64,000 nt of DNA from Raillietiella orientalis (GCA_036172245.1 JAYWIR010000021.1:434001-498000); one strand, 5' to 3'. Numbered from the stretch's first letter, positions 1 to 64,000 are shown. Program-made: numbers and translations. Notes: generated from the sequence alone by a model not told the origin.

Positions 1-624
1 TATGTGTATTTTGTATAATAAACGTCCCGGCGGGACCGGGTGATAAAACCAAGGGTTGAGAGCTGGTCGACCTTTGCCTCGGCGATGGCGCCCTCACACG
101 TATTGTTCCTTTCCTTAGAAACACTATACGGAGGACTCTCAGGCAGAACATGCCGCCGTGTGGCACTGGAAATGACTTCCCTCCCCTGTAGGCCTTTCGC
201 TTTCCGAATGGTTGAAGGCAAGAATCTCTCTGCACCCGTGATGGTTTCACGAAGCACGTCTGCGCGTCGCTCGTGGTTCTTGAAAACACTCTCCTGAAGC
301 GGAGATGAAGATGCTGGGCAAGGGACCACGGGATACTCGTCATCCTCATTCTGAGCTCCAGTCCGTAAAAGGCAACTGGTAGAGGTGGGCCGAGGAAGGC
401 ATCTCGGATTTTTGCACACGGATCGAAGAACGGCTGGTTCCGTGAGGGACCTCAGGAAAGCGCAACCAGCTGAATGCCCAAGGCCAAACAAGAGAGTTTG
501 CACTGGATCGCAGGGGGTTGAGCCGCTGGATCGCCAGGGAAACCCACAATGCAGAATCTGTCCCTGCCTTTGAGAAAGCTGTTGGCACAAATGGTGAGGC
601 TGGAAGACAACATCCGCACCCGCC

Positions 625-1500
625 CGCGTGGGCCAGATGTCGCCCGCGGGCTGAGGTCTCCGTGCCACGTGGCACCTGGCGTCGCAGATTCGAATCCCGC
701 CGCCGGGGCGAGGATCGAACACACCAGAGTAATGGGGGTGCGTCGTGGGTTTCGAGTTCCCCCTCCTCCCGCAGGATGATGGTGGTTGGTCTCTGTTCGC
801 TCCAAGCACTGCGGCACTGGTGGAAGCAGCCGAAAGACTCTGCTGGCTGGTCGGATCCTCCGGGATCCTTCCGGGAATCAAGGAACCCTTTGGGGTTCCC
901 TAACTCTCAGTTGTGAAAGTGGGACCGTATTCCTCCACCGAACGGCGTGGGGCGGTGTCAAAGAACTGCATGAGCCACTGGGAGAACGATCCTTCCACTC
1001 CTGACGAACCAAAGAAAGGAGAAGCCCAGCTGATGGAAGCAGCAGTTCGTATCGCAGGGAGTTTCTAAGTCTCCCGAGGGGAGTCGGATGGAGGTCCGGA
1101 GGGAGCATCCACCTATCCGAAATTTCTACACCCCGAGGCAGTGAAAGGGAAGGCGAGGAGGACATTCCGGGCTGGAGTGATTTCTTCGGTTTCCGGTCCC
1201 GATCCTCCGCAAGAGGGAAGCAAGGAGAAGCAAAGTATTGAAAGAAGGAAATCAGCGGTGGCGCAGCGAACGTCAGTCAGCGTCTGGTGCTTTGGATGGG
1301 ACACACTGCACCACCAGAAGGAACCGTCGAAAGATCGGAGTTGCAGGGATTCCTGTGACTTGCCATCCCCCTTTCGGTTCGGAACACTCCTCTCTCCTCC
1401 GAATTCTTGTTCGCTCACCCACCCACCCGTGACAGCTGCTTGCAAGTGTTGCTGCCGTTCTACTGCAAAAGGGATAACACGACGGGAAGAGGAAGAACCT
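625..1500 (+). mobile_element. tRNA-headed structured repeat (SINE-like), copy A; ends approximate
   Basis: cgtggcacc..GATTCGAATCCC (B box 687-698), aggatcga, a second gtttcgagttcc, and core gcactggtggaag (814-826), shared with copies B and C. Confidence 0.7.
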
Positions 1501-4500
1501 TCATCCTGAGAGAAATGAGAGGAAGGGGGGAGGGGATGGCAAAATGAAAATCAAAACGTGAAAACCCCTAACTGCTGCCCGAGGCCGTCTTTTGAACTTT
1601 GGACGTGCCCGCCGTGCAGCGGGAAAAGGAAATTTCCTCTCCGAGTTTCCGCCTTGATTTTAAGCACAAGTGCGATGCAGCCGACATTCCTTCCATGTGG
1701 CGGAAGACGCGGATGGAAGGCCAACGGGAACCAAATAGTTCGCTTCCTTCGATAAACTGCTTACGTGCCTCCCCGTGTCCAGGAAAGAAGTGATCCTTGG
1801 TTTCCCCTTCTTGCTCCAATGGAGCACTGGAAGTTCGCGAATCTAAGTGTAAAAGCTCTTAAGCAGCCCTGAAGATCACATGAGAAGCCACGCACCTGCG
1901 TCGAAACGCTCTAAATGGAAACCAATCTGTGGAAATCTCTGAATTATAAGTAGCGGATACTCGCAGGTCAGCTTCGATCTCCGTGAGACCCCAGAGAGAA
2001 ATCTCTTATAAAATCGCTGAGATTCTTCGTCGGACAGAGCAAGGACCCAGGAAATTCACCCCAGTAGCCCCTGACAGAAGAACCGAAACGAAAGGAGAAA
2101 AACGTCAACCGTGGAGGTGCCTGAGAGATTCTGAGTGAAAGCAGTTCGTCCCTCGTTGGAAACACTCGCTGCAACACGTGGAGAAAACAAAGGTAGTCGG
2201 TTCTTTTCAGACGGAATTCTCATCCAGGGTTTGTTCCCTAGGGCTTGGAAGTGCGAGGGCTCCTCGCCACTTTTTCTTCTTCTTCCACTGAGCAAGTGAA
2301 TCTCATTCATCCCACCAGAAGCCAAGTCAAGTGCCAACTCAGATCCCATGTATCTGGAACTGCGGAATTTCAGAAGGCTTTCAGAGCACTCAGCAAGTGA
2401 GCTTCCTTTTCAGAAGGAAAACCAAACAGAAGCGGTGAAGGCGCGACAGACGGGAACAAGGAGACAAGTTATATACATACATACAAGTATTACATAGTCA
2501 GATTCTAAGCTGCTAAAAGTTTGTGTGAGAAACCCGGAACACTAGACAGACACGACCACCGATGGAGAACGACCCGGGAACGTAAAGTCTATGAATGATA
2601 TCTGGGCAGAGCATTGGAGATTCCCGAAAATCTGCTTGTTCCGCAGCTTTAAAATCTTTCCCGCCGAGCAGGAAGGACTTGTTCATCCGCGATTAATTAT
2701 TATGCTGCTTGGTAGTCCTTTTTGGTCGACAGAAAAGAACCTCGCTCTTTGTTGTCGAAGATGCCCAGCATCCAATGCGCAAACGAGAGTCTGCAACATT
2801 TCGACTTCCAGGAACTTGGGCGGGAAGAAGCTGAGCAAAAAAGCAAACGCTCCTAATGCGGAGCAACGTCCGTCGGAAGACGTAAGGCATTCGATCCTGC
2901 TGACGCATCCGTTCCATCCTTTGGATCATTTGCGAGAAGCACCCGCTCGGAGGCGAAGGGCGGAGCCACCGACTGTGGCTGTCGGAAAAGTCGAGAGTCG
3001 CGGGTGGGTAAAACAGAAGCACCTCAGTGCACGTGGAGTCATCGGGGATTACGGAATAGTGCAAGAAGTCCTTGTGCACGGGGAAAGTCATCCCGTTCTC
3101 CACCGACTTGCACTGGACAGAGTGAATCCTCCCTGTTTTCCGAGAATGCACTTCGGGATGGCGACCCATTGGACCCCATCCCGAAGGGAGGGTGCAAGGT
3201 TTGGAGGCTGCGCGGGACCATCGCTGCGGCCGCCCCCGACCCCGCGCTTCTTCGCATTAAAACGTGGCTGATCCGATGGAACCCTTTGAGTTCACTTGAA
3301 AATTAGGAGGTTCGGACCGATGCGTACACTTTGAAACAACAAAAAATTAGGTTTCGGTTCATAAGCTGCATCAAAGTTGCACGAGGGAGGGTGAGATGGG
3401 TTCTTGTTCCAGCACCGCAGTGCACTTTTGATGCATGCTGAAAATGCTTTGAGCACACGCCCACATGAGAAATAAAATCCACGAGTGAGGAGAGGATGCG
3501 TTCTTTTGGGTGTATCCCCGCTCTGTGTTTTTTTTACGAGTCCAAACGGCTGAGTTCACACCTTTCGCGACACTTCTCCATGCCCAACGTATCGTCTACA
3601 TTCCAGTTCTGTCGCTTCCCAACCGTGGAAACGTCGAGCAGAAAAGGCACTTTCTTCCGTGGCAGCAGCAGAAGTAGGCCGCGTGGTAAAGGGACATTCC
3701 GAGTCGCGACTTTTTGTCCACGGAGTTCTGCGCCGCCCCTCGTGGCTGCGGGGAAACTCCCTTGGAATATCGTTCGACCAAATCGGTTGCTGTTCTGCTC
3801 GTGTCCTCCGACAGCCGGCCACATGGGAATAGGAAGGAAGGGGGGGAGAGGAACGAAGCGTAGCACTCATCCGACCGAAGATGCGTCTTCTCCACTTGTC
3901 CGCAGGTCTTCTCCATTCGACGCAACGAAGAAAGGGCGCGCCCCCCCCCCCCGAGGCAAACAAATATAGAATGGCTCTTAATGGCTTTCGCCTTGGGTCC
4001 ACAAAGTCCACATCTACCAACTGCGGCAAGCCTTTCCTCCTCGAACCTCTCTGCTCCACGCTGAGATGGATTGTATGACCCATTCGAAGACATTCTCGGA
4101 ACTCGTCGTCGTTGTCCGAGCACTTTTCCGCGTTCTCGTTTGTTCCTTTACTCCAAACACGAGGCCAGCCTCGATCCCGCGCCTCCGTTCAATCAGGTGG
4201 AAAGGGCGAGGTCAGTTGTCTGCACCGATCCCTCACTTTTCACAAATACAGAAATCCACCACCTTTCGGTCACCGAGGCAAACTGACCGAAAACCGATCT
4301 TAAATGAGCAGCCACCGACATGCACCGCACCAATTTTTCCTTTTTTCCTTGCTTAATGCCAATAAATACTCGTGTCCTCCACGAATGTGAAATTTCCTGT
4401 GTTTATGAAATGACAAGGCATTCAGAAAATGCGCAATGGTTATGTGAAACACAGATAATGACGTGCCCCCCCTTCAACACCTATTGCACCACGAAACGTT

Positions 4501-4834
4501 ACGCAACCACAAATTGCTACGGAAAACCCCATGGGTGTACAAATGGGGAAGCACCCACAATTTCTCGCAACGAAGGATGCGGGTGCTCAGGCTGAAAATC
4601 ACTACATCGTTCTAAAAATGAAAACAATACCTCAGTAATAAACATTGAAAATATATTGTCATTCATATGATAACATCAGCATGACAAATTAGATTTTATT
4701 TATTTATTGCTTCTACCCATGTTTTATTGCTTTCAACATATTGTGGTACGCAAGTGACATGGATCACTGCAAATACCAAACAAGAGCATCCAACAACATA
4801 CCATGTTATCACAGCATAAAATGAAATAGTACAA

Positions 4835-5069
4835 TCATCGATGCACGGGAGCTGCAAATTGAAATGGTTAAGAAAATCAAATTCAGCAAACTCACTCTTC
4901 TTCAAAGCCAATTGATTCATGGTGGGGGATATTGGCTTAGCTGATGATCGATTGGAAAGCAGATTATCCAAATTTATATTCAACATATCAAGAGATTCCC
5001 AAGTGCTTCCAACATGAGTATGCTGTGAAATCTGACAAGGGTAAGACTCTTGAAAACCTGTTGATTCAG
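4835..5069 (-). CDS. lqfR: Alternative 3' exons of epsinR (5069-4896, 4851-4835), giving the Tel2-less isoform
   Basis: The acceptor ttttttgttccag|CTG at 5069 is in phase with donor 7470. It encodes GSTWESLDMLNINLDNLL...PTMNQL, the epsinR C-terminal motif. There is a 44-nt GT-AG intron (4895-4852) and an AATAAA cluster near 4695-4708 on the minus strand. Confidence 0.8.
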
Positions 5070-5103
5070 CTGGAACAAAAAAAGGCTGGAAGCACATATG
5101 ACA

Positions 5104-7421
5104 TCAACTGCACAAAGGAAGAAAATAGGTTCTGGGAAACAAGTCTTTAGCTAAAAGAGTTAACTTGCAACCTTCTTCGGTATTCTCACTGTGAGACGCA
5201 AGCCACTCGAACATTTCATTCATTTCTGTGCTATGTGGAAGCAGGGCCAATGGGGGACACACCATGCTGGCAACAGATATGCACCACAACGTTGCCAAGC
5301 GAACTCCTGTATCATCGTGCTGACGAGTTTTATGACACACCATTAGCAATTCGTGGCATAAAGACACAATGGAAATATCACTTCCGGAATGAAGCACAAT
5401 CTGTCCAAGAGTTATTAACCACTGTTGCAATAATAATGCTTCTTCCCACAATAATTGATTAAAAGAACCTGTTGCGGACTGACCACCATAAATGAGTGGG
5501 TAAAAAAAGGAAGCTACAACAGAAACCCGAGAATCATTTAAAACGGGCGTTGCACCAGAGGCTCGTGAAGTGAAATATCGAGTTGTAAGCGGAAGACGTT
5601 CTTCCACCAGTTGTAAGGAAGGCTTGATGGCTTTTGCGGAACTCCTTGCACTAGGTTTGGAAGCGGTGGACAAATTACGAACTGCATTTTGAAATGTAAA
5701 GAGTACATCAAGATGCTGACTAACAGTACAGTGTGGACTGCAAAACTGATCTCCTAGGTAGCGAACTCCTACTCTTGGGCAGGAAATCAAACAAGCAGTC
5801 ATGCTACTGATGCGTTCATCATGAACAGGTACGCCAAATCGGTTATCAAGATGTAGCAGGATGCGTAGCGCTTCCACTGCAAGATCTTCATTCCCACACA
5901 GCTGCTCAAGAAGCATTTCTTCCATTGACTTCAAGCACATCACAAAATGTTCACTGTCCTCTGTGTCCATTAACTGCTCTAGTGCTTCTCGAATATGCAA
6001 GGCCTTGCAGACAACAGCTGATGGTTGATCATTACTGAGATCATAAGAAGGAAGATCATCATCATCATCACTGTCCAACTCTTGCCCTGGTGGTTTGTTT
6101 GGAACAACCTGCTCCTCATAAACGATTACTTTTTCTACATTCCGATTGCAGTCCCATTTTCCACTCAATAATGCAAGCAACTGCTGCGAAATAGCTTCAT
6201 CCCTTGGAACATACTCTAGAGGAGGACCATCAGGGCACAGTTGCTTCAAACAAATGCAAGCCGTGGTCATACCTAAGTCTTGCATGTTATCAAGAGTGCA
6301 ATCCAAATGTGATGGTACACTCTTAATCAACTGCTGAACGAGCTTACTACAGTCAAATGAATTCTCATGAGATGTTAGCAAGCCAACGGCAATAACTAAA
6401 GCCCATGTCAAGCTGAGATGCTGTTGAAAAGATGTATGCGCAATGGCATCACGATTACCCCATAAGGCCAAAATCTCCAAAAGGCATTCATAGACAGTCT
6501 GTAGAGATGGGTCACAAAGTTGTACATATTTAAAGATATTAATCAGTATGAGTGGTTCACAGTATTCACGCAGAAATACGAATTTCTGTGTTAAACATGA
6601 CAAAACACGTGGCTTCTGAAGCAAATTGCCTAACACAGAATACATACAATCTGGTTGAGAGATCTGTAAAAAGACACTTAAAAGTCTCTCTACTGAACGA
6701 TCTGGAATCAGTGAGAAAAGATGCTGGGTTACAGAACTATACAACGCATTTTTCTGACACTGAACAGTCATAGTAGGCATCATGGGTGACAAAATGTAGA
6801 AGGGATCATATAACAGCAGCAGTTTCCCTACTAATTGGGTCAATGATTGCACTGAATAGTCACAACTTCTCTCTGATCCTTCTGTGAGCAGTAACAACAC
6901 CTGTTGCAATGCTTGGGCTATAGAACTACAAAAAGCACGTGGTTGTAAACTATCTGGTATATCCCCACCAAAGCAATTGGCCAAACGATCAGGAAGACTG
7001 GCAATACCCAAAATGGAACTTGTACACTGCACTTCTTGAGGACCACATGCTGCCCAAAGAGGACTGACAAGATAGCAAGGGTGCAGCATCTGCTTGAGCA
7101 AAGTAAGCAGTTGCATCTTGCGCTCCAAATTTAGGCCACCATGTTCTAGGATATCCATTAATTCTCCAATGGTCTCAATGACACCACCACAAGAGCAGAA
7201 ATGCACCAGACAAGAGAGATGTGTCGGAATATCAACATGCATAAAAAGTTGACGAATCAGAGGAATCCAGACCTCTTGTTTGAAACTTAAAGAGATAAAA
7301 GATGGTTGGTCAACACCTGCAAACTGTTGTTCATTCATGGGTCCAGGAAGCCAATCTGATAACTCAATGAGGTCGGACTGCACACTGTGCCCTCTGAGTA
7401 TAGCATTTTGCAAATGGGCCA
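5104..7421 (-). CDS. tel2: Tel2/TELO2 domain encoded by one 2.3-kb exon (TTT co-chaperone subunit)
   Basis: 788-aa ORF with LPDRLAN, the acidic ELDSDDDDDLPSYDLSND motif, HIREALEQL and a C-terminal DDTGVRLATL, all typical of TELO2. Confidence 0.92.
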
Positions 7422-10397
7422 CTACAAGGCCGTCACTCCCACCAGAATACAGAAATAAAAGAACACTCACCTGTTGAAGTAAAAGGTGCAGCAGATGACA
7501 TCAACTGAGAATTGTTCGCAATTGAATTAGATTCCGTTAGTAATGACTGGAAAAAAAATAAAACAACTACCAAGTTCTGAAGACACTTACAGAAGACACT
7601 GAATGAGGGCTTTGTCCTTGTGATACAGGCCATGAAGGTAAGACTTCTTCCAAACAATTTTGCTTAGAAGAGAATGATACAGCTGGAGGCAAATTCTGAG
7701 ATATGTCAAGCAAAGTATCAGTGTGCCTAACAGAAGCCATAATAGTATAAAATCAGTCTTGAACAATATCTGCTTACTGAGTAACAACAGGAAAGGCACT
7801 TGCAAAGTCTCCAAAATCATTAGTAGAATTAGCATGCAAGTCACCAAATTTGCATGTTTCCTCCAGAGAACATAGTAAATCGCCAGTTGGTGGATCCTTA
7901 ACTTTCTGAGTTCCCTCAGTGATAGGAGAACTCTGCAATATTACTTCCAGGTTAGAAAGAAACTTTGCATTTCAAACTTACTCTTAAATGGGAGAATGTC
8001 ATTTGTTTATTGCCAGTCTTACTGCTATCCTCATCGTGGTACTCCTTTTTCTTAACATCATGTTCCACTTCCTGATTACAGCTGGAATGGCAAACAAATG
8101 TGAGCCATTGCACCAGCATCCCACTGATAGTATTCACCCTTCACTTTTACTTCTCCAACTAGGGATAACATTATCTTTCCAATGACATACTGAGCCATCC
8201 CAACTGTTGAATTGATCAGCTGAGCATCACACTTCATAGAATAGTTTCACAAAAAGCACAACTCACAGTAGCCAGAACCCAACTGATCATTGGAAATCCC
8301 TACAAATTTTTCTCTATTCCTTTTGGCTTTTTTTCTTTCCTCCCTCAGCCTATCATCGTCCTGTATAAACACAATAAGCTCCTTCACTTTGTGTCTGGAA
8401 GAAATATTTCCACTTGACAGCCAAATGGACTGAACTTGTTACCTAACATTAACACCTAAATCTTTTCCCTGATCATCTAAATATGTGAAACGTTCAAGTG
8501 AACGAAGATCATAAATGTGCTCTTGTGCACAACTTACTACACGTTCTGACCCATTACGAAGAAGGTAGGAAAGCACCAAAAGTGACTAAAAATGAATTTA
8601 AGCATTTTTTTCAAAACTCCCAGACAATTGTATAAAAGATTACCTTATAAGTGCGTCTCCAATTTTTTTTCTCATGAAGCATTCTTTTCCACAACATTCC
8701 CATTACTTCAGGGAAATGTTCAAATGTATATGTTGCTTGGGCTAATTCTTGCATAATAGCACCAGTGGGTCCCCAGCTTTCATCATTGGTTGCTTCACGA
8801 ACCTTAGCCTCAAGTTCACTGTAATTCATTACCACATTGGTACTGAAAAAAAATAAAAAGAAAATAAAACCCTCTGAGAAAACTGCGGGGAAAACAAAAT
8901 CTGCAAATTGTTTCATATTACAAGAATATGGAACAATCTTCTGATTGTGGACATACTTTTCAATGAGTATTGATGACTAGATTCTAGATGAAAAAACCTC
9001 GTTACTGATCATGCCAGTTTAAAATATTAAACACTCGTTTTTAACTGTCCAACTAAAAACACCAGAAAACTCGGAAACCTAAAAGAAATGAAGCATCTAT
9101 GTGTGATAAACAAATGTTTATGTTCATGCCTTCTTGTTTAACAATGCCCCTTTACTTTACATCCACATTCCATGATGACCCGTAATGATTCATTCACAGC
9201 AAATGATACATCATCATAGCATCTTGAAATGGAATTTCAATTTTTATTTTCTACTTTGACAACAAATACAGAAATGCATCACATATAAATACCTAGAACC
9301 CATCTAACGAACACAGATTGAACAAAATCAAACACATTGTGACCCTAAGTAGAATAGTTGACCAAAAATATGTATGCTTCAAAAATAAATCCTCGTAAAT
9401 GAAAACACTGAAAAGGTAACTCTTTTTTTTTTTTTTTTTTTTAATATTATCTTTTAAATAGAAACAGAATTCGGGCAAACTCAACAGAAACTTGGGTCTT
9501 AAAATGATGTATTTGACAAAATGCTTTAGAAATGTGAGTTTCCATGAATACCTTTTGAACTTTTATGAGTTACTTTAGCCTTCAAAGATTTCTGTCTTTC
9601 CAAATTTCTTATTTTTTGTAAACTTACATTTATACCATTTTCTCTAAGGTACCACTAAAATGCAACACAATGAATCCAGCAAAACTATGCAAAAAATGAA
9701 CCTTTTATTCAAAGAATTATCCAAAAACGGGTCAAAAATATTTTAACAGTAAATACCAGCACACCTGATAAGAAATACATCTCCTAGATTTGACTGAAAG
9801 TGAAAGCAAAAAAATTCGTTAAACCCTGACTCGTGCAAACAGAAAATTCTCAATCATTGCAAGCCACTAACGCACATTATACCGTTAGGTGTATAACATA
9901 AGACTTTGATGTTTGCAAAACTTATAAAGTGATGCAACAAAAAAAGACACTTGGAAAACAGTAGCGAATTCCTATCTTATTCTATGACTTAATTGTACTT
10001 TCTTCAAACAATACCTTAATTACATTTCGCAAAGGCCACGATACAGAAACGGTCGTGAAATCTGAATCTGGAAAAACAGTTGGGTATGGGTTTTTTCGAT
10101 CCCAAAAATAAGCTACCACATGATGAGGTGTAAAATCGCTAGTCATTTTTTCATCCCAAAGTCCCCAATTAGCAATACATGTAATCTACTATGAAAACAA
10201 AATTATCACTTTATATAAGCCTCTTTCAACAGAGTAATCACCCTGTGCCTTTAAGAACTCAATTCTGTATTGGTCAAACAAATTTGAAACAATTAATGCA
10301 TGCACATTCATCGCCAAAAATAAAATTAACGGATTCGATGCATAGCCTCATGTGAAAAAACTCACACTTTATCTGCCAAATCTCTAATTTTCCACAT
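5104..10397 (-). CDS. lqfR: EpsinR (CLINT1/lqfR)-Tel2 fusion isoform; exons 10397-10366, 8842-8644, 8585-8443, 8394-8267, 8219-8138, 8081-7982, 7932-7778, 7726-7591, 7546-7471, 7421-5104
   Basis: ENTH N-terminus MWKIRDLADKV|TNVVMNYSELEAKVREATNDESWGPTG...SLLVLSYLLRNGSERVV and a DFGDF AP-1-binding motif. All introns are GT-AG with consistent phases. A 49-nt intron (7470-7422) joins the epsin part in frame to the long Tel2 ORF. Confidence 0.88.
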
Positions 10398-10859
10398 GAT
10401 GCACCAGTATGAATGAATCTGCGTTAAGGCAATCGTTCTGCAAAACTTGCGGCAAACTCTCCGATCTCAAACGTCTGCATTGCAAGCTTATCCCATAAAA
10501 ACTCTATTAGAAAAAAAAATCAAGGAATGGCACATTACTCATACTCGGTGTTTTCCTTTCTGGATTAAGTGGAGGTGCTAATTTTCGAGAAGAGTATTCG
10601 GCTGCTGGCTTGCAGTATATCCTGGGCAGCGATTGCGTAACGTCGAGACGTGGATCACCATTGGTTACAAAACAAATCTCTCGCTGCCTGCGAGAACCGC
10701 TGACACAGAAAGTCGCGACGCAGGGTTCACACGGTGGGACGAAATGGAATGGGAGAGATTTCATAATTTGGATTTTTCTTACGTAACGCACGTTTCCGAC
10801 GGGAAACATACATGAAACAAGTAGAATTGAGTTTCATCTCCAGCCCGAATTTACTCCGC

Positions 10860-11480
10860 CCAAGGGAAACAGTACTGCACTGTGCCACATGCATTCCTGC
10901 ATAGGGAATCTATTCCATACGAAGGTGCTGATCCCAGAGTGCCCGTTTTTTTTTTTTTTTTTCGAAAAAAACTTCTTGTGAGCAAATAAGAATTTCAAAG
11001 GGGCAGCGGGTAAACAGCCGCGGATTGCCGATGGGTTCTCAAGTGTGGGTATCCGTCACTTGCAACAGAAAGTTTAACAACCTTCCAGATGGTGAATGAA
11101 ATGCATAAATTAAATAAAACAGTTTGACAGGGTTTCATACATCCCAGTAAGTACATTTACTGAGATTGCCGAATCGAATTTGACGTGAGGGCAAAGAAAA
11201 ACTTGTCAGAAAGAGATTGCAAAATCCTCAGTTGTTCTGGAATACGGCATGTGATTTGCATGGATCAGGCAGGATGGTTTGCAAACTTTTCCTGAATAAT
11301 TTCCTTCCGCCAACAGTGAATTCACAATACTGGGATCTTCATGGTTCCTGGGTCACTTCGAAACGGTCCAGTTTTTTGCTCATGGGTGACTAAAACTGGA
11401 ATAAACGAATTTTCCAACGACGAATAGAGACGCGAAATTTACAAGCAGGTAATTATCCGGAGACTTCATTATCTTCATTA
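10860..11480 (+). mobile_element. Decayed Merlin/IS1595-like transposase relic (AT-rich)
   Basis: In one frame from 11032: WVLKCG...FIHPSKYIY*DCRIEF (cf. WVFGG...HI.PG.IIYSDCW.AY), with a stop at the Ser position. Confidence 0.5.
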
Positions 11481-13975
11481 TCACATTCGCTGATAGCAAA
11501 GAAGGAAATCGTCAAATAAAAAATAATCCTGCCAACTGCTGGGTTGCATATTTTCTTGAGAAAAGTAGGTGGCAGCATTACTGCTTGCAAAATGAGCTTC
11601 AAATTTGAGATGTTGTTCTAAGATTTGGGAGACTAGACAGGTCTCTTTGATCCCTTAGCAGCCTTTTTGACTCATATATCTCACGGCTAGTACAATCCTC
11701 AGCCTGGCTCAAAGTTCTAGTGAATTCATAAATTGTGCTCAAGTTCATATTCTTTCAGGAAACTTCACCTTAAAACTTCAATTGCCGCTTCAATTCTCTG
11801 AAGTTTCCAAAATTCAGAACTCATGTTTATTTCATTAAACACAATTGTGGGGAGTTTTCTTGTTTATAAAGATGAAAGATTCACTAGCCGTAATTTTGTA
11901 ATTTAGAGTCGTCTTTTCCCATTCGAATTTTCATCTCCAGTTGAGTAAATTGCATTGCTTCAAGTTAAATTTTGGATTTGGTAAAGAACATCTGTAATTT
12001 CATTTGTATCAGCTGTGAATTACATGGATCATCTTGAAGAAAATCGGCTTGTGGCGTGAAATTTTCTAGATTGGAGAAGTTATGAGATAAGTTTGTGTTT
12101 CTCAACCGTATCGGAAAAAGTTATAGTACGTAAAGATCCTCTGAATCACATCAAATTGCTTCAAGCGCGATTCCTGCTAGTTCCATTGCATGAGAATTTT
12201 CCATTTTTTGCTATGATGTTTTCGACTTCAATCTTCTAAAGGCTAGTCTTTTTCGTAACGTGGAATTCATGAAACCCTCATGACCAAACTACACTCCATA
12301 GACAAGAATATGCACTATTGATTCTCTCCAAACCACTGAGCGATTGTTTTCAGATTTCTTTTGGATTAGAGCTAAAACCTAATTTGTTAAAATTATTGTC
12401 CTTACTTATAACTAAACCTTAAAAGTCCTTCCACTCTTGTTAGTCCGCCTTTTGATGGAAGCCATCTCCTTTTTCGATCAGGAAAATGGGAGAATAAACT
12501 CCCAGTTTCTCAGGTACTCAACTTGAAACAGTGAGATAATAACCAGAGTTTTTGTTGTTGCAGCACCTGAATTAGACAAAATTCGTGGAAACTGGGAATT
12601 TAAAATAGCGTCAAAAAGAGCAGTTATCGTCATTGTCATAATTTAAACCGGAAAGTCGTGATTTGCCACGCAATTCCAAGGATGGAATCGAGATATAAAC
12701 TAACAGCATGACAAATCGTGAATAATTCTCCGGAACAGATGCTTCTGCTAAAAGAAACTTGTGTCTTCAACATGTTAACTTTTAGAATTACCGTACCAAT
12801 TTAAGCACGGTACGTATGGTGCTATGCATGGATTATAAGAGGGGAAGCTACTCATTTAGTTTCATATTTCGCAAGAGAGGAAACCATAAAATGCATATGA
12901 TTCATAGGTGAGATGAAATGAGGTGATGGAACGTTTGTGAGATGCAAGTGTAAGTATGGATCTTCATTTTAAAGTGTAAGTTTATAATCTGAGAAAAGTC
13001 AAGTATTTGGCTCCATGCTGAAAGAAGTCACTCGTTAAACCTTTAATTCAGTTCGACTGACTCAGTTCCTTTTACCCATACCTACAATGAGTCTCATGAA
13101 TTCAAATCTCGAAAGAAAGCACAGCGAGAGGATTTTATACCTGATCTACGAGTAGAATTGTGTTTTTAAATAAGAAAAATTTTAAAAGGAAAATTTTCTT
13201 TTTGATGTTTTCAAACCTTGGCAAAACAACCTTTGAAAAGCCTTCCTGAAAACGAATGGGAACTCAATTTTAAGAGATAAAAAGTGGAAGCATAAAAGTC
13301 ATGAGATTTATAGTACTTACACTTAGCCACACAACCACCATATACATAGTTGCTTGTCATTAGACTTGGAAAGATTTTGATGTTATATTTTAATTTCAAG
13401 AAAATCTCTGATACATAAAGATCATTTTCAACCATGTGATTTCAAATTTTAGTGTTCAGCCAAGTGTAGAATTATACTTTCATGACGGTGGAAAGATTAT
13501 AATTAGTTTGAGTTTGAGTTTTCTACAAAACATTCAACGTAGTGAGTATTGATGGAAACCAGCGTGCTGTATTTATTTCAGAAATATTGCTGACTTTCTA
13601 TGCTTTAAATTATTATGGTACGAGTGTAATCTGAAGGGAGCTATTAACTTTACATATTAATCAGAAATCTGATAAATAGAAAGCTTCTCTATTTCATTCG
13701 TATTAGGAAATAAACTCTCTTTTAGCTTGTCGAGATGCATCGATTTTCTCCAAATTTTCATGGAATTTGAAATTTTTACAAGTTTCCCACTGAGTTGACA
13801 TATCTTAGACATAATGAGTTCACCGATTTTCAAACAAGAGAAGGACTTAATGTAACGCTAGAAATGAAATCACAATAAGCATTTTTGATTTTGGATAGAG
13901 ATTTTAATGAAAAAAATAATGAGAATTCTTTTTGAAAAAATAATATTCCATTAAAAGTGCACACGCAACTTGGCA

Positions 13976-13986
13976 TGTCTTTCCGG
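13976..13986 (+). promoter_or_regulatory. Possible TCT/5'-TOP initiator of RPS10
   Basis: Pyrimidine motif tctttcc about 120 nt upstream of the ATG, followed by a possible 5'UTR intron ending in cctgtag at 14085. Confidence 0.45.
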
Positions 13987-14098
13987 AACAAGATTGTATC
14001 GTTGCATATCTGTGTGGTTACTTGTAAATACTAAGTTGTGTACCACCCGTGGCGTTTGTTACTATTTGTGGTAAATATCCTGTAGTGGTATTATAAAA

Positions 14099-15294
14099 AT
14101 GTTGATGCCAAAGGATAACCGTGTTGCTATTTATGAATACCTTTTTAAAGAAGGTGTTATGGTAGCCGAGAAAAATTTTCACTTGCCTAAACATCCAGAA
14201 TTAGACGTTCCAAATCTACAAGTAATAAAGACTTTGCAGGTACGGTTATATTGCATTCTTTTAACATATGTAGTGTACTTAATTATTTTGCTGTTGCTGG
14301 CATGGTTTATGGTACATACATCACGGGAAAGTATGCAAAAAACAGTCTTTTAGACAAAACAGAGGAATCAAATTGAGACTAGAAAAGTTTGATTTAGGCA
14401 CATGCATAGTCGTCTGATTGAAATTCGTTTCGTGTGTGATTAATTTTGGATTTGAAAATAAGTTCCTTTATTTGTAAAGTTTATAAATTGTTTTGGAGCA
14501 TCATAAAAAGGTAGCGTAAAATTGTAATTGTACTCATTTTGTCACATGATAAGAAGTATTGCGTGTTGATCAGGTATGCTAAAAGCAGATGTGCAATTAA
14601 AATATGTTCATGAGATCGAGATTCCACTGCTATGCGTTTGTCATTTTGAAATTCAGCTGAAATTTCGTATTTTTTGGCATATTGTATTTGCCTTGCAGTT
14701 ACGCATGTTTATACGTTGTTTTCTTGGTTACATAATTGTACTAAAGTGACTTTGTATGATCTCATTAATCATGTAGGCGAAGTCGCTTATAAGAGCTTTT
14801 TTTGGGAGACAATGTGAAATTTTTGTAATGCTAATGTTTAGTGGTATGCTATTGACCTTACAGTAATGCTTTATGTTCTAGTCTTTGAAATCCATGGGAT
14901 ATGTTCAGGAGCAATTTTCATGGCGTCATTACTACTGGTACTTAACAAATGAAGGCATTCAGTACTTACGTGATTTTCTCCATCTTCCTCCAGAGGTATA
15001 AGGAACTTATAAGTGTAATTTTTCATAGATAGTAGATTGTTCCTGCTACATTGAAACGGCAAGCTAAAATTGATCCCGCTCGAACCAGAACATCTGGAAT
15101 GGGAAAACCAGATTCATTTTTCAAGAGTGTTGATGATAGAACTGGTTATCGTCGGTCAGTTGGTTCAACACTGGATAAGAAGAGTGAAGCTGGTCTTGGT
15201 GCAGCATCACTAGAATTTGTGGGTACATATTGCGATAATCTTTTAAGCAAAAAATTTTCAGAGAGGGGGTTTTGGAAGAGGTCGTCCACTGTAA
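14099..15294 (+). CDS. RPS10: 40S ribosomal protein S10; exons 14099-14239, 14882-14995, 15036-15218, 15262-15294
   Basis: [23 protein letters not shown]...[36 protein letters not shown]...EF|RGGFGRG; introns of 642, 40 and 43 nt; AATAAA just after the stop. Confidence 0.96.
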
Positions 15295-18200
15295 AAACCA
15301 TTCAAAATAAAAAAAATAAAAATAAAAAAATTCAAATGTGCATCATTTCTAGTCGCATTGTTGGTATTTTTAGTTTTGTTGATTTGCATATGCAGGTGCA
15401 TAGACTTAACACATGTGTATTTGTATTTTATGTGGATAGAATTTTTCAAAATACTCTATGCATTATTGATCTGCGTTGCAATCAGCTCCATCCAGCTTAG
15501 TCTGCCTAGCCCTCTTGATTTGGGATTAGCATTTTGCATACTTCAGTACTGCTATACTAAGTTACTGCTATTGTGGGTTTACACAAGGCACTATTATGTC
15601 TACCATGTTTCTTGCAATTATGACAGAAGTGGCACTTTGTTTAGATTGAACTTAAGTGTGGCATGTCCTAGCAAGCTTCAGTTACAGCCTTTTTAAGGAA
15701 GCTTGTAAGTGAATACCTAAAAGTAATTTGTGTTTACATCAATTTATATTTCTGAGAAATAAGTGATGTATAAGTTATCAGGATTTATTAATGTGTTCTT
15801 TGTTGGTTTTTGTTGTATATTTTCCTTCATAGTAATTCAATAAGTTTTAAGGAAAAATACTGTCTGTAATTATAGTGCATTGGTGATTTGACATTTGATG
15901 ATGACAGATTAATAGGAATGTAAAAGCATAATACACTGAACTAAGGAATTATACTGAATTTAACTGTAATTAGAAATTAGGCAGGTTCCTTTGTTCACTT
16001 ACTATGCACAGAATATTGGAATTTATTTAGCTAATGATCATCATGAGACATTCAGTGCACTTTTTTTTACAGAAGAAAAAACTTTGCATGTGCCTTTTTA
16101 GTTGGAAATTTCACATTGGAATTCCTCTTGGATGCTTCAAGAGGAACTTTGTTGGTTTGATGGTTTGAGTTTTCATGTCTTACGTTGATGTTTCTGAAAT
16201 TATTTCAAGAAAAGGAAATTTTCAGCTCTAATTAAGAGTGCACATATTCAATAATATGCCTGTTGTGCTAAATAATGAAGTTTTACAACAAAACTGTAAC
16301 AAATATCAATCAATCGAATCACTCAGTGAAATACCTCCAAATGATCATTCTGAACTTGAGGTTTAAAATCATGTACTTCTGTGTTTCATGTTTAATTTTG
16401 ATGTGGGCTTGAGTTTTCTGGTTCATAAGAATGGATTGGAATTATTCATCATCAATTCAAACTTGCTTTTCTCTCTTGAGTTTCACGTAATTCTGCATAT
16501 ATTGGAATAAGGGGTCAATGTGTGAATTCGGTTTTTTAATTCTGATTTTTTTTTTAAATTTCAACAAGCAGTGCTGCATTTGTCTTGGATTTCTTAATAT
16601 GTACCTTATTTTAACTTTTGTAACTAAATTCATTTAAAGTGACATAGTAAGTGTTTCCAGCAAAATTTTTTTCATGCAGTAAGAGTGATCATGATTTATT
16701 CAAAGAGTAAGCATGAATGAGTTATTGCTAGATTTTCCCTCTATTGCGAATTTGTTTTCAGCTTTGTTTTGTGAATATGAAATCAGCTGCATTTTCACTT
16801 ATTCACCCAAGCTAGGGGTTTTCATTAAGTACATACAAAAGTCTTGCTTTGTGTTCCTGTCAAATTTGTTTGACCAGTATACCATTCAGAAAAAATTGTG
16901 AAGTGATTACCTTCCCTTCTGACTCTAATCACTGCAAATAAAAATTCAAGATGGTAAAGTACTGGATTTTGTGTATTAAGTTTGAATCAGTGCCACAGTG
17001 GTGCATCTTAGTGCAGATAACCATCCAAATTCTCTGTGTGGAAATTTTTATCTGCTCTCAGTGCTCTTATACCTAACTTCATCTTAATTTCCTAATTTTT
17101 TAACTATTCCTTGAATTGTTTTTTGTGCATTTTTTTTTTTTTTTTTTTCCAGGACTCAGGTTTATTATGTGAGAGTCATTCAGTTATCTCATAGTTTTGG
17201 CAAAATGGATGTTAATTCTTGCTTGCTGAATCTGTCAAAGCTCTTTTTCTTTTTCTTGTTTTTCTCTCTCTCGTTTTTTTGATTTAAAATTTAATTTAGA
17301 GTATCCATCCACACATTCTTTGAACTGAAACCTTGACAGCAGTACTTGGGACTTAATGCATGGAGTTACTGCGTTTGCAGCATTCATCATAAAGGAAACT
17401 GTTTATTCTCCTGATTCTGCATCATCCAGTTAATTCGAACATTATCTAAGCCCTGCATTGGTTTTCCTTCCAGATTTTTGTATCATGAAAGCTTCATGCA
17501 CAGATTGCTTCAATCAGTGCCCAGTATTCAAACAGCTATCTGTCTCTTTAGTTAAAGACATTCGTGGAAACATTGGTTTCAGCCGCGAGCATGTTTTATT
17601 TTGTTTGTTTGTTTCTCCATTCCAAAAATAGGGGAAATTGAGTGTTTTCTCCGGGATGGGGATCGTTGTTGCCACAAGTTCTTTCCTGCTGATCGTTGGC
17701 GTATTCAAGACATGTAGGAGGGCATGCTAGGATGTTGTGATCCAATGCTCTTTGTTTTAAACAGCATATTTGGCTTATGTGAATTTTGTGAACTCAGTCC
17801 GTCGGTTCCCAGATTGTTCATAAGATTCGACCTTCATACGTACCTCTTTGATGCCAGCGCTTTTTGTTGAGACAAAGCAGCTGTTCTTCCCTCAGTGGGC
17901 TTCAGCTTGCAGCTTTTTCCTGGATCGTAACTCTGAAAAGCTTTGAGGCAGTTATCTAAGATCGCAAACCAACTGTCGAGGAAATTCTCAGTCAGCGAAA
18001 GAGCTTGGCCAACCCTCATTCAGAATACTGGGTAAGAACTCCAGAGCGAGTGCTCCTATCATACAGGAAGAGCAGGAAAATCGTGTTACAGACTACCACT
18101 GTGTTGGATGCCATTTCGGCTCGAATGCAAGAAACTGCGAAAGGACTTCATCCTGATAAGTGGAACATGGCCTTGAGAACTGCTGACTTTGTGGACACAT

Positions 18201-19184
18201 CGATGACCATGCCGCCCTATCGACTTCTGAAGCGAAGAATGTTTCTTCGGTTTTGCTCGTAGAAGCACCCAGCTGTGTTTAATGAGCACCCGCCATTCGT
18301 GCAGCGTTGGATAAGACTGCCGTTCCCCAGCAGCCCCAATTATTCCCCTTTCAAAAGAGTGACAGCATGCCACGGTGTTGCAGACTGACACTTTCTGCTC
18401 TATGGGCTTCGAAATGAAAATTGAGTTACTCCTTTGAACAGCATGACGTCACTTTTTATGCCTCAGACATCCGGACGTTTTTCCCGGTTGGCGGAACAAA
18501 GCGTGGAAAGAAGACGGCGGCTTTAAGTTTAGAATGGGGAACAAGACAAGGCGAAACGAAACACGAATCACACACTCTTTGAACCTTTAGGAGTGTTTAG
18601 GAATGTTTCCCCTGTCGACGATCATCGCGAGTCACCTTCGTTTTTCAAAGATCTGTTGTAAATGGCGAAATGCAATTCCCCCCTTCAGCAAGGTCTACAT
18701 GAAGCACATTTGCGATTGCATGTCGGAGACCCGGTGAGTCCGATTTCCCGGGCGAAGAAGTCTCCAAGAAGCAAGTCTCCGCGGAGACGCCTTGACGACA
18801 TGAAGGCAAACGTGCAGCAGCATCCAGTCCGTGCAAAGCTTTCCATCCTTGGACCAAACCTGATGTAAGAAACCTTCCAGAAGTGTAGTATAAGATATTC
18901 AACCTATGGCACTCCATGAAAATCACAAATGTATGTATCAGCTTAATCGCAAAAGGTGACGCACAAGCACATTATTTCACATGCAGGCAAAAGAGCGTCA
19001 GAAGACGGATGTGAAGATGGAGGAGGATCACTCCTCTCCAACTCCGTCCGGGCTTTGTGGCCGGAATAGGAGAATCAGAATCTCCAGGGACGGAAACACT
19101 TTGCTGCGATCTGAACTCCCTAGGAACGGTGCCAAAAGTGTCTTTATCTTGGTCAAGTTGCCTGCCTAGCTTCTACCTTGCAAA

Positions 19185-20100
19185 ATGAGTAGGTCATATT
19201 GTGCTGAACTTGGCTTGCGGCGCCTTGGTCGCTATGCCCTGCTGCAAGTCCCATCCTGCAGAAGTTTGCAGAACCTTGCGTGGAAATGCAAGCAAGTGGC
19301 TCGAATGCAGAAAAGGAAAAAGTATGCACTCAGGAGTTCCTTTGATGTCAAAAGGATTTATCTCAGGTACGCCTGCATTGCTCCCCTTCGGAAGGAGGAG
19401 CGAGTTTCGAAACGAGCCCCAAACTGGGAGGACTCTTCGTCAGACACCATATTCCTGCGGTGCCTGACGAAAAGTTCGTGTGGTGTGTGCGTTTCGTTTG
19501 CAGTTTGAAGCCATCGGTGACAGTCCTTTAAGCACCGCTGATGAATCCTTTTTTTCTTTCGGAACACAGCGTTTGAAAGCGAGAAAAACAGGGGAGGGAA
19601 CATTTTCGAGATGGCGAAAGAGCATTCTCTTTTTCATTTACAGGATGGAGGCCTGCGTCCAGCTGGTCGCAGTTGTTTGCTCCAGCATCCCAAGTTCGTA
19701 GGATTTCTGTCCTTGAAAGCTAATGGCCCCTCTTTGGCCATCGCACTGCTCGGCCGTCTGGAGAATTTCAGTACTCTACCTTCAAGAAGAGCCGAAGGCG
19801 TGTCCTGCAAAAAAGCCTGCTGTTAGAAGGCATTTCAGAAATGTCTTCTGCACTATATTTCGGAAATACACGGAACAAAAAAAAAAAGAAAAGAGCAGCG
19901 AGGGCTTCGGAAGATACTTCAGTACGTCACTGCTGCCAAGCGGAGCCCTCGAATAATGGATTCTTCAGTTCATGAAATTCTGTCCTGTCGAAGACAACTG
20001 GAATTTCTGACATGGCACACCTAAAGATCGCCGCGTTTGAACGGGGAGCTCTCCTCCGTTTTTTAGGAGCTGGTGCTGGTAAATCTGAGGTTTCTCTCCT
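19185..20100 (+). mobile_element. Decayed Merlin/IS1595-like transposase relic
   Basis: Motifs in order across frames: LAWKCK/CRKGKSMHSG (Zn-ribbon region), DTIF..SCGVC, AIGDSPLSTADESFF..ARKTGEG..LFFIYR..LVAV (cf. IGG..VEIDES.F..KRKYNRG..WVFG..LV.V). Confidence 0.6.
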
Positions 20101-22229
20101 TTTTGCCTTTTTTCCGGAAAGGAGTACGCGAAAAGTCGTGGGAATTCGCTGCCGCATCAGTGAAAACGCATCGGACAGTTAAGGAATCATTCTTAAAGTG
20201 GAATGCCGTCCATTTATGAAATTTTTTCAACACCCTATCCTAATTTTCCGCAGGCGTGGCTTGTCTCGCCCTTGTCAAGCAATTTTGCAGAGGGTGTTTT
20301 TACTTCCCCCCCCCCCACACACACACACACACCCACACACGCATTTGCTTCAGAGTTTCGCGTTTCTTCTTGTGCAACTGCGCGGTACCGAATTCATCTG
20401 AGCGTGAGGTTTTCCTCGCAGTTCAGCATCCCTTTCCAAATCTTAGGTACGCAACCCCCCGTCATAACTATGAGGAAGAACTTCAGCTTATTCCATTCCA
20501 CGGGTGCTTATAGAATCAACGTGCTCTGTTTTTCGCTCCAGCTTCCTGCCAAGGCAGCCCTCTTCAAACTCCCGTTGACGTGCCTGAGATACTTGCATAG
20601 TGTGCTTTCGCGTGCGAGGCGGACACTCTGAGATATGCGAAAACACTCCCAGGGCGTTGGCGCATGACTGCGGTTAGCCCTACAATCCCAGGAACGAAAT
20701 GTGGGGGTTCAGCTCGAGTGTTAATGTGGGTCGCGATGAGTAATACGGATGCTCTCTTCCTTTCAAGTGATCAGAGCGGTGAGCAGCTGCAAATCGGAAG
20801 GGCCGAGGTGTCTGTGGAAAGCACACACCTCCCAATAGCTTGAAATGTGATGTGCTGAAAACTCCTCCGAAACTCGTTTTCCCGGTTCGTCTCGAGGAGG
20901 GGAGGCGGGGAGGGGGAGGAAGAGAGAAGAGGAGGAGGGCGGGGGGGGGGATGGGAAACTCAGTCGAAGGAAGATGCCATCTTTCCACTCGGGGACGAGC
21001 TGGATTTTTTTTTTTTTTTTTTCCCCCTCAACGTCGAGCGATGTGAAATTGTGGAAATCGTGGCGCCGGAATGACTGAGTACATTGCAGGGAGACTTTGG
21101 GGAGAACCCATCACAAGTTCTCACAATGTAAGCAGCATTACGCTTTCTGCAATACATATAAATGACTACATGTACGGTGCAACTATGTGGAAATGTTAGA
21201 TTGCAGCAAAGCCGACCGAGACCGAGTGCATGCAAGCAAGGGTGTTGCAAGTGTCGAACGGAGACACAGACTCGTAAAGATGAAACGGTAAAGGAATGTT
21301 TTTCAAGAGACCACGAAATCCACGCATGGGACGTTGGATGCACATGTGGACCTACATGGTTTTGCATGGATTGCAAGAGGGTCCAAACTGAGAGAGAAGT
21401 ACGAGGAACGGGATGCATGAAAAGTGAAACCAACCGAAGAACTGCTTCCTCTCCACGAAGTCGGCTATCGAGCCACAAAAGTCCCACATTCAGAGTCGGG
21501 ATGGAGCCCTGAGATGAAAGGCTGAAGGGGAAAACTCACTCCCGAAAAAGGCGACCGGAATGCTTCCCCCCAACGGCGGAACGTGCAAAGGTTACGCGTG
21601 CGGCCGTCCCACCGGAGATCCAACCAACTGAAAGTGGACGCGCCTCGGATGGGAGCGAGGTTTCAATCCACGCTCGTCGTCACCAGAGGGGTTCCGTCAA
21701 GTTTTTCGAGAATTATGGAAAAATTGTGGAATCTTGCGCTCGTTCGGAATGAACGACGGTCATCGGATCGGCGGTTTCGTCAGGGGAAAACCCACGGAAG
21801 GTAATGACGATGGACGGAAATGCCTCGGCAGCATGCGGATTACTCCTCGCGGCTGAGATCTTATCGGATTGCACGGCTCCCGCAGGAGTGTCCACGGTTT
21901 CCGATTTTCAAATCGTGTGAGCCGTCATTGCCTGCTCCTTGCTGCAACTCTCTCCGAGCTCTCTAGGGGGGAAAAATGGCCCGGAATCCGGGGCATTTTT
22001 TGGGTGCCAAGCATTCTCAAACGGTAGATGGGGCAACTCGCCTGACTGCCGAACCCCATCTTGCTGCGCAGATGCTGCCTCCGCCTGCCAGCCTGCCGTG
22101 TCGGAGAGTACCCCGCCGTGGATGCTTTTTGCTCCCGGAGTTCTGCTTTCCCTGCAGTTACCTTTCTCATTCATCCCGGACAGCAGCCCGAGGGCGAACC
22201 TTTTCCCCCTTATTCACGTGTCCAAGGTC

Positions 22230-23250
22230 CCAGCCAGCATTCAGCACAGGAAATGCCACTGAACCCGATGGCAGATGCCTATCAGTCAATATTTATCTAC
22301 TAAGCATTCGCAGGTGTCAAAGGAATTTCCTTCTTGCAAAAGGAACTCTCGAGCGTTCGCCACTCCACCGAATGAGAATCGCTATATTGATTTTTCCCAT
22401 CCGCTTATCATCCAAGCTGTCGGTCGTGTGGGTAACGCGGAAAATGATTGTGGTATTCCGTATTTCATCAGCAAAGATTCTTCACGCCGAGAATTGTGCA
22501 ACAGACCTGGATGCTCCGAGTTATCCCCCTCGGGAATCTTCGTGCATCGTACAAAGCGGTCAACACCGCGTCAGATTCCATACGGTAGCGAAGAACAGTT
22601 GGGCTGTCAAGTGCAGCCTGAAGGTTATCTCGCAGATTCAGCGGAAGGTGCAAAAGAGGGGGGACGCGAGCTGCGGGCACCGCTGCTGAATCGAATGGTC
22701 CAAAACCGGAGAAATCTGGCCGCCGGCACGCGGCTGTGGAATCCACAACGTGGCATGCATTGAGCTCCTCTTCAGCCGCACGGTCTTTTGCATATCGAGA
22801 GGTGAAGCAGACGTCGTCCTTGCCGAATTACTTGCACACGCGAAAGGAAAACATTTGTTTCCTCTCCCAACGAGGCAGGTTCCACGCAGAATCGCATAGC
22901 GTCGTAAGCGGACACTCTGGCTGCTCTGAAGAGATTCCCAACAGGAAGGACACCGGCGCGAACTTCTCTTCGTTGGGCTGAGCCCGAGATCTGCCTCGAG
23001 GCGCACGAAAGTCATGCTGCCTCCTCCTGGGTCAAGGGACGAAGCGGTCGTCGATAAACCGCAGCATGAAATTCGTGCGTGCCATCAGGCAGTTTGGAGG
23101 ATGGCAAAACCACACCGGTAACCGTCCAACCACATTTCCTCTACCTGTCCACACACACCAATCCGTCCATGCAAGAGAAGGTCGTGCGCAGTCGGAACCC
23201 TTGTCGCCTTGAGCACTCGTGTGGTAACGGCTCCGTTCAGTTGTCTCCTC
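22230..23250 (+). mobile_element. Decayed Merlin/IS1595-like transposase relic
   Basis: PDGRC..RCQRNFLLAKGTLERSPL..IAILIF (cf. C....SIRKGTFFE.S.L...ILLI), later RSFAY and KDTGAN. Confidence 0.4.
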
Positions 23251-24519
23251 AGGTCAGGTCATGAGCAAGGATAAAGGAGTGATCGCTCCAATGAGGGTTT
23301 GGCCCTTTTCAGCTTTCAACAGGATGGACGATTCGCTTGAGAGTTTTGCCTTCTCACGCTGCCAACCAGAAAACTGGCAGCGAGGTCAAGTTCCATAGTG
23401 GGGCACCCGACCACGGGCGAGTTCACCGCCCAGCCCCGAACGACGAGATGCACCGGACGAGAGCTCTTCGCACTATTCTTCATCCGTTCTGGATGCCCCC
23501 CTCGACGGCTTGCCTCTCCCTCCGGGAAGCTCCCTTCAGAGAAACTGGGAAGCGCACCTCAGGGGCTCTCCCCGGAGCAGGAATTTCAGGAGCGGATCCT
23601 TTCCGGGTTCCCTTCGCAGAAGAAGCAAGGAGCGACTCCCACAAACCGGGAGGTCCCACCGGAGAGAATGAGGGCGAGGATTCCCTTACAAGCGTAAGAG
23701 GAACGGACGACACCCTCCTCCTCTGGAGTTTTCCTGGATTCATAGGGTGGTTTCCTCCCGGGACAGCACCTCTAACTTGGGGAACAGTTGCACTCACCCT
23801 CGGGTGACGTGGACAGCGTCCCCCCTAAGGTGGAGGCGACGGGTTCTCCAGGACTCCTTGAGAACCAAACAAGAAAACTTGAAAGAAAAAAAAAAAAAGG
23901 CCGGAAGGAAAGCAGCGGAACCCGAGGAGCCCGAGGGGATTTCGATCATCGACGTCATGCTGAACGCTCAACCTTCCCGGGAGCCTCTTAGAGGACCGGA
24001 AAAGCCTCGCGGCGCTGTCGGAACCCTGGAGACGCAGGAGTTCGACCCTGGAGTCGAAGAGATGGGATCCAGCAGCTGCAGCTCCCTTCCCCCGGCTCGA
24101 TCAGGCATTCCCGACTCCCGTCCGGTGACCGCCGGAAAGGGAGCGGCCTTGACTTTCGAGTTGCACGGTGAGGGGCGCAGAGTCTCCGACAAAGAAGCTC
24201 CTCGATTGCTGACTGCTGCACCGGACCGCGCCTGGACTGCCTGTTGCGTACAAGCGCAGCATGCACGCTTTCCGTTCCCGAATGACCCCCTCGCCGCGTT
24301 CCAGACAACCGAGAAGAGCGGCCGCGTGGCAGCGGCCGCTCTCCTCTCCACGAGGAAGCCCAGGGCGTTTCCCTCGTGGGAGGACGCGTCTGCCCGGGCC
24401 AACAACTCACGCAGTCCAGTCAACCCATTGGCTACTTCTTCGTCTGCAAGGGCACTTTTCTCTCTCCCTCCTATCGATTATTTTCCCAGTTCATGATCCG
24501 AGGGTCCCCCCCCCCCCCT

Positions 24520-25330
24520 CTATTTGTGTGTGTGCTTTTTTACGGTCAAGACAGCGACCAGCGTTACGATGTGACGGAGCATCCACAGATGAAACCGACA
24601 CACCCCATCTCGGCAGAGAAAATCGCGTCCACAGGCCTCCCCCATCCGCTTCCTGAGAAGATCCACCCACCTTGATCTCGGCAGCAGCAGGCCGGGGCCG
24701 ACTTCGAAATTTGCAAGCGCCGTTTTCCCCCCGCCGGAGCAAAGCCGCAAGGAAGGAATGAGATCTTTCGCTTCATTGCAAGCCACGAAATGCGTTTCCA
24801 TGGCTACTTCGGCCATCAGAGCATCGGCGGTTGCTACATCCAGATCCATCCATTTATCCTGCAGGCGACCAACCGCCCACGTTTTTTCCAAGACTCCTTT
24901 TTATTTTGAAGTGTTCGTTGAAAATTGAAATTCGCATCAGAAATCGCTCCAAGCCTTCCGGCAGTGGAAGGACCCTCCACAATAAGCACACCATACACTA
25001 AGTGTAATTTGTTTTGCTCCCATGCGTGCAAAAACCTTGTTCTTTCTTGATGACCTTTACGTTCGTGCAGGGCGCGTCGCGATGACATCAGAGACAAACT
25101 CGAGGTAAACCCGTTGAGTGGAAGCTGTGCGGCACAGCAAATCTCGTCTGCTGTTTGTCACATGCCATCTGCCTGCATGTCGGCCTCCGAACATCCCGTG
25201 CCTTCTGCGTCTTTCCCGGTCCAGGCTGCTCGATCCGAGTCGACCTTCGCGGGGTCCGCCCTGAGCTCGGCGAAACCGTTCCAGACGCAGGAGGCACGGG
25301 GAAGAAGATCTTCCTCATTGATTCCATCCG
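24520..25330 (-). mobile_element. Decayed Merlin/IS1595-like transposase relic
   Basis: RRPTCRQM..TRF, KKRGRLV..GWIWM (cf. YNRGR.V..WVFG), DVATADALMAEV, KDLIPS. Confidence 0.45.
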
Positions 25331-25499
25331 TGTGACCTCCTCCTCCTCCTCGCTCGTATCGGAGCATCCGCTCCGATGTCGCCCGCCTCCGTGTCTTGCG
25401 CAAGAGGAGACTGTTGGTCACTTTAGATCGCTGCACGAAGGGCGTCCAACCCTATAGAGAGATATTTCGTTTCTGTAAATCCCTGCGGAAATTCCTTCT

Positions 25500-26030
25500 T
25501 CATTCTCGCTGGTGCGAGAAATGACTTCATTTCCGTTTTGCCGCCTCTCCGTTTTCAGACGGGAAAAGCTCATAGCAGTTTCTGGAGGCGGCTCCGCGTA
25601 CGACAGATTTCGCCAGCTGCTGGGCAATGAATCAAATCCCAGGAACTTGGAAATTATTAGGGAGCATTTCGAACCTGCTGGTATTCTGGTTGATCGATAT
25701 ATCCCTCGAAATAATTGCACCTCACCACAACTCCAAGGAGACTGCGCGCGCAGCTTCCTTTACTGGCATCAATCTTTAAAAATGCCCCTTTCTCCGTTGT
25801 GCTCATCTGCCTTGTCCATCCGTCGCAGATGGGACTTTAGCCAGCAACTCACCACTTGGTCCAATTTTCCACCCTTCCGAGAGAGCAGTCTTCAACACCG
25901 TTTTTCTTTTTTCCTCAGAAAGTCCAAAGTGTACATTATCCGGAGTATACGCACTAGCAGATCAGCTGAGCTTCAAGAGTACAGAATGTCCTTACGAAAA
26001 CTCAGCGGCGCTCTTCTTTCTATAGAGTGA
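25500..26030 (+). mobile_element. Decayed Merlin/IS1595-like transposase relic (C-terminal half)
   Basis: RNLEIIREHFEPAGILVD (cf. TLLPIIREHI.PG.II.SD). Confidence 0.45.
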
Positions 26031-27378
26031 GCAGTTGTGTGCTATTCATTATCTGACGAGTACCTACGCGCCACATGGGGGGGGGGGCTCACCCCCGACT
26101 TTGCCGTGTTTCCACTCTTGCTTTGGCGTACTCGTCATTGCCGTTCCCCATCTCTGTATCCATACATCTGTTTTCGCAATGTATTGATGATGTGATGTCC
26201 CTTGCGTGAGATTCTTCATGAAGTTCATCGGCTGCTCCGGAAGTGAACCACATTCGGTTTCCAGAACTGAATCGGTCTCGGCAGTCTTGGACCGCTTCGT
26301 AGTCTTCTTTCTCAAGAGGCATCTTTCAGGAGGAATCCGTTTTCAATTAATTAGAGGGCTGTTTCAGTATTTCCCTGTGAGTGAATTGGCGGTTGCATCA
26401 CTGGACGGAGACGGGATGAAGATCACGTGACTTCATTAGCAGCGTCGCTCTGCTGGCATTGCAATAACGGCTTGTTACGGAATGCAGTCAAAACAACCAC
26501 GCCCTACCACTACTTAATGCGAAGCAGGAATAAGAAATGACGATCCAAGTGATTCTTTGCCATCGGATGGATTCCTTCTTCCGCTATTCCCTCTTCCGGA
26601 TCTTCTGCCATCTAGAATGGGAGAGGCGTTGTCTGCTGATCGAACTACGAGTCCCCTCCCAGCTTACTCTTTGGCTCTCCACCTGCCTGGAAGCTATAGG
26701 ATAGCAACGGAATTGGAGATCTTTCGCTTGTGATGCCTCCCATAGTGGTAACCACCCATCTAAAAAGATTGGCATATGGAGAAAAGAAAACGGAAGTGGA
26801 GAAATTGATCGTATGAAAGTGGAATCAAACGGTCGTCCGTGGACACGGCCAACTTTTCCCAGTTACTCGGAAGAAGTTTCCCGCATTCTACAAATCCTTA
26901 TTTCTTTTTTGATTGCCATCCAAGACGGATGCTGAATCCTGAATCACAAATCCTTCCGTGATTTGAATTGGACCCATTTTTTCCGAGTTGCCACTGGCCA
27001 TCGAAGTATGCAGTGAGGTGGGATGTTCAGAGATCCTCAAAACAACTCACCAAGGTTCTCACCGAGGTTCTAAAAAGCAACAGCAGCAACAAAAAAGAAA
27101 CGCACTATTTCTGCAAGCAGGGATTTGGACATGTGCTTTATTTCATCAAAAATCTTCAAGAAAAAAAAAAATCTATCATGAGAGTTTTACAAAGTTCATC
27201 AGCAGACATTTTTCGAATAGATATATATATATATATGTATATATATTTGGAGGTGGATGTGTCACATTTAGACCATAGTAGTGAGAAACCAGTGGAGAAC
27301 GGTGGAGAAAATTATCTGTGACTCAGGAAATCAACAACAGCAGCAACAACAGCAACAACAAAAAAAAAAACACGACCA

Positions 27379-28104
27379 TTAGATGGAAAAATGCAGTGCA
27401 CTGCTCAAGCAAGGTCTTCCACAATGGGAACGTAATTTATTGCGTAGATTTTCACAGCGTGTGATTGCGAGAACGAATGATGACACAGCAAATAAAGCAA
27501 ACGGTATGACGAAAGAAAACAGAACCAGGTTTTTCGCCTTCACAAGATCAAGATCTGTTATGACAAGCTGAGGATTGATCTGGCTGTAATAACACGGGAA
27601 CACCGATCCTTCGTTTTTTATCTGACTATATTTCTTTGACCACATGTTACAGTTAAATGAAGAGGTAGGATAAATACAACCTTTGACGTTGACCAGGAGC
27701 CTTGCCGATTCGACATCCCACGCGTAAGAAGGATCTTGCAAGGCGGTGGGATGCGCACTTTGATTCGTAACGTTTATGTGATAATTGACAAGAATGTGCA
27801 GGCACTCTATGATGTCTTTGGTGCACCCTTCTCTGCAAGAGCTCCACGAGCAGTTTGACATACCTTTGAAGTGCAATATTTGCATCACCCTGCACGTGAC
27901 AGGAACGTCCACGAATTCCGCAGAGATCACAGCGTGAGCAGGATCTATAACAAAGGGCACAAGAAACACAAATGCACTTATCGAAAAGATGGCACACAGC
28001 AAAAAGAACGAGACCACGTAGAATTTCAGCCAAGAGTAAAAATTCGGACAAATGGGCTCGTCTTCGTTGCAGGAAATGTCCACGTCTTCCTCTTCTGCCG
28101 ACAT
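27379..28104 (-). CDS. tipE: TipE-family voltage-gated sodium channel auxiliary subunit (single coding exon; start may lie upstream, ORF opens at 28278)
   Basis: TM1 AFVFLVPFVIDPA, NCSWSSCREGCTKD, LLVNVKGC, FPCYYSQ and a second TM segment near the C-terminus. Confidence 0.88.
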   Translation of the reverse strand: MSAEEEDVDISCNEDEPICPNFYSWLKFYVVSFFLLCAIFSISAFVFLVPFVIDPAHAVISAEFVDVPVTCRVMQILHFKGMSNCSWSSCREGCTKDIIECLHILVNYHINVTNQSAHPTALQDPSYAWDVESARLLVNVKGCIYPTSSFNCNMWSKKYSQIKNEGSVFPCYYSQINPQLVITDLDLVKAKNLVLFSFVIPFALFAVSSFVLAITRCENLRNKLRSHCGRPCLSSALHFSI

Positions 28105-28899
28105 GGGATTGTCTCGCGGCGAAGGAACGAGTTCCTGAAAGCTTCTGGAGCACAACTCGGCAAAGGATACTGGCGGCGATTGCCAGAGCATCTCCTGGAA
28201 GTGAACGGCACGCAATCTCGCTACCTTTCTCTTGCCAAGTGCAATCAATTTCATGGCACCGCGACGTGAGACAGGCACACGAGGGAAAAGAGGAACCGTG
28301 GAGGGAATCGTTTGCGCTTCCCGTGAGGACGATGAGGATGGGAGGGGGAGGGGAGAGGAGAAGGACTACGACGGCGGCGATGCGATGCGGGAAATGTTCC
28401 GCTTCCCTTCGCAGAGAAATACCCGGGAGCGAAAGACGGTCAACGTGCGGTCGCCACGATCACCGAGTTCACCGCATCCTGATCTATCGTGTGTTGTCTA
28501 CGGCCCGGTGTTCCTCATCAGAGAGGGAGCCGTGATCGCCTGAAACGCGATCACTTGAGCACGTGCACTCTGCTTGGATACGATCGAACGGACTTCAACA
28601 CGCGCTGCTTGAAGCCAATCCCATCCCGATTTTCTAATTAAAAGGGGAGAGGAGGGGTCCCCCTTGAGGGCATCGATTTTCTTCTTCTTCTTCGATCGGA
28701 CGAGCAGCACAAAAGTTGGAAAGCACACAACCATCGCGGTCACGGCAGCTGAGAAATGATTTTTAAGGCAGGGCGGGGGTTCTCCCGCACCGGGAGCTGC
28801 CCAACATCGGGAACGCCTGCCATCAGAAGACGCTTCTGATGACGGAAACCGCTGTAAGAAAATTTGGAGCGATTCAGTAACGGCGGGCGTCTTATTCTC

Positions 28900-29750
28900 A
28901 GCTCCGGAAGCACCTCTGCGAGGCAAGGAGGAAGGGGAGGGGCGAAGAAAAACACCCTCCCCCTGCATAGGGAACCGGGATGCCACCTACGGAAAAAGGC
29001 CCGATCGATCTGGTTTCCCGGGGAGCCGCTCCGTGGAAAGCACGCACGTCGCCTGGAATGCTTGAAGGGGGCTCTCCGCACGCGCAGTAAGGAGGCAGAA
29101 GGAACGCTCCGAAGCGTGTCGCACTCGCACGTGAGCGGCAGGTTTCTCCCCCGGTGGCTGCGCGAATGCAAGAGCCTAACAGGCCCCCGGATCGATGGGC
29201 CTCCGGAAGGAGAAACACCCTGTTCCCGGCTCCTCCCGCGAGCGGATGCCACGGCGCTTTTCGCAGCCTTCGCATCCCGAGTTTACGCATCTCGCATTTA
29301 GACGCTGGCTGCTCTCGCGTGATCCGGTCGTTCTTGCAGAAAAGATAGGGAAGGGGTGCAAAAGGAGCGCCGCCCGGACCGAACACGGAACCTCCATCCT
29401 TCGCCGTCCTTGATCTCGAGACGACTTCGTGGACGGCGAAGACAGATCTCGCGCAACCACCATCACCGAACTGCAAGAGATGGGAGGGGCGAGACGGACA
29501 GACCACCGCGTGGATGAGGAGGAAAGGCGTGCGCCAACACTTCGTGGCCCTCGTCCTGCTGCACTCTGCTAGAATCCAGGCTGGCCGTAAAGCGCAAAGA
29601 AACACTCTGCTACGATGACGCGGACGCGACCATCCATCGCCGCCATCGCTGCCGAGGCCAGCCGAGAGAGGGCCAGCCGCAGCAGGTCACGGGAGCGGTG
29701 TACTCCTCCGCAAGTGCAGCGGCGAAGAATGCACCGGGTCATCACGGTTC
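28900..29750 (+). mobile_element. Decayed Merlin/IS1595-like transposase relic (GC-rich)
   Basis: CHLRKKARSIWF, RWLREC, PRIDGP..RADATALF, RRWLL, QHFV in order. Confidence 0.4.
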
Positions 29751-30094
29751 TGCCGACACGGCTCGCGTTTCGAACTGGAAATTCCTCGGCCGAATTGGTG
29801 GAATGAGGTGGGATGGGTTGAGAGGGCGTGGCGCCACCTCCCGCCCCGGGCAGGCGGCGCGAGGTGGGTCGTCTCGAAAGCAACGCACGGGCAGGTGCGG
29901 GCAGCGAAGGAGCAAACGGATAAGACTTCCTGCCACCTTAGGGATGTTTGTGTCTCTCTTTGTATGTCTCCTCCTCCTTTCTCCCCTCTCCTCCCCACCT
30001 TGAGGGTACCCCTTCCCCGAATCCACCCACTTGTTCCACGTTCCGTGCCCGGAGCTTCCTCGGCCGTCGACTTCCTTCCCCTTCCTTCCTCCAT

Positions 30095-30960
30095 GCCCGC
30101 GTCGGAGGCCACTTGGTTGCGGTCTCCGCGCGTGGCACCAGGCGCCGAGGGTTCGAATCCCGCCCGGGGAAGGATCGACGCTGAGAAACGGGTGGGTTCG
30201 GGTTCCTCCCACATGATGACGATGGTTAGCCTCCACTCGGGTGCGGCAGCACTGGTGGAAGCCGGATGCCCATGATGAGGGGCTGGGATCGGGAGTCGAC
30301 CCTCCGGGTTCTTCCAGGAAACAATGAAAGAGTGGAACCTTCCCCCGGTTGTGCTAAGGAGCGAGGACCCCCTTCGGGGAAGGACCCTCCGTCTCATAGC
30401 ATGGAGCCGGTGTGGCACCTCTTCATAGTGCAAAGAAGCGCTTTGCTCCATTCGGGGAGCCCCGCCCCTTTGAGAAAATTCGGAGGTGTCCCTTCGGGGC
30501 CGTCTTCAGAGGAGGAGGAAACAGGGAGTGGTTCCTTTTCGGGGTCCCTCCGAAGACAACCAGGGCGGGGGATTCCCTTCGGGGACCCCTCCCCAGGCTT
30601 GAGAGGGACGGACTCCCTTCCCCGGAGCCCTTCCTGGATTCGTAAGGCACCCCCTATCTTCAAGATAGGGGGTATCCCGGGAGGCTCGCCGACCCGCACC
30701 TAAAGGTCCCCCCCCCCTCAGGTGCGGGTCGCCGGAGTCGGTCCCGCCGCCACACCTGCCTTGGGTGGCTGTAGCGTCCTCCTCGTACTGGTTGCAGGAG
30801 GCTGGAGCCAGCGCTCCTGCCCTCCAGAACACCGCGCCCGTGACCTGCCGCGGCGGACCTCCCTCGGCTGGCCCCCGGAGCGATGACAATGATGGATGGC
30901 TGCAACAACATCATCGTCACGGGGAGACGGCAACGACGACGACGCGGAGGGAGGTCACCG
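30095..30960 (+). mobile_element. tRNA-headed structured repeat (SINE-like), copy B; ends approximate
   Basis: A-box-like ggaggccacttggttgcgg, GGTTCGAATCCC (30150-30161), aggatcga, core gcactggtggaag (30249-30261), many hairpins, short (acg)n near the end. Confidence 0.75.
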
Positions 30961-33799
30961 AGATGACAGCCTCCGCCTACATGGGGCGAGATGGCTGCGA
31001 AGTGGAAGTGAAGGATAGTGGTGGCCGGTGTCTAGCACCGGTTTTGAAACGAAGGGGTGGCGGACACAGGTGACCCCTGTCCCCTACCCTCTATTTAATT
31101 TTGCTTTTTTTAAAAAAACCAAAAATTGCCCCTTTCGTTCCGAACCTTCCCCGGCTTTTATTTATTTATTTATCGTGGTTCGGATGGAACGACGCCAAAG
31201 GCCCCTCCTCCCACGCTTCCTTCGTGTTTTGTTTTGTTTTATCGTCTCCTCCGTCCCGCTCCCAGCTTCCCAGATGTCCGCGAACCCTCCCCCTGAGACT
31301 TCTTTCGTCTTCAGTTGAGAACCAGAACGCGTTCCCGACCGGCGCCCTTGCTTTTGTGGAACAAACGCCCCCCGGGCGTGACCGGGTGGGGAACGCGTCC
31401 CTCCGACCGCATCTCTCTGTCGGCTCGGTTTCCAGCTCCTCCCGACAGCTGGCCGTCGCAACGAAGGGTGAGCGGGACTCCCCTCTCGCCGGCAACTCCA
31501 TCTCATCCATCCCTGGTTCGCTCCCAAAGGACGTTGCCCTTTGACGTCAACTCCTGCCCCTTCGTCCCGGCCGCGGTGACGAGACCCTGAGACCCCTCCG
31601 CCGGCCCCTCCTCCGATGTGCCTCCTCGCTTCGTGAAAGCGCAGCGGAGAGTCTCCCAGTCCTCTCTGCATTCCTCCTCCCGGATCTCGGATCGTTCCTG
31701 CTGCCGCCGACCCCGGACTCTCGGAGTTCCCGTTTTCCCACTCCTCGTCCCTTTCGGACGCTTCCTCTTCCTTAGCCACTTCTGACCGCACCCTTCCTGC
31801 CGTCCTTACAGCCGGCCAGGGGTCCCTTCCCGTCGGGTCTGCTCCTCCTCCCTGCAAGTCCTGGTTCCCAGGAGCCCATCTGCCTCTCTCTCGGGCAGCG
31901 TTCGGTCCCCGCGCGGCGCGTGGATCCCCTGAGGCTGTGAGTCCCACGCGATAGCGCATCGAAAATCCTCTCCGAGACCTCAGGGTGCTACTCGCCGACG
32001 GGGAGGACACCTCGTCGCGCCCGCGTCCTGGATGGGACATGCAGCCAGATCCCGGCGAAGCGGACAGCACCTCCCGGAACGTTTTTCTTGGCCCTTGTCG
32101 ATCTCACGAGCGCTTCACAAGCGGTCCCTCACGAGCGTCGCAGCGCCTCGCCTGAAGGCGGCGACGGCTGCACAGAAGGGACGGCAACAATCCGGGACGT
32201 TTTCCTGGAAGCGCACGTCTGGACCCAGTCCTTCGGTGAAGCGCCTCCGGGAGAAACGGGCAGCCCGGAAAGACGGGGACCTCCTCCCGGACATCTCGGG
32301 AATAGCACGGCCTCCCGATGCTTTCAGAACGCCTTCCCCATCTGGGGACGAACGCTGACAACGGAGGAGAGCAGCTGAACTTTCGGGGTCGTCCAGGGGT
32401 GGTCAAGCGGAGACTTTTTCTGAGCCCACTGGAAGAACGCCATCCGGCACAGCACGTCTTCCGTAGGTCCGCAGGGTTCTTCGCAAGCACCCCTCGCCGG
32501 CCCGTGCAGTCGCCGCCGCCCCCGTTCGCGTATTGGCGAGAGGTCCAGCCAGGCCCCAGTCTGGGGATGCAGGCCGACACGGGAAGCTACGCCAGACGAG
32601 GCGGCAAGCCTAGGACATCATCCGGCCGCCCCTGCACCCTGCCGCGACGTCCTCGAGAGGCAGCGCCTGGAGAATCGCGACACCTCAAGAAACACGTGGA
32701 GGGCCTGGGAAATCCGGTCGGCCCGGGAGCATTTCCAGAAGAGGCGTCCATGCGCCAGCTGCCTCGCTCGGTGCTTTAAACTCTGGGGTTCTCCCGTGGC
32801 GAAGGGGGCGAAGAAGGGCTCATTCCCGCGCCCCGCCCACCACCCAGGGAGGGCTCGAGGTCTCCTCGGGAAACGAAAGGAAGAGATAAAGCGCGTCTCC
32901 CTCAGCACCAGATGGGACGTCCTGCACGGAGACACCCCTGTGGTGCGGACGCTGCGGGCGTCGAAGACACAGGAAGGGAAGCTGTGCGCGCCAGTTTCGT
33001 CGGCCCTATCTTTTCCACCGGGGGCGGCATGACATGCGTGACAGAGGAGTACCCGGACGCGCCAGCAACCTAGCGCGCCCCGACACCTTCTGCCCCCGGG
33101 CCGTGGAGGACCGTTCAGCCCTTCGGCGCCTCCCGAGCTTGGCGCGCATCCCTCTGCGCAAGGACACTAGCAAAAATCCTCCGAGACGGGTTCCGTTTGA
33201 AACGCGCCCCCCCCCGCGCGTCTAGCAAACGGCAAATCTTAGAACGACCTGCATGAAAACGAGAGGACCGGCCCGCCGGAGGAGACGCTGAGGGAATTCG
33301 GCCCACGTGCGCCCGTCGCGACCCGGCTGACCACCCTATCGAAAGCACTGCGAAACGCAGGAGGGTCGCTGGAAAAATCAGGCCGGAAGTCGGGAAGCAA
33401 GTCGGCAGGTCCAGCGGCTGGAAGATCCCGGCCGGCAGTGCAGACCAGGGAGCGAGCCCGAAACCCCTGGAGCTCGCTCCATGTGCTGGGGAGAACACCG
33501 CGAGAGATCTGTAGGAGAGGGGAGGGGAGCCGCGAATGCGCGCATATGAGGGTCGAGAAGGCTCCATGGGCGATGAGCGATCTCGTCGTTGGGCCTTCTG
33601 CACTCTCCGCTCTAAAGGTCGAGGAGCGTGCAGAAGGCACGAGTCGTGCTGCCGGGCGAGGCGGGAGACCCCCGCGGCTCGTCTCGAGGGGCTACTCTCA
33701 AAAGTGGGGTTCCCGCTGACCGATCCACGGGGTCGCATCTCGAAATTGCGCGCGCTCAGCTGGCCGCCAAGTGGAGGGGGGGGGGGGAGGGGAAGCAAA

Positions 33800-34600
33800 A
33801 GGGTGTCGGTGGATGAAGCGAAGAGTGGAAAACATCTCGCTGGAAACGAGAGATGTTCGTAGATCACCAAGTCCAGAGGGGAGCGTCAAGCATCCTGCCT
33901 GGGGCACGCTCCTTGAAGTGGTCAGCAAAGCACTTGAGAACCGCTCGCCTGCCACCTCACGGAGCTCTCTGGCACCGTTCAACCCACCCAGGGTGTGCGT
34001 TTGGCCCTTCAAGATGGAGGGTATCCCGGGAGGGGACCCAGGAATGCTCTGGAGGAGGAGGGAAGTCGTCTCTTCCTCTTAGGTATGGAAAGGAACCCTC
34101 GCCCTCGTTCTCTACGGAGAGACCCGCGGAGGGGGCCGCTCCTGGCATTTCTTTCCCGGAAGAAATCCGCAAGGGGACTGCTCACTGTTTCTTCTCTCCT
34201 CGGAAGAGAACCCCGAAGAGGCGCCTCCGAATTTCTCCGAGAGGTCGTTCCTCGAAGGGAGTAGCGCGCTTCTTGCACTCTGGACAGGCATCAACCAGCT
34301 TTATGTTATGCGGCTCTCCTTGGGCAACCAGAGGGGGGGAGAGCGAACCACGGAGAGCTTCTGGATTCCAAAGGGCCAACTTCCAATGTCAGGGACCTGT
34401 TCCGAATGGGGCATCCGTCTTCCACCAATGCTGCCGCACCCAAATAAAGGCCAACCAGCGTCATCTCGCGGGGCAACTCGAACCACGACGCATCCCCCAT
34501 TTCTCTGGCACGGTCGATCCTTCACCAGGCGGTGGGATTCGAACACCTGGTACCACGCGCGGTGGGCCTCCGCAGCCGCACGGCCGCCCTCGCGGGACAC
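33800..34600 (-). mobile_element. tRNA-headed structured repeat (SINE-like), copy C; ends approximate
   Basis: Reverse strand has GTTCGAATCCC (34544-34534) and gcattggtggaag (34431-34419). Its body gtgcaagaagcgc...aaattcggagg...cttcgggg...gaaacag aligns with copy B 30428-30525. Confidence 0.75.
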
Positions 34601-34699
34601 TCAGGGTGGTCAGGAAAGTCTGCCCATGGCCCTGGCGGACGGCAGTCCCTGGAGATTCTCGTCTGGCATGAGCGCTGGCAGATTCTTCTGGCCCGGTGC

Positions 34700-35420
34700 G
34701 AGGGAGGGCGCGACGAGTTTGCAGGTGGCGTGGACGCGGATATGCAGCAGCCGACGAGGCGTAACGTGGTCTTTCAACGTGGCCGACTCCAGGGTCGCCC
34801 CCGCCGGAGATCCCACCTGCAGCGAACACGTGAGAGTGGACCCCTCCCTGGACAGAACAACCCCGGCGTTCCCTACCGGCCGGCACCCCTAGTCGGCGCC
34901 GCGCCCGCGGACGCCGAAATCGCGCTCGAGGAGGCCCGCTGGCAGGGCCGCTTCGAGCGTTCGGATTGGTTGCGCCCGATCTCGGCACGGAGGCGGTGCC
35001 GACCACGTGCGCAGGAGATTCACAGCCTCCCCAGAACGTCCGCGAGACGAGTGCTCGGAGCGTGAAATGCATCTGCCGGGTTCCCTTCTCACGGACCGGG
35101 AACGGAACGGGAGGGACCCGGGAAGTTCGCACCCGCTTCGAGGCTGCAGCGCAGATCTTGCCTTCCTTCCTCCTCTTCCGCGCGAACCACCGGAACTTCT
35201 TCTCGGCTTCTCGGGGATGCAGCATCAGCAGGGGTCCACGGCCTGCCCGAACGGCGGACTCCTCGAGGTACAGATCTTCGTTGACACTCTCTCACCTCGA
35301 GCTCCTCTGGCGGACGCTGGGCATCAGAGCAAGGAACGGGTGGGGGAAGAAACGACAGGAAGACATGAGCCATTTATAGGAAGGACATTCGAAGACCGCC
35401 TGCGGCTTTACCTGGAGGAC
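34700..35420 (+). mobile_element. Decayed Merlin/IS1595-like transposase relic (GC-rich)
   Basis: LPRTSARRVL, EMHLPGSLLTD (cf. HILPGSII.SD), RANHRNFFS (cf. VNHS.NFVD), SHLELLWRTL (cf. NIESLW). Confidence 0.55.
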
Positions 35421-35521
35421 TGAGAAGTTCGGACGAGACTCTCGCCTGGCATCGCGGAAAAAACACGCGCGCGCAGCGATTCCGAGGAAGTCGGCACGCA
35501 CTCGAGGCGGAAGAATCCTTT

Positions 35522-35545
35522 TCTCTCTCTCTCTCTCTCTCTCTC
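35522..35545. repeat. (TC)n microsatellite
   Basis: Direct read; lies just after a transposase relic. Confidence 0.9.
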
Positions 35546-36666
35546 CCCTCCCCCCCTCCAACCCCCCTGTTTCTCTGAGTTCGTGTTTCTCCTGTTTTCA
35601 TCCTTTCCTTCTAACCGACGACCAGTACGTCGCCCGAATCGATCCACAAAAATTCCTCATCCGAAGACAGCAAACAGGCAGACTTTTGAGAAAGAAATTC
35701 AGCACGAGCAGCTGCTGCTGCCCCTCTTCACGTCGCGCCTTGCCTCCCGGGGAAACCACGCTGAAAGTCGTCTCCCCGGTTAAAAAGTAAAAACATAAAT
35801 TCAGTGCCAGGGAAAACGAGCGCAGAAAATCTCAAGAAAAACACGAACTAAGAAAAAAAAAAAAGAATGCCTTCCTTCCTTTTTGTCGAAGGTGATGTCT
35901 CAGCCTCCAAGAAAACCGCGTTCTTTTTCCCCATCTACCAGCTCTGGACCCCTGCGTTTCTTTCCGGATAATATGATTCCTGTGTCTTCCTGAAGTTCAT
36001 ACTTTTAACCTTCGGCTAGCAAAAGCATCGTCTTCGGAAATGCAATAAACAATTTTCCAATTTATACGCCAAAAACCTTATCTAAAGATAAGATAAGAAG
36101 CAACAGTCCTTCATTATCTTTGGAAGCAAGATCTGATTTAATGGAAGACAATTTCGCTCCCCGAAACGGAACTCCCTGCTATTTTGAAACCGCCTTATCC
36201 TCGAAACTTCGCCGCAGTGCTTGCGCCTCATGAGCAGTTTAATTCTCTCTTGCCTGCAAATTGGGTTGAGGTCACCTGGCAACACTGAGCCGAAGATCAC
36301 CATAGGCGCTAACTTGTACTTGTCGGCCTGAAAATCGGAGAAGCAACTTTGTAGTACAGTTGGTTTCCTTGCAACCAGATCAGAATTCGCTTCGAATCCA
36401 TGGTGCTGAATTGCACCGATTCTGGAGAGGAAAAGTTCGTCAGAGATACGAGGGCAAGAAAGTTAATCCAGTTGAAACGTTTGCATTTTACTCAATCAGT
36501 CGATGCTGTCTGTCATGCGGGGTGTTACGGAAACTCTCCTTCTTAAGTGAACTTTGGCATGCAGTTTGAATCTACTTGTGTTCTTTATTTAGAGGTTCAA
36601 TCCACAAATCCATGTAGAAGATTCGTCCTTGTCTAAACTGTTCATCGCTGCAGTTTTCTTGGAAAA

Positions 36667-36687
36667 ACACACACACACACACACACA
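36667..36687. repeat. (AC)n microsatellite
   Basis: Direct read. Confidence 0.9.
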
Positions 36688-37899
36688 TGCGAAATCGGTG
36701 TATGCGACCTCGTTAAGTGGGTAATTTATATCTTTTAAAACACACGGATTGCTCAAAGGCGTGTGAATAACTTTGCTGAATACCCACCGAGTAATTGTCC
36801 GATTTCGATACCTAACGAAGTTCCTCGAAATGCTGCTGATACAGGATTACCACCAGGGACCGTTGGTTTACCACATAGCGAAACGTGAATAATAAAAGTA
36901 GAGTGAACCAAACTTTGAAGCTTTAGCTTCTTACGATACCTTCCTATCCTTGAAAGTATTTTTGTATTCGCAAAAAAACACCCAGGGGATTAAAGGGTTT
37001 TTTAAAATCACATTCAATGGTCTCCTACATGAAAACTTTCAAGTCTACTTCAGATAATGTACACAGGATTCATAATCAGCAATTACATCTTTATCATGTT
37101 GTTTCTTTACTCTTCTTTTCTTTCCCTTTTTTTTTCTTTTTCTCCCTTTGCGACTGGAAGCTACAAAGGATTATACGTGATGCAGATTCAAACCAGGATA
37201 TAATATGTAAGTTAATGGATAATGTTTTCATTAACATGGTTTTATGACAGTACAGTAAGCAGAATACATTCTAACACAGTTGATGCTGTACGTCTTTTGT
37301 TTTTCTTTTTGATGATCCAAGTGGATATCATATGAGTAGCGTTTCTCTTCAAGGGATAGCATCGCTGAACATCGTAGTTACTACTTCATGGGAAATCATA
37401 ATGGAGGTGACACAATCATTTCGATCATTCGTGATTCATTTATTTCTCTTGAAAAATGCGGATCAAGAACTTGCTGATTGATTCTGATACCCTTGTCTCA
37501 AGATCTCTATGAAGTGATCAAAACATAAGGCAAACCTTCAAGGTGAACATGACTGTGAAGAGAACGTAATTCTTATTGAGAACCATTTTTTTTTTTTCCT
37601 ACAAAATGAGAACATCATTTAGTTTTTTGGCAGTGGCATTTCGTTTGATATCATGTTAATCAATGAATTATTTTAATCAGCAGACAGAACAAATCTCAAC
37701 AAACGTCTTGCAACAGAATTGACTCATGTATGTATTCATTTTCGGGGTCGATACGTTGTTGCATGTGAAGGAATCAATATCTCTCAAGTTGCATGGACAC
37801 CGAGTCTGCAACCAATAATAAGATTTATACGGCGACTGTATACCGTACCTATTCGTTTAGTTTAAGAGATTTTAATGGAATCTGTTTTCGGTTGCTGCG

Positions 37900-38600
37900 A
37901 GTCCCTAAATTTGAGGTTCACTGGCTGCTGCCGATATGCAAGAGGGAAAGTAAGTTTTCATCTGTCACTGCTAATCGATTTCCGGATTTGCCGTTCATAA
38001 CTGTTTTGCGCGCAAGGAAAGGAAGTTTTCAGCACGAAATTCAACTAGCGAGAATAGAATTGGTTTGCGTGCGGTATAGCAGAAGTAATATATACTTTCG
38101 AAATTTTCCTGTGGGTCTTGGCAACTCTGAAAATCAATGATTCACGGTAAGTGTACACTCTTCGCGTCCGGGAACCGGTACATCTCACCGGAGTACAAAC
38201 AAGTGCTGGGAGGGATCATTTTCACTTTTTAAAGCCCTGGAAAGGACGTGCCCATTCCATTCCGTGGATCAGACACTGCTGCGTCGTATCCGAGGGAACC
38301 TCAATCAGCTGGGGTTGCCGAGGCACGTTTGCATCCATCCAGGAAAATGTTTATCGTACCAATACTCGAAAGCTCTGTGACCAGTTGGTCATAAGGAATG
38401 AAAAGAGTGCATCACGAACGCATCTGTGCCGTGCTGCTCTCCCGTTCCTCATAACCGGATGCACTGGGTGTTGCTTCAGGTTTGCCCGCGTGTACCGTGT
38501 ATGCCCATTAAAGATCAGTGCTTCAGAGTGATGCTCAGGAAACGCTCGGGAGTTTCCCTCCTTTTGATGTTCTTCCATGTGAAGTGGGGAAAAAAAAGAC
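37900..38600 (+). mobile_element. Decayed Merlin/IS1595-like transposase relic
   Basis: VSEGTSISWGCRGTFASIQENVYRTNT (cf. I.PGT.I.SDCW.AY.SL...GY.H.T). Confidence 0.45.
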
Positions 38601-40945
38601 TGCCGACAATCGAGAGATAAACACAAATTTCAAGGTCAAGTGCGTGTAATCTGAAATAGCGCGTGTGAATTGTGCATTTTGCTAACCCTCGCTAAGCCCG
38701 TCGACGTGACGTCATGGAAACGAATATGAACTCGGCCTTAGGTACCAAGTGCTGTTCCGTCCGATTCCTTTCCATGCACACAATTCTCCAGGACGGGGGG
38801 GATGGAAACGTTGAAAACGCAGTTCCCTCCATCGCTGTGTGTTTTCGTGATGGCGCGATTCCAAGACTTCCTGCCTGTCGCTTCGATCACGCTCGACAAT
38901 GTTGCCGTTCTGTAGAAAAAAGAAAAGAAGAAAAAAAAAAAAAAAAAAAGGCAGCAAAACCGCAAACGAACAATCCGTGGCCATCCGTGATCTTCCCCAC
39001 TTTTGTGTCTCTTTCCACCCACATAGGAGTGAATGAGGAAACAAACCTTCTTTTGTTTTTTTTTTTTACCACGCAACCCAAACGGACTTTTTGATGTTTT
39101 TCGAATCTTCCGATTCGGATAACCCCCGGGATGGTAACAACTCCATAACTAATAGCATCCGAATTCGGACAAACACTGCAGCATCTATCTACGTGTTGGC
39201 TTTTCGTGGCTGTGTTCCCTCGCCAGTGACGACGTTTTCAATCACATTCCATCTGTCCGTCTTTTCCTCTCTACAACGTATAATTTTTGCTCTAATTCGT
39301 TTGTCGTTATGGATGATACGTGAAAACGCCGTGGGTTTCATCCAAATTGATACACGGTACTATTTTCGTTCTTCAGTCACTATGCAGACAAGTGGTGCAC
39401 GAATGTTTCTTGCATCGAGGGAGAGCATCCGGCTAGGATCGATTGGGATGAATTATTGCAAACTGTGGGTATTTGTTTGGCTTGACTGATATTTTCCTTC
39501 TACCGAGTGGAAAATCTTTGAATTTCCCGTCTGAATTTGAATGGCAAGAAAAGGAGTGAATTATGTGCTCCTTTTTCTTCTTCCTCCTCTTCTTCCGAGG
39601 ACGGAAGTTCTCATGAGGCTATTGGAATACAAGCAAATGAAAAGACTTTTCCTGCTGTTAAAGAGTTTTGCATGAAAGCGTTAGCATCAAGGAATGTACT
39701 GAAGCATCACAAAACCTATCGCGCTAAACTCTTTTGAAAAGAAGGAAGAATAGTAAACACTGCTCTAGAGGTGATCACTTTTTGCAATGCCTTGGCCGCA
39801 GAGAAGAAATAGCCCTTTAAAAATAACGTTGCGTTTCTGACCTCTTGACGAACAGGGGATGGCTCGATACGGACGGGCGCAGAGTGCCGTGGGCAAAACC
39901 TAGCAGCGTCCAAAGTTGATATTACTTACCATTTGCATTCCGTCTTCGTCCGTTTCCTCTCTTCTTTCTGTTTTTAGCATTCTTGGGTGATGACATTCAT
40001 TCCGAGATCTCCATGCATCCTGAAGGATTATTTTTGCCTGCGGTCTTTCATGGAGTGCCGGAGCGTCCGGACATGCACATCACCGGCAGTTTTCAGTTGT
40101 CTTGGAAATCTCCAAAGCCGTCTAAAGGAATCCATCGAAGCGGGGGGAGGGGGGATTGGGTTCCCCCCCCCCCTCTTTTCCTCGCTCCCGTTTCGCAGGA
40201 CCCTCTTTGTTCTCGGAGACAGACAGAAAGGAAAGGAAGCCGTGGAAAGTTGGCATGGGGGTCGCTGGATTTGATTTTCCCGCAGTCCCGAAAAGTGGCT
40301 AACGATTTGCCCAGGAAAGGAAAGGGAAAGGAGGGGGGGGGGATGAAAGAGAGACAGAGAGAGAGAGAGAGCAGGAAGGAAAAAAAAAAAAAAAGTCGGG
40401 GGGATGGCAAAGGAATCGTCGTCGTCGTCTTCCTCCTGGTCTCCGGGAGTGGGCAACTCCCCTTTCTGCGGGCTATATGTGGACGCGACGGGCCTTCCCT
40501 TTGTGTGTAATTAACGACGACCCGGCCCGATTAATTGCACGTCCAGAACGTAATGGCGCGCCGCTGCTCGGTTATGTCAACAATAAGCGAAGAAGCCCAA
40601 ACGGAGTCGTTGGAGCACACACCTCTGCAAAAGACGTTTTGGTCCAGCAACCACATCTTGCCGTAGCTCCTGCAACCACCGCACTCAATAAGTATCCGAT
40701 CCGCATTTGTTGCAGGAATATCCTCAAATTAGGTGTGCTCGGTATCGCCTAGCATATGCATTGAACCAGTGGGATATTTGTTTCACCAAAAAAAAAAAAA
40801 AGCAGTGCTCAAATCGTCTTTTCCCCTCGAAAGTGTGTTATGGAAGCATCCTTACAAAATTCATGCATGTTTGCCATTGCCGAGGTTGCACACACGAATA
40901 AAAAAACGAGTTTTCCATTTGGTTCGGTTATGTTTAAGATGTGCT

Positions 40946-42420
40946 ATGAAGGAAAACAGTGATTCAAAAAACATGGAAAATTTGCAGGGTATTAATGATA
41001 GGTTAATGACGAAACATATTGTGGGAGACGCCATAATTCTAGACAATAACGCAGAATCTTGTTTTCATACTTTTAGTAAAGGTAATTAAGCACAGTGAAT
41101 GTTTTTGAAACAATTTCTGTTTGCTTGTATGTAGAAAGTATATGTCCTGTTGAGTTGGAAAATGGAAGTATTGCATACATCTCGTTGTCAGAATCCTTCC
41201 TAGATTCTGATATTGTGTTAGATGAGGAAAAGTACAGATCCTGGAATCAGGATGCAAAAAATAGTAAAATTACAAAATTATTTAAATGTACATATGCGGG
41301 ATGCACCAAATTATACAGTTCTATCCATCATTTGAAAGTAAGTTGTTCTCTTAAGAAAGTGTTCTATTTACTTAGGTGCATGAGCATTGCCACATAAGAA
41401 CCAAGCCATTTTTTTGCACCTTTACATCCTGTGGAAAAACTTTTTCCACCTCCTATGGATTAAAGGTTTGTTTGTTGCTTTGCAGTTATGCATGAAATAA
41501 ATGCCTTTCTGATAACCAAGGCTCATACACGAGTTCATACAGGAGAGCGTCCCTACAAATGTCACAAGGAAAACTGTTGCAAATATTTCCGAACATCAGG
41601 TGATTTGCAAAAACATATACGAACACATACAGGTGAGCGCCCCTTCCTCTGTCCTGTGGAAGGTTGTGGTAAAGGCTTTACCACTTCCAACATTTTAAAG
41701 GTAAAGACATGATTTGCAAGATAAGCATTTGTCAGTCTTGTAGGTTCATATGAGAGTGCACACTGGAGAGAGACCATACATGTGCAAAGAGGAAGGTTGT
41801 AAGAAATCATTTAGCTCTGTTACAAATTACAAGAACCATGTTCGCATTCATACTGGTGAAAAACCCTATGCATGTCCTGTGAAGGACTGTGGAAGACGTT
41901 TCACAGAATACTCATCTTTTTTCAAACATCAAAGTGTACACTCTAACAATCAACTATTGTTATGTTCATTTTGTGGTAGGCAGTATCGCCATCCAAACAC
42001 TCTCCTTATGCATCAAAAAATGCAGCATAGCAATCAGTCAGAAAAGACAGAGCAGCAACAAGCTTCTTTAGTAAATAAGTTGCCTGTAAGTATTCCAGAA
42101 GATATTTGCTCTTGGCATTGAAATAGGTTGTTGAATTGATCTCCAACAATTCAGTTGCTGCCCTGCAGATAGCTGATAAAATAAGTGACAGCACAGATGA
42201 TTCTCAAATTTTTGTCCTGACCAATTCCTCACAGCTGGTAGCCTTGGAGGTTACAACTAATGAAAAAGATGATGTTATCAGTTTGCCCTTACAAGTTCCT
42301 TTCTGCAGTAACAGTTGTTTTATTACTGCCCCTGAGCCTGTGATGCATTGTGAAGTGACTTCTAATGATATAGAAGCTCATGAAATTGTAAATGCATTTT
42401 CTGCTGAATCAGTGATATGA
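40946..42420 (+). CDS. ZNF143: ZNF143/ZNF76 (Staf) seven-C2H2-finger transcription factor; exons 40946-41081, 41135-41337, 41376-41465, 41521-41700, 41744-42085, 42127-42420
   Basis: Fingers [61 protein letters not shown] match the Staf array; N-terminal [11 protein letters not shown] repeat; introns of 53, 38, 55, 43 and 41 nt. Confidence 0.9.
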
Positions 42421-42503
42421 AATAACATTCTCGAAAATTGTAGTACAAACCACTTTATTGATTAAAAGCCAATACACAGCAATTCAAAATAAGTAATTTT
42501 TGA

Positions 42504-43428
42504 TTAATGTGCTGATGTCTCTTCATGTAAGTGATGGCTAACCATGTATTCACCAAGTCCAGGTCCAGCTCTTTTTAACTGTGTAATGTAATCAGCAATT
42601 TCTTTAATAGAGTCTATTTGTTCTCTCAAATATTCTTCCTCAATAAAATCCATAAGCTGAGGATCATCATGATTGGTAGCAATTTTGTGCAAGTCCAGTA
42701 GTGACTGAATAAAAATCATTAGACAGGAATAAAGTTACTTAAACATCAGTTAGTATCCACTTTAACGATCCATACAAAGCAAGATATAAAGGAAACAATG
42801 CAACACAATATTAATCAGCATGCTGATAAGAAAAAAAAAAAAACAATAAGCTATTAAAATCTCACCCCTCAGAAAATCAGTTTTGGCATTAGGAATTCAC
42901 AGAAAATTCAAAACTGTCACTTTAGCATGCTTGGCAACAGTTTCAAACCAAAAGCTTCCACATAAGTAAATGAGTTTTCAATGACGATAAAAAAAACAAA
43001 AAAAAACAAAAATTTTTTTAGCTCAAACCTGATTCACATTCTTCTCCAATTCAAGTGCCGCTTCCATTGCTTCAAGTGGGGAGCCCCATTCATCTTTAGG
43101 AGGTTTATGCAATGCTTGGAGCACGACCCGGCCGCCACGTTTATTTTGATATTCCATGAGTTTTTCGGCATGTCTACGTTCATCATCTGAATTGTGTTTG
43201 AAGTAGTCATAAAAACCGATCAAAGCTACATCATCCCTTTGGAAATAATATGCCTACAAATAAAATGAATGAATGCATGCCAGAAAGCATCCCCACAAAT
43301 AATGCAAGCATAAAATGACCTACCATTGACAGATATGTGTAATGGGCATAAAGTTCAAGATTGATCTGCTTATTGATGGCAGCCTCACATTCCTCATGAA
43401 AATTTTGCCGAATTTTACTAACAGCCAT
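42504..43428 (-). CDS. Cytosolic ferritin heavy-chain-like subunit; exons 43428-43324, 43253-43029, 42704-42504
   Basis: [40 protein letters not shown]...[18 protein letters not shown]...EKNVNQ|SLLDLH...GLGEYM; no signal peptide. Confidence 0.96.
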
Positions 43429-46400
43429 TATTGCAATTCACAAGTAAGAAACGAATCCACGTGAAAACCTGATGAATAATGAATTAAATTCACAGAGCAC
43501 CCAATAAAATTCCCACTATATGCAATTCATGCAGCATATTTATAACAGCAAGAAAAACAGAGAGAACTCCACTTTGATAACATGCGCAATCAACAAAACA
43601 GCACAGCAATACTTTGTGAGTTAACAGTTGGTGCGAATATGGGTCCTTTCCAAATGGAAATCTGTCATAAGCTGAGATCACATATCACATTCCAATTACT
43701 TGATGCAAATCGCAAAAATGAAACGAAAAGTCCATTAAGTTCACACAGTTCTGATTAAAGAAACTTCGATGTTCCGTGTGACTCCTTTTAAGGCACATTC
43801 AGCAAACGTTTGCAGCATTTTATTCAGTGTAGCATTTGGGCATGTAAATTTACGATAATGTGATTGCTTAGTTTTTAATTTAATCTGTTCTGTTCTAGGA
43901 TACTACATGTTCCTGATGGAAAAAAAATGGCTGAATTTCAACATGGTGGCACATCTCTTTGAATCAAGAGACATGTCACCAAAGATGTCACCTAAGCTGC
44001 AAACTGAATCATGCATTTCATGCTTGCAAAAATTAGGAATTTGTCAACATCAAACCCAAGTGCTGGTGACACACCTAATGCTGCTGCATACTGACTACTT
44101 AAGAGATTTCACTTAAGAGACAAATCACCTTACCCTAAATCTAGCAAAAGTGCTCAGAATCAGAGTTCTTTGAAAACCATGGAGCATTACAGCGCAACCC
44201 TTCATCCACGTTTATTGGATTTTGGACTCCACAAGTCCGGCCTGGAAGTTTTGCTTTCTAAAAAAGATGAGGCGTTTGCCGACATGGGAATCATTCCCGA
44301 TCGTGGATTCATTGGAAGGGGGGGGGGGGGGGTGATGTGGTTTTAGAACTTTTGTGTTGCTGAATATTTGTGTGAATCTGTGGGTTTCTGAACATCTGGA
44401 AGAGTGGTAGTACAACGGTGGTAATTCATGCAGCGTTTTCGAAGATGGAGAGAATAGGCAGTTCAAAAAAAAAAGGAAATTTGCCACTGAGATAGATGAG
44501 TGAAGCCTGGTGCATCTTGGAAGAGGCTGGATGAATTGGAAACGAAAGAGTAAGCACACAGAGAGAGGAGCCATCAATCAATCCGTACTCTCAGCAACAA
44601 ATTTGGAGACAGTAAGACAATACTTCAGAGTGAGCTCTGAAATCGTAGTAGCTTAACACCAAATGAACGAACATGAATGAATTGAACAAACATGCAAATC
44701 ATTTATTTCTTTGAGGTAAACAGTATTGCAAGAAACAAACTGGTCACGACGATCTCGTTCCTAAACTCTGAGCAAAAGTTCCAACATGCTGTCCTTTCCA
44801 TTTCTGTTTCTGCGTAAGTTTGGCTGTAACTTGCAATATGTAGAACGTAACTCTGTGGTCAGCAGGAATCAAATAGATAATTGCATTCCCCTGGCAGTTT
44901 ACTGTGGTGATTACTCCAGGTTTACTGTGAGGATCTTCCGTAACGTGAAAACGAACGGTCCTTCTTTTTCAAATTTCTTTTCATTCGGGCAGCCACCTAT
45001 CCAAATGTCTGTTTTGTTGAAGCCGTCGAATGAATTCATCTCGGATGGAGGAATTAATCGAATCTTCCCCGATCCTACCTTCTGTGCAGCGTGCAACGCG
45101 AAAGATACCTTTTAAAAAGTACATATTACTTATTGTGATTAAGATGTGTCGAAGCTGTTTCCATCGCAGGAAGCAATCCTATGTGAGTGACCTAGGTCAA
45201 AAAGCAAACCCTGCAGGCACTGCCACGGCAACTTTCCTAGGGGATGTATACCACGGAATTTGCTAAGTGAAACCAAGGATTTTTTAAACCAAGTCCTTCC
45301 AGGATTCTAAATCGACAACTGAATAATTACCGTTAATTTTAATCCACATCTCCTTTTGACTATATGTTTTCAACGTGGGCGCTCTCATCTCTCTACCTAC
45401 ATTGATCAAACATATGTATGAAATACTTGGATGCAGCTGCAAATTGCTGAATTTATTATTTTACTTTAGATCTTATCGACTTGGATGGACATTTACGGAA
45501 GAATGCCCCGAATGGAGACTACGAAGCGAACTCCACGGTTTTCCCGAGCCCTACGCCCCAAGCTCGAGTACTCCTTCCATTTCCTTGACGGCTGGCACGG
45601 ATTTTGAATATGTTTCTGGGTTTTAGCACGATCCAGCCTCCTCCGTGTAACTGTTTTCCTGAACGAGTTCCTGCTCAAAACTCTGTATTCACGAACTATT
45701 CAGAGTCTAACGAGCTCATAATTTGGGTAGAGAAAGAAGTTCTTCCTTGTAGAAACCCAACTGTGTTCCTCTCCATTTGAAACATCGATTAATTGAAACG
45801 ATTGACTTTAAAATGAAAAATACAATTTGTTTTTATTATTCAGTATGAACTAACCCACCCGAACTCGCACTTCGTGTGGAATTTTCTTAAGATATTCTCT
45901 AAGAAAGCTCAGCAGTCACTATTTAGGTGCTGTTTCGTAAGATAACATTTCGTTTAAAGATGCATACTATCATTCGCCACAAATAGGGATAATTTTCCCC
46001 ATTTACTGACAAAAATTTGCCTCCTGCTATCGATTTTAATTTAAACGCCGGAAAGAGTCGAGACCTCTGAATGATGAAGTTTTCATTCCGCGCACTTTTG
46101 CTCATGCGTAGGTTTCTTCGCAAACAGGGGTGGCAAACTCCACCCCCCCCCCGTAACGGGTTCCAGTAATGGATGCTAAAATATTCTGGCCGCTGGAGCA
46201 CTTTCGATGCGTAGCATTACTTGTTTGCAGATTTAATATTCCTGTCTGTCACCGCTGTGAGATCAGAGATCATCGCGAGACAGCCGCAGCAGTCGACCCT
46301 GGGACGACTGGGCGCGCCGGCAACCGCAAGGGTTGCCTCTTAGCCCGGAAGCGGCCCTATTAAGGCTGCTGCGCAACGCGGTCCGAATCTGCGCAGTTCG

Positions 46401-48179
46401 CGCGCCGAAGTTCATGGAGATCCATTTTCAAAGTTTTCAGGCGTTTAGGGAAGCTTTCGCGAAGCACCTAACGTTTGTCGTGTTGGGGCCGTGCGCAAAC
46501 TGACCCAAGGACGCATTTTTGTGTATCGACGTTGTATGTAATTATGGAACGATGCAGCTCACTTTGGAAACTCGAACGATTTCTCAGGTCAACTCGCAGA
46601 ATAGATGAGGCACTCGAGAAGAGAACAGGAAGACATGAAAAAGAATCCCGGCTGAATCCTGGAAACCGGAATGCCCGATCGAAGAGGCGAAAAAAAGGTG
46701 CGGCCAAAGTAAGACGATGGCGAACACGGGGGAAACGAAAACGGCCAAAAGCAAGCAAGAGTCCAATAGGCAGAATAGGGCCGTAGAATGCCGACGGTAG
46801 AATGATAGAATCCAACCCCGCAAAAAGTATCCGATGAGGAAATCAAGGTTGAATACCTGAGGCGTTTTACACGGCGGAGGCACTGTTGTTGCAATGTTCG
46901 AGGCGTTCATACTAATTTGAACCCACAATGCTCAGCGCGGCAAAGTGGGGCTGTTCGGAAGACCCGGCCCATTATCGGAAGGAAAGCAACAATCGAGGGG
47001 GGGCGACGTGCTCGGAGGTGTCGCGACACCCCCGAGCGAAGGAAGGGGACCAAGCCCAAACGGAAGTGAGGCTTTGGGGAGGGGGGTTCCGTAAACCCTT
47101 TCGCGGGAGGGACGAAAACCCTTCCCCTCTCCCTTCCTCCTCCTTCTCCTCCTCCTCCCACGAGACACACCATCGGTTCGAAGAAGAAGCCGATGCCAGC
47201 CGGGATGCAAGTTCTCGAGAAAACGCGGCATCATCATTTCCGATCAGCAGACTCCACGCACAAGCCGCCAGTTGAGGTCGTCAGGCGCGCGCTCCGTGTC
47301 AACAGCGACGGAGAAGCCATGGTGCCGCAAGCGGCGGCTTGCATATGCAATCTCTTCAACGGCGGTTCCATTGACACTACGTGGCCTCGCTCTTTGAGTA
47401 CATGCGTTACGTCTGCTGTTCCGCAACGAGCAGGAATGCCATCATCACAAATGAGTCGGCAGAGTGAAGACGCGCAAAACAGGCGGATGTGCACCCATTG
47501 CGTGCGTTCAAAGTGTCCTCCACGCAAAACACCTCGAGATAAGGAACCGTAGCAAGGCTTGCAGCAAGCTGTTCAGGAAAAGTGATGACATGCCCTGTAT
47601 TGCTCTTGGGAAGTGGTGATATGAAAATGGTATATGAAAAATGATGTGTATCATTGAATGTGTCAGACAATGTCACAGTCAGCTGGGAGTACTTTTGGGG
47701 TGACTGGACTCCAACATAATTATGCACCTTTATGCATTATGGTCGGCTGTAGAACAACCGTATCATGTGGCAGTGTATAATTACTAATTTAGGTACACTT
47801 TTGTAGGAAACATTACTGTAATCATTATAATAATAAGACCTTGTGGAAAGAGGTTAGATTATCATCCTGATATGTACAGAAACACTACATCGTATATAGC
47901 ATTTCAAAGTTGGGTAAGACTTTTTACAGCAAACATTCTGTACAAATTATTTGTGCTGATAAAAAGTGTGTTAGGGGATTTTCACACGGATCGTTTCCGG
48001 TTGAAGCGTGGTTTCACGGAAATATTACTGAAAAATAAGCAATTCCGATTTTCACGCAGTTGATTTAGATCTATCGAGTTCCTGCTTTGCCGAGTCTTTA
48101 TAAGGATAAGGTAGAATACATCGGATGGAATGATTCAGTGTCCAAGGTGTAACGGATCCCCATTCGGAAAGAAAGAAAA

Positions 48180-48700
48180 AAAAACGCTTACAAAGCGAGT
48201 TGATGTGGGATACGTGAATACTCATCTGGACTCATCTCCAGAGAGATTCCGAGTCAGCCAGTTAGTCCCAAGCGCACCATGACCCATACTCCCTAGCCTG
48301 CAGAGCATGACCACCATCACTATGAGCAAAAACCAGATAAGAAATCATTTGAGCCACCGACTAAAACACACCCACACATAACTCAAAGTCGTATTTCTTG
48401 TTCACTCCGATACACCAACACGCTTTGCATGCTGTCTCTCAGATGATACATAACATGAGCTTCATGAGCTTCCTCATCAAATTTCATCTCCCGGATACGC
48501 ACCATCCACATGCCCATCATCAACTCCAAGATGATGATAACACACCACACCCATTTTACAGTCAACTTGATCAACATACAGCCATTCATGATATGCCTTG
48601 TCGTATTCCTTATATGACAGGTCACATCACGGTGACCTCAAGCCAGCTCCTGCAACCAGATGGACCAACCGCTTAAGCTCACCCTGTTTAAGGCATGCCT
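48180..48700 (-). mobile_element. Decayed Merlin/IS1595-like transposase relic
   Basis: VFAHSDGGHA and IHVSHINSLCKR lie in the same frame about 39 codons apart, the spacing of IHSD.W.AY...HT..IESLW. Confidence 0.45.
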
Positions 48701-48949
48701 CTACTGCACCTTGTCCCAAATTTTCCATTCGACTAGTAGCACACGACACGCCTCTGAACTACGAGCAGAATAGTAGGTGTGTAACTTGGAAACCGAGGAC
48801 GTCAGTTTTCAAGTCTCTGATTCGCCAAGGGCGAAGAAGAAGTCGAAATGAGAACGGGCCCACGAGAAGTGGGAAAGCGGTCCTTTGGGATGAAAAAGTG
48901 AGCGAGGGAAAAATTTCTCAGAGGCATGAGAACGCGAAGGTGATCGGTC

Positions 48950-49400
48950 TCTGATAATGAGACTGTTTCCAGGATACCGTGTGCGAGCCACATGGAGAGC
49001 AATGGAAGCGAAAATTCCAGGCTGAGAAACGACGTCGATCGACAAGAAGTTTCCGGACGTTTTTCAAAATTTTCACCGAGGCTCCATCCTCGAACTTTTT
49101 AGCCGTTGGGCTGAATTCATTCCCGAAGTGCATCATCGCAACGAAAGTGCAGTTACTGGGTCTTTACAAGTTGCCGAATTGGGAATCGTTTCTCCGACTG
49201 GCGCCGTCAAGGGAAAGAAGCTCAGAAGAAGGATGCGTTTCCATCACACCAAGCACGCGCCTACCAGCACAAAGTACACGACGACTTCCGGGCAAAAGTG
49301 TACTTGCTATCCAGATGTACGTTCCATGTGCTTATTTTTGGCTCCACTCATCTGAAGACAGGTCGAGCTACAAATAGTTTTGGAAGCTACAAGCCGGTCA
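48950..49400 (+). mobile_element. Decayed Merlin/IS1595-like transposase relic (N-terminal half)
   Basis: HGEQWKR..RRRSTRSFRTFF..LPNWESFLRL (cf. DG..WRC..SIR.GTFF..VDW.SFCRE). Confidence 0.5.
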
Positions 49401-49899
49401 ATAAAAAGCCAACTTGAGTTTTACATTGTGAAGTGAACCAGTTGAACGGATTCCAGCGACTTGTGGGGTAGCCCGCATTCTGGAACGGAGAGCAAATGCG
49501 AACAAGACCCCTCAAACGATCTTGGATTCCAGAGAGTGCCTGGGGGTTCGAAATGTGAGACCCTGAGAGAGAAGGAAAAAGCGAAACGGCGTCCCATGCC
49601 GGAACAGGATGAAACGTGAATCGCATGAAAGGTACTTTCTTCCTTCATCCTGGACTTCCGATTCCAGATTTCTAGGTTCCTCTAAGCAGCTTCTAGAACA
49701 ACACACACTGGGACAGCACTATGTTCTTTGCTGCCTCTTGACTTTCGTGTTCATGAGCTAGGCATGAGACACGGGAAGTCTCTTTCGTCCACGCAACGTT
49801 CGTTCTTTCGACTACCTGCCTTTTGATCCCAATCCCGCGTCCCGGGGTCCGGAAGTTTGCCTTTTTGGGGGGAACGTCCGTGTTGACCAGCTGTCCTGA

Positions 49900-50450
49900 A
49901 AATTGGGAGTGAAAAGCAGAAAGGGGAACTGAGCTATCCTAACGTCTTTTCATTTGAGCTTCTGAATATGAGGTCCCGAACGTTCCGTGTTTGCTCGAGC
50001 ATTCCTTCGGTTTGGAAACGACACGCTCTGCTGGATTGCCAAGGACCTTGACCACCGCGGAAATGCCACAACATGCAGGTTCATTTCCATGGTTTCGAAC
50101 CGATCTTTTTCCTGCTTCCCATTCAACATTTTCGCCTCGCAAGGCTTCCCTTGCTTGAGTGCCGCATCCTACTCTTTGGAAACTGCATGGAATGAAAGAG
50201 TTTCTCTGTTTGCAGCTCGTCGCGAGCAACCTCCAGAAACAGTTTCACTGGAGATAATTTTCCAAATTCCTTGTGTGATCATACATTCCAATTTCAAGCA
50301 CCACTTACCGCGATCGCATCCAGAACGTGATAAAGAAGGGAAATTCCTTTTCCCTTGTGCTTTTCCCTCAAGTCTCTCTCCTTTCGTGATAGCTCTTCGT
50401 CGCCCTTCCCAAATATACACTTCACTATACAGAACGCACGTCTAGGGATC
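49900..50450 (+). mobile_element. Decayed Merlin/IS1595-like transposase fragment
   Basis: CWIAK..TTCRFISMVSNRSFSCF (cf. WVFG..CFL..V.NRS..TL). Confidence 0.35.
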
Positions 50451-51479
50451 CTTGAAAAAACTGCCTCTGGCATTTTCGGAGGCATGAGTTTGAAAATCAC
50501 GACCTCTCTTATTGATCTTATTGTCTTAGCACCTTTTTATTAGGGGGATCGCTGCCGCCCATGGATGGAAAGTGAGCAAGTGGTAACGAAGAGAAACGGC
50601 AGCCTCATTGAAACACCGTCTGAGCTCCTTTCCCTCTGTCGGCTCAACATCAATCTGCTCGCTTGTGTTTTCGTTTCCTAATCATACGAAATAGTTGCCT
50701 TGGCCACAGGTATCATACACAAAGCACAGCTTACTTTTTTGCCGTGTACACAAGCAACAGTTCCGTTCTTCTCGTCACTTAATTCCCGGAATACCTCTTG
50801 TGATGATGACCTTAAAGAGTTTATGCCCGTGACTTCTTATTCGACCCCTACAGGGAAGCTTCGAAAGCTCATCTGTATGGGCAAAACATTATCCACTCGA
50901 CGGATCAGAACAGGCACTCATGAGAGACCTGCAGGCACTCCTTTCGCTTCTTCCCGGATGAGTAGTTTCTCATTATTCAGTCAAGCAGCGAAGCTGTGAA
51001 TCTTAACTGGAGATCTCCTCATCTCAGTACACTATGGAAACAGTCATCACTTTTTTCAATGTAGCCAGAGGACTGCATGATGGGTCGGTTCTTTTTTTTT
51101 TTTTTCTCTCGCCCTCTCTCCTGGATGCACTTCTTGACAATGATGCAGAGGATTTGCATCGACCTTGAGACCGTAAAAAAAAAAAGGAAGGGAAACAGAG
51201 ATTCCACAGGCTCCAAAACAAAGTACCCAAAACTGATGCGCACAAAATCAACGAAAAAAAAACATCGATACAAGTACCTTAACTATATTGTATTGAACTT
51301 TTTGCTTGCGAGCGTATTCGTTTTTTCATTGAAAGAAACATTCTTTACGCGCGATTTCTCCGCTTCCGGTACAAACAAACTTTCGACACGCCCAGTAAGC
51401 AATAAAATGAAATCCCAACAGACACAGTTAATAAAATAAGCTCTGATTTTTTAATGGGCACCGGAAATGCATCACGAAG

Positions 51480-52140
51480 CGAAAGCCCAGTCCCTATTCA
51501 CAAAGGAGCGATTTCGGGTTTGTCCGGCCGGGTTGCGGTGCTACCAACGGACGCACTCCTCCGTTTCCATGGACCCGAGAACTCTGTGAACTATCCGCGT
51601 GCAGGAAACGGTTCCCTCCCCTCCCTCTATCCGATGTGCACGGGGAGGACGGAGTCCTTCCATGGAGGACAGGGAGGCTGCAGGTCGTGCGAGCCGCGCG
51701 CCGCGGGAGCTCCGGGAGAGAGGTGTTCCGTTTTTGAGGTGTTCCCGAGGAACGGCGCCCCCGTGCGTTCCCGTCCCGTTCCCAGAAGCTTCCTCCTCCG
51801 GCCGGCGGGGCGCGACTCCACAAGCATCCGACGGGAACGGGAGGAAGGGGGGGGGAGGGAAGAGGCGCGGACCAACGCAGCCACTTCGACGAGGCATCCT
51901 GAGGATGCACGCAAGCATCCCTCGCACGTGTGGAAGTGTGCCAAGACGGGAACACTTTGCTCCTCCGGAATCTGCATAAAGCCGAAACGGAGTTTGCAAG
52001 GAAAGAGTTCGACCTCGGATGCTTTCAGGGGACTGCCTCCAGCGACTGCCCTTCCCCCACAGCCGTGGATCTACAGCGAGAGTGTCCGAAGAGAACCATC
52101 CCTAAGAATTACATCCACTAAGAATGAAGGTTGCATTGTA
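51480..52140 (+). mobile_element. Decayed Merlin/IS1595-like transposase relic (GC-rich)
   Basis: GERCSVFEVFPRNGAP (cf. RCFL.EV..R.A.TL) and HPEDARKHPSHVWKCAK (cf. DP..GAHT..IE.LW..AK). Confidence 0.45.
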
Positions 52141-52348
52141 TTATCCGCATAAAGTTTGAACAAATACACAACTCGTGACTTATATTGTGCGATGCGTTGT
52201 GTAACAACTCGGCCTTACCGTCTCTGATAATTCTTATCGATACGAAAGGTGACATCTGAATAAATAATGTCCTTTCGGATGAGTCATATTCCGTCGGTCG
52301 CCATACGCCAAACTTTGATGTTTTGCCTAAGTTATTTGTACTTTCCCT

Positions 52349-52349
<1 letters not shown>

Positions 52350-52387
<38 letters not shown>
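52350..52387. repeat. T38 homopolymer
   Basis: Direct read. Confidence 0.95.
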
Positions 52388-52799
52388 CCGTTGTTCCATT
52401 TTCACTTTACCAAAGGTGAGACAGCACGGAACAAAAGTCAAAGATTCTTCATTTCCGGATGTTTATTCTTTCGGCTTCCTTTTTTTACACGATTGGTTCG
52501 GTGTTTTGAAAAAAGAGAAGCAGAAAACTGACTCAGTAGGGACAGTTGAGCGATTCGAAATGTTTTTGCAAACCGTGCACAGATGCGTGCACTTTATGGG
52601 TATCGACAAACCTCACTTATGTGAATCGGAAAGTACGAATGCTTGAAGAGTCCAAATGCAACTTTTGTATCTTATAAGGCTTTTCTTTTAAGCATTGCCT
52701 TCGAAAGAGGACTTTGCCAGTAGAAGAATCCTTCCACAAGTACCGTTTTTTTTCTTTTTTTTTCGAAAACTCAGAGATAATGTGAACCTGCTGGATCGG

Positions 52800-53400
52800 T
52801 TTCTTCGAAGAAACGGATCAAAGATACATTAAATCGTTCTTATTGAACACAGATGGAAGAAAAGAAAACCTTTCCTATAAATAAGGACACGCGAAGTCGC
52901 CTTTCGCAATGGTCCCATCCGATTCAGGACGGAGGAACCGAACCAACAAATGGCGATCTGATAAGATAGTTCACGCATGATAAGAATAATTGAATGGAGA
53001 AGCCCACAGTGGATCTGTGAGAAGCTGCCAATCTTTCTGGAAAGGGTGACTTCGTCGCACGAGCACCTTCGATGACGATTTGTCGCTGGGAAATGCCCCG
53101 TAGCAGGTCGAGCCCTCAAAGATGGAGAAGAAATCCGACCTGGTGAAATTAGTCACTGCACCAACGGGTGCCGAATCCGAATCCTTCCGACAGACAGACC
53201 GACACTCGCTGAGGGTGGACGTCCGACTTGTAGGGGTGTTCTGCAAGCGTTCCCGAGCAAGTTGCTCATAGAATGACTCATAGGCAACCTTAGCCCCCCA
53301 TTGGTGCATGATGACGTAGAAGGCCCTCGCTTCCGCAATCCTCACTGCTTTGGTCAGTTTCTGTGCGGGGGGTGGGGGAGGGGATCGGCAAATTCATGCC
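52800..53400 (-). mobile_element. Decayed Merlin/IS1595-like transposase relic (N-terminal half)
   Basis: FYVIMHQW..LSECRSVCRK..APVGA..RSDFFSIF (cf. LIY.W..FNFCREVC..PIGG..EIDES.F). Confidence 0.5.
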
Positions 53401-53599
53401 GTTCCGAGAGCAATACATTTTGGAACCATGAGATTCCTAATTAAGAAGATCGGTAACATTCGTAAGAGGCGATGCTGCATGTTCGGACTTGGTATTTATA
53501 CCGAGCTTCTGACTCACCTGTGAGTGGAAATGACCGTACTTTGCAAAAATTCCGAGATTATCCTAAGGATCGGAAAACGAGGGACGAGGTTGCACTTGC

Positions 53600-54300
53600 T
53601 TTTGGCCATTTTGTACTCGAAGAATTATAACGTTCGCTACTGCTAATCAATTTCAGCTCAAAGATCGGTACATGCAAGAACTGAGCTCTCGAGGAAGCAC
53701 CAGACAAAGGATAGAGCGGAAAAGGGACGAATACTTTCTCTGAATTATTTCAGTCCAGAAAAAATTACCAGATTGGTATCAAATTTCGTAGTGAAGTTGA
53801 TGATAAGTACAGCTTTTCTTGCACGTGTAGGCATGCATGTTTATTCAATACCATCGAGTTCCTCATTTAAACAGCAGAAAGCATTCTACTGAAGCACGTT
53901 CTGACACGCTTGCTTACTGCTCATCAGAGCTTTTGGCGGTTTTGTCAGCGAGTCAATACCGTTGCCTTTTTGCCTTCGATCCGCTCCCTCTCACATTCAG
54001 TCACTAAAACGTGGGCTGTGCACGCCATGCCATCCGATCATCCTTTAGTCGGGTGTAAGGCCTTGTATTCAATCATTTCGGAAAAAGGTCAAAAACGCCG
54101 TTCCCACAATGAAAGGTCAGGATGTTTCCTTTCAAATGAGATGTGCACTTTATTTCAAAGGAAATCAAAGTCCCTCACTGGAAAATCAAAGACCATCATG
54201 ACCGACAAAATGAGGAAAATGGAAGCACAAAGGTTCCGTTCAAAGGTTGCTGCTGACCGCACTGGATGAAGTCGCGGCGGCAGAAGGCGTAAAGAAACCC
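53600..54300 (+). mobile_element. Decayed Merlin/IS1595-like transposase relic
   Basis: FWRFCQRVNTVAFLPSIRSLS..HAMPSDHPLVGCKALYSIISEKGQKRRSHN, colinear with the ISXO2-like core. Confidence 0.45.
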
Positions 54301-54379
54301 ACGACCCCAACTTTCCATTAGGTTCCGTAGGGTTATAAAGAATGCCTCCGCAGCGATATTCATGATCGAAAAGCTCAGC

Positions 54380-54750
54380 CATTCATTTTCTCACATAATT
54401 GAAACGGGGAGCACAGATGAAACCAGAAATGCGAGCCGCTGAGGTAGCGAGTTGCCAAGAGCACAAACTCATATAAAAATTAGCATCCTGGAGAGTAATC
54501 CAGAATCCGAAGCAGAATCTAATCCTATTCCATTGAAGACCCGGTGGCAAACACGGATGCACCTCCCGATAACCGTTATGATATTCCATTACGATGAGAT
54601 ACTTTTGATCGCAGTAGATTGTAGATACAAAAGTTGCAGTGTGCTCAATCAAGTCCGGCTTTTTTCGGTTGAAGGATGCAGTTTTCGACACCTACTGTGC
54701 ACATTTTTTACTACTTTCATTTTTTTTTTTCTTTGTTATCAGCAGGAGCA
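54380..54750 (-). mobile_element. Decayed Merlin/IS1595-like transposase fragment
   Basis: NRKKPDLIEH..STIYCDQKY..HNGYREVH (cf. NRS..TL...GSTIYSD.W.AY...GY.H). Confidence 0.4.
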
Positions 54751-57138
54751 ACACACAGTAACGGCACTCGGGAGCCATTTATGATTAAATAACCATTATT
54801 CAGGATTCTACTGCTCGTACGTGCTCATGGAATTTGTAAGGCATTTTTTGTCGTCACTTCTCACCTCGCTTTATTTCAATGTAAAGCTTTACCAGAAAAT
54901 AAACTATTCTAAATACATTTGCATGCATATTACGATTGTCCAGCTGGTAATACTGCATCGTGATTTCGAACACATTCTTCAATTAAGGATATGTTCCAAT
55001 TTAATGAATAAAATTCAGTCATTTCAGTTTCTTCGTACGAACGGGAATCAAAACGAAAAGCTCCATGCAGGATTTATGAAATTCAAAACTGAATGCGTCA
55101 AGTTGTTTTCATTTCTGATTCATATTGAAATCATGGACACTTCATTCAATTGCATGAAATGAAGCCAAAGTAGAATTTGTTCTTGTCGCAGTAATGGGAG
55201 CAAAAATATGCAAACAATTAACAATCGAATGCCCAATGTCTTCCCATCATAACGTATGGCAGTTTTCCGTTTCAATTACTACCGTTTTCGGACTTTCCAA
55301 ACCCTGCCGTCTAGCAATCGTAAAATAGACAAATTATTTCGTGGATCGGAATTTTGCTTGCAAGATATTTCATTAGAATGTTAAATTAGACTGATATCAT
55401 TTAAATGATGTCAAATACATTTGGATCTATCGAATTTAGATCCATTTAATGAAGTTGGTTTGAAGTTTATTCCATGCGATGCTGTACCGTGTTCAATCTA
55501 ATAAGAGCTACTGTTTGGGTTCCAAATGTGTACAAAGTACAAAATTAGAATAAAGTCTGCTAATTCTAGATATTTTTTCGATCTTAGATGCCATTATTAT
55601 TCAAAACTTTTCCTTTTCCAATTTCCTAAAGCATCATGCATCTGTCACAGTGACTTAAGATAAAAGCCATATATTGACAATCGTAATCTTCAGAATGCAG
55701 TTACGCATTCTTTAAATATGCTTTTCGCAACATTTTTGCAACTGAAAAAAAACGAAATTCTCCTTTTGCAGCAGAGTTTTTTATCATTTATTAATTTGCA
55801 AATAAGACTAAACTAAGAGTCATGCATGACGTTCTAAAAAGTGCATGAATACCTACTACACTTAATTCAACTCTACTTTCCCATAAGATTAACTCGTATT
55901 TTCAGCGTTTCAAACTCGTATTTATCTAGCTCATTGATGATTTTAATCCATTTTTGTCAAATGTGATCAAAGCGTTTGCACAGATAACACAACAAAGCTT
56001 GCCTTCGTTTACAAACAAAGCTTTCTTAGAAATTTTGCTCCTTGGCCTTTGGCAACTAAGATGCAGAACATGAAGTTTATTCTCTGAGCATCTCTTTGCA
56101 TTTGAATTGCATGCTCATAAAATCAAAATTCATGTTCTCGTTTTCGATTACCATTTCAACAAGCATTTCTGATCCTATTGTTTTTGCCGAACGAAAAGCA
56201 TTTCATGTGGTATGTAAATCATACACACAGTTTCCCATAAGTTTATTGTCGTTGAACAGCAATGCAAAACATTTGGAAGGTTTCTCTCTTAAGACTGGAA
56301 TAATTATAGAGGGATCAGTAATAAAATCCACCAATGAATTTGTAGAGTGGATGTTTGCAGCTCCAACTCACTAATATTATTAAGTAAGAGTTTGTAAACA
56401 ATTCCTTGTGAATGACCTCGCAATCTCCTTGCTTTTCGTGTGAGCATCGACTTTCAGCAAACTAATTTTTCGTTTCTTAAATAATAACTACATATGTAGT
56501 GCGAAGCATTAGAGGTTTGGGAATCTTATTATTTTAAATGAGCACTGTTATTGCAAACTTTCCTACAAACCTTGATCCTCACTTCATAGAATTTTCACAA
56601 GCCTGCATACAAAGACACCAAATATGTGTAAGATGTGCCGAGTGTTTGTACTTCCAGAACTTCAGAACTGCAATCTATTAAATCCAAACTAGTGTGAAGG
56701 CTATTAAAGAAAGCACAGCAGTTTTATACGTATTTAAAATTAAGTTTGGTAGTAATGGTCACATGTAACACAACAAACAAATCAGTAAGATACCTGCTGA
56801 TTTGAAAAATTGCTACGATGACGCGCGCGTGTCTTAACCGCATTGTGATAATTTCTATATATTCTTAGAAAAAAATTGGAAAGATTCTAGAAAAAAAAAA
56901 AAAAAAAAAAGCAAAAAACAGCGTCCATAAGTTCAAGCACAAGAAATTTCTTGTGAATCCATTTCATATGCTTTTATAAGAGGCAATATTCATGGTTTTT
57001 AAGAATAGCAACTATGTAAATTATAATTTCATCAGAAATGATCATGGCTTAGTATACGTACCTTGGCAATTGTGCAAATTGATATTTGAAATATCTGCAG
57101 TTAGATTCCTTGAAATTAGGTTTATGTTGATAAAGAAT

Positions 57139-59112
57139 ATGGAAAATTCAAAGAATATGCAGATGATCCCATCACCATCTCCAGTAAAATCAGAAGAAAA
57201 TCATGAAGCTGACATTCGTGAGGTAACACTTGCACCAGTTTTCTTTGAAAGCACCAATTCTTGTTTTGAAGTTGAAAACTTCCAACTCGGAACAAACTTA
57301 TTGATGTTCTCTAATTTTGGATTGAGTGATGTGGCCCAAACTAATAATATAATTAATAGTGGTTAAACAAGTAAAGGTTTGGGTATGAAAAAAATTGCGA
57401 TCGTATTCTTATAGTTTATTTTCATTGCACCCCTTTACAAATTGCTGATAGCGTACTAGTGTGCTGATTTTGCAAACCAATTTCCCGAAGATATTTTTGA
57501 CCCAACATAACAGAGAAGCAGGTTCTGCTGCATCCTCCACTCATATTAAAGCAAAGCAATCAGACGCCTTTCAATTGAAAGTTGCAAAGTTACATGTAAT
57601 AGTTGGGATTTCTGTTACGTTGCAACAAGGACCGTATGTTAAAAAAAAAAAATAATAGTTATTGCTAATTATCGTATCTGCACATTTGTTTCACGTAGAG
57701 TATTTTCTTACATTTTTGTTATGCAGTAGGGATTATGATGAAAACTTTCCATAAAAAAATTTGTAAAGTTCATCATCGAGTCATTTAGTCTGGTTACAAT
57801 GACAGATAACTCAGATTTAACCCATTAGAATAATAGTGTATAGTACCCCCTGGAGCGCAAATTCCACTATCGACAATGAATTGAATGGAACCTGTTGGTT
57901 TACATTGAATTGGCAAACCCACTGGGATGACAGAGCAATTTTGATCTCACTGTAGGATTATTTATAAAGCAACTAAGACAACTTTGACCCCATTAAATAA
58001 AACATGCATGGTTTGTGAATGCTGAAGGTCGCAACACATCCTAGTGATACAAATATATGTGGATTACATAGTATGCTATTTTGTTGGCCCATAATATTTT
58101 ACAATGTGATTCATGCTCATTGTACCCAAATTTTCAGTATAGAAAATGGCTTAAACCACAAATTACTGTAGATATCATTGAAAGAATGAAAGCTCTGATA
58201 TGTATAGTAGAATCAAGTGATGATGCCGAAGAAAAATCCACAGCCACATTGGAACTGCTAGAGATTGTTCACAGCATAGACCATGCTATAGGTTTGGTGG
58301 GTACATATAGGAATGGGAGCTGACAAATTTTTTCAAGATTTCTTTAAGTGCAATGGTTTCCGAATTCTGATACCAGGCTTACAGTCGAGTTCAGATATTA
58401 TACGTATACAAACAGCTGATCTGATTGGTGTGTTGTCTCAAAATAATGATTACTGTCAGCTTGAATTATTGAATCTTGGTATGCTACCAATCCTGCTACA
58501 ATTATTGGAAAAAGACCCTAATGAGTTGGTGAAAGAAAAAGCTCTATTTGCCATATCTTGTAAGTTAGAAAAAAGTTTGCTAGTAGACATGGGTGCAGGT
58601 ATTACAAGGTCTTGCAAATGTGGTGAAAATGAGTTTGATGATCTTAATGGGTACCAAATTTTACTAACTACGCTGCAACACCCAAGCAGAAAACTATACG
58701 CAAAATGCTGTTTTCTTTTAAGTATTTTATGCCAAAATAATGTGGATGTTCAAGGTATCTAAAGTTTTACTGAGTAAGAAAATATCTTTTGCATAGATAA
58801 ACTTTCGAAAATGGGATTTATTGAAAAGTTGATCATTATGCTCCAAAAACAGCATGAGGCATGCCATGAACATATTGCCTTGATCCTTCTGCATTTGGTA
58901 AAAAATGAAGCAGCACTTGAGTATTGCCAGAAACCCGAAATAAAGCTACAAGAGTTTCTGAAAAATCGCCTAGAAGAATTAGAAGCTCATGAAGAGCATG
59001 CTGTAAGCCATAATTAGCTGTTTGTTTACTTTACTGATATTATCAGGAAGAGGTGCAGTATCTAAGGGAGCTGAAAGAGATCTGTTTTGCAAATGACCAT
59101 CACGACAAATAG
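57139..59112 (+). CDS. HSPBP1: Hsp70-binding protein 1 (HSPBP1/Fes1 nucleotide exchange factor); exons 57139-57222 (less certain), 58138-58291, 58338-58559, 58599-58754, 58797-59002, 59047-59112
   Basis: [56 protein letters not shown] armadillo-type motifs; introns of 46, 39, 42 and 44 nt keep the frame. Confidence 0.85.
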
Positions 59113-59167
59113 TGGCATAAAAGCAGAATGCATTTTGAGTAACATCTACTAAACAGGTTCACATGCA

Positions 59168-61876
59168 TCAATTTGCTGTACCCAACTCCTGTAACTGGAA
59201 TTATGATTATGATGATCCAACAGACATTTACATAAAAGGCTCTTACTTCCTGTTCATCGTCGACTTCATCTTCATCTACTTCTGATGGGGCTGGAGTGTT
59301 GCCACGAGAAGATGTTGGGGAGGGTGGTTCAGAAATAGGTCGTGGATATTTGAATCTGCTTGTGGCCTCCACATAGGTGGTATGGAAATCTGGCCATACT
59401 CGACTTAATGCTAGATTTCGGGCTTGCTGGTAGTACTATGAACAAAACTCAAGTTATACGAATCACACAAATCTTGCCATAATTAGGTTACGCCAGTCCA
59501 ACAGGTCACTCAATCTCTCAGTACGATTTCGCTGGATAATGCGCTGTCTGCGATTTAGGCGCGTAAATTCATAAAGATAATTGGCAAGCTGTTGAACCGA
59601 CTCCTCCAGGGACTTAAATCGTCGATCAACAATATAGATGCCATATGACTGAGGATCAGCCACATTCTCTTGCATAAAACAACCGAATCCTATCATCAAT
59701 TACCAATGAATATGCTAATACCAATGAAAATAAAGGCACTTTTACCAGATAAATTTGTTGTCACTGATGGAATACCCATAACAGTACATTCAGCAGGGGT
59801 GTAACCCCATGGCTCATAATAAGAAGGAAACACTCCTAGGTGGCATCCACGCACAAATTCTTCATAATCAATCCCAAATAAGGGGTTTGTTGAAGAAAGA
59901 AACTCTGGATGAAACACAACCTTCAAGAAAAAGAAAAACGGATCTTGTTTTTTCGTCACTAAACAAAATTACCTTAACGCGATCGTGTCTATTGTTGAAT
60001 AAGTTACAGCGTCTAACACTGTTCAACACGGGATCTGACATATCATCGCTGATATTATGCGTAGTAACAGGTGGTAAAGATTTTCGTTGGAGTGCAAATA
60101 AACATCTTTTTAGACGGACTCTGTCTTCATTAGATATCACCTCGTGTTCCTCTGGTAAGCGACCCCTAGAATTTGATATATCGAGAAAATTCATATTATA
60201 CAGGAAATGCATCTTACATCAAACAAATCTCATACATCTTCTTCCCAATTTTCTGCTGGATGTCAGTAATTGTCTCACGTAATTGCTTTGTGCTGGCTTG
60301 GCCACGTAAAGAGTCCACATTAAAGCTATAATTGTGAGTGGGAAAAATAAGAAAAGCAATGACTGTTTTATCTGAGCTTGAATTGCGCATGTAATGGTTA
60401 AGGCGTGCTAAAGCTTCTAGAAAAATGTCTGCTCCTTTATTGCCAAACTCGTATCGTCCAGCTATGAAGAAATATAGAGTGCGATCCAAATCAAAATCTA
60501 TGTGTCTATGATTACATTTAGCTGGCTCAAATTAGAAAAATCACTAACCCATAGAAATGGCCTCTCACAAATTCATGAATTTTTTCTTTTGCCACAGAGT
60601 GCAAATTCTGAAATTCATGTATGGCAGCAAACTTTTTCACATTCAGTCCATTTGGTGTGACAATGTCAGGCTTTCGTTTCAACAGATGTTGGGCTTCCAA
60701 TGCAGTGATATCTGACACAGTTGCAAATACATGTGCCAAGTGAGCTGCAGCACGCTCAATACAGTAACGATGATAAATCTGGCGTTTCCCTGCTTCTTCA
60801 TCAACATTAAACTATTAAGAGCACATGTCCCCAATCACACATATGCTGTTACCATTTCATTCTTACTTGTGATAAATTATTGTAAAAGTCCACATTTCCA
60901 GCACATAAAAATCTACCAAGCAAAGTTGCATGAGTTGTGAAAACAGTGGCTACATCAATGTGCCTCACTCTGGCAACAATCAATCCAACTCCTGCCAACC
61001 ATTCATGGAAGTGGACAACTATTTTGGCCAGTAAACTGAATGTTTCATAAGCCTCTTCCGTGAACTTTCAAAACACAAAACAGGGAAATGAACAATTCCA
61101 TGAGACAACATACCTAGCATAAATGAAAATGCATATTCCTAGTAGGTAGACATGGGAAAGGAAGAATGTAAAGGGTTGGAACAAATAATCTGAAACCAAT
61201 TATGCTTTCAGCAATGAAAGAAAATATAAACAGGCAAATAGAAAAGAAGATTTTGTCATACATATTCAAAAAATTCAGCAATCAAAAAACCAAATATAAG
61301 GGAATCATTGCATTCAGTATCCTCCCAAGGGATTCCTATACTTGCAGCTTCCCAAAGCTCCTTCTTGTAGTCATGTAACTTCCACGAGGCTGATCCAATA
61401 TCAAATAAAATGACTTGTGGATTTCCTTCAACCAGCCAGCGGCCTGTGTGCACCTAAACGGAATTGTTCGAAAGGGATTTCTTTTTAACCCGAACAGGCG
61501 ATTCTACCTGGAAACCGCGTTTCCTCATTTTCTCAACCGACTTTTTAATCGGGTGATCATCGGCAAATTCGATCAACTCTACTTCCGTTTTGGCTTGTTC
61601 TTTATACGGTCCAATTAGGCAGTACTGGTCGCCCATTTCTTCCACGGATAGGCCGGTCTTGGATCTTATTACCGTGTATATACCCCCGACTTGAATCATC
61701 CTGTGTACAAAAAGCATGCTATAATATAAACGAAGGGTCCTACCTTTATTAGAGACTTCCCAGGACACTTCGAACGTCCAGGCATTGTGCTGGGCTGCCG
61801 ATCCGCCCTGATCGTACAGAGACAGATCTTTGATGCTGTCTATTCTGTAGAATCTCCGATACGATTTCGAAGTCAT
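59168..61876 (-). CDS. GYS: Glycogen synthase; exons 61876-61744, 61689-61508, 61453-61262, 61064-60867, 60811-60549, 60505-60218, 60165-59973, 59920-59746, 59689-59478, 59435-59247, 59194-59168
   Basis: [94 protein letters not shown]. Confidence 0.97.
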
Positions 61877-62146
61877 GCTGGTGTGCTACTCCCACGAACA
61901 CGAACACTCGGACAGCACCTTCCTCTCCAACGCAGGCAACCACTTTCGGTTTGACTTACAACTGCAGTTCAATGTCGCGTAGCAGCTTTTAAAAAGTGTT
62001 TCACAGCTCTTTCGCTCCCTTTTGGGGGACAAAAGGGAAGTTCCGAGGGAACCACCACCGCACAGGCTTTAATTCGTTAGCAGCGCGACTTTTCCGATTT
62101 GGCATTTGTCTCTTTTTTTCCTTTTTTTTTTCTTTTTTTTTTTTTG

Positions 62147-62202
62147 TTGCTGCTGCTGCTGCTGCTGCTTTTCCTTCCCCCCCCCCCCTCCTCCTCCTCC
62201 CT
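62147..62202. repeat. (TGC)n / C-rich low-complexity tract upstream of glycogen synthase
   Basis: Direct read. Confidence 0.85.
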
Positions 62203-62849
62203 ATGACACCGTTGCTGCTGGGTGCACGATACTTCACGCGGAACAGGAAAACGAAAATCTCCGTTCTATAAATAAAAACAGCTCTCCTCGAGTCTGATTC
62301 TGCATGGCCATTTCATCGCCGTCTGATTTCCATCTCATTCCGTGATTGAGTGCACCGAAGTCCCGGGCGGAAGTGGAAATAAGTTAGGAAGCCGTTCGAG
62401 CAGTTGGCAGGCCTTAATGGCGAGTTATCATTTTGAGATCATCAGCGCCAGAAGCTGCACGAGGACCACGTGGGCTTTTCTCAGAATAACTAGAAATGCA
62501 GCTACTGGTTTGCGTGTGTCGCAAACACACATTAGTGTACAATGCATTTATTTCATCCTTGCTGGTAGTAAGGCATCACACACACGAGAACGAGAAGCAA
62601 GCAGAATCGGCGTCTGCAGTGCTTCGACATGAGTAGGCGAGGTGGACCGTAGAAGGGAAATCCTCCTTAGAAAGCATAAATTCGGAATCGTACAGACAAA
62701 TCAGCCAGTAGAGGAATTATTCGTTTTCTTTATTCGTTGATTTCAAAAAGGGAAAAGCGGATCGAAATGTGAGGAAACGATCACGGTGTTGGTTTCACAC
62801 TTCAGCAGGTATGTGATTCTTTCACGTTGATGGGGTCACAGAGACCCAA

Positions 62850-63800
62850 TTTGCTTTCGTATTATACTGCTTCCTCCAAATGCTCTTTAGAAGGAATGCT
62901 CTTGTAGGATGCGAAAGAGTTCGGTACAGCCAATCATATTGGTCTTGAAAAAATGGCTGAACACGTGGTCCAGATGCGACGAACGTGGCAGCGCTGGTTG
63001 TAGAATACCAAATAATCGGGCCAACGTATTGAGAGCCGCGGCTGCAGGATTCTTTGGATAAGGAATCTCTTTCTTTAGCACGGTTTTCCATCAAAACCCG
63101 TGGAAACGAAGACTGCACTACCGAGGAAGAGCCACTGGATTTGCTTCTTGCCAAAATCAAACTATTTCAGGATGTGATCGCATTTTCTTTCCGGCGCTTC
63201 GGTGCTGACATTTATCAAGGATTTGTTCACCAACATTTCCTCGCTTAAGCAACTTGCTGCAATGTTTGCTTCAGCAAGCAAGCAAACACTGCAGTCTTGA
63301 AAGTGCCTCAGTTGGCTGCTCGACACAGGCCGGGAAATTATGGGGCAGGCGGGCCTTCCACCGGTAGCACGGGGATGCCTCCAGCACTCGTCTTCTTCCA
63401 CGAGCATGTTTGCATCTGATCCCTGGGAAAAAAATTGCCATCCATCATTATGAATTTCCATTCGAGCAGAAAATTCCCGTGTTGTGAATAATATTGCCAA
63501 CATGCTTATTTTTTCTAAGCATGCATCAATTCAAAATAAAGTCCTCCTTAGAGATCGAGCAATGGCGACCGATACGAGAGGTTTAAAATACATGTTACTC
63601 GCTTGACACATGTTGCTTTCGTCCTTCCTTCTTGATTATGTGACATCCCATGCGAGGAAAGGAACTTTCCGGAAATTTGGGGAACCCTGAGATAGGCGTG
63701 GGCAGCTTTCGGCTGGTCGCAGCATTCGTGAAGGATACGCACAAACTGTCTGCATGGATTTATGAGGCAAAAGATTACTGACGACAGAAATGCTTAGAAA
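62850..63800 (-). mobile_element. Decayed Merlin/IS1595-like transposase relic
   Basis: In order: CCDQPK, TTREFS, MLVEEDEC..GGRP (cf. IVEIDES..RGR), CDHIL, LNTLARLFGILQPALPR (cf. TNTIERLW..LPR). Confidence 0.55.
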
Positions 63801-64000
63801 ACGGATATTCCAATGGGGAGGCGGAAATCCAAATCACCCATACAAAGGAAGTGTCAGTACATCAGCACAACTTTGAAAGAGGAATCAGATGAATTGGTGG
63901 GTAGTAACTCAACAGATGAAAAACATGGAATCACAGCCGTCCACCCATTGAATGGAGTGGAAGCTCATTATTGCCTATAATTGTAGTAAATGTTGCGGTA

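What the first reader, a model, noticed from the sequence alone, without database searches (positions are those of the whole stretch)
625..34600. Three-copy tRNA-headed element with a long hairpin-rich body that seems structurally conserved across diverged copies
Seen: copies at ~625-1500 (+), ~30095-30960 (+) and ~33800-34600 (-) share, in order, cgtgg(c/t)acc, a B box (TTCGAATCCC), aggatcga, a second B-box-like gttcg(a/g)gtt, gca(c/t)tggtggaag, a ggag(t/c)g..ctccg block and ggtggc..agcg. The bodies differ greatly in sequence and length, yet a helix closes at the equivalent late position in each: agttgcagg/cctgtgact with G-U pairs (1339-1360), gcaggag..ctcctgc (30794-30820), ggagcgt/acgctcc (33880-33912). 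Known: tRNA-derived heads with internal Pol III promoters define SINEs, which are usually shorter. Inference: an ~0.85 kb non-coding mobile RNA under selection for structure, possibly an undescribed SINE or structured-RNA family; three copies in 35 kb suggests high genome copy number.
Basis: partly seen in the sequence, partly recalled or inferred. Interest (0 to 1): 0.8.

Follow-up and report, generated by a model that had tools for sequence, protein, structure and literature searches.

The report
Decayed SINE-like repeat family, not structured RNA
The three look-alike stretches are real, old, non-coding copies of one repeat of about 0.85 kb in an arthropod genome, most likely relics of a SINE-like mobile element, and nothing shows that their hairpins are conserved or special.

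Summary
The repeat is real. Copies A (622-1440 +), B (30095-30920 +) and C (about 33773-34598 -) share an ordered motif chain: 3 matches against 0 in 100 shuffles. nhmmer E-values run from 1e-14 to 1e-41. I found two more pieces: D (23505-23865 +), a body without a head that ends near an A13 run, and E (29606-29759 -), a tail-only fragment.

Homology is uneven. The first ~180 nt are 72-87% identical in every pair. B, C and D share about 590 nt. A matches B and C only over ~270 nt plus a short tail motif.

It is not coding: indels break the frame and no Pfam family hits. It is not a TipE exon.

The "tRNA head" is only a B-box-like motif plus a weak cloverleaf. ARAGORN finds nothing at default settings, and the best tRNA-clan hit in Rfam scores 11.2 bits against a cut-off of 47.

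The structure claim fails. A and C fold no better than shuffles (z +0.59 and -0.06). Only B does (z -5.1), and unrelated GC-rich neighbours reach z -3.4. Covariation is negligible.

Best reading (about 0.5): relics of a SINE-like retroposon with a conserved 5' module. Copy number, target-site duplications and a partner LINE could not be tested. Interest is low.

The parts
622..1440 (+). Copy A, full length by head and tail motifs; its middle (about 900-1330) does not align to the other copies
   Evidence: nhmmer against B (E 3.5e-15) and C (E 2e-14) over about 623-930. Head profile hit 627-833. Tail motifs GTTGCAGG at 1340 and CCCGTGAC at 1426 are shared with B. Tail profile hit 1341-1469, but A was one of the three sequences that built the profile.
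622..835 (+). Conserved 5' module of A: weak tRNA-like cloverleaf 622-709 with a B-box-like GATTCGAATCC at 687-697, followed by about 120 nt of conserved sequence
1541..1564 (+). A-rich degenerate tract (A4 TG A4 TC A4 CGTG A4) downstream of A; possible retroposon tail. The first T4 run on this strand is at 1590.
   Evidence: Read; T-runs. Assignment to the element is inference.
23505..23865 (+). Copy D: body only, corresponding to family positions about 350-700; no head
   Evidence: nhmmer against C (E 3.4e-27) and B (E 1.2e-10). No head similarity upstream with blastn or nhmmer at E<=10.
23886..23898 (+). A13 run about 20 nt after the end of D's homology; possible poly(A) tail
   Evidence: There are 13 A-runs of at least 10 on this strand in 64 kb, so the chance of one starting within 40 nt is about 0.8% per copy.
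29606..29759 (-). Fragment E: tail-only piece, inverted relative to B and 335 nt upstream of B's head
   Evidence: Self-BLAST 30826-30917 against 29704-29612, 78.5% over 93 nt, E 9e-14. Inverted repeats I1 and I2. Tail profile.
30095..30920 (+). Copy B, full length: head, body and tail
   Evidence: Perfect B-box-like GGTTCGAATCC at 30150-30160.
30650..30734 (+). Near-perfect palindromes found only in B (30650-30672; arms 30687-30706 / 30715-30734); they account for much of B's low folding energy
   Evidence: Read; the repeat finder I4. At the homologous places C and D have only weak stems or none (read).
33773..34598 (-). Copy C, full length; the 3' boundary is uncertain (clear homology to B ends near 34007-33987, to D near 33930)
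   Evidence: B-box-like TGTTCGAATCC at 34535-34545.

Best explanation
These are old, inactive copies of a non-autonomous, non-coding interspersed repeat of about 0.85-0.95 kb, most likely a SINE-like retroposon.

Inferred mechanism. An active source copy would be transcribed by RNA polymerase III from an internal promoter in a degenerate, class-II-like tRNA-derived head. The B box is present; an A box is not evident. A partner LINE's reverse transcriptase would then copy the RNA back into DNA, which sometimes stops early and leaves 5'-truncated copies.

The first ~180 nt (the tRNA-like part plus about 100-120 nt after it) were conserved among source copies, as happens with the conserved central domains of SINE superfamilies, while bodies and tails differ between subfamilies. 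A carries a different body from B, C and D.

Shown here: the repeat family, its discrete 5' boundary, its module-wise conservation, the truncated members, and the lack of coding capacity. Inferred only: Pol III transcription, tRNA origin, LINE dependence, and mobility itself.
For: (1) Discrete unit. Similarity among A, B and C starts within a few nt of the same point (622, 30095, 34598), with no similarity upstream. The only repeats in the window at E<=1e-6 are these pieces, 5 of 5 pairs.

(2) The unit starts where a weak cloverleaf starts. ARAGORN at 80% thresholds (+), 30090-30171 (+) and 34523-34598 (-). A B-box-like 11-mer sits about 55-66 nt from the boundary in all 3 copies.

(3) Truncated members. 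D lacks the head and ends about 20 nt before an A13 run. E is tail-only. A is followed by an A-rich tract.

(4) Module-wise conservation. Positions 60-180 are 82-87% identical in B-C, 73-85% in B-A and 75-82% in C-A. The B-C body is 68-73%, and A's body sits at the shuffle baseline of about 52-58%. This pattern is known for SINE families that share a head and central domain (passages read in PMC4824008 and PMC5804259).

(5) Not coding. Indels of 1, 2, 5 and 7 nt separate the copies. No Pfam family at E<=0.001 hit any ORF overlapping a copy among the 146 ORFs of at least 100 aa scanned. ORF all-against-all gave only 38-47 aa matches between copies.

(6) The copies lie in both orientations (+, +, -, +, -).
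Against: No target-site duplication beyond chance for any of 5 boundary pairs tested; 23 to 195 of 200 shuffles scored as well.

No reverse transcriptase or LINE in the window, so no partner can be named.

tRNA origin is not demonstrated. ARAGORN at default thresholds gave 0 calls. No Rfam family reached its gathering score. The best tRNA-clan alignment is tRNA-Sec at 11.2 bits against a cut-off of 47, E 9.7, in a 121-nt search. Relaxed ARAGORN gives 25 calls in the window, 21 of them outside the heads, and assigns a different anticodon in each copy. C lacks the 5' T-stem strand.

At 0.82-0.95 kb the unit is longer than the 75-662 nt range of SINE consensus sequences reported in SINEBase (PMC3531059, passages read).

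B has a T4 run at element position 442, which would stop Pol III.

All five pieces lie in GC-rich blocks within 35 kb and none in the other 29 kb, which local duplication would also produce.

Genome copy number is unknown.
Confidence: 0.5

Rival explanations
1. A dispersed repeat of another or unknown class, or plain local (segmental or inverted) duplications of non-coding GC-rich DNA, with no RNA intermediate and no function. The better-kept 5' part would reflect uneven mutation or gene conversion between neighbouring copies.
For: All 5 pieces lie within 35 kb and only in GC-rich blocks. No target-site duplications. No LINE nearby. E sits as an inverted partial copy only 335 nt from B, which looks like a local rearrangement. 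tRNA identity is unproven.
Against: The three full copies share the same 5' boundary, with no flank similarity. Random segmental duplications would not do that. A and B share head and tail but not the middle, which fits module exchange between subfamilies better than simple duplication. D ends next to an A13 run.
Confidence: 0.25
2. B and C are the long terminal inverted repeats of one decayed DNA transposon of about 4.5 kb (30095-34598). A, D and E would be remnants of other copies.
For: B (+) and C (-) face each other with their heads at the outer ends, and they share about 590 nt at about 72% identity.
Against: No transposase-like or any other significant Pfam match in 43 of 43 ORFs of at least 60 aa between them, even at E<=1; the best was 0.027 and unrelated. 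The outer flanks show no duplication (read). A has no inverted partner; only 3 heads exist in the window. Two neighbouring copies fall in this orientation by chance 1 time in 4.
Confidence: 0.07
3. A small family of functional non-coding RNA genes, or of DNA elements bound by TFIIIC, kept by selection. The conserved ~180-nt 5' module would be the functional core.
For: The 5' module is 72-87% identical in all three pairs while the rest has drifted further. In the head alignment 92.5% of cells pair, against 90.2 +/- 0.8 in shuffles (3 of 500 reach it), and 4 pairs have double changes against 2.0 +/- 0.9 (24 of 500). One 4-bp hairpin (alignment A3 columns 178-181 with 189-192) keeps pairing through two double changes in A. 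C-UUCG-G loops favour the sense strand, 5 to 1.
Against: Folding z-scores on the sense strand: A head +0.42, C head -0.10, A middle -0.45, C body +1.19, D body -0.43. Only B is low (-2.14 and -2.81), and unrelated GC-rich control segments reach -3.38, -1.76 and -1.54. RNAalifold covariation terms are +1.02 (body) and -0.64 (head) kcal/mol. The tested structure was derived from the same three sequences, so the comparison is circular. There is no Rfam match. D and E are truncated pieces, as expected of junk copies. Three or four sequences give almost no statistical power.
Confidence: 0.08
4. The copies are exons or untranslated regions of paralogous protein-coding genes, for example the TipE/Teh family, whose one recognisable exon lies at 27382-28365 (-).
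For: A TipE-family exon lies between D and B. Long open frames cross the copies on the antisense strand.
Against: 66 TipE relatives searched by tblastn hit only 27460-28029 and nothing in the copies. Frames are broken between copies by indels that are not multiples of three. No Pfam hits. The long open frames are explained by TpA depletion (observed/expected 0.23-0.42) in GC-rich DNA.
Confidence: 0.03

Closest known systems
tRNA-derived SINEs with a conserved central domain (CORE, V, Nin/Deu, Inv, Pln and Meta superfamilies; several are known in arthropods)
   Same: Modular build: a short Pol III-type head with a B-box-like motif at the very 5' end, then about 100-120 nt conserved between otherwise divergent copies, then a variable body and tail. 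It is non-coding, has 5'-truncated members and has A-rich ends on two pieces. The architecture and the conservation of central domains are described in passages read in PMC3531059, PMC4824008 and PMC5804259.
   Different: The length is 0.82-0.95 kb, against 75-662 nt for SINEBase consensus sequences and 179-388 nt for the 16 families listed in PMC5804259. tRNA identity is not demonstrable. Copy number, target-site duplications and a partner LINE are not shown.
tRNA genes and tRNA pseudogenes
   Same: A T-loop/B-box 11-mer, and a cloverleaf that can be drawn from the 5' boundary at relaxed thresholds in all three copies.
   Different: No call at default thresholds. No hit to the Rfam tRNA model RF00005 even at E<=10. 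The acceptor and T stems are imperfect, the anticodons are inconsistent, and about 750 nt of extra sequence are shared as part of the unit.
Structured non-coding RNA families in Rfam 15
   Same: GC-rich with many local hairpins. B folds well below its shuffles (z -5.1).
   Different: No family at gathering score in the 64 kb, and only chance-level hits at E 0.1-10 on the copies. The low folding energy is not shared by A, C or D and is matched by unrelated neighbouring DNA.

Membership tests
SINE (SINEBase criteria, PMC3531059) | Short (<1 kb), interspersed, non-tandem genomic repeat | tested here: met
   Units of about 0.82-0.95 kb, dispersed in both orientations, no tandem array. Only one 64-kb window was seen.
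SINE (SINEBase criteria, PMC3531059) | [quoted passage not shown] | not testable with these tools
   No genome is held for this window. No sequencing run was listed. Pattern scans of metagenome and prokaryote collections gave 0 hits.
SINE (SINEBase criteria, PMC3531059) | [quoted passage not shown] | tested here: inconclusive
   The species' own tRNAs are not available; the window has 0 tRNA genes. Proxies: no tRNA, 5S or SRP model at E<=5-10 on A, B or C. Best tRNA-clan hit is tRNA-Sec, 11.2 bits against a cut-off of 47. ARAGORN calls appear only at 80% thresholds, where the window gives 25 calls.
SINE (SINEBase criteria, PMC3531059) | Internal Pol III promoter (A and B boxes). SINEBase counts this only as an indication, not as proof. 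| tested here: inconclusive
   B-box-like 11-mer: 11 of 11 in B, 10 of 11 in A and C. No convincing A box by eye. Transcription could not be tested.
SINE / LINE-mobilised retroposon | Target-site duplications flanking the copies | tested here: not met
   The best flank matches are 5-8 nt, and 23-195 of 200 shuffles do as well. Copies this diverged may have lost them, so this is weak evidence.
SINE / LINE-mobilised retroposon | A-rich or simple-repeat 3' tail and 5'-truncated copies | tested here: inconclusive
   D ends near an A13 run. A is followed by an A-rich tract. B and C have no such tail. D and E are 5'-truncated.
SINE / LINE-mobilised retroposon | A partner LINE sharing the 3' end | not testable with these tools
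   No reverse-transcriptase domain in 146 ORFs of at least 100 aa or in the 43 ORFs between B and C. The rest of the genome is not available.
SINE superfamilies with named central domains (CORE, V, Nin/Deu, Inv, Pln, Meta) | Body contains the named conserved domain | not tested
   The consensus sequences appear only in figures, supplements or Repbase, none of which the tools hold. A motif search of the paper library gave only unrelated primer hits.
   A z +0.59, C z -0.06, B z -5.13. By segment, 5 of 7 family segments lie between -0.45 and +1.19, while controls reach -3.38.
   Covariation terms are +1.02 (body: 81 pairs, 16 with a double change but many broken) and -0.64 (head: 49 pairs, 4 with a double change). 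Only 3 sequences per alignment.
TipE/Teh protein-coding exons | Translated similarity to TipE-family proteins | tested here: not met
   tblastn with 66 relatives hits only 27460-28029. Pfam TipE matches only ORF 27379-28254.
DNA transposon with long terminal inverted repeats (B/C pair) | A transposase remnant between the inverted ends, and flanking duplications | tested here: not met
   0 of 43 ORFs had a relevant Pfam match at E<=1. The outer flanks are unrelated.

The most novel reading that the evidence does not exclude
The conserved ~180-nt 5' module (a tRNA-like minihelix with a B box, plus about 100-120 nt kept at 72-87% identity in all copies) is a functional unit. It would be either the core of an unusually long (0.8-0.95 kb) Pol III-transcribed RNA family, or a TFIIIC-binding DNA element, kept in the unmethylated GC-rich intergenic blocks of a poorly sampled pancrustacean lineage.
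Probability: 0.07. Interest if true: 0.55.

Novelty: new member of a known kind. Interest (0 to 1): 0.2.

Why it matters
The value is modest. The finding adds an undescribed repeat family to a pancrustacean lineage that has no close relative in the protein collections: the best identities were TipE 47%, TELO2 24% and glycogen synthase 77%. If genome-wide work confirms it as a SINE, its 0.82-0.95 kb unit would lie above the 75-662 nt range tabulated in SINEBase.

The main practical lesson is a caution. In GC-rich, TpA-poor DNA, hairpins and long open frames arise everywhere. Hairpins that seem to be shared between diverged repeats need shuffles and neighbouring-DNA controls before they are read as a conserved structure.

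Tried and rejected
Whole genome: none is held for this window, so there is no genome-wide copy count.

Sequencing runs: none was listed for 25500-35400. No RNA holder was listed and read laying was not used. This says nothing about expression.

Earlier scan notes: none for this genome. The sequence look-up returned one unrelated algal note sharing 2 of 180 words. The word look-up returned nothing.

External DNA: two family patterns gave 0 hits in metagenome contigs. The head pattern gave 0 hits in prokaryote genome contigs. These collections hold little or no arthropod DNA, so this says little.

Literature: motif strings gave only unrelated primer hits. Searches for 'tRNA-derived SINE' with 'crustacean', and for SINEBase, arthropod and central domain, gave general SINE papers but nothing matching this element. 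Supplements and figures holding SINE consensus sequences were not seen.

Coding readings were rejected. A short open frame starts at the conserved GATGA(C/T)G motif in all three copies, but it stops or shifts differently in each, and B against C shows 3 synonymous and 5 non-synonymous codon differences (read).

Tandem substructure of the body: none was found.

More copies: head, body and tail profiles found no further members at E<=10, apart from one weak internal echo in B, 30288-30375, E 0.013. A B-box-like site at 36389 is unrelated.

Not run: I did not search the protein representative library with spurious ORFs from the copies. No close relative of this species is present there, to judge, and a conserved core of about 40 aa could not reach significance.

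A first version of the segment-wise shuffle script timed out. It was rewritten and rerun with 40 shuffles.
Full report
OBSERVATION. The three copies are real. None of 100 dinucleotide shuffles of the window gave a match. The fifth motif, CA(C/T)TGGTGGAAG, follows at 815, 30250 and 34430(-). Single-sequence nhmmer gives A~B E 3.5e-15, A~C E 2e-14 and B~C E 3.5e-41. In a sensitive self-BLAST of the whole window, all 5 non-self pairs of at least 50 nt at E<=1e-6 belong to this family.

ANATOMY.
- D (23505-23865 +) matches only the body of C (E 3.4e-27) and of B (E 1.2e-10). It has no head upstream. Its homology ends about 20 nt before an A13 run at 23886-23898.
- E (29606-29759 -) is an inverted copy of B's tail only: 93 nt, 78.5% identity, E 9e-14.

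Similarity among A, B and C begins within a few bases of 622, 30095 and 34598, and nothing is shared upstream. The unit therefore has a discrete 5' end.

Conservation is uneven.
- B against C, identity per 60 nt: 68, 82, 87, 45, 50, 73, 72, 68, then decay.
- B against A: 78, 85, 73, then about 52.
- C against A: 72, 82, 75, then about 52-60.
- Shuffled baselines average 52-58%, with 95th percentiles of 65-68%.

So copy A shares only the first ~200-270 nt with the others. It also shares a short co-linear tail motif set with B: GTTGCAGG at 1340 and 30791, and CCCGTGAC at 1426 and 30837. The helix of C cannot be placed in the same alignment columns as those of A and B.

NOT CODING. Copies differ by indels of 1, 2, 5 and 7 nt inside the best-conserved part. 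The long antisense open frames of B and C share no significant protein similarity, best E 0.16. ORF all-against-all shows only 38-47 aa matches between copies. Among the 146 ORFs of at least 100 aa scanned with Pfam, none overlapping a copy had a hit.

The neighbouring TipE-family exon (27382-28365 -, Pfam TipE E 1.7e-49) is the only TipE-like sequence in the window: tblastn with 66 relatives hits 27460-28029 only. The excess of long open frames is explained by strong TpA depletion in the GC-rich blocks, observed/expected 0.23-0.42.

THE 'tRNA HEAD'. ARAGORN at default thresholds finds no tRNA in the window, and Rfam finds nothing at gathering scores. Permissive Rfam searches of B, C and A (E<=5, 5 and 10) list no tRNA, 5S or SRP model.

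A 121-nt search of B's head gives tRNA-Sec at 11.2 bits against a gathering score of 47, E 9.7. That alignment covers a D arm, a long variable arm and the T arm, but has no acceptor stem and almost no anticodon arm.

At 80% of ARAGORN's thresholds a cloverleaf is called at the homologous place in all three copies, starting at the repeat's 5' boundary: 622-709, 30090-30171 and 34523-34598. At that setting, however, the window yields 25 calls, 21 of them elsewhere, and the three calls carry different anticodons.

The B-box-like 11-mer is perfect in B and 10 of 11 in A and C. C lacks the 7 nt that would form the 5' strand of the T stem. What is conserved is therefore the sequence motif, not the arm. 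Verdict: a tRNA-derived head is plausible, possibly from a class II tRNA, but it is not demonstrated.

STRUCTURE. Whole copies compared with 20 dinucleotide shuffles:
- B: z -5.13 on the sense strand and -3.68 on the antisense strand.
- A: z +0.59, with 14 of 20 shuffles folding as well.
- C: z -0.06, with 9 of 20 folding as well.

By segment on the sense strand, with 40 shuffles: A head +0.42, B head -2.14, C head -0.10, A middle -0.45, B body -2.81, C body +1.19, D body -0.43. Five unrelated GC-rich segments of the same window gave -0.91, -3.38, -1.76, -1.54 and +0.13. The family is therefore no more structured than its surroundings. Much of B's stability comes from near-perfect palindromes that only B carries (30650-30672; 30687-30706 with 30715-30734).

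RNAalifold gives covariation terms of +1.02 kcal/mol for the B/C/D body (81 pairs) and -0.64 for the A/B/C head (49 pairs). On the head alignment 92.5% of cells pair, against 90.2 +/- 0.8 in shuffles. Four pairs show double changes, against 2.0 +/- 0.9 (24 of 500 shuffles reach that). This is a faint hint at best. It is also circular, because the structure was derived from the same three sequences. The predicted long-range helices follow trivially from sequence: CACCAG is complementary to CTGGTG, and TTCGAA is its own reverse complement.

CONTEXT. The window is from a pancrustacean arthropod with no close relative in the protein collection. Best identities were TipE 47%, TELO2 24% and a glycogen synthase exon at 71-77% to insects, malacostracans and a springtail.

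Recognisable genes are AT-rich and CpG-depleted, with observed/expected CpG of 0.27-0.5. The family lies only in GC-rich (52-65%), CpG-normal, TpA-poor non-coding blocks.

No whole genome, no sequencing runs, no earlier notes and no matches in metagenome or prokaryote collections were available. Copy number and homologues in other species therefore remain unknown.

MECHANISM AND RIVALS. The best reading (about 0.5) is a set of relics of a SINE-like, non-autonomous retroposon. It would have a Pol III-type tRNA-related head at the exact 5' end, a conserved ~100-120 nt domain behind it, and variable bodies and tails between subfamilies. The 5'-truncated members D and E and the A-rich ends on two pieces fit this.

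The uneven conservation fits selection acting on source copies rather than on the inserted copies. This is the known pattern for SINE superfamilies with conserved central domains (passages read in PMC4824008 and PMC5804259).

Evidence against:
- No target-site duplication beyond chance.
- No LINE or reverse transcriptase in the window.
- The unit is longer than the 75-662 nt range of SINEBase consensus sequences (PMC3531059, passages read).
- B has a T4 run at element position 442.
- All pieces cluster within 35 kb.

Rivals:
- Another repeat class, or local duplication without function: 0.25.
- B and C as the inverted ends of a decayed DNA transposon: 0.07. None of the 43 ORFs between them has a relevant Pfam match even at E<=1.
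- A functional RNA or TFIIIC-site family: 0.08.
- Coding exons: 0.03.

COMPARISON AND NOVELTY. By SINEBase's formal criteria (PMC3531059, passages read), criterion (i), a repeat under 1 kb that is interspersed, is met within this window. Criterion (ii), at least 100 copies, cannot be tested. Criterion (iii), at least 60% identity to a tRNA over at least 60 nt, is inconclusive. I therefore call the element SINE-like and do not file it as a SINE. It matches no Rfam family. If confirmed, it would be a new and unusually long member of a known kind of element. Nothing indicates a new kind of system.

VERDICT. The repeat is real. The structural-conservation claim is not supported, and the tRNA head is weakly indicated. 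Interest is low (0.2).

Noticed in passing
window 27382-28365 (-): A single open frame of 291 aa (ATG at 28254) encodes a TipE-family sodium-channel auxiliary subunit (Pfam TipE E 1.7e-49). The best relatives are only 42-47% identical (shrimps, amphipods, beetles). It is the only TipE-like exon in the window.
   Followed up: partly
window 5104-7338 (-), 8614-8976 (-), 41744-42118 (+), 58292-58759 (+), 59103-61885 (-): Other genes in the window: a single-exon TELO2-like protein of 744 aa (best database identity 24%), an ENTH-domain exon, C2H2 zinc fingers, a HEAT-repeat exon, and three glycogen synthase exons.
   Followed up: partly
whole window; GC-rich blocks 1-4000, 18000-26000 and 28000-36000: Compositional mosaic. 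Recognisable genes sit in AT-rich (34-43% GC), CpG-depleted DNA (observed/expected 0.27-0.5), which suggests gene-body methylation. Large non-coding blocks are 52-65% GC with CpG near expectation and strong TpA depletion (0.31-0.42). What the 18-36 kb GC-rich block consists of, beyond the repeat copies and TipE, is unexplained.
   Followed up: partly
window 18000-36500: About ten open frames of at least 240 aa on both strands have no Pfam match. My rough estimate of about one expected from base composition alone was not computed with a tool. TpA depletion probably explains the excess, but unannotated orphan genes are not excluded.
   Followed up: partly
window 29612-29704 (-) with 30826-30917 (+): Fragment E and the tail of B form a 93-nt, 78% inverted repeat that brackets the whole of copy B plus 390 nt upstream. 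No other copy has such a bracket.
   Followed up: partly
window 30650-30672 and 30687-30734: Two near-perfect palindromes inside copy B only. C and D have at most weak stems at the homologous places. Their origin is unknown (for example local hairpin-templated repair).
   Followed up: no
window 52350-52387, 56891-56910, 38931-38949, 9423-9442: Very long homopolymer runs (T38, A20, A19, T20) in the AT-rich parts. In all there are 13 A-runs and 12 T-runs of at least 10 nt.
   Followed up: no
window 24300-24640 and 28700-29040: GC-rich non-coding segments outside the repeat family fold well below their dinucleotide shuffles (z -3.38 and -1.76 on the + strand; -2.18 and -2.69 on the - strand). Whether this reflects other decayed palindromic repeats was not examined.
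   Followed up: no
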